Under the pieces are notes generated by a model. It was not told the origin of the DNA. It ran no database searches and saw only the letters and a program-made list of their open reading frames with translations. Positions 1 to 50,843 of a stretch of DNA of 50,843 nucleotides are shown here, one piece after another; the first letter of the stretch is position 1, and each line of letters starts with the position of its first letter. Where the stretch lies: positions 1 through 50,843 of the forward strand of contig JBCNUW010000014.1 of assembly GCA_039630575.1 (NCBI GenBank). The letters are read 5' to 3'. Source of the DNA: Candidatus Hydrothermales bacterium. Lineage in GTDB: Bacteria > Hydrothermota > Hydrothermia > Hydrothermales > JAJRUZ01. Both the position numbers and the translations under genes were made by a program.

Positions 1-827
1 ATATTTGGCAAACGAACCCGCAAAGCTGGGGAGACTACGATGCTCTTATTTTGTCGTCTGGGCTTGATGTTAACACAGTTGCACAGGATAACAGCTACGG
101 GCCTTCAATGAGGACATACTTAAAAGATTTTGTACAAGGTGGTGGAAAGCTTTTTGTTGAAGGTGGGGAAATTGGTTTTGATGCTTACTTTTGGAATCCT
201 GATTTTGGAACATCAGTTTTACATATAAATGACTGGGATTCAGATAATCCTGGAACTCTCAATCTCTATCTACCAAACCACCCGATCGCTAAAAGCCCTA
301 ATACCTTACCAAGTCAGATAAGTCTCAACTTTACAGGTCAATGGGGTGTTGCTGATGCTCTTAAAGCGGTTCAAGATGCCTACTTTGTTTATAATTGGTC
401 ATATTATCCTCAGGATGGTGCTCTTATTGTCCATGATATAAATCAAGTTGTACCTAATGTTGTTTACTTGCCAATAAATATACTTTCTGTATCAAATAGG
501 ACTGTAGCTAAGGCTCTTATTGAAAATTCTGTTGAATATCTTTTAGGTTATACAGGAGTATATGAGAGAGATGTAGAGTCTTCTTTTTCATTTTTAACAG
601 AAACTTTTGGCAGAAACATTAAAGTAAGTTTCATACTGAATGAAGCTCAGGAAGTAAATTTAAAAGTTTATGACATTTCTGGAAGAAAAAGTTGCGATTA
701 TAAAGAATTTTTAAAACCCGGCAACCATTCACTTACATTAAGTAATTTTAAACCTGGTGTATACTTTTTGTTTTTTAAAGTAAAAAGTGATTTAAGGGAG
801 GTAAGGAAGATAGTTTTTGTAGATTGA
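1..827 (+). CDS. Secreted protein, C-terminal part (5'-truncated by window), with T9SS type A-like C-terminal sorting domain
   Basis: Frame is open from base 3 (IWQTNPQSWGDYDALILSSG...), so the TTG at 51 is probably not the start. C-terminus VNLKVYDISGRK...KPGVYFLFFKV...VRKIVFVD fits the T9SS/Por CTD pattern. Confidence 0.8.
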   Translation, partial: IWQTNPQSWGDYDALILSSGLDVNTVAQDNSYGPSMRTYLKDFVQGGGKLFVEGGEIGFDAYFWNPDFGTSVLHINDWDSDNPGTLNLYLPNHPIAKSPNTLPSQISLNFTGQWGVADALKAVQDAYFVYNWSYYPQDGALIVHDINQVVPNVVYLPINILSVSNRTVAKALIENSVEYLLGYTGVYERDVESSFSFLTETFGRNIKVSFILNEAQEVNLKVYDISGRKSCDYKEFLKPGNHSLTLSNFKPGVYFLFFKVKSDLREVRKIVFVD

Positions 828-850
828 TTTACTAAATTTTAAATTTTAAA

Positions 851-2812
851 ATGATAATAGAATATCCTTCATCTATACATTTTAGTGAAAAGTTAAATTT
901 TTTCTGTAAGGAGAATGAAAGAGTATATGTTATAAAAAGTAAGGATTTACTTAAAGCCGAGCTTTTTGCATTTAATTTAATAAAAAGTTTTGGTAAACCA
1001 TATTTTAGTATTAATTTTGAATTCGATGATAAAAGTTTACTTTTCATTAAAATTTTTAAAATCATAAGTGAACATTTAAAGGAGGAAGGGATCTCCCATT
1101 ATAGCTTTGATGAATTAAAAAACTTTTTTAAAGACCATATCATATTTTTACCGTATATACCTCAAAACCTTATAAGTTTTTTGAAGAATCTTTCAGAGTT
1201 TTTTATACATTTAAAATTCATAGCTCTTTCAGATAAAGATATAGATAAGGATTTATTTGAAATAGATGTTGATGAGCTTCAACTTGGATATGTTGATACT
1301 TTATTGGATAATGTTTATGAGAAATTTGAAAAAACTTTAAATGTTAAAGATGAAATTAAAGATATTCTTATTATTTCTTTAAATTTTCCCTTGTTTAACC
1401 CAAAGATTTTATCAGATTTAACCGGTTTGAGCGAAAGTTTTTTAATTGAGAAGTTAAGCTTTATTAATAAAAACTTTTTTCCCTTTTTTAAAGTCAAAAA
1501 ACATTTTAAAGATAAAAATTTTTATTTAACCATCAGTAAATTTTTAAGAGAAAAGTTTTATAGTTTATGTAAAGGAGATGCATCAATTTGTAAAAAGTTT
1601 GGAGAATTTTATGAAAGAGAAGGGTTAACAGAATATGCAATGAAAGTCTATTTAGACTATAACGACCTTGAAAGTTTTAACGATTTACTTAAAAAAAATC
1701 TTTTAAGGTTTTTCTCTGATGATGAATTTTCAGGATATGTTAGATATTTTATTAAGGACATAGAGGATAGGAAAGCTGAAAATTTAGAAGCTATTTTGAT
1801 CTTAAAGGGAGATTACTATATTAGAAACTATGATCTTAAAAAGGCAGAAGAGTTAATAAAAAAAGCTTCAGAGGTTTTAGAAGAGAAATTGATACCCTTT
1901 TTAAAAATCATAGAACTTAACCTTTTTTGGGAAAGAGGTGAGGATGAAAAAGTTATAAAATACTACGAGGAGATCAACAAAGAAAAGTTGCCGGAACCTT
2001 TAAGAGCATATTTACTTTATCGTGCTGGAAGCAGTTTTGTGATGCTCGAAAAAATGGAAAAGGCAGAGCAATGTCTATTTGAATCTCTTTCCCTTGCAAT
2101 GGATTTAGGTAATCTCGAGCTTGCCCTTGATGTATCAAATAACTTAGGCTACCTTATAAGGTCTTTTCATAGTAATCTTGAAATAGCTATAGAGCTTTTT
2201 AAGAAAAGGGCATATACACCTACTCCAAATTTGAGAAATGTTTTAGCTCTTTTTAATCTCGGTTATGTTTACGCTTTCTTAGGAAAGTTTGAAGAGGCTA
2301 ATAAATATCTCGATGAATTGGAAAACTTACTAAAACTTTTAGGTGCTTCCGATAAGACTTCTTATTTTTATCTAAAGGGTATAATTCATTTATTTAAAGG
2401 GGAATTTAAGGAGGCAACTTATTCCATGGAAGAAATCCTAAATTTTACAAAGAGACCTATAACAATTTTTAATATTTCAATTTATCTTTCAAAACTCTGT
2501 TTTTTAATGGGTGAAGTGGAAAAGGGATTTAATTACATAAAAAAAGCAATTGATTCTTATAAACCTACCTCCACATTGGAAAAAAATTCAGTTAATATTG
2601 CAAAAGCCATGGGTCTTTATATCAGCAAAAGAAAAGAGGAATTGATCCAACTCCTAAAAGAATTAAAAAATAAAGAGAGATTTTTGACAAATGAAGAAAA
2701 AATTATCTTTTACTATCTTCAAAAGAAAACTTTTAATGAAGAAAACTTTAAGGAATTGTTTGAAAATTTTTTAAATAAGACAAAAGCAGTAAATTTCATT
2801 GAGAACTTTTAA
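851..2812 (+). CDS. MalT-like TPR protein with degenerate STAND region
   Basis: Segments resemble the MalT family (FEIDVDELQL; FNPKILSDLTGLSES; FGEFYEREGLTEYAMKVYL), followed by multiple TPR-like repeats. No Walker A motif and no C-terminal HTH visible. Confidence 0.6.
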   Translation: MIIEYPSSIHFSEKLNFFCKENERVYVIKSKDLLKAELFAFNLIKSFGKPYFSINFEFDDKSLLFIKIFKIISEHLKEEGISHYSFDELKNFFKDHIIFLPYIPQNLISFLKNLSEFFIHLKFIALSDKDIDKDLFEIDVDELQLGYVDTLLDNVYEKFEKTLNVKDEIKDILIISLNFPLFNPKILSDLTGLSESFLIEKLSFINKNFFPFFKVKKHFKDKNFYLTISKFLREKFYSLCKGDASICKKFGEFYEREGLTEYAMKVYLDYNDLESFNDLLKKNLLRFFSDDEFSGYVRYFIKDIEDRKAENLEAILILKGDYYIRNYDLKKAEELIKKASEVLEEKLIPFLKIIELNLFWERGEDEKVIKYYEEINKEKLPEPLRAYLLYRAGSSFVMLEKMEKAEQCLFESLSLAMDLGNLELALDVSNNLGYLIRSFHSNLEIAIELFKKRAYTPTPNLRNVLALFNLGYVYAFLGKFEEANKYLDELENLLKLLGASDKTSYFYLKGIIHLFKGEFKEATYSMEEILNFTKRPITIFNISIYLSKLCFLMGEVEKGFNYIKKAIDSYKPTSTLEKNSVNIAKAMGLYISKRKEELIQLLKELKNKERFLTNEEKIIFYYLQKKTFNEENFKELFENFLNKTKAVNFIENF

Positions 2813-3572
2813 AGATAAGGTTTCCAAAAATTAAGTATCCTGTATGGATAATACCAAACTCTTTTGGTCTTGTCCCTATATCCCTTACCATTATTTCTCT
2901 AAGTAATATTTCATAAACTCTTATCCTTACAAAACCGTTAATTTCCATTTCTTTTTTTGTCTTTTGAATTTGTTCTATGTTAGGTGATAGAGATCCTAAG
3001 GGATGCCCTTTTTTTAAAATTTTCGGAACAAACTTTATTATTTTCCATGGTTCAGGGATATCTATAAATACAGCATCTACTTTTATTTCAGGAAAACCCT
3101 CTGCTTCAACATCTCTTAAAAAAAACTCAATGTTATTAAATAGTTTATAATTTGATAAGTTTTTTTTCGCGAGTTCATAAAATTCTTTTCTCCTTTCAAA
3201 AGTATAAATTTTCCCCTTTTTCCCCACAACACTTGAGATAAGACTTAAAAAAGCACCACTCCCTGTTCCAACCTCACATACTTTTTGGTTAGGTTTTATA
3301 CCAAGTTCAAGAAGAATTAAACCCGCATCTTTAGGATAAATTATTGTTGTTTTTCTTTCAATACTCATCATCAGGTCACTTAAAGAAGGTTTTAAAACAA
3401 AAAATTTTTTATTTTTTGAACTTAATAAAATTTCTCCGTAATTCAGTTTATTTTTCAAAGTAACCTTACCGAGATGTGTATGAATTTCCTTACCTGGTTC
3501 GTATTTGAAAATTTTTAAAAATTTACCATCTTCACTTAAGAGAGTGAAATGTTCATATTTTTTTATTTTCAT
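2796..3572 (-). CDS. trmI: tRNA (adenine-58-N1)-methyltransferase
   Basis: Motifs IIYPKD, EVGTGSGA, DAVFIDIPEPW and HTGYL are typical of TrmI/GCD14. Confidence 0.95.
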   Translation of the reverse strand: MKIKKYEHFTLLSEDGKFLKIFKYEPGKEIHTHLGKVTLKNKLNYGEILLSSKNKKFFVLKPSLSDLMMSIERKTTIIYPKDAGLILLELGIKPNQKVCEVGTGSGAFLSLISSVVGKKGKIYTFERRKEFYELAKKNLSNYKLFNNIEFFLRDVEAEGFPEIKVDAVFIDIPEPWKIIKFVPKILKKGHPLGSLSPNIEQIQKTKKEMEINGFVRIRVYEILLREIMVRDIGTRPKEFGIIHTGYLIFGNLIFKSSQ

Positions 3573-3666
3573 TAAGATAGAATAATATAAAATTTTTTCG
3601 ACAAAAAAGCAAGAATTTTTATAAAAGGTATTGAAATGTAAAGGAGTTATTCTTTATAAAATTATT

Positions 3667-6090
3667 ATGAATTATACATATTTGATAACGATTTTACTTT
3701 TTCTTTTAAGATTTAATCCTGAAATAAAAAAGAATGAACTGCTAAAAATCTCTGAAAGAGAAAATATTAGAAGATGGGCTGAATTTGTCATTAATAACTC
3801 AAGCTCTTTGGATATCTTAAATTTTAACTATGAGAATTTTATCTTACATTTAAAAGCAATAAAAGAAAATCTCGAGAGAGTTCCCTGGAAAGATAAAATA
3901 GACGAATATCTTCTAAATCACTACATTTTACCACCAAGAGTAACACAGGAGCCACTTGAAAACTTTACATGGATCTATAAAGACACACTTTATAACCTCA
4001 TAAAGGATGTGAAGAATATAAAGGAAGCTGTTTTGAGAATTAATGAGTGGTGTTATACAAAAATTGAATATAAACCCACAGAAAGATGGGATCAGAACGC
4101 AACATCAACGATTAAAAGAGGATTTGGAAGATGTGAGGAAATGACAATCTTATTTATTAAAGCACTTAGAACTGTATGTATTCCAGTTAGAGAGGTTTAC
4201 ACACCCTGGTGGCCCTTTACAGAAAGTAATCATGCCTGGTGTGAGGTGTGGACAGGTGATAGGTGGGAATTTGTAGGCTCAGCGGAACCTACTGATCTTA
4301 ACTTTGCTTGGTTTAGAAATCCTTCAAAAAGGGCTGCAATTGTTTTATCCCCTGTTTTTGGAAAATTAAAAAATAAAGAAAAAATTTTTAAAGAGGGAAA
4401 GAAATTTACAGTTCTAAATGTTACAGAAAATTATACTTATCCTTATAAAGTAATAGTTATAGCTCCAAAGAAAACAGTTATATCTTTCTGTGTTTATAAC
4501 TATTCTGCCTTTGTACCTATATTTGTTGATACTTTAAAAGAAAATAAAAAGGAATATACTCTTGGAAGAAATGATTACTTTATATACTCTTTTAGAAATT
4601 CTCACTTTGATTTTAAAATTTTAAAACCTAAAAGTAATTTTGATACTGTCTTTATTGATTTAAGTAAAAAGGAATTAAAGGATACTTCTTTTTGGTTCTA
4701 TGTAAATGAAGAAATAGAAGATACAGAAAAGCCCCTATATAAACCTAATTTTGATTCTTTAAATGTAATAAGGAATAAAAATTTTGAAGCTATTTCTTAT
4801 TTAGATACTATAAAAATAAAAGATAAAAAGCTTAGAAAGATTCTGGAAAATGCAAGAGGAAATAAAGAGAAATTGTTAAGCTTTTATAACACTTTAACTA
4901 AAGAGGAAAAAGAAGATTTTATCAGATTCTTTGAAGATTTAAATCCAAAAGACCTTGTTATGCTTGATACATTAAACTTAAGAGAAGAACTTAAATACAT
5001 TAAAAACTCATTAAATTTATTCAAAAACATTCCAGATACTATTGTTAAAAAATATTTAATTCCTGAGAGAATACTTTATGAGGAATTTTCCTTTTATAGA
5101 TATTTTTTGTTTAAATATTTTAAAAAGTACTTGAAAGAAGATATTGATAGAGTTGTTAAAGAAGTTTGTGATTGGGTGAAGGGAAATATAAAGGAAGAAA
5201 AGGAAAGGGAGTTTTTTAGACCTCTTTCAAATCCCCTATATACTTATAAATTAAAAAGAGGTAAAAGTATTGAAAGATATATATTAATCTGTGGAATATT
5301 AAGATCACTTGGGATACCATCAAAAATAAAATGGAATTATAAAGGGGTTTTGTACTGGAATAATGGCTGGAAAGAAATAAGTTTTGAAAAAGAAGAGATA
5401 AAAGAGAAAGCAGTTTTGGTTATTAAATTTATTAGGGAGGGAAAAAATGTTTCAAAAGACTTTGAATACTTTGAAAATTTTAGTATCTTATCTTTTAAAA
5501 ATTATCCAGAAAGATTAGAGCCTGAAATAGTTAAGGCAGATAGTGTTCAGATAGTTGAACTTGAGAAAGACGTTTATTATTTAATTTCGGGTTTTAGGAA
5601 TGCAAGAGGTGATGCCTTTGTAAGAATAAAAAAAGTTGATTTGAGAAAAAGGGATACTTTAAGTATTTCCTTTGATGCAAGTATTCCTTATAAAGATTTG
5701 AAGCCAGGTGAAATGGTTATTAGAAAATATAGAGGGTTTGAAGGTATTGAAAATATAGGATTAAAAAAAGAAGAACTTGAAAGTGGAAAAAACCTTTTGT
5801 TATTTGTTGATTTAAAGTCAGAGGAATCAAGAAGCACAGTGATAAATGCGAAGAAGACAATTAATGAATTTGAAGGGAGAGTTTTATTCCTTGGTGAGGA
5901 TAAGTTAGAAATTGAAAGGTTTTTAAAGGAGAACAATTTAAAGGGGGATGTTTTTAAAGTAAGTAAAGAATTGATTGAAAGATGGGGAATTAAAAATTTT
6001 CCTTCAATTTTATATTTAAAAGAAAATAAACCTGTATTTTGGGTAGAGGGTTTAACTCTACATTTAGGGGAACTTTTAAAGATAGATTAA
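3667..6090 (+). CDS. Exported transglutaminase-like protein (one intact and one degenerate TGase domain, C-terminal thioredoxin-like fold)
   Basis: First domain has GRCEE...ALRTVCIPVR...NHAWCEVW; second copy reads GKSIERYIL..ILRSLGIPSKI. ATG 3667 preferred over TTG 3631 because it directly precedes the hydrophobic segment. Confidence 0.85.
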   Translation: MNYTYLITILLFLLRFNPEIKKNELLKISERENIRRWAEFVINNSSSLDILNFNYENFILHLKAIKENLERVPWKDKIDEYLLNHYILPPRVTQEPLENFTWIYKDTLYNLIKDVKNIKEAVLRINEWCYTKIEYKPTERWDQNATSTIKRGFGRCEEMTILFIKALRTVCIPVREVYTPWWPFTESNHAWCEVWTGDRWEFVGSAEPTDLNFAWFRNPSKRAAIVLSPVFGKLKNKEKIFKEGKKFTVLNVTENYTYPYKVIVIAPKKTVISFCVYNYSAFVPIFVDTLKENKKEYTLGRNDYFIYSFRNSHFDFKILKPKSNFDTVFIDLSKKELKDTSFWFYVNEEIEDTEKPLYKPNFDSLNVIRNKNFEAISYLDTIKIKDKKLRKILENARGNKEKLLSFYNTLTKEEKEDFIRFFEDLNPKDLVMLDTLNLREELKYIKNSLNLFKNIPDTIVKKYLIPERILYEEFSFYRYFLFKYFKKYLKEDIDRVVKEVCDWVKGNIKEEKEREFFRPLSNPLYTYKLKRGKSIERYILICGILRSLGIPSKIKWNYKGVLYWNNGWKEISFEKEEIKEKAVLVIKFIREGKNVSKDFEYFENFSILSFKNYPERLEPEIVKADSVQIVELEKDVYYLISGFRNARGDAFVRIKKVDLRKRDTLSISFDASIPYKDLKPGEMVIRKYRGFEGIENIGLKKEELESGKNLLLFVDLKSEESRSTVINAKKTINEFEGRVLFLGEDKLEIERFLKENNLKGDVFKVSKELIERWGIKNFPSILYLKENKPVFWVEGLTLHLGELLKID

Positions 6091-6107
6091 TAAAATTTTA
6101 GGTAATT

Positions 6108-6863
6108 TTAATTTATTAAATTGTAAAGTTTTAAGTATTCTTCAATAGACAACTGGTCTGGTCTTTTTTCTGCTAATTCAAATTGAATTTTATCGTAAAT
6201 GTTAAAATCTTTAAAGATTTTAGAGATTTTTTTTCTCCTTTCTCGGAAAGCTCTTCTTACAAGATTAAAAAATTTTTCTTCATTAACTAAAGGGACACTA
6301 CTTTTAGGAACCATTTTGAAGAATAAAGAGTTAACTTTAGGTTTAGGTTTGAAAAAGAATGATGCAAGAGGCATTAGAATTTCGATGTTCATGTAGAAGT
6401 TTACAAATACTGTGAGAGATGAGTACTCTTTAGTCCCGGGTTTTGAGTTTATTCTTTCAACAACTTCCTTCTGCAGTGTTAAAAAAATCTCTGAGAAACA
6501 TTCTCTTTCTTTTATTATCTTTTCTAAGAAATATGTTGTTATATGATAGGGAACATTTGAGATGAGTTTAACTTTTTCTAAATTAAATTTTTTTAGAATT
6601 TCACTAGTTGTTATTTTTAAGAAATCACCCTCTATCAGGTAAAAATCAAGATCTGAAATTTTTTCTCTTAAATACTTAGAAAGTGCTTGATCAATTTCTA
6701 TTGAAATGACTTTTGCTTTTTTTTCAAGTAAAATTTTTGTTAGAATACCTTTACCTGGCCCTACTTCAATTATATATTCACCATTTGAAATATTCATCTT
6801 TTCGATCATTTTCCTTGCTACGCTTTCTCTAACTAAAAATATCTGAGAGAATTTTCTTTTCAT
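6108..6863 (-). CDS. rsmA: 16S rRNA m6(2)A1518/1519 dimethyltransferase
   Basis: Motifs SQIFL, EVGPGKG, SNVPYHIT, QKEV, FKPKPKVNS. Confidence 0.95.
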   Translation of the reverse strand: MKRKFSQIFLVRESVARKMIEKMNISNGEYIIEVGPGKGILTKILLEKKAKVISIEIDQALSKYLREKISDLDFYLIEGDFLKITTSEILKKFNLEKVKLISNVPYHITTYFLEKIIKERECFSEIFLTLQKEVVERINSKPGTKEYSSLTVFVNFYMNIEILMPLASFFFKPKPKVNSLFFKMVPKSSVPLVNEEKFFNLVRRAFRERRKKISKIFKDFNIYDKIQFELAEKRPDQLSIEEYLKLYNLIN

Positions 6864-6900
6864 AAAGAATTATAAACTTTGTATTTTTAGAAATTAAAAC

Positions 6901-6929
6901 TTGATTTTTTCTTAAATTGATTGTATAAT
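6901..6929 (+). promoter_or_regulatory. Sigma70-type promoter for sod
   Basis: TTGATT (6901-6906), 17 bp, TATAAT (6924-6929); strong SD AAGGAGGT before ATG 6968. Confidence 0.75.
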
Positions 6930-6955
6930 AATTTTAAATTTAGAATAATTTTAAA
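6923..6955. promoter_or_regulatory. Tandem PerR/Fur-family-like operator boxes
   Basis: GTATAATAATTTTAA (6923-6937) and TTAGAATAATTTTAA (6940-6954), each 2 mismatches from the PerR consensus TTATAATnATTATAA. The first overlaps the sod -10. Confidence 0.55.
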
Positions 6956-6967
6956 AGGAGGTTAAAT

Positions 6968-7591
6968 ATGGCTTATAAATTACCGGTTTTACCTTATGGC
7001 TATGATGCTTTGGAGCCATATATAGATGCTTTGACAATGGAGATACATTACACAAAGCATCATGCTGGTTATGTGAATAATCTCAACTCTGCTATCTCAA
7101 AGTATTCAGAACTTGAGAAATATGATCTGACAGATATATTAAGAAATATTGAATCTTTACCAGAAGATATAAGGGTTGCTATAAGAAACAACGGTGGTGG
7201 TCACTTAAATCACACACTTTTCTGGGAAGTGATGAAAAAAAATGGCGGTGGAGAACCAAAAGGAGAATTAATTAAAATTTTAGAAAAAGAATTTGGTTCA
7301 TTTCATTCTTTTAAAGAAAGATTTTCAAATGTAGCTAAAACTCACTTTGGGTCAGGATGGGCTTGGCTTGCAGTTTCAAGGTTTGGAAAACTTTCTGTAT
7401 TTTCCTTGCCTAACCAGGATAACCCAATAATGATTGGTTTTTTTCCAATTCTTGGTTTAGATTTATGGGAACATGCTTACTATTTAAAGTATCAAAATAA
7501 AAGAGCCGAGTATGTAGACAACTGGTTTAATGTTATTAATTGGGATAGGGTTTACGAAAACTATAAAAATGCTGTTTTAATGTTAAAGTAA
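6968..7591 (+). CDS. sodA: Mn/Fe superoxide dismutase
   Basis: HYTKHH, NNGGGHLNH (GGG suggests Mn or cambialistic type), NQD, DLWEHAYY. Confidence 0.95.
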   Translation: MAYKLPVLPYGYDALEPYIDALTMEIHYTKHHAGYVNNLNSAISKYSELEKYDLTDILRNIESLPEDIRVAIRNNGGGHLNHTLFWEVMKKNGGGEPKGELIKILEKEFGSFHSFKERFSNVAKTHFGSGWAWLAVSRFGKLSVFSLPNQDNPIMIGFFPILGLDLWEHAYYLKYQNKRAEYVDNWFNVINWDRVYENYKNAVLMLK

Positions 7592-7609
7592 ACTATCTTT
7601 AATTTCTAT

Positions 7610-7638
7610 TTGACTTTATTATAACAATAAATTAAAAT
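7610..7638 (+). promoter_or_regulatory. Sigma70-type promoter for panB
   Basis: TTGACT (7610-7615), 17 bp, TAAAAT (7633-7638). Confidence 0.65.
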
Positions 7639-7662
7639 TTTAAAAATTTAATTTAAAAAGTT

Positions 7663-8454
7663 ATGAAAAAGTTAACAACACATGATATAATTTTTAAAAA
7701 GGGTAAGGAAAAAATTGTTGCTCTTACTTGTTATGACTATCAGATGGCAAAAATAGAAGATGAAATTGGAATAGATATTATATTAATAGGTGATAGTGTT
7801 GCAAATGTTTTATTGGGTTATGATAATACTTTAAGAATAGGTATGGAGGAGATGATCGTTTTTGTAAAGGCTGTTGCAAGAGGAGTAAAAAGAGCTCTGC
7901 TTGTAGGTGATATGCCCTTTTTATCTTTTCAAATATCAAAAGAAGAAGCAATGAAAAATGCAGGTTTATTCATAAGAGCAGGCTGTGATGCTGTAAAGAT
8001 TGAGGGAGGAGAGGAATCAGTAGAGGTTATTGAATTTCTCATTAGAAACGGAATACCAGTTATGGGACATATTGGATTAACTCCACAGTGGATCTTAAGA
8101 ATGGGTGGATACAGAGTTCAGGGCAAAACTGAAGAAAGTATTTTAAAGATAAAAAAGGATGCAAAACTTTTAGAAGAAGCTGGTGTCTTTTCAATAGTTC
8201 TTGAAGGTATGAAAGAAGATTTAGCTAAGGAAATAACTGAAAGCCTTAAAATACCTACAATAGGAATAGGAGCAGGAAGATTCTGTGATGGACAAATTCT
8301 TGTTGTTTGGGATATTTTAGGTTATACTGAACAGCCATACCCAAAGTTCGTGAGAAAGTATGATAATTTAAGAGAAAGAATAAGAGGAAGTTTAGAAAAA
8401 TTTAAAGAAGATGTCTTAAAAGGTAATTATCCCTCTGAGGAAGAGATATATTGA
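7663..8454 (+). CDS. panB: 3-methyl-2-oxobutanoate hydroxymethyltransferase
   Basis: Motifs LTCYD, IGDS, DMPF, VKIEGG, GHIGLTPQ, IGIGAG..CDGQILV. Confidence 0.97.
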   Translation: MKKLTTHDIIFKKGKEKIVALTCYDYQMAKIEDEIGIDIILIGDSVANVLLGYDNTLRIGMEEMIVFVKAVARGVKRALLVGDMPFLSFQISKEEAMKNAGLFIRAGCDAVKIEGGEESVEVIEFLIRNGIPVMGHIGLTPQWILRMGGYRVQGKTEESILKIKKDAKLLEEAGVFSIVLEGMKEDLAKEITESLKIPTIGIGAGRFCDGQILVVWDILGYTEQPYPKFVRKYDNLRERIRGSLEKFKEDVLKGNYPSEEEIY

Positions 8455-9128
8455 GATAAAAATTTTTTAAGTTCCTTATAACTTTCAAAAGCATAATTTG
8501 CTCCTGCCTTTAAAAGCTCCTTTTTAGAATGGTTAAATAAGGCCATCCCTATCGATAGAAAACCTGCCCTTTTAGCAGCAAGAATATCTCTTGGTGTATC
8601 CCCTATAACGAAAACCTCTTTGATTTTAAATTTTCCCCTTATTGCAATTTGATTTCCCCTTTCATAAGCTCTCTTTAAAATCTCACTCCTTTCTGGAGAA
8701 TCTGAAGCATATCCACCAAACTCAAAATACCTTAAAAGACCTGAAGGTTTTAATTTTATTTTTGCACCTTCTTCAAGATTTCCTGTTGCAAGTCCAAGTA
8801 TAAACTTTTCAGTTTTTTGCGCCCACTCAAGAAAATCAATTACCCCCTCAAATACTTTATACTTTTCATTATAGATCTCAACCTTAAGATTTTCAAGGTA
8901 AACAGCAAGAACTCTTTTCACTTCATCTAAAGAAGGTTTTCTATTCAGTTTATCAAGAAACACTTCCTCAATAATTAATGGGTCAGTTTTTCCATCAGGT
9001 GAAATATTTTCCATTGCATTTTTTAAACCGTATAACTTAATGAAACTTTTCTCAATTGATCTTATACCTGCACCACCTGAATAGATCAGTGTTCCGTCTA
9101 TATCAAAAAGAAGCATTATTTTTTCCAT
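8427..9128 (-). CDS. HAD-family hydrolase (phosphoglycolate phosphatase-like)
   Basis: Motifs FDIDGTL, LATGN, IGDTPRD. Confidence 0.9.
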   Translation of the reverse strand: MEKIMLLFDIDGTLIYSGGAGIRSIEKSFIKLYGLKNAMENISPDGKTDPLIIEEVFLDKLNRKPSLDEVKRVLAVYLENLKVEIYNEKYKVFEGVIDFLEWAQKTEKFILGLATGNLEEGAKIKLKPSGLLRYFEFGGYASDSPERSEILKRAYERGNQIAIRGKFKIKEVFVIGDTPRDILAAKRAGFLSIGMALFNHSKKELLKAGANYAFESYKELKKFLSQYISSSEG

Positions 9129-9189
9129 TTTTTATTATAAAAGATTTGATAAGTTCTCTCAAAAGAATTTATACTTTATTAGAAGTTCT

Positions 9190-11055
9190 ATGAAAGTGGT
9201 ATTTCTTTTAATTTTTTCAACATCTTGGTTTTACAGAGATTTTGAAATAGCTAAAGGTCTTTATGAAAGGGCAAAAAGGGGTGAGGAGAATTTGGAAAAC
9301 CCCTTTGTTTATTTTATCAAATCAGTTGAAGACTTTAAATCTGGAAACCTTGAAAGAGCAAGAATTAATTTTGAAAAGGCAAAATACTTTTCAAATCTTG
9401 ATCCAGCTACAATCTTTCTCATGTTTTTAATTTCAGAAGTAAAAGGTTTGCCTCAGTATACTCATGACCTTTTTCCCTTAATTGTTAAATCTAAAGAAAA
9501 AAAACAAGTATCAGATATTTATCCTGTATCTGAATATTTTATTAAAAAATCAGAAAAAACCACACTTTTGAGCTTAAAGTTAGACGCCCTCGATAAGGCT
9601 CTTTTGATCTCTCCGTCTCATCTTGAAGCCTTCTCAAAGAAACTTGAAAATCTTTACAGAAACTTCAGGATTCTCGAATTCTTAAAAAACCTTTTAAGTT
9701 TTTCTCCATTTAAAACTTGTAACCCCCTTTTAAAAAACATTTTAAAATTGGCTATTACAAGGTTTTTAATTCTTTTTTTATACTCCCTTTTCTTTATTTT
9801 GATTTTAGGGATTTTAATAAGAAGAAGGTATTTTCTTTACTTTTTATTTAAGGAAAAAATATTAAAATTTCCCTATTTTGAATACCTACCTTTAATGATT
9901 TTTTTTCTACTTTTAATCTTGAAAGCTCCTTTAGCACTCTATTTACTTTTGATAATACCTACTATTTTTTTACTTGAGCAAAAGGAAAAAATTTTATTAA
10001 CTATACTTATAGTTTTGCTTTTAGTTTCTACATTTTTAATATTTCCCGCTGAGTCCTCATCTCTTTCCTTCATCAAAGATCCTCGTAATCCCTATTATCT
10101 TAAGTATTTAACAGAGAACTCTCCTTATGACGAAGATATTCTCTCAAAATGGGATAATTTTGATTTAGAAGAGAAAAATATGATAAAAAGCATAATTTAC
10201 ATGAAAAAAGGTGAAATAGTCGAAGCAGAAAAGTTGTTGAAAGATGAAAAGGAAAAAAATACGTACTATTATTATGTAAATCTTGGTAATCTTTATTTTT
10301 TAAAGGGGAAATATGATTCTTCTGGTTTTTTTTATAGAAAAGCACTAAGTTTAAATCCACAAGGTTTTGAAGCTCATTTTAATCTTGCTCAAGTTGCTTT
10401 TGTTCTTGTAGATCTTAGTCTATTTGAAAAACAAATTGAAATTTTAAACAGAATTGACTCGAGAAAAACTGAAAAATACATAAATACTATTAAAGAATAT
10501 AAACTTTCACCCTTTTTGTATGCCTATCCAGAGAAGTTCAAAAAATATAAAATAAAACGTGAAAGGAAAGGTTTATTTGTTAATACTTTCATTTTTCCAC
10601 CAATTTTTATACCTGTTTCCTTAGTTATTTTATTTCTGGTTTTTTTTCAAAAAAGATTCATTAAACCTGAAAGATGTAAAATCTGTATGAAAACAGTGTT
10701 TATTGAGAAAGAAAGTGTTCCTCCTTTTGGTGTTCTATGCAGAGATTGTAAGGATGAAATTCTTCCTCTTGAATCTTTAAAATTAAAACAGAGACTTGCA
10801 GCAAGACTTAAAATGAAGAGATTAAATAGAATTAAAAATATGCTCCTTTTTTCAAATATACTTTTGCCTGGTCTTGGATTTGTAATTAATAATTCTTTGA
10901 TACTCTTTTTAATAACCTCTTCATTTTTTTCTTTAGGAATAATAATAATACTCTTTACTCAATTTAAATTTTTTGGCATTATACTTTATTTAACTTGTAT
11001 TTTGATTTCACTAATTTATTACATTATAGGAGGTAGGATAGATGAAAATATTTAG
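9190..11055 (+). CDS. Multi-pass membrane TPR protein with C-terminal Cys4 zinc-ribbon
   Basis: Several hydrophobic segments; TPR (YVNLGNLYFLKGKYDSSGFFYRKALSLNP); CKIC...CRDC. Confidence 0.75.
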   Translation: MKVVFLLIFSTSWFYRDFEIAKGLYERAKRGEENLENPFVYFIKSVEDFKSGNLERARINFEKAKYFSNLDPATIFLMFLISEVKGLPQYTHDLFPLIVKSKEKKQVSDIYPVSEYFIKKSEKTTLLSLKLDALDKALLISPSHLEAFSKKLENLYRNFRILEFLKNLLSFSPFKTCNPLLKNILKLAITRFLILFLYSLFFILILGILIRRRYFLYFLFKEKILKFPYFEYLPLMIFFLLLILKAPLALYLLLIIPTIFLLEQKEKILLTILIVLLLVSTFLIFPAESSSLSFIKDPRNPYYLKYLTENSPYDEDILSKWDNFDLEEKNMIKSIIYMKKGEIVEAEKLLKDEKEKNTYYYYVNLGNLYFLKGKYDSSGFFYRKALSLNPQGFEAHFNLAQVAFVLVDLSLFEKQIEILNRIDSRKTEKYINTIKEYKLSPFLYAYPEKFKKYKIKRERKGLFVNTFIFPPIFIPVSLVILFLVFFQKRFIKPERCKICMKTVFIEKESVPPFGVLCRDCKDEILPLESLKLKQRLAARLKMKRLNRIKNMLLFSNILLPGLGFVINNSLILFLITSSFFSLGIIIILFTQFKFFGIILYLTCILISLIYYIIGGRIDENI

Positions 11056-12007
11056 TGAAGGTATGAGTGGAAGTTTAAAGATATTTTCAGCTCCTGATGT
11101 TCTCCAACTTATATCACAGCAAAGAAAAAGGGGTGTAGTTTACTTTTACAGGGGAAAAACAGAGGCTGCAGTTGGATTTGAAGATGGAAAAGTAGTAGCC
11201 GCCTACATAATAAGAGAAGGAGAATTTGAATCTCTTGAAAACTATCTTGTTAGATCAGGTCTTGTATCAGAACAGGATTATAAAACTGCTAAGGAAATTC
11301 ACGAAGATACAGGAGAACCAATTGAAGAAATTTTGGTAAAGGGAGGTGTTATAACTTATGAAAATCTTGTTGACATAATTTCTTTTAAAATTCAAGAGGT
11401 TATAGATGAGATAATTACTTGGAAAGAGGGAATTTACAAGTTTGAACCAGAGAAGGAAATTTATAAATTTTCAAAAATAAAAATAAGTTTGCCTTTAGAC
11501 TCTTTACTGATGGAAGCAGCTTGGCATCAGGACGAGTGGCCAAGGATAAAGGAGAAAATTAAAAGTTCTGACATGGTATTCAAAATTTCAGAAAAAAAAC
11601 CTTACCTTGAACTTGAACTGGAAAAAGACGAAAAAAAAGTGCTTAAGCTCATTAATGGGAAGAGAACTGTGCAAGATTTAGTTAATTTAACTGGTCTTGG
11701 AAAATTCAAAACCTTCTATGCCCTCTTTAGACTCTACGAGATGGGAAGAATTGAACCTGTAGAAAAACCTGCTGAGGAATCGGAAAAAGTCAAAGTAGTT
11801 CAAAGAAGAGAAAAATTCAAAATTCATGAGAAAGAAGTTTTTAAAATTTCCTTTAAGCAATTCTATATATCTTTAACAATTATTTTTATTTTTCTCTTTT
11901 TTATTTTCAGAATAGACAAAAGGTGGATCTTTCCTGTTGTTGACAGAATAATTCCAGAATACAAATTAGAAAAAATAGATGAGAGTTTGTTTAACATATC
12001 TCCATGA
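11042..12007 (+). CDS. DUF4388 (PatA-N-like) domain membrane-anchored protein
   Basis: GSLKIFSAPDVLQLI..RKRG, WKEGIYKF, LLMEAAW..DEW, winged-helix-like INGKRTVQDL, C-terminal TM; SD GGAGGT. Confidence 0.85.
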   Translation: MKIFSEGMSGSLKIFSAPDVLQLISQQRKRGVVYFYRGKTEAAVGFEDGKVVAAYIIREGEFESLENYLVRSGLVSEQDYKTAKEIHEDTGEPIEEILVKGGVITYENLVDIISFKIQEVIDEIITWKEGIYKFEPEKEIYKFSKIKISLPLDSLLMEAAWHQDEWPRIKEKIKSSDMVFKISEKKPYLELELEKDEKKVLKLINGKRTVQDLVNLTGLGKFKTFYALFRLYEMGRIEPVEKPAEESEKVKVVQRREKFKIHEKEVFKISFKQFYISLTIIFIFLFFIFRIDKRWIFPVVDRIIPEYKLEKIDESLFNISP

Positions 12008-12924
12008 ATTCTAAAAGGGAACTTTCAAAACTTATTACAAAGATTGAAAACTTTGAGGAACTTGACTCTGAGATTTTAAAAAAAATTTTTGAAAAGGAGG
12101 GTAGAGCTCATAGAATCGGTTTTACAGGACCACCAGGGGTAGGAAAAAGTACATTAACTGATAAGATAGCTTCCTTATTTGTAGATGAAAATAAAGCGAT
12201 TGGTATACTTGCGGTTGATCCCACAAGCCCATTCACAGGTGGAGCAATACTTGGGGATAGAATAAGAATGGAAGAATCTTCAAAGAAAGGTGTATTTATA
12301 AGGAGTCTCGGATCAAGGGGAGGAATAGGTGGTTTATCCAGGAGAACTTACCTTTCTACCCTATCTATGGAAGCTTTTGGAATGGATTACATAATAATTG
12401 AAACTGTTGGGGTAGGACAAGTTGATTTGGAAATTAAATTTGTTGCTGATACAACTATTGTTGTTTTAACACCTGAATCTGGAGATTATATTCAGGCAAT
12501 GAAAGCTGGATTGATGGAAATTGGTGACATTTATGTCGTTAACAAGTGTGATAGACCTGGAGCTGAAGAAATTAAAAGAGAGATAGAGTTTGTTCTTTCA
12601 TTTTTTCCTAATTCTGATTGGAATAAAAAGGTTTTACTTTCAAATGGATTGAAAGGAGAGGGAATACAAGAGTTAAAAAGGGAAATAATTAATCACAAAA
12701 ATTATTTAGAAATAACGAAGAAAAAAGAACAAATTGTAAAGGAGAGAAGAAAAAGATTTTTAATAGATTTTTTGAGAGATGAGGTATGGGATCAAATTGA
12801 ACTTTTACTTGTTGAAAACGGTCTTATTGAGAAATTTTTAGCTGATATTGAATTTGGTAAATCTCTCGATGAGATAAGGAAAGATTTTTATAAGTTTTTA
12901 AAAAAAGGGTTAAACTCCCTTTAA
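12004..12924 (+). CDS. meaB: B12-mutase-associated GTPase (MeaB/ArgK family)
   Basis: GFTGPPGVGKST, VDPTSPFTGGAILGDRIRM, ETVGVGQ, NKCD. Confidence 0.95.
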   Translation: MNSKRELSKLITKIENFEELDSEILKKIFEKEGRAHRIGFTGPPGVGKSTLTDKIASLFVDENKAIGILAVDPTSPFTGGAILGDRIRMEESSKKGVFIRSLGSRGGIGGLSRRTYLSTLSMEAFGMDYIIIETVGVGQVDLEIKFVADTTIVVLTPESGDYIQAMKAGLMEIGDIYVVNKCDRPGAEEIKREIEFVLSFFPNSDWNKKVLLSNGLKGEGIQELKREIINHKNYLEITKKKEQIVKERRKRFLIDFLRDEVWDQIELLLVENGLIEKFLADIEFGKSLDEIRKDFYKFLKKGLNSL

Positions 12925-12943
12925 ATTTAAATTTTAAAAAAGT

Positions 12944-14620
12944 ATGGATAGAGAAAAACTTTTAGAAGAAAAGAAAAAATGGGAAGAGAAATGTTCTTTA
13001 AAATATAAAGATGAAAAACAAAGCTTTAGAACAATTTCAGGTCTTGAGATAAAAAATATTTATACACCCTTTGATATTATAGATCTTGACTACTTAAAAG
13101 ATCTGGGGTTCCCAGGTGAGTATCCCTTCACAAGGGGAATACATGGAAATATGTATAGAGGCAAGTTGTGGACTATCAGACAATTTTCAGGTTTTGGAAC
13201 AGCTAAAGATACAAATGAAAGGTTTAAGTTTCTTTTAAAACATGGTCAGACTGGTCTTTCTACTGCTTTTGATATGCCCACTCTTATGGGTTATGACTCA
13301 GATCATCCTTTAGCTCAGGGAGAAATAGGTAGAGAGGGAGTTGCTGTAGATACATTAAAAGATTTTGAAATTCTTTTTGATGGTATACCCCTTGATAAGG
13401 TTTCTACATCTTTTACTATAAATTCACCTGCTTCCATAATCCTTGCTATGTATATAGCTGTAGGTGAAAAACAAGGTGTTCCTTCTCATCAATTAAGAGG
13501 TACAATTCAAAACGACATTTTAAAAGAATATCATGCCCAAAATGAGTGGATCTTCCCTCCGGAACCTTCAATTAAAATAATTACAGATATTTTTGAATTC
13601 GCAAAGGATCATCTCCCAAAGTTTAATACAATATCAATCTCAGGTTATCATATAAGAGAGGCAGGATCAACTGCTGCTCAAGAGCTTGCATTTACACTTG
13701 CCGATGGTTTTGCCTACGTAGAGGCAGGTATTAGAAGAGGTCTTGATGTTGATGAATTTGCAAGTAGACTTTCCTTTTTCTTTAATGCCCATATGGATTT
13801 TTTTGAGGAAATAGCCAAATTCAGAGCAGCACGAAGAATATGGGCAAGAGAGCTTAGGGAAAGATACAACGCTAAAAATCCAAGATCAATGATGCTAAGA
13901 TTTCACACTCAAACTGCAGGTTGTTCCCTTCAAGCTCAACAGCCACTTGTAAATATTATAAGAACAACCATAGAAGCTCTATCAGCAGTTTTTGGTGGAA
14001 CCCAAAGCCTCCATACCAACTCCTACGATGAAGCTCTCCAGCTTCCAGCAGAATTACCAGCTGTCATAGCTGTAAGAACACAACAGGTCATAGCCTATGA
14101 ATCTGGAGTGATAAACACCGTTGATCCACTTGCAGGCAGTTATTTCGTAGAGGCCTTAACTAACAAATTGGAAGAAGAGGCTTATAAATACTTTGATGAA
14201 ATTCTTAGAAAAGGCAACGGTTCTTTCCTTGATGGTGTCCTGAAAGGAATAGAGGAAGGCTATTTTAAAAGGGAAATAGCTAATGCTTCATATGAGTTTC
14301 AAAAAAGGGTTGAATCTGGAGATTATGTAATAGTAGGAGTAAACAAATTTGTTGACCCTGAAGAAAAAATTGAGGTTCCACCATTTAAAATAGATCCTGA
14401 TATTGAAAGAAAACAGATAGAATTTTTGCATAAGGTAAAATCAGAGAGGGACAATATAGCTGTAAAAAATGCCCTAAATGCACTTGCAAAAGCAGCAGAA
14501 AGAGGTGATAATTTGATGCCTTATATTATCGAATGTGTAAGAAGGTATGCCACTGAAGGTGAAATTGTTGATACATTAAAGGCAATTTTTGGAGTTTATA
14601 GAGAAAAAGTAGTTGTTTAA
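12944..14620 (+). CDS. Acyl-CoA mutase large (substrate-binding) subunit, isobutyryl-CoA mutase-like
   Basis: [50 protein letters not shown]; no B12-binding domain in this ORF. Confidence 0.9.
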
Positions 14621-14635
14621 AGATTTTGTAAAACT

Positions 14636-14667
14636 ACTTTCTCTAATACCACACATGGAAAGAAAGT
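14636..14667. terminator. Weak intergenic hairpin after the mutase gene
   Basis: ACTTTCT...CCA-CACA-TGG...AGAAAGT inverted repeat with internal loop; only a short U tract follows. Confidence 0.3.
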
Positions 14668-14749
14668 TTCAAATGAATTTTGAAAAAAGATTTAAAAAAA
14701 GAAAAGACTTCAAAATTTTCCTCCTTATGATGAATTAATTAATTTTTAA

Positions 14750-15532
14750 ATGAAATTTTTTGGAAAAGATAAAATTGGTTCAAATGTTATACTAAAGGGT
14801 GTGCCCTTTGAGTATTTTTCTCCCTTTTCAGGTTGTGCTCTTGCTCCAAGTTTTCTAAGATACTGTTCTGAATATATTGAAACAAAAAGTCTTTATTTTG
14901 ATAGATTTTGTGAAAACTTTGAAGATAAAGGAGATATACCTTGCTTTGGTGTTGACTTAAAAGAAGCAAGTTATTTGATAGAGGAAAATGTTTTGGATAT
15001 TTTTAAAAGTAAAAAAACAGCAATTTTCATAGGTGGTGATCACACCATAACTTTTTTTATTTTAAGATCTATAAAAAAGATTTTCCCGGACTTAAAGGTT
15101 TTAATTTTTGATGCTCATACAGATTTCAGAGATACCTTTATGGATTCTAAGATCAATCATGCCACATGGTTAAAAAGACTTTATGAAGAGAAGGTTGTAA
15201 AAGATGATGATGTTTTCTTATTTGGTATTAGAGAAAAATTTCCTGAAACACCATTCAAAGTTTTAAATAAAATTGATTTAATGAATCTAAGTGGAAGATT
15301 TTATCTTTCTTTTGACCTTGATGTTTTAAATCCTAATATTTTTCCTTCTGTTACAAACCCAGTTCCAGGTGGGTTTGATTTTGAAGAGATTATAAATCTT
15401 TTAAAAGAAATAAAAGATATTATTGTTTCAGCCGACTTTGTTGAATATAATCCTCTAAGAGGAGATGCCATTCTTTCAGGTATTAATTTTTCAACTTTGA
15501 TTCGTGAGTTTATTGTATTAAAATCTTTATGA
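14750..15532 (+). CDS. Arginase/agmatinase-family ureohydrolase
   Basis: Metal-binding motifs GGDHTI, DAHTD, SFDLDVL; PVPGG. Confidence 0.9.
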   Translation: MKFFGKDKIGSNVILKGVPFEYFSPFSGCALAPSFLRYCSEYIETKSLYFDRFCENFEDKGDIPCFGVDLKEASYLIEENVLDIFKSKKTAIFIGGDHTITFFILRSIKKIFPDLKVLIFDAHTDFRDTFMDSKINHATWLKRLYEEKVVKDDDVFLFGIREKFPETPFKVLNKIDLMNLSGRFYLSFDLDVLNPNIFPSVTNPVPGGFDFEEIINLLKEIKDIIVSADFVEYNPLRGDAILSGINFSTLIREFIVLKSL

Positions 15533-15547
15533 AATTTATAATATAAA

Positions 15548-16048
15548 ATGTATAATCATCTTTTTAGTGTTCTTTTCTTTATTTATTCTGACTCCCTAAG
15601 GATATACGATCTTACAAAAGATAAAGATGACTTTACAAAAAGAAGTTTTTTTGTTGAACTGTTGGGTCAAGGTATAACTATTTCTGCAAATTACGATTAT
15701 AGATTCAATTATAACTTAACTTATAGGGTAGGCATAGGTATTTTACCAGTATTATTTATTTTTGTTCCTTCTTTTCCAATGTCAATAAATTTTCTATCTG
15801 AAATATTAGATTCTCATTATCTTGAACTTGGTGTTGGAACTACTTTTTTCTTTATTTTTCCCCTTCCTACAGCAAACATAGGATATAGATACCAGCCTAA
15901 AAGGGCTGGTTTTATGTTAAGAATTAACTTCACGCCAATTTATGATATTTTTTATTTTAAAGACGGACTTAGTCAATACCTTTTTGGTCCTAATGGAAAA
16001 TCTCAGTTGGTACTTTTAGGTGGGATTTCTTTTGGCTACACAAGATAA
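15548..16048 (+). CDS. Hypothetical small outer-membrane beta-barrel protein
   Basis: Alternating beta-strand patterns (ISANYDYRF, YLELGVG, NIGYRYQP, GISFGYT). Confidence 0.55.
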   Translation: MYNHLFSVLFFIYSDSLRIYDLTKDKDDFTKRSFFVELLGQGITISANYDYRFNYNLTYRVGIGILPVLFIFVPSFPMSINFLSEILDSHYLELGVGTTFFFIFPLPTANIGYRYQPKRAGFMLRINFTPIYDIFYFKDGLSQYLFGPNGKSQLVLLGGISFGYTR

Positions 16049-16090
16049 AGCTTATAATATTAAAATTTAAAAATCTGAAAGGAGGTAAAA

Positions 16091-17155
16091 ATGGAGGAGA
16101 AAATAAACCAAGTTATTGAGGCTTTAAAAAATGTGTATGATCCTGAACTTGGTAGAGATATAGTTTCTTTAAAGATGATAAGTGATATAAAGGTGTGTGA
16201 CAGTGTTGTTTCTTTTAAGTTTACTTTGACAACTCCAGCTTGTCCTTTAAGAGATAAGTTAAAAAAAGAAGCTGAAGAAGCTGTAAGAAAACTCCCTTGG
16301 GTTGATAGGGTAATCATAAACATGGATGCTCAAGTTAAGGCTAAAGATGTTAATATTGAAAGAAAGATTAAGGGAATAAAACATGTTATAGCAATTGTTA
16401 GTGGAAAAGGGGGTGTGGGGAAATCAACAGTTGCTTTAAACTTGGCACTTGCTCTTAAAAACATGGCCTCTAAAACTGGTCTTCTTGATGGAGATGTTTA
16501 TGGTCCCACTCTTTCCATAATGGGAAAAACAAAAGCTCCTCCTTTTGTTAACGAAGAGGAAAAGATTGTTCCACCTCTTTATTTTGGGATACCTATAATA
16601 TCTCTTGGATTTTTAACTTCTCAAGATCAAGCAATAGTTTGGAGAGGCCCAATAGTTCATAATGCCTATAGACAGATGCTTTTTGATTTAGAATGGGGTG
16701 AACTCGATTACCTTATTGTTGATTTACCACCAGGAACAGGTGATTCTTTGATATCTATAACACAACTTGTGGAGCTCTCAGGAGCTATTTTGGTTACAAC
16801 TCCTCAAGAAGTTTCTGTCTCTGATGTAAGGAGAGCAGGGGTATTTTTAAAAAAGATGAATGTTCCTATTTTGGCTGTTGTTGAGAATATGAGCGATTTT
16901 TTGTGCCCTCACTGTAGAAAAACTTCACATCTTTTTAGTGGAAAAGGAGGAGAGGTGCTTTCTAATGAATTTGGACTAAAAGATTACATAAAACTTCCCT
17001 TTGATCCTTTAATTGCTGAGTGTTCTGAAAAGGGGGAGCCCTATTTTGAAATAGTTTCAGATTCAGTTGGAAAAAGTGCTTTTATTAAACTTGCTCAAGA
17101 TGTGGCTTCAAGAATAAGTGTTTTAACTTTTAAAAATCAAGTCCACGATTTTTGA
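16091..17155 (+). CDS. apbC: Mrp/ApbC (NBP35) Fe-S carrier ATPase with N-terminal DUF59 domain
   Basis: DPELGRDIV..LTTPACP; SGKGGVGKST; DLPPGTGD; ENMSDFLCPHC; SD GGAGGT. Confidence 0.93.
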   Translation: MEEKINQVIEALKNVYDPELGRDIVSLKMISDIKVCDSVVSFKFTLTTPACPLRDKLKKEAEEAVRKLPWVDRVIINMDAQVKAKDVNIERKIKGIKHVIAIVSGKGGVGKSTVALNLALALKNMASKTGLLDGDVYGPTLSIMGKTKAPPFVNEEEKIVPPLYFGIPIISLGFLTSQDQAIVWRGPIVHNAYRQMLFDLEWGELDYLIVDLPPGTGDSLISITQLVELSGAILVTTPQEVSVSDVRRAGVFLKKMNVPILAVVENMSDFLCPHCRKTSHLFSGKGGEVLSNEFGLKDYIKLPFDPLIAECSEKGEPYFEIVSDSVGKSAFIKLAQDVASRISVLTFKNQVHDF

Positions 17156-17492
17156 GTACGAAAAAATAACCCATAAAAAGAATAAATACAAATAGAATTA
17201 GCTCTATTGCTGCAAAAAGACCAAACTTTTTAGCCTCTAAGACGAATGGAAATAAAATAACAGCCTCTATATCAAATAATAGAAAAAGAAGAAGAAAAGG
17301 AAAAACCTTTATACCATATTTTTTGTAGGCAGTATCCCTATAAAGCATTCCGCTTTCGTAGGGTTCAAGTTTTGTAGAAGAATACCTATAACCGAAAATT
17401 CTATTTTTTATGGTAGAAGAAACAATCTGAACTAATGTAAATATTAAAAATACAAAAGAAAGAAAAATTAAAAAGGCTAAATAACTATCCAT
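17130..17492 (-). CDS. nuoA: NADH-quinone oxidoreductase subunit A-like protein (orphan)
   Basis: 120 aa, three hydrophobic segments, PYESG and LFLLFDIE motifs. Confidence 0.85.
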   Translation of the reverse strand: MDSYLAFLIFLSFVFLIFTLVQIVSSTIKNRIFGYRYSSTKLEPYESGMLYRDTAYKKYGIKVFPFLLLFLLFDIEAVILFPFVLEAKKFGLFAAIELILFVFILFMGYFFVLKNRGLDF

Positions 17493-20167
17493 TATTCCTT
17501 CAGAAAACTGTTAAGAACAAATGGGAGTATACCACCATACTTTAAATATTCAATTTCCCTTTGAGTATCAACTCTTAAAATTCCGTAAAAAGAAATCTCT
17601 TTTCCCTCCTTTATTGCCCTTATTTTTACCCTTTTATTTGGTTTTAGATCTTCCTCCAACCCTTCAATATAGTAAATTTCATCACCTTGAAGCCCATATT
17701 TTGAGGCACTTTCTCCTTGCTCAAACTGTATAGGTATAACACCCATTTGAACAAGATTTTGTCTGTGGATTCTTTCAAAACTTTCAGCAATTACTGCCTT
17801 AACTGAAAGAAGTTTTGTCCCCTTAGCAGCCCAATCTCTTGAAGAACCACTCCCGTACTCCTTTCCAGCTATTACAATTAAAGAAACTCCTTCCTTAATA
17901 TATCTAATAGATGCCTCATAAACTGATAAAATTTCACCTTCAGGAAACTTTACTGTCCATCCTCCTTCTTTGGAAGGTGTTAGTTTGTTTTTAAGTCTTA
18001 CATTAGAAAAAGTCCCCCTTATCATAACTTCATGATTCCCTCTCCTTGCACCGTAATTGTTGAAGTCCTCTGGTTTTACTCCTTGTGAAATAAGGTATTT
18101 ACCTGCTGGAGAATCTTCTGAGATTTCTCCTGCTGGTGAGATATGATCGGTAGTTATCGAATCTCCAAGTAATAAAAGAACTCTTGCATCTTTTATATCT
18201 CTAACCCTTAAAGGTTCACCTTTGAAACCTTCAAAAAAAGGTGCTTCTTTTATATAGGTAGACTTTTCATCAAATTCAAAAATTTTTCCTCCCTTTACTT
18301 CTAATTTTTCCCAATTTTCGTCTCCTTTATAAATTTCAGAATAAACTTTTTCATAATGCTTTCTTGATAGGAATTTCTTCATGTAATAACTTACCTCATC
18401 CTCAGAGGGCCATATTTCACTAAGAAAAACTGGATTATTATTTGGATCAAAACCTAAGGGCTCTTCATAAGGATTAAAGTTAACATGACCTTTAATTGCA
18501 AAGGCAACAACAAGAGGAGGGCTCATCAAAAAATTCATCCTCACAAGAGGATGAACTCTTGCCTCAAAGTTTCTATTTCCAGACAAAACAGAAGCAACTA
18601 TTAGATTTTTCTCCTTAATCAAATTTTCAATAACTGGCTGAAGTGGACCTGAATTTCCAATACAGGTTGTGCATCCAAAACCTACAACGAAAAATCCAAG
18701 TGCCTCTAAATATGTTAATAAACTCGACTCTTCAAGATACTCCTTTACAACAGCAGAACCAGGTGCAAAGGATGTTTTTACATATGGTTTTACCTTTAAT
18801 CCTCTTTCAAAGGCCTTTTTTGCAAGAATCCCTGAAGAGAATAAAAGATATGGATTACTTGTGTTTGTACAACTTGTTATAGCAGCTATAACCACAGCTC
18901 CATCAGTAAGTTCAAATTCTCCTTCTTTTAATCTTACCTTAAATACTCTTGATTCATCAGGATATCTAACTTTATAGTCTTTTTCAAAATTTTCGTTAAT
19001 TTTACTTTTCAATACGTTAAGAGTTATCCTATCTTGTGGTCTTTTAGGTCCTGCTACTGATGGGTACACGTCACTGAGATCTATTTCAATAATTTCACTA
19101 TAAATTGGTTCAGTTTCATAAAAATTAAAAAGAAGCTGCTCCTTCGTGTAGATTTCAACTCTCTTTACAATCTCTTCACTTCTTCCCGTTTCGTGAAGGT
19201 ATTCAAGGGTTTTTTCATCTACAGGAAAAAATGAAACAGTTGAGCCATATTCAGGACTCATATTTGAAATTGTTGCTCTGTCAGGAACTGAAAGTTTTTT
19301 TACACCATCTCCAAAATATTCAACAAATTTATCCACAACATTTTTTTCTCTCAGTTTTTCTGTAATATAAAGCACAAGATCAGTTGCTGATACACCTTTT
19401 AATAAATCTCCCTTTAATTTGACTCCCACAACCTCTGGAAATACCATATACACCGGTTCACCTAACATAACAGCTTCTGCCTCAATTCCGCCAACTCCAA
19501 ATCCAAAAACTCCAATTCCATTTATCATTGTTGTATGTGAATCAGTTCCTATCACTGTATCGGGCATTAAAATCTCCTTACCATCCTCTTTTTTTAAATT
19601 AACAACTTCTGAAAGGTATTCAAGATTTATTTGATGGATGATACCTTTTCCAGGAGGTACTATCTTTAAATTTTTAAAAGAATTTTGTGCCCATTTTAAA
19701 AGAATGTACCTTTCTTTATTTCTCTCAAACTCTCTTTTTATATTTAAGTTAAAAGATAACTTTGTCCCAAAATAATCAACTTGAACTGAATGATCTATTA
19801 TAAGATGACAAGGTATCTTTGGATTTACCTTCTCTGGGTCACCGGAAAATTTTTCTATTGCCTTTCTCATAGATGCAAGATCTACAATAAGTGGAACACC
19901 AGTGAAATCCTGAAGTATTACTCTCGAAGGATAAAAGGGTATTTCAATTTTTCCCTTTGCTTTTGGAAAGGATCTAAAGAACTCTATGATACTTTCATTT
20001 GTTTCTCCGTCAAAATTTCTCAATATATTCTCAAGTAGTATTCTTAAGGTGAATGGTAGTTTCTCAACATCAATAGAAAATATTTTTGATGCCTCTTTAA
20101 GTGAATATATTAAAAAAGTTTTTGAATTTACTTCTATTTCTTTTAAAGTATCCTTTATTCCTTTCAT
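17492..20167 (-). CDS. acnA: Aconitate hydratase A
   Basis: QDFTGVP, DHSVQVD, GTDSHT, AITSCTNTSNP, GCTTCIGNSG, SGNRNFE, GSSRDWAAKG. Confidence 0.97.
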   Translation of the reverse strand: MKGIKDTLKEIEVNSKTFLIYSLKEASKIFSIDVEKLPFTLRILLENILRNFDGETNESIIEFFRSFPKAKGKIEIPFYPSRVILQDFTGVPLIVDLASMRKAIEKFSGDPEKVNPKIPCHLIIDHSVQVDYFGTKLSFNLNIKREFERNKERYILLKWAQNSFKNLKIVPPGKGIIHQINLEYLSEVVNLKKEDGKEILMPDTVIGTDSHTTMINGIGVFGFGVGGIEAEAVMLGEPVYMVFPEVVGVKLKGDLLKGVSATDLVLYITEKLREKNVVDKFVEYFGDGVKKLSVPDRATISNMSPEYGSTVSFFPVDEKTLEYLHETGRSEEIVKRVEIYTKEQLLFNFYETEPIYSEIIEIDLSDVYPSVAGPKRPQDRITLNVLKSKINENFEKDYKVRYPDESRVFKVRLKEGEFELTDGAVVIAAITSCTNTSNPYLLFSSGILAKKAFERGLKVKPYVKTSFAPGSAVVKEYLEESSLLTYLEALGFFVVGFGCTTCIGNSGPLQPVIENLIKEKNLIVASVLSGNRNFEARVHPLVRMNFLMSPPLVVAFAIKGHVNFNPYEEPLGFDPNNNPVFLSEIWPSEDEVSYYMKKFLSRKHYEKVYSEIYKGDENWEKLEVKGGKIFEFDEKSTYIKEAPFFEGFKGEPLRVRDIKDARVLLLLGDSITTDHISPAGEISEDSPAGKYLISQGVKPEDFNNYGARRGNHEVMIRGTFSNVRLKNKLTPSKEGGWTVKFPEGEILSVYEASIRYIKEGVSLIVIAGKEYGSGSSRDWAAKGTKLLSVKAVIAESFERIHRQNLVQMGVIPIQFEQGESASKYGLQGDEIYYIEGLEEDLKPNKRVKIRAIKEGKEISFYGILRVDTQREIEYLKYGGILPFVLNSFLKE

Positions 20168-20189
20168 GATTTATATTTTAAAGTAAAAC

Positions 20190-20218
20190 TTGAATAATTT
20201 TAAATAAAGAGTTATAAT
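20190..20218 (+). promoter_or_regulatory. Sigma70-type promoter, probably giving a leaderless mRNA
   Basis: TTGAAT (20190-20195), 17 bp, TATAAT (20213-20218); ATG at 20226 is 7 nt after the -10, with no SD. Confidence 0.7.
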
Positions 20219-20225
20219 AAAAAAC

Positions 20226-20912
20226 ATGAAAATAAGGAGGAAGAAAAAAGTTACAAAGAAAGAATTAAGAAAAGATCCATTTATTGATTTTGCTGATAGG
20301 GCTTATAAAAAGCTTAAAGAAAGACCAAGAGAGTTTATAGGTGGTTTTTTACTGATTTTAGCCATTATTTTGCTTATATTTGTTTTGCGTTCTGGTCAAA
20401 GTCAGGATTTTCCAATGGCAAGACAGATGTGGTTTCAAGCTATTTCGCTTATGCAGGCTCAACGAACTCAAGAAGCTTTAAATGTTTTTCAAGATATTTC
20501 TATTAGATTCCCTGATTCACCGGAAGGTAAAAAGGCTCTATTTTATCTTGCTAACTTTGCTTTTCTTCAGGGAGACTATGTAACAGCAAAGGCAAGGTAT
20601 GAAAGCTATCTTTCAAAAAAACCGGATGATTTTTTACTTGAAGCTTCAAGTCTTGAGGCTCTTGGTACCATAGATTTTATTATGGGAAATGTTGAAAGTG
20701 GAAAAAAAAGAATTTTAAAAGCTATTGATAAAGTTCCCTATAGGACCTTTAAGAGTCTTTTTGCTTACAGGTTAATTAATTTTTTAATAGAAAAGGGTTA
20801 TTATAAAGATGCCTATAATATTTTTCAAAAATTTAAGGATAAAGTTACAGTTGAATTTAAGGATGATTTTTTAAAATTTGAAAGTTTTCTCAAAGGTGTT
20901 TTAGAATTGTAA
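20226..20912 (+). CDS. Membrane-anchored TPR protein (YfgM-like)
   Basis: Basic N-terminus KKELRKDPF, one TM, TPR helices. Confidence 0.7.
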   Translation: MKIRRKKKVTKKELRKDPFIDFADRAYKKLKERPREFIGGFLLILAIILLIFVLRSGQSQDFPMARQMWFQAISLMQAQRTQEALNVFQDISIRFPDSPEGKKALFYLANFAFLQGDYVTAKARYESYLSKKPDDFLLEASSLEALGTIDFIMGNVESGKKRILKAIDKVPYRTFKSLFAYRLINFLIEKGYYKDAYNIFQKFKDKVTVEFKDDFLKFESFLKGVLEL

Positions 20913-20913
20913 T

Positions 20914-21270
20914 ATGAATGAGGATAAAAGAACACTAACGGTAAGACATATTTATGCCTCCTTTTCCTATATTCCGATTTTAAACTTTGTTCCTCTTTTC
21001 GATTCACAAGCAGGTGAGTTTGTTCATTTTCACGCAAAGCAAGGATTTTTAATTTTTATTGTTGAGTTTATTGGACTTATTCTATTTTTTTCATTTCATT
21101 TATTAGTTGGATCCATTCCGGTTATAAGATATATTTTTATAAACTTTTTCTTTGCCTTCTATATTCTCGGTATCGGACTTTTAGTAGTATTAGGACTCTA
21201 TGGTGCACTTACAGGAAAGATGTTTGAAATCCCCTTTGTGGGAGAATTTGCAAAAAAGTTAAACATATAA
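20914..21270 (+). CDS. DUF4870/Tic20-like small membrane protein
   Basis: FVHFHAKQG and G.MFEIPFVG motifs. Confidence 0.8.
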   Translation: MNEDKRTLTVRHIYASFSYIPILNFVPLFDSQAGEFVHFHAKQGFLIFIVEFIGLILFFSFHLLVGSIPVIRYIFINFFFAFYILGIGLLVVLGLYGALTGKMFEIPFVGEFAKKLNI

Positions 21271-21283
21271 AAGGAGGTAAATT

Positions 21284-23755
21284 TTGTTTGGAGAACCTTA
21301 TTTTGAAAGGTTAACCCAGAACGCAAGAAAAGCTTTTCAGATAGCAAAAGATGAGGCAATAAGGCTCGCACACTCAGAGGTAGGATGTGAACATCTCTTA
21401 CTTGCATTAACTCGAATGACTGATTCGGTAGCAGCTATAGTTTTGTCTAATCTCGGGGTAGATTTTGAACTTTTAAGGGAAAGAATTGAAGCAGCTCATC
21501 CTCCAGGTAGCTATACTTCATCTCCTGGTGATTTACCTATGAATTCGTCCTTAAGAAGAACAATACAGTATGCTGCCGAAGAAGCAAGAAAACTTGGGCA
21601 TACCCAAATTGGTTCAGAACACTTACTCATCGGTTTAATGAGAGAAAAAAGAGGAATAGCCTTTAAAGTTCTCTCTCAATTTGGTTTAGATTTTGATATT
21701 GTTGTAGAAGAGACTTTAAGGGTATTATCATCGATTGAAGAGCCACAGCAGCAGGAACCGAAAACTCCACCAACTATGGGTATTAAAAAAGGAAAGCTTA
21801 TTGAACAGTTCGCTACAGACCTTACATTACTTGCAAGACAAAACAAGCTTGATCCAGTTATAAATAGAGAAGTAGAAATTGAAAGGGTTATGCAGATACT
21901 TTCAAGAAGAAAGAAAAATAATCCTGTTTTAATTGGAGAACCTGGTGTAGGTAAAACTGCAATAGTTGAAGGTCTTGCCCAACGTATAGTAAAGGGTGAA
22001 GTTCCGGAGTCTCTAAAGGATAAGAGAATTCTTGCCTTAGACCTTGCTGCTATTGTAGCTGGAACAAAATACAGGGGACAATTTGAGGAAAGACTTAAGG
22101 CTATATTAAACGAGGTAATCATGAGCAAAAACATAATACTTTTTGTAGATGAGCTTCATACTCTTGTTGGAGCAGGTGCGGCTGAAGGTGCTATAGATGC
22201 ATCAAATATTTTAAAACCTGCTTTAGCAAGAGGTGAAATACAGTGTATTGGAGCAACCACAATGGAGGAATACAGAAAATACATTGAAAAAGATGGTGCC
22301 CTTGAGAGGAGATTCCAACCAATTATTGTGGAACCACCTACAGTTGAGGAAACGATTGAAATATTAAAGGGTTTAAAAGAAAAGTATGAGAACTATCATG
22401 GTGTAACCTATACAGATGAAGCAATTTTTTCTGCAGCAAGATACGCAGATAGGTATATTTCAGATAGATTTTTACCTGATAAGGCAATAGACGTAATAGA
22501 TGAAGCTGGTGCAAGGGTTAAACTTATGTCAGGATTTCATGACGAAATAATTGATAAATATAAAAAAGAGATAGAAAAACTAAAGGAAGAAAAGAATAAA
22601 GCTGTTATGGAGCAGATGTATGAAAAAGCAGCAAAGGTAAGAGATGAAATTCAAAGGTTAACACAACTTATTGAAATAAGAAAAGAAGAATTGAGATCAA
22701 AGAAGGAAAGACCAAAAGTGACAGAAGAAGATATTGCCTATGTTGTCTCCAGATGGACAGGAATTCCCCTAACAAAAATTGAAGAGGAAGAGCAGGTAAG
22801 ACTTTTAAAAATGGAGGATGAGCTTAAGAAAAAAGTTGTAGGTCAGGATTTACCTATCCAACTGATCTCAAGAGCTATAAGAAGATCAAGGGCTGGAATT
22901 AAAGATCCGAGAAGACCTATAGGTTCCTTTATCTTCCTTGGGCCAACTGGTGTTGGAAAAACACACCTTGCTAAAGTTCTTGCTGAATTCCTTTTTGGTG
23001 ATGAAAATGCCTTAATAAGAATAGATATGTCTGAATACATGGAAAAATTCAATGTCTCAAAACTGATAGGTGCTCCTCCTGGTTATGTAGGATATGAGGA
23101 GGGTGGTCAGCTCACAGAAAGGGTTAGAAGAAAACCCTATTCAGTTGTTCTTTTCGATGAGTTTGAAAAGGCTCATCCAGATGTCTTTAACATTTTGCTT
23201 CAAATACTTGAGGACGGTGTTTTAACTGATAGTTTTGGTAGAAGGGTAAATTTTAAAAATACAGTGATTATTTTAACAAGTAACATTGGGACTAAATTTT
23301 TAAAAACCCATCGTGCTCTTGGTTTCCATAAGGGTGAAGAAGGTGAATTTGATTTTGAGTCCATGAAAAATTTCTTAATGGAACAGGTAAAAGAGCTTTT
23401 ACCTCCTGAATTCTTAAATAGGATTGACGAAGTAATTGTTTTTAAACCCCTCACAAAGGATGAATCAATAAAGATCTCTGAGATACTCCTTAAAGAACTA
23501 TCTGATAGAGTGTATTTGGACAGAAAAATTAAGGTCATATTCACAAAGGGAGCTATTGAATTCATAGCAAACAAGGGATTTGATCCAGATTTTGGTGCAA
23601 GACCTTTAAAAAGAGTTATAAGAAGTTATATAGAGGATCCTCTTTCAGAAGAGATTTTAAAGGGTGTATTCGAGGTGGGAGATGAGGTTGAAGTAGATGT
23701 TATTAATGAAAAAATTATTTTTAGAAAACTTGAAGGAGCTCATATAGGCAAATAA
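21284..23755 (+). CDS. clpC: ATP-dependent Clp protease ATP-binding subunit ClpC
   Basis: Clp N repeats, two AAA modules ([16 protein letters not shown]), UVR-like middle domain, LGF loop; TTG start with SD GGAGGT. Confidence 0.96.
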
Positions 23756-23766
23756 TTTTAATTTCT

Positions 23767-26067
23767 ATGCTAAAACTTATTTTAATTTTTCTAACACTAA
23801 AAGTTAAATACATACTAAAGGATATAAAGGTTGAGGGTAACATAAATGTTTCTACAGATTTCATAGTCAATACCTCTGGTTTTAAAAAGGGAGAATATTT
23901 AAGTGAGGAGGATGTAAAAGAGGCATTAAAAAAGCTTTACAGCACAAAAAATTTTAAAAATATTTCAATTGATCTTTTAAAAGAGGAAAAAGAAAATGAA
24001 GTTATAGCTTTAATAAAAGTGGAAGAATTTCCAAGAGTTGAAGGTATAAAAATTGAAGGTACAAGAAAAATAAAAGATAAAGAAATTATAGAGAAAATAA
24101 CACTTTTAAAAGGCTCACCTCTTTCTGGAAGTGATATTAAAGAATCTGAAAACAAGATAGTTTCCCTTTATAGAGAAAAGGGGTTTTCTGGAACAAAGGT
24201 TGAGACAGAACTTATTAAAACTAAAAAAGAAGGTTTTGTAGATGTTTTGTTTAAGGTTCACGAGGGAAAAAAGGCAAAAATTAAAGAGATTGATATTATA
24301 GGTAATGAAAACTTCCCTGATAAAAAAATTGAAATACTTTTGAGAAATAGAGAGAAGAAATGGTATAGGAAAGCCGTCTTTAGAGAAGAATACTTTGAGG
24401 AAGATTTACCAAAGATTGAGGATTTTTATAAAAATAATGGATTTATTGATATAAAAGTTGATTCTTATAAAGTCAATCCTGAGGGTGATTGGTTATACAT
24501 AAAAATTTTTCTAACAGAGGGTAAAAAGTTTTACTTTGGTGATTACAGATTTGAAGGAAATAATTTTTTTGATGAAGGTACTCTATCGAAAAAATTAAAA
24601 TTAAAAAAGGGGGAAATTTTTTCTCTTAAAAAATTTATTGAAAGTATCCAGGAGATTCAAGGTCTTTACGCAGATTCAGGTTTTTTACTTGTTAAGGTTA
24701 TACCTGAGGAAAAGAGAAGATCTGAAATCAAGAGAGAAAATTTAGATTTAAATGTTGATACTCTATTTGTTATTTTTCACATCAAGGAGGGTCTCCCTTG
24801 TTATGTAAATAAAATCAATATTGCTGGAAACCAGAGGACAAGAGAGTATGTTATAAGAAGAGAGCTTGATATATTTCCTGGAGATAAATTTAATAGACAA
24901 AAAGTTATAAAAAGTTTAAGGGATCTCTATTTTTTAAACTATTTTGAAAAAGTGGATTTTTCATTTGAAATTCTCGAGGATTCGAAAAGGGTAGATTTAA
25001 TCTTTAAAGTAAAGGATAAACCAACAGGTACCCTTCAGGCTGGAGGATCTTACTCAATGGTTCAAAAAGGTTCACTTATTCTTTCAGTTTCAGAGAATAA
25101 CCTCTTTGGAAGAGGTCAACAAGTTTCTCTTTCCCTGGAGCTTGGCATGTATAGACAAAATATAAGATTTAACTTTACAGAACCTTGGATGTTTCAAAGA
25201 CACTATCTTTTTGGTTTTGATGTTCACCATTATATTGATGTTTTCCCAGATGAATATTCTGTTCAGAAGACAGGATTCTCTTTATCCTTTGCAAGACCCT
25301 ATGATGTTAATGAGTACATATGGACAAGTACAAGGTATGAATTAGATAGAAACAAAGTATTTGATTTTTCTGCAAGATATGATCCTGTCGATGTTTATGA
25401 TTTAAGAAAAGAAAAATGGCCTAAAATAGTTTCAAGAACAATCAATGCCATTTATTTTGACTCAAGAGATAGAAAATTCAATACAAGGAAGGGTATGAGG
25501 TCAGAATATAAAGTTACACTTTCAGGTGGAATTTTTTTGGGTGATGAGCATTTTCACAGACATGTTATTAGCTACTCCTATTATAAGCCTCTTTTAAAGG
25601 AGAAAATTGTTCCTACTTTTAATGTAAAATTAGGGTTTATCTACCCCTACAAAAAGACAAAACCTATACCTGTTTATGAGTATTTTAGACCAGGAGGAGT
25701 GCAGTTTACAGATTTTGTAGTAAGGGGGTATGAGGAAAGAACAATAGGTTATAAATCCCAAGGTGTTGTTATTGGTGGAACTGCAGCCTTTGCCTTTAAT
25801 TTTGAGTTGCGTTTTGTAGTTAATGATCAAATTTATTTTAGTATATTTTATGATTTAGGAAATGCCTTTTTGAAACCATACAATATGGAGAGGGAGATTA
25901 AAAGAATTTTTGAGGAAAAACGTGTGAGGTTAAAAAGAGGGGTAGGAGTTGGAGTAAGAATGGAAATACCCATGCTAGGAATCGTTGGGGTTGACTTAGC
26001 CTATGGTTTTGACAAACTTGAAAAGGGCTTTATTCCCCATTTTGTTTTAGGATTTCCTCTGTGGTAA
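23767..26067 (+). CDS. bamA: Outer membrane protein assembly factor BamA
   Basis: POTRA repeats, NLFGRGQ, VRGY, C-terminal barrel. Confidence 0.95.
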   Translation: MLKLILIFLTLKVKYILKDIKVEGNINVSTDFIVNTSGFKKGEYLSEEDVKEALKKLYSTKNFKNISIDLLKEEKENEVIALIKVEEFPRVEGIKIEGTRKIKDKEIIEKITLLKGSPLSGSDIKESENKIVSLYREKGFSGTKVETELIKTKKEGFVDVLFKVHEGKKAKIKEIDIIGNENFPDKKIEILLRNREKKWYRKAVFREEYFEEDLPKIEDFYKNNGFIDIKVDSYKVNPEGDWLYIKIFLTEGKKFYFGDYRFEGNNFFDEGTLSKKLKLKKGEIFSLKKFIESIQEIQGLYADSGFLLVKVIPEEKRRSEIKRENLDLNVDTLFVIFHIKEGLPCYVNKINIAGNQRTREYVIRRELDIFPGDKFNRQKVIKSLRDLYFLNYFEKVDFSFEILEDSKRVDLIFKVKDKPTGTLQAGGSYSMVQKGSLILSVSENNLFGRGQQVSLSLELGMYRQNIRFNFTEPWMFQRHYLFGFDVHHYIDVFPDEYSVQKTGFSLSFARPYDVNEYIWTSTRYELDRNKVFDFSARYDPVDVYDLRKEKWPKIVSRTINAIYFDSRDRKFNTRKGMRSEYKVTLSGGIFLGDEHFHRHVISYSYYKPLLKEKIVPTFNVKLGFIYPYKKTKPIPVYEYFRPGGVQFTDFVVRGYEERTIGYKSQGVVIGGTAAFAFNFELRFVVNDQIYFSIFYDLGNAFLKPYNMEREIKRIFEEKRVRLKRGVGVGVRMEIPMLGIVGVDLAYGFDKLEKGFIPHFVLGFPLW

Positions 26068-27017
26068 AAAAGATTTTTTTTCTAACTCAAATTTATGTTC
26101 TTTCCTTTGCCAGTTCAACTAAAATCGGCATATTAGATTTAAAGAGAATAACTCAAAATTATGAGGGTATGAGAGAGGTAAAGTCAGACATTGATAGATT
26201 GGCAAGAGAATGGGAAGAAGAGTTAAACAAGAAAAAATCAAAAATAGATTCTCTTGAGAAAATCTACCAAAGAGAAAAACCAGGGTTGTCAGAAGAAGCG
26301 AGATTAAAAAGAGAATTAGAGATTGAGAATTTAAAAAAAGATTACCAAAACTTTATAAAAGAGATTTGGGGTAAAGGTGGGAAAATTGAACAAAAAACAG
26401 AAGAGTTAATAAAGCCTGTAACTGAGAAAATAAGAAAAGTAATAAAAGAAGTGGCAGAAGAGGAAGGAGTGGATATTGTATTTGATTCATCAAAAGATGA
26501 TATTCTTTATACAAAAGAAGCAGTTGATCTTACTGATAGGGTTCTTGAAAGATTAAATAGGGAATTTAAAGGAAAGGAAACAGAGCCAGCTACAATAATA
26601 AGAAGAATAAGGATTTCAGTATTACCCTTTAAACTTTCCAGTGAACTTTTAGGTTCAATATACTTTTCAGTATTTATGAATGAGCTTGAAAAAGCTTTAA
26701 GAAAATCACCAAAATTTGAAGTTACAGGATTTGAAATTTCAGAAAATGCTATTAAATCTATAGGTTATGATAAAAATACGCTACCTTTGTCTCAAATTAA
26801 CTTTGTAATTACCCAACTCGGTGTTGAATATGCCTTATACGGTGAATTAAGAAGAAAGGGAGGTACTACTCTGGAAGTATTATTTTACCTTTATAACATA
26901 AAAGGTGAAAAAATTTTTGAAAACTCAATCACGTTAGAAGAATACGAAGAAAAAGTAAAGGAAGCAGCCTATACAACAGCTCAAAGTGTTATAAATTACT
27001 TTTCTGAAAAAAAATAA
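26061..27017 (+). CDS. Skp/OmpH chaperone fused to an additional C-terminal alpha/beta domain
   Basis: KIGILDLKRI, coiled coil, DIVFD...DLTDRVL (OmpH) followed by about 140 extra residues; lies directly after bamA. Confidence 0.85.
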   Translation: MVKKIFFLTQIYVLSFASSTKIGILDLKRITQNYEGMREVKSDIDRLAREWEEELNKKKSKIDSLEKIYQREKPGLSEEARLKRELEIENLKKDYQNFIKEIWGKGGKIEQKTEELIKPVTEKIRKVIKEVAEEEGVDIVFDSSKDDILYTKEAVDLTDRVLERLNREFKGKETEPATIIRRIRISVLPFKLSSELLGSIYFSVFMNELEKALRKSPKFEVTGFEISENAIKSIGYDKNTLPLSQINFVITQLGVEYALYGELRRKGGTTLEVLFYLYNIKGEKIFENSITLEEYEEKVKEAAYTTAQSVINYFSEKK

Positions 27018-27018
27018 T

Positions 27019-28251
27019 TTAAGAGTACTCTTTAATTATTTCAAAGGGATTTAAGGAGAAAATTTCTTCTCCAGTTTCCATGTTTTTGATTTTTAAAAGA
27101 TTTTTCCTTATTTCTTCTTCACCTATAATTATAGCCCATTTAGCTTTCTTTTGATTAGCTCTTCTAAGTTGAGTTTTTAAACTTTTTGTGTCCCACTCCA
27201 TTTCAGAATAAATTTTTTTTTCCCTTAATTTCTTAACCCATCTTATTGCTTCTTCTTTTTCCTTCTCTGAGACATATACCACATAAACTAAATTATCTTC
27301 TTTTTTCTCGTAATTTTCCATAGCAATCATTAACCTTTCAACTCCAAAGGCAAATCCTATTCCAGGGCTATCGACTCCACCTAACATTTTCATCAACTGA
27401 TCATATCTTCCTCCACCTCCAAGAGCATCCTGGGAACCAAGCTTGTTAGATATTATTTCAAAGGCTGTTTTTGTATAATAATCAAGTCCTCTTACAATAA
27501 AATGATTTTCTCTGTATTTAAAATTTTCTTTATCAAGTAAATTTAAAAGAACTTCGTGATGTTTTAAACAGTCCTTACATAGGAAATCTCTTAAAGGCTT
27601 TATAAAATTTAACTTTTCTCTATCAACTTTACAATCCAATATTCTTAAAGGATTTCTTTCATACCTTGTTACACAATTTTCACATAAGGAGAATATCTTA
27701 TCCCTCAAATTTTCTCTTAGATAATCTGAGTATTTTTTTCTATCCTCCATACATCCTACAGAATTTATTTCAAAGGTATAATCTTTTATGTTTATTTCTT
27801 TTAAAATATTTTCAGCAAGAAGAAGAATTTCTAAGTCAATGTAGGGTTCTTTAAAACCAACTGCTTCAGCACCAAGTTGATAAAATTCTCTATATCTTCC
27901 CTTTTGTGGTTTTTCGTATCTGAACATGTTAAGGAAGTATGAGAATTTGCATGGTAAACTTATGTTTTCTTCTATAATTGCTCTTAATACAGATGGTGTT
28001 CCTTCAGGTCTTAAGGCAAGTTTTCTTCCTTTTAGATCTTCGAAGACATACATTTCCTTTTGGACAATATCAGTAGTTTCACCAGTTGATTTTTCAAAAA
28101 GTTCTTTTAATTCAAAAGTTGGAGTAATAATAAAGTTATAACCGAATAGTTTTAATATTTTTCTTGATTTTTCAAAGATAAAGTTAAATTTTTCAAATTC
28201 TTCCCCATAAATATCTTTTGTTCCTCGTATTCTTTGATAATTTTTTTTCAT
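27019..28251 (-). CDS. hisS: Histidine--tRNA ligase
   Basis: RGTKD, LRPEGT, FRYEKPQKGRYREFYQ, VRGLDYY, GGGRYD, FGVER. Confidence 0.97.
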   Translation of the reverse strand: MKKNYQRIRGTKDIYGEEFEKFNFIFEKSRKILKLFGYNFIITPTFELKELFEKSTGETTDIVQKEMYVFEDLKGRKLALRPEGTPSVLRAIIEENISLPCKFSYFLNMFRYEKPQKGRYREFYQLGAEAVGFKEPYIDLEILLLAENILKEINIKDYTFEINSVGCMEDRKKYSDYLRENLRDKIFSLCENCVTRYERNPLRILDCKVDREKLNFIKPLRDFLCKDCLKHHEVLLNLLDKENFKYRENHFIVRGLDYYTKTAFEIISNKLGSQDALGGGGRYDQLMKMLGGVDSPGIGFAFGVERLMIAMENYEKKEDNLVYVVYVSEKEKEEAIRWVKKLREKKIYSEMEWDTKSLKTQLRRANQKKAKWAIIIGEEEIRKNLLKIKNMETGEEIFSLNPFEIIKEYS

Positions 28252-28274
28252 TTTAATTAAAATTTTATATTATA

Positions 28275-28285
28275 GGTTCAATTCC
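28275..28285 (+). repeat. GGTTCAATTCC T-loop-like motif, copy 1
   Basis: Exact 11-mer, 25 nt before GTG 28311. Confidence 0.7.
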
Positions 28286-28310
28286 TTTCCATATTTAAAA
28301 GGAGAATTCT

Positions 28311-29147
28311 GTGGTTAAACTTTTTATCCTCTTTCTCGTTTTTTTGAATCTTTTTAACTGTAAAAAAGCCGAGGAAAAAAAAGTAGTGGGCACACCAATC
28401 GCAAAAGTTGGTAATGTGTATATCACTCAGGAAGATCTTGAAAAAGGTTTACCGCAGTTTGCATATCAGCTTATGGGAGAGGAGCAGAGAAAGGAGTTTT
28501 TACAATATGTTATAGATCTTGTTATTTTTTCACTTGCAGCAGAAAGGGAAGGTATAGATAAAGAAAATATTATCAAGGAGAGGCTCATTTGGGCTAAAAG
28601 ATTAGTTCTTTCTGACGAATACTTTAGAAGAAAAACCCAAAACATAATAGTTACACAAAGTGTTATTGATTCCTTTTATAAGGCTCATGAGAATGATTTT
28701 TTAAAAGAAATAGAATTTGTTTACTTTTTTGTCAATACTTTAAAAGATGCTCAAGATATAAGGGAGATCCTAAAAAAGAGTCCATTTACTCCTAAGTTAG
28801 TTGAGGAGATTGTAACAAAATATAATGCTATAGGAGATGTTACAAGCATCAACAGCGGATATCTCCATCTTGAAATGCTCCCGACTTTTCCAAGAGAGAT
28901 TGCTAAGGCTCTTTTAAACTTATCTATTGGATATGTCTCAGAGGTAATATCTGTTCAAAACCCACCTGGTTTTGCTGTTGTTAAAATATTAAGTTCATCA
29001 CCAACCAAACTTGTAAAAAGAGATATACTTAACGAAATAGGTCAGTATTTACAGTTGACAAAGGTTATGAAAGCTAAAGATTCTATAAGAGAGGAACTTA
29101 AGAAAATTTTCCCTGTTGAAGTTTATACAAAGTTAGGAACCAAATAG
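28311..29147 (+). CDS. PrsA/SurA-like foldase lipoprotein (degenerate parvulin domain)
   Basis: Lipobox-like LFNC; IAKVGNVYITQEDL; IDSFYKAH..F; SEVISV..GFAVVK; SD AAGGAG before GTG. Confidence 0.7.
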   Translation: MVKLFILFLVFLNLFNCKKAEEKKVVGTPIAKVGNVYITQEDLEKGLPQFAYQLMGEEQRKEFLQYVIDLVIFSLAAEREGIDKENIIKERLIWAKRLVLSDEYFRRKTQNIIVTQSVIDSFYKAHENDFLKEIEFVYFFVNTLKDAQDIREILKKSPFTPKLVEEIVTKYNAIGDVTSINSGYLHLEMLPTFPREIAKALLNLSIGYVSEVISVQNPPGFAVVKILSSSPTKLVKRDILNEIGQYLQLTKVMKAKDSIREELKKIFPVEVYTKLGTK

Positions 29148-29157
29148 GTTCAATTCC
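29147..29157 (+). repeat. GGTTCAATTCC T-loop-like motif, copy 2
   Basis: TAGG-TTCAATT-CCTA hairpin (4-bp stem), 23 nt before ATG 29181. Confidence 0.7.
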
Positions 29158-29180
29158 TAAAAGGAAATAAAATAATAAAA

Positions 29181-30026
29181 ATGAAAGTAGGAATCTGTGG
29201 TGCAGGTACAATGGGTAATGGTATTGCCCATGTTTTTTCATTAAATGGTTATGAAGTTATTTTGCAAGATCTTTCTATGGAAATTCTTGATAGAGCAGTT
29301 GACACAATAAAATCAAATATGGATAGACAAATTAAAAAGGGAATAATAGATGAAAATGCCAAAAATGAAGCCCTTAAGAGAATTAAGAAAACTGTTTCCC
29401 TTGATGATCTTCATGATAGTGATCTTATAGTTGAGGCAGTCTTTGAAAATGTAGATGTAAAAAAAGAACTTTTCCAAAAACTTGATAAAATAGTTAAAAA
29501 AGAATCAATTTTTGCTTCAAACACTTCCTCTATATCAATAACCCTTCTTTCTTCCTTTACTAAAAGAGAAGAGAAATTTATAGGAATGCACTTTTTTAAT
29601 CCTGTTCCTGTCATGAAACTTGTTGAAATTGTAAAGGGTTTAAAAACAGATGAAGAAACAGTAAAATTTGTCTATGAACTTGCAAAAAAACTTGGTAAAG
29701 AGCCTGTAATAGTTAATGATTATCCAGGATTTGTTTCAAATAGAGTTTTGATGCCAATGATAAATGAGGCAGTCTATGCACTTATGGAAGGAGTTGCGGG
29801 AAAAGAAGAAATTGATAGGGTTATGAAGTTAGGTATGAATCATCCGATGGGTCCACTTGAGCTTGCTGACCTTATAGGTCTTGATGTATGTTTAAATATT
29901 CTTGAAGTTTTATATAGAGATTTGGGTGATCCGAAATATAGACCTTGTCCACTTCTAAAGAAAATGGTTGAAGCTGGTTTTCTTGGAAGAAAGACTAAAA
30001 AAGGCTTTTATGAATACAAAACTTAA
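29181..30026 (+). CDS. hbd: 3-hydroxybutyryl-CoA dehydrogenase
   Basis: [39 protein letters not shown]. Confidence 0.95.
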
Positions 30027-30038
30027 AGGATTTTCCTG

Positions 30039-30676
30039 ATGGGAAAATAAGTTTTATAAAGTTAAGGAATTATCAATTAAAACTAGCTAAGAAAGTAAGG
30101 TTAGAAAAGGTAAATTTAGAGAGGATAAAACTTTATGGTGCCATTGATGTAGCTTATAGGGGAAAAAAGGCAAAGGGTGCCTTTGTTATTTATGATGATG
30201 AATTGAAAAAATTTATATATGAAGACTTTATAGAAAAAGAAGTTAAATTTCCTTATATTCCAACTTTTCTTTCTTTTAGAGAGATTCCGGTTTTAAAGGA
30301 GCTTTATAAAAGGGCAAAAGTAAAACCTGAAGTTTTATTTATTGATGGTCAAGGAATTCTTCATCCTGCCTTTTGTGGTATTGCTACCCATTTTGGTGTA
30401 CTATTTAATGTTATTACAGTTGGAATAGCGAAGAAAAAACTTGAAGGATTTTTAGAAAAAGAACCGGAAAATGAAATGGATTATGCACCTTTATATTTTA
30501 ATGGTAAAATTTGTGGGTACTGCTTAAGACTTTCAGAGGGTAAAAATTTTTTATGGATCTCTCCTGGAAACCTTATAACACCCGAAGATGCTCTTTTTGT
30601 TACCTTAAAATTTATAAAAAATGGTTCCCATATTCTAATGAAGAGGGCAGATGCTTTAACTAAAAAAGATTTTTAA
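30039..30676 (+). CDS. nfi: Endonuclease V; 5' end apparently requires a frameshift or non-canonical start
   Basis: FPYIPTFLSFRE, IDGQGILHP..CGIATH, GIAKK. The same frame upstream of 30203 encodes QLKLAKKV...YGAIDVAY (catalytic Asp) but has no ATG/GTG/TTG back to the stop at 30011-30013. Start coordinate is my best guess. Confidence 0.8.
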
Positions 30677-30700
30677 AAACTTTTATTTTATAATTTTTAT

Positions 30701-31096
30701 ATGGAAAGAACTCTTCTTGTTATAAAACCTGATGCAGTTGAAAGAAATCTTATAGGTAAGATTATATCAATGTGTGAGGAGAATGGTTTTAAAATTTTAA
30801 ATATAAAAATGGAGAAGATGACAAGAGAAAAAGCTGAAAGCTTTTATATAGCTCATAAACATAAACCCTTTTTTAAAAATCTCATTGAGTATATAACAGA
30901 AAAAGAAGTTGTTGCACTTATTTTAGAAGGTGAAAAGGCAATAGAAAGACTGAGGGAACTTGTGGGAGCTACTGATCCAAAAGAGGCAAGACCAGGGACA
31001 ATAAGATATATAATGGGAATTGATGTAACAAGGAATTCTGTTCATGCTTCAGATTCAAAGGAAAGTTTTGAGTTTGAGGTGAAGCACTTTTTTTAA
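30701..31096 (+). CDS. ndk: Nucleoside-diphosphate kinase
   Basis: ERTLLVIKPDA, GATDP..A.PGTIR, NSVHASDS. Confidence 0.96.
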   Translation: MERTLLVIKPDAVERNLIGKIISMCEENGFKILNIKMEKMTREKAESFYIAHKHKPFFKNLIEYITEKEVVALILEGEKAIERLRELVGATDPKEARPGTIRYIMGIDVTRNSVHASDSKESFEFEVKHFF

Positions 31097-32349
31097 TGCA
31101 TTTTTCTCAGATTTTTTTCCCAATATTAAAAAAAGAAATAGATGAAATTTTTAAATTCAAAAGGGTAAAAAATACTTTTTTAAAAGATAAAAAGATCTTT
31201 ATAATCTTTGAAAACAATTTAGCCTTAATGGTTTCACTACACCCAGAGATTTATTACTTTTTACCTACTGATGAACAGGTTGGTAAATTTGAAAAGGAAA
31301 AAGAATTTCCCTATATAAAAGATTTTTTATATAAAGATTCTGAAATTTTAGAGGGAGAGAGAGTTTTTTTTATAAATTTTATTAAAAAAAATCCCTTGGG
31401 AGAGATAGAAGAAAGAAAACTTGTTATTGATTTTACAAAAAGAGCAAGAGATCTTTTAATTTTAAAAGATAATAGAGTAATTTATTCCTTTAGAAAAAAG
31501 AAGGAGTTTAATCTCTCATTCTCTCAAAAACCTCATTTCTTTAAAGAACCCTTTGATGAGGAGTTTAAAGAGAAACTCATAAAAGACTTTAGTGGTTTCT
31601 TCTTTGTTGATAAAAATTTAAGGTTAACTCTTAAAAGATCTGATGATTCTGAATGTTTTGATAAATTATACAAGGCACTTTTGTACATATATAGACTTAT
31701 AGAAAAAAATATTGAAGAAAAAAAAAGTTTAAAAAAATTTAGTGTGAAAGATAACAATTTAAATAATATAAAGGTAGATCCTGAAATTTATAAAATTAAA
31801 GCAGAGGCAATCCTTATAAATTTAAAAGAGATAAAAGATAAAAAGGGATTAATTTTGCTAAAACATCCTGAAAAAGGCGAAATTGAAGTGGAAATAAAGC
31901 ACATCGAAACACCCCAAAAAGCAGCTGAGAGATATTTTAATAAATATAAAAAGTTAAAAAGAAAAGAAGAAATAGAAAAAGTTTTAGACAAAATTAAAGA
32001 AGAAAAAAGTTTACCTTATAAAGTTTACATTTCACCTTCTGGTTTTAAAGTTCTTGTATCTAAAAGTGTTGAAAAAGCAAACGAGCTTACCTTTAAATTA
32101 GCAAAACCATGGGATTATTTTTTTCATCTTAAGGAATTACCTTCAGCACATGTTATATTAAAAAGAGAAAAAAATCAGAAAATAAAGGAAGAAGATATAA
32201 GGTTTGCTGCAGAAGTTACAAAAAGGCATAGTAAGTTAAAGGAAAATGAAAAGGCTTTAGTTTTATATACATTAAGAAAGTATGTTAAACCAGTAAAGGG
32301 AAAAAAGGGAGCTGTAAAAGTTTTAAGGGAAAATGTTATTTTTCTGTGA
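31096..32349 (+). CDS. NFACT/RqcH (FbpA)-like protein with C-terminal NFACT-R (DUF814) domain
   Basis: AERYFNKYKKLKR, ANELTFKLA..WDYFFH....SAHVIL, YTLRKYVKP..G..GAV. Confidence 0.8.
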   Translation: MHFSQIFFPILKKEIDEIFKFKRVKNTFLKDKKIFIIFENNLALMVSLHPEIYYFLPTDEQVGKFEKEKEFPYIKDFLYKDSEILEGERVFFINFIKKNPLGEIEERKLVIDFTKRARDLLILKDNRVIYSFRKKKEFNLSFSQKPHFFKEPFDEEFKEKLIKDFSGFFFVDKNLRLTLKRSDDSECFDKLYKALLYIYRLIEKNIEEKKSLKKFSVKDNNLNNIKVDPEIYKIKAEAILINLKEIKDKKGLILLKHPEKGEIEVEIKHIETPQKAAERYFNKYKKLKRKEEIEKVLDKIKEEKSLPYKVYISPSGFKVLVSKSVEKANELTFKLAKPWDYFFHLKELPSAHVILKREKNQKIKEEDIRFAAEVTKRHSKLKENEKALVLYTLRKYVKPVKGKKGAVKVLRENVIFL

Positions 32350-32984
32350 TGAAATTTCTTATAATTTCTAAGAGTCTTTTTATATTTTTTAATTTAAAAA
32401 ATTTCTATGTAAAAGTTTTTCCTCCAGAAACACTTAAGCTAGAGGAATACATAAATTTTAAGGATGTAAAAAGTGACGGATTTTTTGTATACTTTTTAAC
32501 ACATAATAACAAGGTAGTTAAGGTTAATCCCTATAAGGGTATTCAAAAAAGTGAATTTACTCTAAATTCACTTACCTATGCAACTTTCTTTGATGTTACT
32601 GAAAGAAATAATTATTACTTTTATATATCCAAAGGGAGTATTCCTAAAGTTTTGAAAATTAAATTTTCTCCCTTTGATTCTTCATACTATTTTTTTGACA
32701 TAGATGAAAGAGTTTTAGATTTTTTTGTAATTGAGGACAGTTTTTTCATCTTTGTTTTTAAGGAAAAAATACATATATATAAAAAACTAAATCTCTTTAG
32801 AGAATTTAAAAAAAGTTATAAAAATTACTTTAAACTAAAGGATGAATTCTATGTATACTCTGGAGATACCCTCTTTTCATTAATTAAAAATATAAAAAAA
32901 GAATATAAGGGCAATTTTGAACTTTTATTTAAAACTGAAGGAAATGAAATAGTTTATAAAGATAATTTTTGGAGTTTAAGATGA
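32346..32984 (+). CDS. Hypothetical protein (beta-rich, possibly propeller-like)
   Basis: ORF overlaps both neighbours by 4 nt; no recognised motif. Confidence 0.55.
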   Translation: MMKFLIISKSLFIFFNLKNFYVKVFPPETLKLEEYINFKDVKSDGFFVYFLTHNNKVVKVNPYKGIQKSEFTLNSLTYATFFDVTERNNYYFYISKGSIPKVLKIKFSPFDSSYYFFDIDERVLDFFVIEDSFFIFVFKEKIHIYKKLNLFREFKKSYKNYFKLKDEFYVYSGDTLFSLIKNIKKEYKGNFELLFKTEGNEIVYKDNFWSLR

Positions 32985-35959
32985 TATTATTAACTATTTT
33001 TTTAGTCTCTGATACTAATCTTTATTATGAGTTTAAAAGAGAAATAATAACCTTTGAAAAACCCTTTGCTTTTCTTACATCTCCAATTTTAAATTCGATA
33101 ACTCTTTACAGAAAAAATGACACAGTTCCGTATACTCTGAAAGGTGACACCCTTTTCCCCCTTTTACCTGTGAGTTTAAATGATACCCTTTTTTTAGAAT
33201 ATAGGTCATTTTTTTATAGAAAAGACACAACAGTTTTAGAAGTGAAGTTTTTTTCAGAATTAAAGGAGGAAAGGGAGGAAAAATTAGTTAGAAAAAATGA
33301 AGTATCTGAAGGTGTTGAAATAAAAGGTGAGAAAACTTTTTCATTTTTATATTCAGATAAGGGCTTTAAAATTGACCAAAAAATAAGTTTTGAAGTTGAG
33401 GGTAAATTAACAGAGGATTACTTTATAAAGGGTAAAATTACTGATGAATCTTATCCGGAAGGTGAAAGTTTCACAAGGACTTTAAGTGAACTTGAAGAGG
33501 CAAGTATAAATCTTGAAGGATCAAACATAAAGGCAAGGATAGGGGAGTTTACTTTAAAATCAGGAATTAATGAAAAATTTAAAAAAGAACTTCTTGGACT
33601 TGAATTTAACTACATAGATGGGAAAAATTCTGTTGATTTTGTATTAGGTTATCCAAAGGGTGTATTTAGGACTTTTTATGTAGACCTTAAAGATGAGAAT
33701 TCAAATACCTTTTTAATTGTTGATCCTTTAAAGGAGAGAATTGTTCCAGGTTCTGAGAGGGTTTTTCTTGATGGTGTGCTTTTAAAAAGGGGAAGAGAGT
33801 TTGATTATATAGTTGATTATACAAATGGAACAATAACATTGACACAGAATGTCAGTTATTCTTTAAATTCAAAGTTAAGGGTTGATTTTGAGGTATTAAG
33901 GGAAGGCTATAGCAGTTATTTTCTATTTTCAGAGTATGGAAGGAAATTAAGGGGATTTGATTTAAATCTTATGTATTTAAATGAAAGTGATATACCTTCA
34001 ATGCCAAAGTTTTTTTTAACTGAAAGTGATAAAAATTTTTTAAAAAATTTATCAGATACATCTTGGATTTTGTTGAGTGGAATAAATTATGTTGATTCAG
34101 GTAAAGGAGATTATATTTTAAAAAATGATACTGTTTTTTATGTGGGAGAAAACAAGGGTAACATATCTCCGAGTTTTGTTTTTGTTGGTCCTTTGAAAGG
34201 TGATTATGATTATGTTGATGGTAAAAATTATTTTTTATTTGTCGGAAAGGATAGGGGTTCTTACAAATTAGGAAGGTGGGCAATTTTACCTCGAAGGAAT
34301 CAGAATTTAATTTTAAATTTAAATTTTAAAAAGGGGTCTGTTAAGTTTGATTACCTTTCTGGATTTTCATTTTTTTCACCGAACCTTTTTAAAAGGGATC
34401 TTATGGTAGGTTTTTTTAACGATTTTAAATTAAATTTGGAAAAAAACAGGTTAGGATTTGATATAAATTTTTTAAATAGAAGAGATTTTCGTTCGTTTTT
34501 TAGAATTTATGAAGAAAACTTTTTTTATTTTTGGGGTAAATCTGTAAAGGGAAACTTTTACGATTTCAGAATAAAACCTTACTTTAGGTTAAAGGAAAAT
34601 ACAAAATTTTATTACAGTTATGCTCTTTTAAAAGGAGAAGATTTTTTAATTAATAAAAATTCTTTTGGTTATTCTTTATTTTATAAATTTTTAAAGACAA
34701 CTGATTTTGAGTTTTTGAATATCAAAAAAAAAGATTTAAAAAGGTTTACCCTCTATGTTGAAAAACCACAGAAGGTTTCACCCTTTTACTCATATTTTTT
34801 TGAAATAGATACAATTAAAACAAAGAAAGTAAAGGAAGGAGGCGGGTTTAAAGTTAATTTAAAGAATTATAACTTTATTTACGAAATTATCTCTTTTAGA
34901 TTAAAGAGTGTAAGGGAGCTTAAGAATAATTTTAAGTTTAGCTTTATTTTTCCTAAATTGAATTTTAGATTTAATTCAAGTTTTGTTAATTTTAAAGATT
35001 CCTTAAGTAAAAGGAAAGATTTTAATTATTTTTTTGAATCAAATATATATCCCAAAAGTGGAGTATCTCTGTCATTTTTGTCTAGCCTGATGAGAAAAAA
35101 TGCTATAAGAAAGATTGTTGAGTATATAAAAGTTCCAGAGGGAAGGGGGACTTTTAGTTACGATTCAGTGAACAATACCTATTATCCTGATCCTGATGGT
35201 TCATTTATAAAGAGAGTTAGGGAGATTCCAGTTGGTTTTGGTCTTTTAAAAAATGAAAATGATCTTTCAACCTCCTTTAATTTTGATAAATTCTTTTATA
35301 GTAGTAATTTTTCTTTTAAATGGGAAAAGGGTGTTGAGTCAAAAAATTACCTCTATTTTACAAATTATCTAAATTTTTATCTATTTTTAAATCCCTTTTT
35401 AAATTCGGTTTATTTAAAAGAAATAAATAAACTATTTGACGGCTACTTTATGAACGGAGTTTTTGACATAATGATTGGTTTGAGAAGAAATTACAATAAA
35501 ATAATTTTAGAGTTATCTTTTGGTTACAAAAATGAAACCTTTGAAGAGTTAAATATCTTTTATAAAAAGATATCACCATATCTTATAATTTCTCCTCTTT
35601 TTGTTAACAGTAAAAGAAATTTAAAGTTAAATTTAAAATCAGGTTTATCAAACTTCTATTATTTAAAACCTATTGTTGAAAAAGCTAATTTGCCTTATAT
35701 GGAGTTTTCTTTTAATTATTCTTCTGAGTTTCTTTTTAAAACAAAAATTTATAATGATTTTTCACTTGTTTTGAAAAAATCTTATGATAAAAGTTTTTCT
35801 TCAAATTTTGAAAAGGATAAATGGAGATATATAAGTATTTTAAGGATTGAAAAGAATATAACAGCAAACACACTTTTTATTCTTAAAGGGGAATTTAGAA
35901 AAGGTTCCTTTTCAAAAGCCTTTTACAACATTTATCTCGAGACAAAACTTTTATTTTAA
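32981..35959 (+). CDS. Large hypothetical outer-membrane beta-barrel protein with SprA-like insert
   Basis: ATG 32981 overlaps the previous stop (ATGA); IVPGSERVFLDGVLLKRG..DYIVDYTNGTIT; long aromatic beta-strand region ending in F. Confidence 0.65.
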   Translation: MILLTIFLVSDTNLYYEFKREIITFEKPFAFLTSPILNSITLYRKNDTVPYTLKGDTLFPLLPVSLNDTLFLEYRSFFYRKDTTVLEVKFFSELKEEREEKLVRKNEVSEGVEIKGEKTFSFLYSDKGFKIDQKISFEVEGKLTEDYFIKGKITDESYPEGESFTRTLSELEEASINLEGSNIKARIGEFTLKSGINEKFKKELLGLEFNYIDGKNSVDFVLGYPKGVFRTFYVDLKDENSNTFLIVDPLKERIVPGSERVFLDGVLLKRGREFDYIVDYTNGTITLTQNVSYSLNSKLRVDFEVLREGYSSYFLFSEYGRKLRGFDLNLMYLNESDIPSMPKFFLTESDKNFLKNLSDTSWILLSGINYVDSGKGDYILKNDTVFYVGENKGNISPSFVFVGPLKGDYDYVDGKNYFLFVGKDRGSYKLGRWAILPRRNQNLILNLNFKKGSVKFDYLSGFSFFSPNLFKRDLMVGFFNDFKLNLEKNRLGFDINFLNRRDFRSFFRIYEENFFYFWGKSVKGNFYDFRIKPYFRLKENTKFYYSYALLKGEDFLINKNSFGYSLFYKFLKTTDFEFLNIKKKDLKRFTLYVEKPQKVSPFYSYFFEIDTIKTKKVKEGGGFKVNLKNYNFIYEIISFRLKSVRELKNNFKFSFIFPKLNFRFNSSFVNFKDSLSKRKDFNYFFESNIYPKSGVSLSFLSSLMRKNAIRKIVEYIKVPEGRGTFSYDSVNNTYYPDPDGSFIKRVREIPVGFGLLKNENDLSTSFNFDKFFYSSNFSFKWEKGVESKNYLYFTNYLNFYLFLNPFLNSVYLKEINKLFDGYFMNGVFDIMIGLRRNYNKIILELSFGYKNETFEELNIFYKKISPYLIISPLFVNSKRNLKLNLKSGLSNFYYLKPIVEKANLPYMEFSFNYSSEFLFKTKIYNDFSLVLKKSYDKSFSSNFEKDKWRYISILRIEKNITANTLFILKGEFRKGSFSKAFYNIYLETKLLF

Positions 35960-37455
35960 ATTTCAAAACCTACCGGACATTCTCTAAGAGAACTTAAGTT
36001 TTCTTCACTTATTTTTAAATTACCTTTTATTTTACCAATAAAAATTTCTCCTCTTGTAGACTTATCTTCTCTTAAAAATTTTTTGTAACTTTCTGAATAG
36101 AGATTACAAACTCCACAAAGAACACATAGTTTATTTTTTTCTCCTGGATCAAATTTATTTGGTTTGAGCTTACCTTCAATCTTTAGGGGATTAAATAGAT
36201 CATATGGATCCAAAGAACTTTTAATTTTTTCCATTACAATATATTCTTTGAATCTTTTTGTGTAATCTATATACTTTATACCAAAACCATGTTCACCAGT
36301 TACAGTTCCTTCAATTGAAAGCACAAAATCACAAATTTTCTCTTTTACTTTTTCTGCAGAATTTTCTTCACCTTTACTGAATATGATACTTGTATGAATG
36401 TTACCGTCTCCGTAGTGTCCGTAGGGAATTATTTTTAACTTATCTTCCTTTTCAATTTTTCTGTAGAAAGAAAAAAGATCGTCTAATTTTGAAATAGGAA
36501 CTGTTACATCTATTGATTTCTTTTTTCCTTTTAGAGTCCACATCATGTTTGAATATTTTCTTCTTAAGGAAATAATTTCTTTTTCCTTTTCTTGGTTTTC
36601 AGGGACTATTGTTTCTTCTTTGAATTTATTTTTTATTTCTTCTACTACTTCTTGAACTTTTGATTTTTCACCTTCAATTTCAAGCCAAAGAATTATTTTG
36701 TCATAAAATTCAAGTATTTCACAGAGACTGATATCTTCTTTTTTTATGATTTCCTTCGAGGCTTTGAAAATTTTTTCCTTTTTTTCTGACTCAATCAGTA
36801 TATTTTTTCTATATTGAGGTAACTTTTTTACTTTTAAATGAAAATCGATTAAAAATCCAAGAGTTCCCTCTGAGCCAACAAAAATTTCATTTATTGAATA
36901 AAAGAGTTTATTTTTCTTTAAAAATCCATTTGTTTTTAAAAGAGTTGTATCTGAAAGTAAAACAGTAATTCCCTTTACGTAATTTATTGTAACACCATAT
37001 TTTAAAGCTCTTGGTCCACCTGCATTTGTAGCAACTGTTCCTGCTATTGATGCTACATCGCTTGAAGCAGGATCAGGTGGGTAAAAGTATCCATAGTTTT
37101 TAAGAAAATTGTTAATTTCATCTATTGTATAACCTGGATCACAAAAAATTATCTCATCTTCTTCGTAAAATTCTATTTTTTCCTTTATTCTTTCAATACT
37201 TACAACAACACTTTGAGGGTGGGGAACACAACCACCACTTCTTCCTGTAGCTCTTCCGCGAGGAGTAATTGGAATTTTTTTCTCAAGAAGTAAACTTACC
37301 ACATCTATGAGTTTGTTTTTTTCTTTTGGAACAAATACAGCTTTGGGGACAGAGTAAAAAAAGGATGTGTCAAAGGAGTATGCCAAAAGTACATCTTCTT
37401 CAATAAAAAATTCATCTGGAAATTTTTTCTTTAGTTCTTTTAAAATTTTATCCAT
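35956..37455 (-). CDS. FAD-linked oxidoreductase (GlcD/D-lactate dehydrogenase family) with partial C-terminal Fe-S segment
   Basis: PPDPASS, NAGG...KYGVT, GSEGTLG, GHYGDGNIH, GEHGFG; tail CVLCGVC...ECPVG. Confidence 0.88.
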   Translation of the reverse strand: MDKILKELKKKFPDEFFIEEDVLLAYSFDTSFFYSVPKAVFVPKEKNKLIDVVSLLLEKKIPITPRGRATGRSGGCVPHPQSVVVSIERIKEKIEFYEEDEIIFCDPGYTIDEINNFLKNYGYFYPPDPASSDVASIAGTVATNAGGPRALKYGVTINYVKGITVLLSDTTLLKTNGFLKKNKLFYSINEIFVGSEGTLGFLIDFHLKVKKLPQYRKNILIESEKKEKIFKASKEIIKKEDISLCEILEFYDKIILWLEIEGEKSKVQEVVEEIKNKFKEETIVPENQEKEKEIISLRRKYSNMMWTLKGKKKSIDVTVPISKLDDLFSFYRKIEKEDKLKIIPYGHYGDGNIHTSIIFSKGEENSAEKVKEKICDFVLSIEGTVTGEHGFGIKYIDYTKRFKEYIVMEKIKSSLDPYDLFNPLKIEGKLKPNKFDPGEKNKLCVLCGVCNLYSESYKKFLREDKSTRGEIFIGKIKGNLKISEENLSSLRECPVGFEI

Positions 37456-37460
37456 TTTTA

Positions 37461-38000
37461 TTACATGTATTTTGTTATAGTTAAAAAAGTTAAAAAAATG
37501 TTTTTAAATTGATCAAAGGGAAGTTTTAGAAATGGAATCATGAATTCTGAGTATTCCTCTGTTAAAAGTCTTTTTAAATTTTCCTTGGGGAAGAAGTTAT
37601 TTTCTTTTTCTATTTTTTTTATTAAAACACTTTTTAAATTTTTGGATATAACTTTTTTATCCTTTAATCCTGAAAGTTTTCCTTTATTGAGGAAAAGACC
37701 GTTACATTTCTTACATAAAAGGAAAATGTATTCTTTATGTATTGGATTTAAGTATTTTTTCATATTTTTGTTACACTTTGGACAGGAAAAATTTTTTCTA
37801 TTCTGAAGTGGGAAGCAAGCTTTTAAAAGGGGAATGTAAACTTCTTGTAGGTTATTATTTTCCTTAGTTTTTTTAGGATTTGAAATATCTTCAAAAAAAA
37901 GTCCCCCACATTGAAAGCATTGGTAAGTTATTTCATAAACTTCAAAAAAATTTTTGAATTTTTTTTTATTTAAATCTATCTTACAGAAGGGACATTTCAT
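37461..38000 (-). CDS. Double zinc-ribbon (zf-TFIIB-like) protein
   Basis: CPFC...CFQCGGLFF and CPKC...CKKCNGLFL. Confidence 0.75.
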   Translation of the reverse strand: MKCPFCKIDLNKKKFKNFFEVYEITYQCFQCGGLFFEDISNPKKTKENNNLQEVYIPLLKACFPLQNRKNFSCPKCNKNMKKYLNPIHKEYIFLLCKKCNGLFLNKGKLSGLKDKKVISKNLKSVLIKKIEKENNFFPKENLKRLLTEEYSEFMIPFLKLPFDQFKNIFLTFLTITKYM

Positions 38001-39241
38001 TTATGAAAATATTTTTTAATCTCTTTTAATACATCGATGAACTTGTCAATTTCATCTTTTGTGTTATAAAGATAAAAACTAACTCTTGCAGAATTTTCTA
38101 TTCCAAAATGTCTCATAAGGGGTTGTGTACAGTGGTGTCCACTTCTTATAGCAATTCCCTCTTCATCACATATTCCAGCAATATCATGAGGATGAATTCC
38201 CTTTATGTTAAATGAAATTATACCTAATGTTTTTTCTGTTTTATGTCCGTAAATTTCAACACCCTCTATTTCCCTCATTTTTTTCAAAGCATAGTCTTTT
38301 AAATTTCTTTCATGTTCATGAACTTTTTCAATTCCTATTTCTTCAAGGTATGAAATAGCAGCCGCAAGGCCTATTCCTCCTGCAATGTTCGGGGTTCCTG
38401 CTTCATATTTCCATGGAAGAGTATTCCATGTTGCTCCCTCAGTTGTTACCTCAAATATCATGTCACCACCATAGAGAAAGGGTTCCATTTTTGAAAGAAA
38501 TTTTTTCTTTCCATACAAAAATCCTATACCTGTTGGTCCTAACATCTTATGTCCACTTACAGCAAGAAAGTCACAGTCTATTTCCTTTACATCAACTTTC
38601 ATATGTGGAACTGCTTGAGCTCCATCACATACTATTATTGCATCACTTTTTTCCCTCACAATTTTCACAATTTCTGAAGCAGGATTACATGTTCCAAGGA
38701 AATTTGAGGCAAGAGTAAAACTAACAATTTTTGTCCTTTTGTTTATTAGTTTTCTAAGATTATCTAAATCTAATGTTCCATCGTTTAAAACATTTACATA
38801 ATGAAGTTTTATTTTATTAAATCTTTTTAACATTTGCCAGGGAACTATATTTGAGTGATGTTCCATAATTGTTGTTATAACTTCATCATCTTCCTTAAGT
38901 TCTCTTAGTCCCAATGAATAAGCGACAAGATTCAGAGCCTCTGTCGCGTTTCTTGTGAAGATTATCTCTTCTATAGAATTTGAGCCAATGAATGAAGCAG
39001 CTTTTTTATGGGCTTCCTCATATTTAAGTGAGGCTTCGTAACTTAGTGTGTGAACTCCCCTGTGAACGTTTGCGTTGTAGCTACTATAAAATTCAACAAT
39101 AGCATCGATTACCTTTTTTGGTTTTTGAGTAGTCGCAGCATTATCAAAATATATAAGGTCTTTACCCCTTATTTTTCTCTTTAGACAGGGAAAATCTTCT
39201 CTTATTTTTGTTAAATTGAGGGTAATTTCCTCAGTTTTCAT
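37997..39241 (-). CDS. sufS: Cysteine desulfurase (SufS group II)
   Basis: YFDNAATTQKP, EHHSNIVPW, SGHKMLGPTG, EAGTP, RSGHHC; start reassigned to ATG 39241 (MKTEEI). Confidence 0.95.
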   Translation of the reverse strand: MKTEEITLNLTKIREDFPCLKRKIRGKDLIYFDNAATTQKPKKVIDAIVEFYSSYNANVHRGVHTLSYEASLKYEEAHKKAASFIGSNSIEEIIFTRNATEALNLVAYSLGLRELKEDDEVITTIMEHHSNIVPWQMLKRFNKIKLHYVNVLNDGTLDLDNLRKLINKRTKIVSFTLASNFLGTCNPASEIVKIVREKSDAIIVCDGAQAVPHMKVDVKEIDCDFLAVSGHKMLGPTGIGFLYGKKKFLSKMEPFLYGGDMIFEVTTEGATWNTLPWKYEAGTPNIAGGIGLAAAISYLEEIGIEKVHEHERNLKDYALKKMREIEGVEIYGHKTEKTLGIISFNIKGIHPHDIAGICDEEGIAIRSGHHCTQPLMRHFGIENSARVSFYLYNTKDEIDKFIDVLKEIKKYFHK

Positions 39242-39258
39242 AGTTTTAAAAAAAATGG

Positions 39259-39269
39259 GGAATTGAACC
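39259..39269 (-). repeat. GGTTCAATTCC T-loop-like motif, copy 3
   Basis: GGAATTGAACC on the + strand; 17 nt before the sufS ATG and 10 nt after a minus-strand TATAAT (39280-39285). Confidence 0.7.
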
Positions 39270-39299
39270 AATGATTTATATTATATTATAATTTTTTTT

Positions 39300-39770
39300 A
39301 TGAAAAAATTATTTTACTTTCTTTTAATTTACGGAATACTTTTTTCAAGATCAAAATTTAAGTTTGGTGTAAACACTTCTTTGCTGTATGAAGATGGGAA
39401 AGCCTATCCTGTTATAGGAGTAACGGGTTCCTACAGTCCTTACCGTTTTTTAACTATAGAGGGAAAAGGTGAATATATAATGAAGGATTATCAAAAGGAA
39501 TTTGCTTTTCCCTTAACATTAGATTTTATGTATCCCCAAAAATACTTTTCGCCTTATGTTGGTTTAGGTCTTTGTTATAATTATTACCAAAGCTCTATAA
39601 GTAAAAGCAGTTCCCTTGGCTACAGGTTCAAAGGTGGAATAAAGTTTTTTGATAAAAAGGATGCTTCTATGTATTTTGAGACCTCTTATGATGTTCCTGA
39701 CTTATTTAAAGGAAAGGGAAGGTGGTACTTTACAGGAAAGGTTGATAAGAATTTTGAATTGGAGTTTTAA
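39300..39770 (+). CDS. Small outer-membrane beta-barrel protein
   Basis: Short signal peptide, FSPYVGLGLCY strand motif, C-terminal Phe. Confidence 0.65.
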   Translation: MKKLFYFLLIYGILFSRSKFKFGVNTSLLYEDGKAYPVIGVTGSYSPYRFLTIEGKGEYIMKDYQKEFAFPLTLDFMYPQKYFSPYVGLGLCYNYYQSSISKSSSLGYRFKGGIKFFDKKDASMYFETSYDVPDLFKGKGRWYFTGKVDKNFELEF

Positions 39771-40178
39771 ATGAAAGTTAATCATATATCTGTAGCTGTT
39801 AAGGATTTTGATAGGGCTACTAAAATTTTTGAAAAGATATTTGAACTTGAACCAGAGATTCATTATTTTGAAGAAAGGAAACTAAAGATAGCAATTTTTC
39901 ATTTAGAGAATTTGATGTTTGAGATCATATCACCGTTAGAGGGGGAAGAGACTGTTTCAAAATTTCTTGAAAAAAGGGGGGATGGGATCCATCATATAGC
40001 ACTTGAAGTTGAGGATGTTGAAGAGAAAATCAAGTATTTTAAAGAAAATGGTTTTAATATAGTGGAAGATATAAGAAAAGGAATTAAGAGCAAAAAGGTT
40101 TTCTTCCTTGATCCTCGAGATACAGGTAGGGTTTTAATAGAAGTAGTTGAAGGGGAGTATCAACAGAAAGATAAATAG
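39771..40178 (+). CDS. mce: Methylmalonyl-CoA epimerase (VOC family)
   Basis: NHISVAV, EIISP, KFLEKRGDGIHHIALEV, VLIEVVE. Confidence 0.85.
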   Translation: MKVNHISVAVKDFDRATKIFEKIFELEPEIHYFEERKLKIAIFHLENLMFEIISPLEGEETVSKFLEKRGDGIHHIALEVEDVEEKIKYFKENGFNIVEDIRKGIKSKKVFFLDPRDTGRVLIEVVEGEYQQKDK

Positions 40179-40200
40179 TTTTTTTAAAAGTTAATTATTT

Positions 40201-41442
40201 TTAAGGTCCTAATTTTATTATAGTAAAGTTTTTAAGATAATCCTTTGCACATTTTTTAATTTCATCTGGCTTGATTTTAATCAATTCATTATATAGATTA
40301 TCGAAAAAGTTTTCGTTTCCTGTTAGTATGTAAGATTTTAGCATATTAAAGAGAGCAAGGTCTGTTGAGGAACTTTGTAAGAATCTCATAGTTTTAAGGA
40401 TGTTGAAGGTTTCTATAATTTCATCTTTTTTTACACTTATTTTTTTTACATCTTCAATTTCCTTTAAGATAAGTTTAAATGCAGAATCTGGTAATGAGGA
40501 TGAAACGTAAAAGTATCCGTAATTTTTTTTCTTTGAGGAAAGTCCAGCAAAAACAGAATAAGATAGCCCTGCTTTAGTTCTGATTTTTTCTTCAAATCTG
40601 TTTGATAGGATCTCTAAAAGTGCATAGAGTGCGGGATAATCGGAGTGTGTAACTTCTGGTGCAGGAAATTTACTTGCTAAATAGGTTGTTTTAAAGTCTT
40701 TTTCTATGATGTGAAAAAAGGTATCTTTAGGTAAAAATTCTTTTATTTCTATTTTTAAGTCCTCAGTTTTTTCAATTTTACCGAATTTTTCGTTAAATAA
40801 TTTGAAGATTTCGTCCTTTTCAATTGGTCCTATAAAGCCAATAACAATTTTTCCAGATTTAAAATTTCTGTTAAGAAATTCTCTTATATCCTCTATTTTA
40901 AATTTATTAATTGTTTCAACTTTTCCATCATGTTCTATTATGTAAGGATGGTTTCTATAAAATACGCTGTTAAGTAGTTTAAATAGTTTCTGGTCGGGAT
41001 CCTCTTCTTTTCTCTTTAGTTTTATAATTAAGCTTGTTTTTAAGGCATTTATTCTCTCAGGATTGAGTTCTGGTTCTGAAAAAATTTTAAATAGAATTTC
41101 TATAACTTCTTTATAATTTTTAGATGGAGATTTTAAAATTAAAAGGGAAAAGTCATGGTCAGTTATCACTTTACTATGTATTCCGTATTTTGTCATAATT
41201 TTGTGAAGTTGTGGATAGGGATTAGATTTGGTTCCTTCAAGTAAGGCGTTAAGGGAGAAATTTTCTATTCCATCCATTCCCTCCTTATACTTAGCTACAC
41301 CACCTTTAAAGAGAACTCCACAACTTATAACTTCTATACCCTCTGTTTTTTTATAGATAAGGGGTATATCGTTTTCAAGAAATAAAATTTCGGAAAAAAT
41401 TTTTGTAGATAAAAGTATGATTAAAAGATTTATTTTTTTCAT
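40201..41442 (-). CDS. M16 family peptidase, non-catalytic subunit
   Basis: M16 fold features (NHPY, RFEEKIRTKAGLSYSV) but no HxxEH. Confidence 0.85.
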   Translation of the reverse strand: MKKINLLIILLSTKIFSEILFLENDIPLIYKKTEGIEVISCGVLFKGGVAKYKEGMDGIENFSLNALLEGTKSNPYPQLHKIMTKYGIHSKVITDHDFSLLILKSPSKNYKEVIEILFKIFSEPELNPERINALKTSLIIKLKRKEEDPDQKLFKLLNSVFYRNHPYIIEHDGKVETINKFKIEDIREFLNRNFKSGKIVIGFIGPIEKDEIFKLFNEKFGKIEKTEDLKIEIKEFLPKDTFFHIIEKDFKTTYLASKFPAPEVTHSDYPALYALLEILSNRFEEKIRTKAGLSYSVFAGLSSKKKNYGYFYVSSSLPDSAFKLILKEIEDVKKISVKKDEIIETFNILKTMRFLQSSSTDLALFNMLKSYILTGNENFFDNLYNELIKIKPDEIKKCAKDYLKNFTIIKLGP

Positions 41443-41443
41443 T

Positions 41444-42715
41444 TTAATCCTCCTCTGGTTCGAGGATTCCCATTACATAGTTTTTGTTTTTTATATAATT
41501 TTTTAAAAATTCTTTGATATCTTCCTTGTTTAATTTTTTTATTTCATCTACATAGTTTTTAAAGTATTCAAAATCAGCGGAGGTTATCCAAAAGGAAAAT
41601 TCAAGTGCAAACCTTTGGGAGTTTTCTGTTTGTAGGTAAAAATCATTTTCGATGGATGTTTTTGCATCTTCAATAATTTCAGGAGGAAACCATTTTTCGT
41701 CGTCTATTGAGTTTAAAAAATAGTTGATTTTCTCCAGAGCCTCTTCAATTTTAGATTTTTCTAAGTCAAGATTAAGATAAATTTCTCCTGAAGCTTTTTT
41801 TGTATAGTAAGAAAAAGTTGCGCTTCCTGCTATTCCTGAGTTGACAAATTCTATCTGGAATGGAGAATAGGGAAGTGAAAACATTTTTCCAACAAGATCA
41901 GCAATATAAGTATCTTTTCTTTCATATAGAGTGGAAGGACCTCTAAATAGGAGCGTTATCCTTGAACTTTTTATATCCTTTGATTTTACTCTTAAAAATT
42001 TTTTTGTTTTAAGTTCAGGTAATTTTAAAGGTTTTTGGTAAGAGGTTTTCTTTTTCCATCTTTCAAAAATTTTTTTTGCAAGTTTTAAAGTTTCTTTAAA
42101 ATCAATATCTCCAGATATAATTAAGTTACAGTTTTCAGGTCCGTAGAATTTCTCATACTGTTTGATCATAATTTCTCTTTCAGCCTTTAAAATGTTGTGT
42201 TTTGGTCCTAAAAGATCGTCTCTATAAAATTCTTCTTCAAAAAATAGCTTTGAAAGATCTACATGAAAGTTCATCAGAGGGTCAGAATAGTCTCTGTTAT
42301 ATTCGTCTAAGACAACAGTTTTTTCTTTTTCAAGTTCTTTTTCATCAAAAAGGATCCCTGTTATTGCATGATAGGCAAATTCAAGTCCTTCTTTTAGTTT
42401 TTCTTTTGGTAAGGTATAAAAGTATACGACATAATTGTGTGAGGTGGCACCGTTGTAGAAAATTCCCAGCTCTCTTACCTTTTTCATGAATTCTTCTTGA
42501 GTTTTATATTTTTTATTTCCCTTAAAAAACATATGCTCAACAAGGTGAAATAGCCCTGCATCTTCAGGAGTTTGGTATTCTCCTCCAGCTTTGAAGGAAA
42601 GGACAACTGTTACTATAGGAGAGAGTCTATTCTTTATCATATAAAGGTTTAAATTGTTTTTAAGCTTTACATTTTCAATATTTAAATACCCAAAAAGGGA
42701 AATTAAAATAAGCAT
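41444..42715 (-). CDS. M16 family zinc peptidase, catalytic subunit
   Basis: GLFHLVEHMFFKG (HxxEH), NGATS, EKTVVLDE. Confidence 0.92.
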   Translation of the reverse strand: MLILISLFGYLNIENVKLKNNLNLYMIKNRLSPIVTVVLSFKAGGEYQTPEDAGLFHLVEHMFFKGNKKYKTQEEFMKKVRELGIFYNGATSHNYVVYFYTLPKEKLKEGLEFAYHAITGILFDEKELEKEKTVVLDEYNRDYSDPLMNFHVDLSKLFFEEEFYRDDLLGPKHNILKAEREIMIKQYEKFYGPENCNLIISGDIDFKETLKLAKKIFERWKKKTSYQKPLKLPELKTKKFLRVKSKDIKSSRITLLFRGPSTLYERKDTYIADLVGKMFSLPYSPFQIEFVNSGIAGSATFSYYTKKASGEIYLNLDLEKSKIEEALEKINYFLNSIDDEKWFPPEIIEDAKTSIENDFYLQTENSQRFALEFSFWITSADFEYFKNYVDEIKKLNKEDIKEFLKNYIKNKNYVMGILEPEED

Positions 42716-42736
42716 TTATTTTTAGTCCTTTTTTAG

Positions 42737-42747
42737 GGGTTTGAACC
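42737..42747 (-). repeat. GGTTCAAACCC T-loop-like motif, variant copy 4
   Basis: GGGTTTGAACC on the + strand; 21 nt before ATG 42715. Confidence 0.55.
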
Positions 42748-42792
42748 TTTTTTAAAGTTAAATTTTAAAAAAATTTTCTTATATAATTCTAA

Positions 42793-42821
42793 TTGACTTT
42801 AAAAAATTTTTACTTTAAGAT
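42793..42821 (+). promoter_or_regulatory. Sigma70-type promoter for the S8 peptidase operon
   Basis: TTGACT (42793-42798), 17 bp, TAAGAT (42816-42821). Confidence 0.65.
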
Positions 42822-42829
42822 TATGTTAA

Positions 42830-42840
42830 GGTTCAATTCC
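42830..42840 (+). repeat. GGTTCAATTCC T-loop-like motif, copy 5
   Basis: Exact 11-mer, 8 nt after the predicted -10 and 23 nt before ATG 42864. Confidence 0.7.
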
Positions 42841-42863
42841 AAATTTTTATAAAAATTTAAAAG

Positions 42864-45389
42864 ATGTTAAAACTACTAATATTTTTAGCTTTAAGTCAAG
42901 GTAAGGTTATAAAAAATGAAATAATTCTTTGGCTTAAAGACGATGTAAGGGAGTTTATACAATTTGAAAGGGGCACAAATACTCTTTCTTTTCCTGAGCT
43001 TGATTTTCTTTTTGAAGAATATAATGTTTATGAAATTGACAGACTTATCAAAGGAAAAATTCCTGAAGATGCAAAAAGGTTTGATCTTGATTTGATATTT
43101 CTTTTAAAAGTAAAAGATGAAGATAATGCAAAGAAGTTAAAGGAAATTCTTTCTACCTTGCCATATGTGAAATATGTTTTTAACAATGAAGCCTATCCAT
43201 TAAAGTTTATACCTAATGATCCTTATTTTTCACAGATGTGGAATTTAACTAAAATGAAAGTCCCGCAGGCATGGGATATTACACAAGGTGATCCAAAGGT
43301 TTGTGTTGGAGCTATTGATACAGGTTTATGGTGGGAACATGTTGATTTGAGAGAAAATTTATGGGTCAATCCTGGAGAAGATTTAAATTCAAATGGTCTT
43401 TTTGATTATCCCTATGATTTAAATGGTATAGATGATGATGGTAACGGTTATGTTGATGATGTAATTGGTTTTAATTTTAGTTATGGTATATGGGATCCTT
43501 CACCGCAGTCTTCTTTTGGTTCAGATCATGGAACGCATGTTACAGGTACTATGGCAGCTGTAACTAATAATGGTATAGGTGTATCTGGAATAGGTTTTAA
43601 AATAAGGACAGCTGGTTTAAACTGTCAGTTAATTTGGCAAGATACCTCTTATATTAATTTTTATGCTACTGTTGAGGCTCATTATTATGGAGCCAATATG
43701 GGTTTTTCTGTTTTAAATAACTCTTGGGGGGGTTATTTTTGGGAATTGGGGAGAATAAGAATGATGCAGGCAGCAGTTGATTATGCAAGGTCAAAGGGAG
43801 CTGTGGTTCTTGCTGCTGCTGGTAATGAAAGTGTTAATTTAAATGTTTTCCCAATGTATCCTGCGTGTTTAAAAGGAGTTATAGCAGTTGCTGCTTCTAC
43901 TCCAAGTGATATGAGAGCCATCTTTTCAAATTATGGTGATTCTGTTGATGTTGTTGCACCGGGTGTTTCCATATGGAGTACTGTTTTAAATAATGACTAT
44001 GATTCCTGGGATGGAACAAGTATGGCTTCACCTAATGCAGCTGGAGTCTGTGCTCTTATAAAATCCTATTTTCCCTCAATTTCACCCTTAGAGGTAGAAA
44101 GATACCTTGAAGGGGGGGCAGATAAAATAGACAGTTTAAATCCAGGTTACGTTGGTTTACTTGGTGCTGGTAGGGTTAATGCCTATATGTCTTTGATTTA
44201 TCCCTTTTATTCAGGTTTAAAGGTAATTGATTTTAGGATGTTTGAAATCCAGGGTGATGGAGACAATTTCTTTGAAGGAGGAGAGATAGTAGGTGTTTTC
44301 CCTTTAGTTAAAAACTTTGGGCCCCAAGCATCAGATTCTTTCAAAATAACTTTAAAAGGTTCCACCAATTTTCAGGTTATTGACAGTACTGTTTTTTATA
44401 GAAATGTTTTAAATGTTGAAAATAGCGTTTTAGTAAAGGTTGACACATTTAAAATTATTTTAAATAATGTGAAAGATAAAGATACTTTAAGGTTTAAAAT
44501 AGATGGTTTTCCCACTTCATTGTATAGTGAATCAAAGTTAAAATTTTTCATAGGCATTCCTGATGTGCTTGTTTACTATACAGATTCTTTGAATAATTTT
44601 TATAATTATTATGAAATAGCACTTGATTACCTGAATGTGAAATATGATATTTGGAGATCCCATCTTAGGGGTATTCCATCATTAACTTCTAATATGCCTC
44701 AACTTGTTATATGGGCAACTGGTAATGATTCAATAAACTGTTTGTTAGAAGAGGAGATTAATACATTTATGAGTTATTTAACTTTAGGGGGAAAACTTGC
44801 TTTAACATCTCAATTTGCAGCTGAAAATTTAAACTCTCCACTTGATACATTTTTCTTTAGAAATTATTTGGGTGTTGATAGGTTTAATATTCCCTTAGGT
44901 GGTGGTCAGGATAAGGCAAGGGGAGTTACAAATGATCCCTTAGCTCATGGTTGGTTTTTATTCCTTTCAAGTTCAGCAAGTGCGCAGAATACAATCTCTC
45001 CTGATGAAATTTTAAATGATACATTAAGCGGCACTATATGTATAAGGTATGGTCCTACAGGTGCTTTAAAGGGTGCTGCAGTGAGGACTCAAAATACAGT
45101 TTTCTTTGCTTTTCCTCTTGAGTCAGTTCCATATGAGGGCTCACCGAGCCTAACGAAACTTTATCAAGTAATTCATGGATTTTTCAGATACTTTAATGTT
45201 TCTGTTCAGGAAAAAGAGCCTTTTACAAAGCTTGTGGGAAAGGGAAATATATCGATTTTAATAAAAAATGGTGAGAATTTAAGGGGAGATCTTTTTACTC
45301 ATTCGGGTAGAAAGATTTTGAATCTTTCAAAGGGAATTTACTTTTTAAAGGATAATGAAAGAGTAGTTAAAATAATAAAAATAAAGTAG
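42864..45389 (+). CDS. Secreted S8 (subtilisin-like) serine peptidase with short T9SS-like tail
   Basis: Catalytic triad IDTG / HGTHVTG / GTSMASP; AAAGNE; NGIDDDGNGYVDD loop; tail SGRKILNLSKGIYFL..VVKIIKIK. Confidence 0.93.
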   Translation: MLKLLIFLALSQGKVIKNEIILWLKDDVREFIQFERGTNTLSFPELDFLFEEYNVYEIDRLIKGKIPEDAKRFDLDLIFLLKVKDEDNAKKLKEILSTLPYVKYVFNNEAYPLKFIPNDPYFSQMWNLTKMKVPQAWDITQGDPKVCVGAIDTGLWWEHVDLRENLWVNPGEDLNSNGLFDYPYDLNGIDDDGNGYVDDVIGFNFSYGIWDPSPQSSFGSDHGTHVTGTMAAVTNNGIGVSGIGFKIRTAGLNCQLIWQDTSYINFYATVEAHYYGANMGFSVLNNSWGGYFWELGRIRMMQAAVDYARSKGAVVLAAAGNESVNLNVFPMYPACLKGVIAVAASTPSDMRAIFSNYGDSVDVVAPGVSIWSTVLNNDYDSWDGTSMASPNAAGVCALIKSYFPSISPLEVERYLEGGADKIDSLNPGYVGLLGAGRVNAYMSLIYPFYSGLKVIDFRMFEIQGDGDNFFEGGEIVGVFPLVKNFGPQASDSFKITLKGSTNFQVIDSTVFYRNVLNVENSVLVKVDTFKIILNNVKDKDTLRFKIDGFPTSLYSESKLKFFIGIPDVLVYYTDSLNNFYNYYEIALDYLNVKYDIWRSHLRGIPSLTSNMPQLVIWATGNDSINCLLEEEINTFMSYLTLGGKLALTSQFAAENLNSPLDTFFFRNYLGVDRFNIPLGGGQDKARGVTNDPLAHGWFLFLSSSASAQNTISPDEILNDTLSGTICIRYGPTGALKGAAVRTQNTVFFAFPLESVPYEGSPSLTKLYQVIHGFFRYFNVSVQEKEPFTKLVGKGNISILIKNGENLRGDLFTHSGRKILNLSKGIYFLKDNERVVKIIKIK

Positions 45390-45399
45390 GAGGAGATCT

Positions 45400-48012
45400 A
45401 TGAGAATTTTTTTTATTTCTTTTATTATATTTTCTCTTTTAAAATCTGGTGAGATTTTACTTGTAGATCATGATGGAAACAAAACTCTTCAAGATGGAAC
45501 TCCTTATGACGCAATAATAAGGGCCTCTCTTTCAAGACTTGGTTATGTATATAGAGTTTGGGATCATCCTGATACATTAACCTGTCCTCCTCTTGATACA
45601 CTTTTAAACTATAAAGCTGTTATTTGGAATATTCCTTATGTAGAGTTTGAATTTAGACCAAAAGATGTTGATTCTGCTGTTATGTATCAATACCTTCATT
45701 CTGGAGGCAAGCTCTTTCTTATAAGCCCTGAATTTATAGATTGGATGTTTTATTTTTACATCATACCTGGTTTCCTTGGTGTTTCAAATTATGAAAATGC
45801 TTCTCTTGCTAATAAGTTAGCCTTTGGCGTTTCTGGTGCTCCCTATTTCAGTTCTTTCACATTTCAGTTTGATAATTTTTATAACAATCCGAGTTTAAAT
45901 TATTGGCAAAATATAATGGTTCTCTCCAGTTCTCAGCCCTTAATGAGGGTTAATTATCATCCCTATATGATTAGTGATAGCTGTATAATGCTTTTTAGAA
46001 AGTTTCCATTAGGCACAGATACAGGTAGACTTGTTCATCTTTCTGTTTCTTTTGAGAATATAATTCCTGAAGCAAAAAGAGATTCCATAGTAAGGAAAGT
46101 TATTGAGGGTCTTTTAAAATACCAAAGACCACAGTTTCCAGACCTTGCTATTTCATCAATAAAGGGTCATGAGATTATTTTTGATTCAATTTTACCTTTA
46201 AAAGGTGTTAATCAATATTTTAAATACAAGGTAAAGATAAAAAATTTAGGAAGTTTAAGTTCTTCTCTGGCAAGTATTACTTTGACTTTAAAGGACTTTC
46301 AGACTCAAAATATTTTCTTTTCTGATACAAAACAGGTTCCACCACTTGTCTCTTTTGATTCAACTTTAGTTGTTTTTGATTCCTTTACTTATATTGTTCC
46401 AAAGAAGTATATTTTTGAAGTGAGTATAAATTATCAAGATTTAAATAATTTAAATAATTTCTTTATAGATACTTTTAAGACTCTTTTTGTTGCTTTTTAT
46501 GACGATTTTGAGGATCAAAACAGAACCTTTTCAAAATGGGAGAGGGGTTTTGAGTTAACTTCTGAAAGATCTTATCGTGGTTTCCGCTCTTTTTGTGAAA
46601 AGGCTAATATGAATTATCCGAATATGGCTGATATAAGAACTCAGAATATTAACCCCATTTCTTTAAAGCAATTTAAAACGGCTCTTTTATCTTTTTATGT
46701 TTATTATAATATAGAACCAGGTTTTGACCATTGTTTTCTTGATATCTCAAGGGATAAGATTCATTATTACACATTAAAGAGTTTCACAGGTTTTCATCCA
46801 TTTTGGGAAAAAGTAGATGTTGATCTTTCCGGTTATACCCTTTATGATTCTGTTTATCTTAGATTTAGATTTAAATCAGACCCTGGTGCAAACTTTGAAG
46901 GAATTTTCATAGACGATTTAATTCTTATATGTGACACTCAAGATTTAGGTAAGCCCCTAATAATTCATAGAAAAAAACCTGATACTTTTAGCTTTTATAG
47001 ACCTACAAGTTTAGTTGCAGAGATATATGATAAAAGTGGTATCCAGAGTGCATATCTTAAATATTATACTGAAAATAATCCAAATGATACATTTTCCTTT
47101 CCTTATGATAGTTTTAAGTTAAAAAAATACTATTTTACATTACCTTTTGTTGGAACTGGTGAGAGAATTTATTACTTTTTTGAAGCATCTGATTCTAAAT
47201 TGAACAAATCTTATTCAAATGTTTTTGAAATTGTTCAAGGTAAAAAGTTTTATAACTTTCAGGAAACCCAGAATCCATCCCTTTATTTTGATCTTAACGG
47301 AACACCCTCTGTAAAAATAGGAGATATCTTGATGACAGGATTTGTTTGTAACTATGATTCGATAGAACTTAGATCAGTTATGTATATGACTTATTCTGAT
47401 GATTCAAATCCAATTGATACGATCTATATTTACCTTTTAAATAACTTTCCTGATACTACCCCACTTTTAAAATTTAAGGATTATCCTGAAAATACTTCAG
47501 AAAGAAGATTTTCCTGGAATCTATTTACTTTCCCTCAAAGTGTAAAATTTAGATTATCTGATACTTTCTTTATAGGATTAAAAAATTATAGAAACACAGA
47601 TGGTTACCCCTTTTTCCTTATTGAGGATATAATCCCTTCATCAAATATGAGTTTTATTTATAAAAGGGCAGAGGATGCAATTTATCCTCTTTCGGATGTG
47701 ATATCTGGACACAGAGCAGATCCACTTTTAATGGTCATAACAAAAGCATATGGAGCTCTATCAGAGATTGAAAAATTCTATGCAGGAGAGATTAAAGAAG
47801 GTATAAAATTCATAGGTGCCCTACCTTACTTTTTTATACCTGAACTGGAAAGGGAAAAGAGAATGACTATATTAGATTCTTCTGGTAGAAGAATAAGGGA
47901 GATAAGAGTTTTGCCAGGTAAAAGCCTTTTTATTTGCCTTGATCAAAGAAAAAGGGGAACCTATTTTCTTGTTGTAGATAAAAAGGTATATAAGTTTTTA
48001 ATATTTAAATAA
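45400..48012 (+). CDS. Large secreted multidomain protein (CARDB-like and immune-inhibitor-A/MAM-like modules, T9SS-like tail)
   Basis: PDLAISSI..VKIKNLGS; YNIEPGFD..W..VDLSGY..LRFRFKSD..GIFIDD; tail ILDSSGR..GTYFL..KFLIFK; SD GGAGG. Confidence 0.75.
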   Translation: MRIFFISFIIFSLLKSGEILLVDHDGNKTLQDGTPYDAIIRASLSRLGYVYRVWDHPDTLTCPPLDTLLNYKAVIWNIPYVEFEFRPKDVDSAVMYQYLHSGGKLFLISPEFIDWMFYFYIIPGFLGVSNYENASLANKLAFGVSGAPYFSSFTFQFDNFYNNPSLNYWQNIMVLSSSQPLMRVNYHPYMISDSCIMLFRKFPLGTDTGRLVHLSVSFENIIPEAKRDSIVRKVIEGLLKYQRPQFPDLAISSIKGHEIIFDSILPLKGVNQYFKYKVKIKNLGSLSSSLASITLTLKDFQTQNIFFSDTKQVPPLVSFDSTLVVFDSFTYIVPKKYIFEVSINYQDLNNLNNFFIDTFKTLFVAFYDDFEDQNRTFSKWERGFELTSERSYRGFRSFCEKANMNYPNMADIRTQNINPISLKQFKTALLSFYVYYNIEPGFDHCFLDISRDKIHYYTLKSFTGFHPFWEKVDVDLSGYTLYDSVYLRFRFKSDPGANFEGIFIDDLILICDTQDLGKPLIIHRKKPDTFSFYRPTSLVAEIYDKSGIQSAYLKYYTENNPNDTFSFPYDSFKLKKYYFTLPFVGTGERIYYFFEASDSKLNKSYSNVFEIVQGKKFYNFQETQNPSLYFDLNGTPSVKIGDILMTGFVCNYDSIELRSVMYMTYSDDSNPIDTIYIYLLNNFPDTTPLLKFKDYPENTSERRFSWNLFTFPQSVKFRLSDTFFIGLKNYRNTDGYPFFLIEDIIPSSNMSFIYKRAEDAIYPLSDVISGHRADPLLMVITKAYGALSEIEKFYAGEIKEGIKFIGALPYFFIPELEREKRMTILDSSGRRIREIRVLPGKSLFICLDQRKRGTYFLVVDKKVYKFLIFK

Positions 48013-48016
48013 AAAC

Positions 48017-48045
48017 TTGAAATTTATTTTAAATTAGGTTATTCT
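48017..48045 (+). promoter_or_regulatory. Sigma70-type promoter
   Basis: TTGAAA (48017-48022), 17 bp, TATTCT (48040-48045). Confidence 0.6.
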
Positions 48046-48054
48046 TTATGGATG

Positions 48055-48065
48055 GGTTCAAAGCC
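48055..48065 (+). repeat. GGTTCAAAGCC T-loop-like motif, variant copy 6
   Basis: 9 nt after the predicted -10 and 26 nt before ATG 48092. Confidence 0.5.
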
Positions 48066-48091
48066 TAAAGAAATTAAAATTTAAGAGTAGA

Positions 48092-48664
48092 ATGAGTAGC
48101 ATAATTTTATTCATTTTTGTGATTATTTCTCCTCCGGAAGGAGGAGTAAGTCTTTTAGATCCTCAATCCCTCCGTAAACTCGAGATAAAGAATCTCTTTA
48201 AGGGAAGAATTAGTTTTTCTCTATATGCTCAAATGAAATATTACTATAGTTATCTTTTAAATTTCAGGAATACCTTTAAATACAACTATTTGACTTTGAT
48301 TTCAAAAGAGCTTGAACCAAGAATCTTTTCTATTTCAAGAGAAAAATACTATGAAAGCTTTACTGAAAGAAGAGGTGCACCAAGTTACACTGATTCAAGA
48401 TATTCAATTGTTGTTGCAGAAAGATATAGAGCCATAAAAAGTGAGATAAAAAAAGACTTAAAAAGCTATAGCCTTAATTCTTCAAACAGTTTTAACCCAT
48501 CTAAGGAAAAAAGGGTTGAACTTCTAAAAAGGAATTTGCTCAAAAAGTATTATGAAATCCATAAAGAGGTTGCAAAGGAGTTCAATCAGCTTAATCTTAT
48601 TGATGAAATAGAGAATGCAAAGATTATGCAGACAAACTACTTTAAAAGGGAGGAAGAAAAATGA
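48092..48664 (+). CDS. Hypothetical protein with N-terminal hydrophobic segment
   Basis: 190-aa ORF; its stop overlaps the ATG of the next gene (ATGA). Confidence 0.55.
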   Translation: MSSIILFIFVIISPPEGGVSLLDPQSLRKLEIKNLFKGRISFSLYAQMKYYYSYLLNFRNTFKYNYLTLISKELEPRIFSISREKYYESFTERRGAPSYTDSRYSIVVAERYRAIKSEIKKDLKSYSLNSSNSFNPSKEKRVELLKRNLLKKYYEIHKEVAKEFNQLNLIDEIENAKIMQTNYFKREEEK

Positions 48665-50843
48665 AAAAGATAGTTTTTTTAATTTTTCCAATTTTGTTGA
48701 TAGCAAATGAACTTGATAAAAAGTTAGAACCTCTTTTAATTGAGAAAATAGCTAATCTAAAAGATGATGAAAAGGTTAACTGTATTTTCTATCTTGGTCC
48801 TTATGACTATGATTTTATTGCAACTATTCCTGATCCTGATGCCAGAGTTGATTATATGAAGAACATTGCTTTTGAAACCCAAAGACCAATAGTTGAATTT
48901 TTAATATCAAAAGGCTTTACAGATTCCCTAATTCAGCTTTGGATTTCTAACAAAATAGCTGTAAAACTTCCAAAATATGGAATCTATGAAGTTTTAAGGA
49001 ATTTTCCACAGATAAAGTATGTTTATTTAAATTTCAAGAGATTTGAACCTATACCAGCAAACGCAGAGCCTCTTTCAGATTTTTTCCCAGGAGAGGATTA
49101 TATTTCAGGAAGTATAGATAACGTAAGAGCTGATGAAGCATGGAGAAGGGGTTACACTGGAAAAGGTGTTGTTATAGGTATACTTGATACAGGAGTTGAC
49201 CTCAATCATCCTGTTTTAAGAAGATCCTATAGGGGTGTATCTGGTTGGTATGATCCGATTAGTAATACAACATCCCCAAATGATCCTGATGGTCATGGAA
49301 CAGGATCGCTATCTCTTGCTCTTGGTTCTCACGGTATAGGTGTAGCACCTGGTGCAAAATGGATTGCTTCTCCTGGTATTAATGGAACTGCTGCACAGTT
49401 ATCGCAGTGTATGCAGTGGTTTGCAGGTCTTCCTGATTCTTTAAGACCACACCTTGTTACAAATTCATGGGGTTTAACAACTGCTAATGATACGACATTA
49501 TGGGATGAAATAAGGGCTTGGCTTTTAGTTGGTATAATACCTGTTTTCGCAGTTGGTAATGAAGGTCCAAGTGCTTCATCTACTAGAGCTCCGGGTGATT
49601 TTCCTCTTGTTTTTGGGGTAGGGGGAACTTATTGGCCGTATGATGATGTAATCTTTTATTCTTCAAGAGGACCTGAACCAAATTCACCACCTTGGAATAG
49701 GACTGGATGGTGGCCAAGAACAGATTGGAATAGGCACAAGCCCGATTTTCTTGCTCCTTCTGAGCCAACAGTAGCAGCAGCACCAGCTGGTGAGTATCAG
49801 GGGTTTGGAGGAACTTCAGCAGCCTGTCCACATGTAGCAGGTATAATTGCCCTTTTGCTCCAGGCAAATAACTTTGGATTAATAAGAGGAATGACAGGTG
49901 TTGATACCTCTGAGATAAGAGCTATCTATAGATTTATGTCTAATAACTCCTATTGGAGTTCAAGTTGGGGTCCAAGGTCTAATGAAGCTTTAAGAGATAC
50001 CTTTGGATGGGGAAGAGTTGATGCTGAAAAGTACATTTCCAACTTACCTGTTCCTTCAACTCCTAACATTTTTATTGATTCTGTATGGGTAGTAAACACG
50101 ACACCTGATAATGACAGAGAGATAGAGCCTGGTGAGACAGTAATTTTGGGTATAAGAGTTAGAAATACTGGTGCAAGAGCAACAAATGCCACATTGAGAA
50201 TAAGGTTTAAAACAAGGGATGGTACAAATGATGCCACTGAAATAGGCTTAGTTGTTTTTTCCAACAACTATGGAACCCTTGAAAGGGGTCAAAGAGCTGA
50301 TTATGCAAGTTTTAGAATTTCAACAACAACAGCTCTTTTAGAAAATACAACTTACTATTTTACATGCAGGATAACTGCTGATGGTGGTTATAGAACTTAT
50401 GACTTCTTTAGCCTAACTACAGCAAAGAGAGAGGAGGCAGCAGCTACAAGAAGTTTAAGAAACGATAATGGGACTGCTTACTATTATCCGGGTAATGATC
50501 CAATGTATCAAAATTATAGGTATTTTGCATCAAAGTTTGAGCTTTCAAGGTCAGGAACAATGATTTCCTGTTCTATATATACTTATAATGGATCTAATGC
50601 AGCAGTCAACTGCACCTTATTCGTTTGGCCTCATAATAGTGAAAATAATGCACCAGGTCATCCTCCAATTGCAACAAGAATAATAAGTGTAGGGACAGCT
50701 GAACAATGGTATAATTTTGATATAGCAGATATTCCAGGAATTCAGGCAGGTTATATATGGGTTGGAGTGAGAAAAGATGGAACAACCAATAATGGTGTTC
50801 CCTATCAGGATAGTGATGGTGCTTCTACATCAAATAAAGCTAC
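48661..50843 (+). CDS. Secreted S8 serine peptidase (bacillopeptidase F-like), 3'-truncated by window; missing from ORF track
   Basis: My translation: MKKIVFLIFPILLIA...GYTGKGVVIGILDTGVD...HGTGSLS...GVAPGAKWIA...NSWG...VGNEGP...YSSRGP...KPD...GTSAACPHVAG. Frame appears open to the window end; SD GGAGG. Confidence 0.92.
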   Translation, partial: MKKIVFLIFPILLIANELDKKLEPLLIEKIANLKDDEKVNCIFYLGPYDYDFIATIPDPDARVDYMKNIAFETQRPIVEFLISKGFTDSLIQLWISNKIAVKLPKYGIYEVLRNFPQIKYVYLNFKRFEPIPANAEPLSDFFPGEDYISGSIDNVRADEAWRRGYTGKGVVIGILDTGVDLNHPVLRRSYRGVSGWYDPISNTTSPNDPDGHGTGSLSLALGSHGIGVAPGAKWIASPGINGTAAQLSQCMQWFAGLPDSLRPHLVTNSWGLTTANDTTLWDEIRAWLLVGIIPVFAVGNEGPSASSTRAPGDFPLVFGVGGTYWPYDDVIFYSSRGPEPNSPPWNRTGWWPRTDWNRHKPDFLAPSEPTVAAAPAGEYQGFGGTSAACPHVAGIIALLLQANNFGLIRGMTGVDTSEIRAIYRFMSNNSYWSSSWGPRSNEALRDTFGWGRVDAEKYISNLPVPSTPNIFIDSVWVVNTTPDNDREIEPGETVILGIRVRNTGARATNATLRIRFKTRDGTNDATEIGLVVFSNNYGTLERGQRADYASFRISTTTALLENTTYYFTCRITADGGYRTYDFFSLTTAKREEAAATRSLRNDNGTAYYYPGNDPMYQNYRYFASKFELSRSGTMISCSIYTYNGSNAAVNCTLFVWPHNSENNAPGHPPIATRIISVGTAEQWYNFDIADIPGIQAGYIWVGVRKDGTTNNGVPYQDSDGASTSNKA

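Follow-up and report, generated by a model that had tools for sequence, protein, structure and literature searches.

A tRNA T-arm-like hairpin in front of start codons in one family of uncultured WOR-3 bacteria: probably a translation-initiation signal not described before

Motif copies and their genes

The analysis of a 50,843-nt stretch of DNA (the window) revealed a short motif resembling the T-arm of tRNA in front of a number of genes. Six copies had been reported by the original prediction, and all were found at their coordinates and strands, in sense orientation and 25, 23, 17, 23, 21 and 26 nt upstream of a start. The mean count in 100 dinucleotide shuffles of the window was 0.37 and none of the 100 reached six.

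The first copy, GGTTCAATTCC at 28275..28285 (+), has A-U as its third pair and lies 25 nt upstream of the GTG (28311) of a PpiC-type PPIase lipoprotein gene. Its leader also has a Shine-Dalgarno (SD) site, AAGGAG at 28299-28304, and the ortholog in G005, a genome of the second genus of the family, keeps the hairpin at 26 nt. The same sequence, again with a third pair A-U, occurs inside an operon at 29147..29157 (+), 23 nt upstream of the ATG (29181) of 3-hydroxybutyryl-CoA dehydrogenase, where its G1 doubles as the last base of the TAG stop of the preceding gene. This leader has no SD site; the ortholog in G006, a genome of the sister family, has a strong one (-11.1 kcal/mol), and the G005 ortholog keeps the hairpin at 22 nt.

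Two more GGTTCAATTCC copies are located 17 nt upstream of ATG 39241 of a SufS-family cysteine desulfurase (39259..39269, -) and 23 nt upstream of ATG 42864 of an S8 subtilase (42830..42840, +). The variant GGTTCAAACCC (42737..42747, -) is 21 nt upstream of ATG 42715 of an M16 peptidase, and GGTTCAAAGCC (48055..48065, +) is 26 nt upstream of ATG 48092 of a 190-aa protein without a Pfam match. A seventh copy that had been overlooked, GGTTAAACTCC at 12908..12918 (+), has an A at position 56 and a third pair G-C; it precedes the ATG (12944) of methylmalonyl-CoA mutase by 25 nt, and the G005 ortholog has a canonical hairpin 22 nt upstream. No tRNA gene or Rfam match was detected in the window, and no cloverleaf surrounds the copies. 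The window does encode, as predicted, a trmI-family (GCD14) tRNA m1A58 methyltransferase (2796..3572, -), which on present evidence is a bystander.

Three copies had been placed 8-10 nt after a -10 element. With untrained sigma70-like weights, promoter-like sites were predicted at the copies at 28275, 42830 and 48055 (scores 9.0, 11.2 and 9.2; below 7 at the remaining three of the six), with distances of 11, 8 and 9 nt from the end of the predicted -10. The latter two predicted -10 elements are at 42816-42821 and 48040-48045.

Sequence grammar, placement and distribution of the hairpin

The genome that holds the window (G000) contains 163 non-tRNA copies of GGTTCNANNCC vs about 24 expected, and 123 of them are in sense orientation ahead of a start codon. 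The 123 include one tmRNA-like 3' end, which is left out of the set of 122 used below. For GGTTCRANNCC a start was found 12-36 nt downstream in 88 of 126 copies, and in only 10/126 in reverse orientation. The six reported copies are a sample of this genome-wide element.

The motif follows the grammar R52 G53 U54 U55 C56 N57 A58 N59 Y60 C61 Y62, with G53, U54, U55, A58 and C61 fixed across copies. Single changes at G52, G53, U54, U55, A58, C61 or C62 leave 0-1 start-linked copies each. The loop is of 7 nt, closed by G53-C61, with U54 and A58 fixed; other loop lengths gave 0/6, 0/26 and 0/24 start-linked copies. When the outer pair is replaced by A-U, 5/58 copies are start-linked vs 0.4 expected, and 1/4 with C-G, while all 13 non-Watson-Crick combinations pooled gave a single start-linked copy. 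Pairs 52-62 and 51-63 covary, the latter being Watson-Crick in 76/122 copies vs 41.3 after shuffling (0/5000 shuffles as high); no covariation across copies was seen for pairs beyond it. Short stems prevail: 2-3 bp in 77/122, and the five contiguous pairs of a T-arm stem in only 20/122. Position 57 is a purine in 97/122 and a pyrimidine in 25/122, position 60 is a pyrimidine in 114/122 (U60 in 93/122), and 11 start-linked copies, one of them a coding false positive, lack C56. Judged by these patterns, the motif is an RNA hairpin with the sequence grammar of the tRNA T-loop.

A scan of 272 WOR-3 and 202 other genomes found 61-121 copies in each of six genomes of one family and 0-12 in the 266 other WOR-3 genomes. 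Between genera the spacers have diverged, but orthologs retain the hairpin; in G005 it is retained at 37/37 genes, where the 37, like a separate count of 145, still includes an rpsH match inside the conserved rpsN coding sequence that is probably false. The idea of a lineage-specific, sense-oriented T-loop mimic in mRNA leaders, working at the RNA level, is supported by grammar, covariation and genome scan. Viral contig scans gave 52 and 50 single matches, with no contig name repeated as judged by eye. No description of the element turned up in search listings of the open literature.

The position of the hairpin tracks the start codon. Hairpin genes without an SD site have spacings of 17-24 nt in 42 of 47 cases, and those with one (n=15) of 22-39 nt (p 8e-7 for the difference); where both occur in a leader the hairpin is 5' of the SD site, with a gap of 7-23 nt. 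Like SD sites, the hairpins keep a bounded distance before the starts of genes that are probably strongly translated. Furthermore, 52/122 copies are operon-internal (within 25 nt of the end of the preceding gene or overlapping it), and only 5 of these 52 have a suitably spaced promoter-like site, so the hairpin is not confined to mRNA 5' ends, against the 5'-UTR reading as first put. Because of the operon-internal copies and the SD-dependent spacing, the hairpin is tied to the start codon and not to the promoter. Carriers include tuf, rplL, rpoA, rpsL, infC, efp, frr, rpsA, dnaK and groES, the names being assigned on inspection of N-termini and gene order by eye.

Exchange with Shine-Dalgarno sites and competing explanations

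Orthologs in G006 have a strong SD site for 60 of 66 hairpin genes vs 167/560 others (odds ratio 23.5), a comparison whose single outgroup, G006, was covered for about 1.94 of its 2.1 Mb, and which was made after removal of 13 ortholog pairs in which the 'motif' was a real upstream tRNA. The excess holds in divergent, operon-internal and long-spacer subsets, and the M16 peptidase of the window is among the six exceptions. Among genes with a strong SD site in G006, it has been lost in G000 from 46/60 hairpin genes vs 81/167 hairpin-less genes; the other 14/60 keep both signals. Loss of SD sites is widespread across the family: 81/227 genes have neither signal in G000. Single genes show swaps of SD site for hairpin. 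In G000 the frequency of SD sites is 23% in hairpin genes (a set still including the 13 tRNA cases) vs 24% in other genes.

The 16S rRNA is not assembled in G000, and those of G001, G004 and G005 were used instead. The motif shows no complementarity to the 16S 3' end, and the duplex energy to that end was weaker than -4 kcal/mol in 47 of 66 anchored hairpin leaders. The anti-SD sequence is intact and, together with the 14 genes that have both signals, this indicates that the hairpin does not exclude SD use.

Since the hairpin keeps to the start codon and occupies genes with SD sites in the outgroup, translation initiation is singled out among the functions originally offered. We consider it likely, from these comparisons, that the hairpin is an SD-substituting translation-initiation signal in this family, serving in place of an SD site or on top of one. 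The folded hairpin would sit just outside the mRNA channel of the 30S subunit, which could explain the 17-nt floor in spacing, and the longer spacing with an SD site could arise because the SD helix must fit between hairpin and start. At high temperature a stem of this length would melt, so a bound partner may keep it folded. The hairpin would then tether 30S subunits beside an A/U-rich, unstructured spacer and the AUG. Two of the supporting observations could have other origins: a stabilising element would likewise favour highly expressed genes, and narrow spacing could come from genome compaction.

We regard it as unlikely that the hairpin is an RNA stability or processing signal, in which a protein-bound T-loop would mark or shield abundant mRNAs at their primary or cut 5' ends, with a 17-nt floor that merely keeps the ribosome landing site free. 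Of 69 operon-head or long-spacer copies, 24 have a promoter-like site that ends 6-14 nt upstream, compared with 7 at a control distance; no such site overlaps the motif or lies 3' of it. Internal copies occur at rplL, tuf and rpoA, genes that require additional output, which differential decay could also yield. However, neither RNase J (none above cut-off) nor RNase E/G was found in the five genomes tested, which are 93-96% complete. Stability or processing also leaves unexplained the preferential loss of SD sites at hairpin genes, the gene-level swaps, and the narrow upper spacing limit seen only in SD-less genes.

A signal acting on DNA or the transcription complex is improbable. It could be a transcription-factor site, a promoter element, or an ops-like non-template hairpin loading NusG, which then recruits the ribosome via uS10; in the RfaH model, a NusG-family factor brings in the ribosome through uS10. 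The motif is a strand-specific 11-mer, and NusG and uS10 are distinct in this family: NusG identity is 82% between genera vs 52.5% to G006 (uS10, 92.5% vs 64%), and an aromatic pair in the family's uS10 replaces the E/Q/V-L of 16 other WOR-3 sequences. Against this, the motif has covarying pairs and the exact T-arm grammar, is not palindromic and keeps no fixed distance to promoters. G000 and G004 each encode only a single NusG-family protein, and a second copy is found not only in G005 but also in the outgroup G006, so that no dedicated NusG paralog accompanies the element. The further suggestion that TTGAAC in one copy is a -35 for the opposite gene also failed: a -10 at 16-18 nt was found in 4/28 divergent and 1/62 same-strand cases, with no peak.

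It is more doubtful still that the hairpin is mainly a target for modification by TrmI (m1A58), TrmFO (m5U54) or TruB (pseudouridine), regulating its genes by a route other than ribosome recruitment. G000 encodes all three enzymes, and the motif has G53-C61 and U54U55C56, which are determinants for TrmFO, and in most copies the U60 that TrmI requires (PMC6418473). Yet TrmFO gave no match above cut-off in G004, a 96% complete genome with 95 copies, and a mark alone leaves start-codon spacing and SD exchange unexplained. TrmI is not the best fit as a reader: its substrate is a T-arm with U60, helped by the acceptor stem or variable region, and it methylates a microhelix very slowly (PMC6418473). 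The motif copies mostly offer U60 but no acceptor stem, and no family-specific change in TrmI copy number or rate was seen. Degenerate REP-like repeats or debris of tRNA-derived mobile elements would suit the intergenic placement and the identity to tRNA T-arms but are scarcely credible, as the copies are single and not in inverted pairs, sense-oriented, with unrelated flanks and kept at orthologs across genera, and a Y1/RAYT transposase (PF01797) is present in 0/5 genomes.

TruB as candidate reader and comparison with known systems

For the initiation signal, TruB is our lead candidate partner, and a tentative one; it would bind the hairpin and perhaps form pseudouridine at the U55 equivalent. 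TRUB1/Pus4 recognize GUUCNANNC with G at -3 and a pyrimidine at +5 (PMC5340967), a consensus that the motif matches (Y60 in 114/122). The SD site of truB itself has -12 to -17 kcal/mol in 6/6 family genomes vs -2 to -11.6 in nine others. Consensus match and truB SD site are suggestive only. Family TruB keeps its catalytic Asp. Its identity between genera is 84.7%, and that of six control proteins 57-79%; in the sister-family pair the value is 74% vs 58-81%. That pair is more diverged in 16S rRNA (87.1% vs 91.9% identity), so the apparent slowdown of TruB vanishes if 16S is taken as the clock.

Several observations speak against TruB, among them the copies without C56 and those without a purine at 57. 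E. coli TruB binds short-stem substrates weakly; a stem of 5 bp is best for binding, with at least 2 bp needed for TRUB1, and no mRNA modification by a bacterial TruB has been found so far (PMC13492117). Neither TruB nor TrmI is duplicated. A modelled complex between the family's TruB and uS10 scored 0.00 vs a mark of 0.32, which counts neither for nor against binding. Alternatively, the hairpin could dock directly on the 30S platform; no extra domain relative to G006 was detected in S1, S2, S6, S7, S11, S18, S21, IF1 or IF3. Among 428 of 1658 crude G000 gene calls without a G006 match (116 of them match the G005 DNA covered), inspection by eye gave no clear candidate for a family-specific RNA-binding reader; the comparison covered about 92% of G006 and one third of G005.

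A repurposed TruB would bring the mRNA to the 30S subunit and might also introduce pseudouridine into its leader. It is conceivable, though we would not favour it, that this constitutes a third genome-wide bacterial initiation mode beside SD and leaderless starts, with TruB as an up-regulated initiation factor acting about 20 nt before the AUG. With TruB as the reader, mRNA would be an intended target of a tRNA-modifying enzyme in bacteria, and the system could provide synthetic biology with an orthogonal, possibly heat-stable ribosome-recruitment part.

Start-site selection in bacteria is explained by SD pairing, leaderless starts and A/U-rich leaders that lack structure. If a conserved structured motif has replaced the SD site at its genes throughout a family, this would be a signal of a new kind and would offer a natural experiment in the loss of SD dependence with the anti-SD intact. 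The hairpin resembles the SD site in being a leader signal on the sense strand that precedes starts by a bounded distance, and the two mark the same genes, one in the sister family and the other in this family. Unlike the SD site, the hairpin lacks anti-SD pairing, has a covarying stem and lies further upstream, at 17-24 nt. With tRNA T-arms it shares the 7-nt loop, G53-C61 closure, fixed U54, U55 and A58, R52-Y62 and a pyrimidine at 60; it differs in standing alone in mRNA, in having only 2-3 pairs under selection and in the frequency of a pyrimidine at 57 (25/122 vs 1/48 T-arms scored in G000).

T-loop-like m1A sites of TRMT6/61A are eukaryotic, scattered and have 5-bp stems. TRUB1/Pus4 sites in mRNA, GUUCNANNC hairpins, share with our motif the consensus, the G at -3, the pyrimidine at +5 and the 7-nt loop (PMC5340967). 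They too are eukaryotic and scattered, with 5-bp stems, whereas the hairpin described here is bacterial, start-codon-positioned and conserved. We know of no 11-13-nt T-arm used at more than 100 genes of one genome. Leaders and enhancers that mimic tRNA (the thrS operator, viral tRNA-like structures, IRESs) engage the translation machinery, and initiation without SD sites occurs on A/U-rich S1-dependent leaders, on leaderless mRNA and through RfaH/ops. Unlike the hairpin, these systems are confined to single genes or viruses, are larger, or have no structured motif.

Motif copies and their position at start codons

Six tRNA T-loop-like motifs had been noted upstream of start codons in the window. 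All six were found, at 28275 (+), 29147 (+), 39259-39269 (-), 42830 (+), 42737-42747 (-) and 48055 (+), with start codons 25, 23, 17, 23, 21 and 26 nt downstream as claimed; shuffled sequences gave a mean of 0.37 matches and never reached six. The downstream genes encode a PpiC-type lipoprotein, 3-hydroxybutyryl-CoA dehydrogenase, SufS, an M16 peptidase, an S8 protease and one protein without assignment. An additional seventh copy, a variant at 12908-12918, precedes methylmalonyl-CoA mutase. No tRNA genes or Rfam matches were detected in the window. An NFACT-family (RqcH-like) protein with weak Pfam matches is encoded at 31096-32346 (+).

The host genome (G000; 1.89 Mb, 30% G+C) belongs to WOR-3, its HisS being closest to 'candidate division WOR-3 bacterium' (82%); its TruB is closest to a 'Candidatus Hydrothermales bacterium' protein (93%). 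It contains 170 copies of GGTTCRANNCC, 126 after exclusion of 46 tRNAs and tmRNA. The start association held genome-wide: 88 of the 126 copies have a same-strand long-frame start 12-36 nt downstream, compared with 10 of 126 in the opposite orientation; seven scrambled control patterns gave 0-21%. Gene calls for G000 were crude, made without gene-finder software. The pattern GGTTCNANNCC has 163 non-tRNA copies against about 24 expected (123 start-linked, 35 within genes, 5 intergenic without a start), and the looser GGTTNNANNCC is start-linked in 145 of 295 cases. Gene-internal unlinked GGTTCNANNCC copies are 11 sense and 24 antisense, a possible sign that the motif is selected against when it falls on the coding strand. 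Carriers, named by eye from N-terminus and gene order, include rpsL, rplL, rpoA, rpsF, rpsO, rpsT, rpsU, rpmE, rpmF, rpmH, rpmI and rpsA, as well as tuf, infC, efp, frr, rho, ftsZ, dnaK, groES and gapA. Within the rplK-rpoC and alpha clusters the motif occurs only at rplL and rpoA.

Among 122 copies, 38 lie in divergent regions, 31 have the upstream gene over 25 nt away, 52 overlap the end of that gene or lie no more than 25 nt from it, and 1 is at a contig edge. A promoter-like site ends 6-14 nt upstream of 15, 9 and 5 copies of the first three classes (controls 4, 3 and 2). In the first two classes it never overlaps or lies 3' of the motif, so that at operon heads the motif would be transcribed close to the 5' end. 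The motif is not confined to the predicted location at mRNA 5' ends, 52 copies being employed within operons. Once start codons are anchored by homology, 42 of 47 genes lacking a Shine-Dalgarno (SD) sequence show a spacing of 17-24 nt, none of the 47 falling below 17, compared with 22-39 nt in the 15 genes that have an SD (p 8e-7). The position of the motif is tied to the start codon. Separately, a TATAAT-like hexamer peak 5-6 nt upstream of start codons throughout G000 suggests many leaderless mRNAs; a loose test scored 112 of 626 anchored genes as leaderless in G000 and 71 in the sister-family genome G006.

With a tRNA-excluding pattern, the six family genomes yield 61-121 matches each and the remaining 266 WOR-3 genomes 0-12, in agreement with the predicted lineage specificity. 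A near-identical pattern gave 0-11 and 0-6 matches in 101 genomes each from the phyla of an Ignavibacteriales and a Minisyncoccia record. The element is real, conserved and family-wide, and its six carriers, being kin, represent a single origin. Five family-like copies in a sister-family bin (G010, 67% complete) are possibly on mis-binned contigs (C25, C31, C39).

Exchange with the Shine-Dalgarno sequence

Comparison with 1.94 Mb of the G006 sequence yielded 639 anchored ortholog pairs, from which 13 were excluded because a genuine tRNA lies upstream. A strong SD (at least as stable as -8 kcal/mol) precedes the G006 orthologs of 60 of 66 hairpin genes, compared with 167 of the 560 remaining genes (odds ratio 23.5, p 1e-22); the difference holds both in divergent regions (16/19 against 27/116) and in tight operons (29/31 against 118/370). 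Where G006 has a strong SD, it is absent from G000 in 46 of 60 hairpin genes and 81 of 167 non-hairpin genes, the latter 81 having neither signal. From this comparison the hairpin appears to occupy the place of the SD. Counting against such an exchange, SD loss is general (strong SD in 19% of G000 and 36% of G006 genes), those 81 genes carry neither signal, and SD frequency at hairpin genes within G000 is average. All three family 16S genes inspected retain an intact anti-SD.

In 778 kb of a genome of the second genus (G005; median identity about 68%, 306 pairs) orthologous leaders share the hairpin in 37 cases, with 0 in G000 only and 8 in G005 only. Hairpin-start spacers are unrelated in sequence and correlated in length (rho 0.6). 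At some genes one of the two genomes has an SD where the other has the hairpin. The T-loops of 13 G000 tRNA genes lie 21-28 nt upstream of the following start codon, mostly with no SD; they are a possible origin of the element, although comparable spacing is also seen in G006.

A signal for RNA stability or processing would fit the operon-head positions and the abundance of carrier mRNAs, but it leaves the SD exchange unexplained, and searches of G000, G004, G005, G006 and G007 returned no RNase E/G and no RNase J above the cut-off, an unusual decay set-up. We consider it likely, judging from sequence comparison, that the hairpin is a translation-initiation signal.

Hairpin grammar

Any single change at positions 52, 53, 54, 55, 58, 61 or 62 (tRNA numbering) leaves 0-1 start-linked copies each; by the same counts position 57 is free and 56 partly free. 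The outer pair covaries: A-U is start-linked in 5 of 58 copies (0.4 expected) and C-G in 1 of 4, while 13 non-Watson-Crick combinations gave one such copy in all. G53-C61 is invariant, and 6-, 8- and 9-nt loop variants gave no start-linked copies. The next pair (51-63) is Watson-Crick in 76 of 122 copies (41.3 when shuffled; 0/5000 shuffles), with two-sided compensatory change in four G000/G005 ortholog pairs and no enrichment of pairs beyond it in the 122 copies. Most copies without C56 have a third G-C pair, and 114 of the 122 carry a pyrimidine at position 60. The motif is thus an RNA hairpin with T-arm grammar, and the covariation and fixed positions support the predicted T-loop mimic acting at the RNA level. 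The median closing-pair probability (ViennaRNA) is 0.82 at 37 °C and 0.09 at 70 °C, so the hairpin would need a holding partner in a cell that, as presumed here, lives in a hot habitat.

A DNA site or ops-like element is disfavoured by covariation of stem pairs, by variable promoter distance and by the lack of a NusG paralog co-occurring with the motif; no antisense -10 was found at the right spacing, so the suggested opposite-strand -35 is not supported either. Against the REP-like alternative, a search of five genomes for a RAYT (Y1) transposase returned none.

Candidate readers and known systems

TruB and TrmI are single-copy throughout the genomes compared; TrmFO was found in four of five, with none in the family genome G004. 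According to PMC6418473, TruB determinants are U54, U55, pyrimidine 56 and A58, A58 is dispensable for TrmFO, and TrmI acts very slowly on microhelices. The motif is identical to the TRUB1/Pus4 consensus, including the preference for G at -3 and for a pyrimidine at +5 (PMC5340967). Against TruB as reader, the E. coli enzyme has weak affinity for stems that are short (PMC13492117), and no mRNA target is known for bacterial TruB (PMC13492117, PMC11421799).

The truB SD is strong in 6/6 family genomes (-2 to -11.6 kcal/mol in nine others), and such gains occurred in 13 of 355 genes. In all six, TAAGGAGGT lies upstream of truB within the rbfA end (L030 in G000; L029, L031, L032, L034, L035), counter to the family-wide SD loss. 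Family TruB has the catalytic Asp; it is extended by a short N-terminal and an acidic C-terminal stretch, and some residues of its PUA domain are specific to the family. Its identity between genera is 84.7%, against 57-79% for IF2, TrmI, S15, RbfA, RibF and DUF503 (sister pair: 74% against 58-81%), and it ranks third among 120 genes with like outgroup distance, a contrast that 16S distances also account for. TruB is thus a candidate for the hairpin reader, suggested rather than established.

No extra domains were seen in platform proteins. Family uS10 (L215:17930-18250, -) has an odd pair of aromatic residues, reading QF(W/F)(Y/F) against QF(E/Q/V)L in 16 other WOR-3 sequences and QFEM in solved structures. 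16S alignment columns ~860-890 (L019-L021), the helix-26 region close to the mRNA exit, are two bases longer and divergent in 3/3 family sequences against four sister-family ones.

Open literature listings contained no description of the element; a cultured WOR-3 strain is reported in PMC12285271. The motif would work like a Shine-Dalgarno sequence and resembles both the tRNA T-arm and the TRUB1 site, but it is a member of none of these classes.
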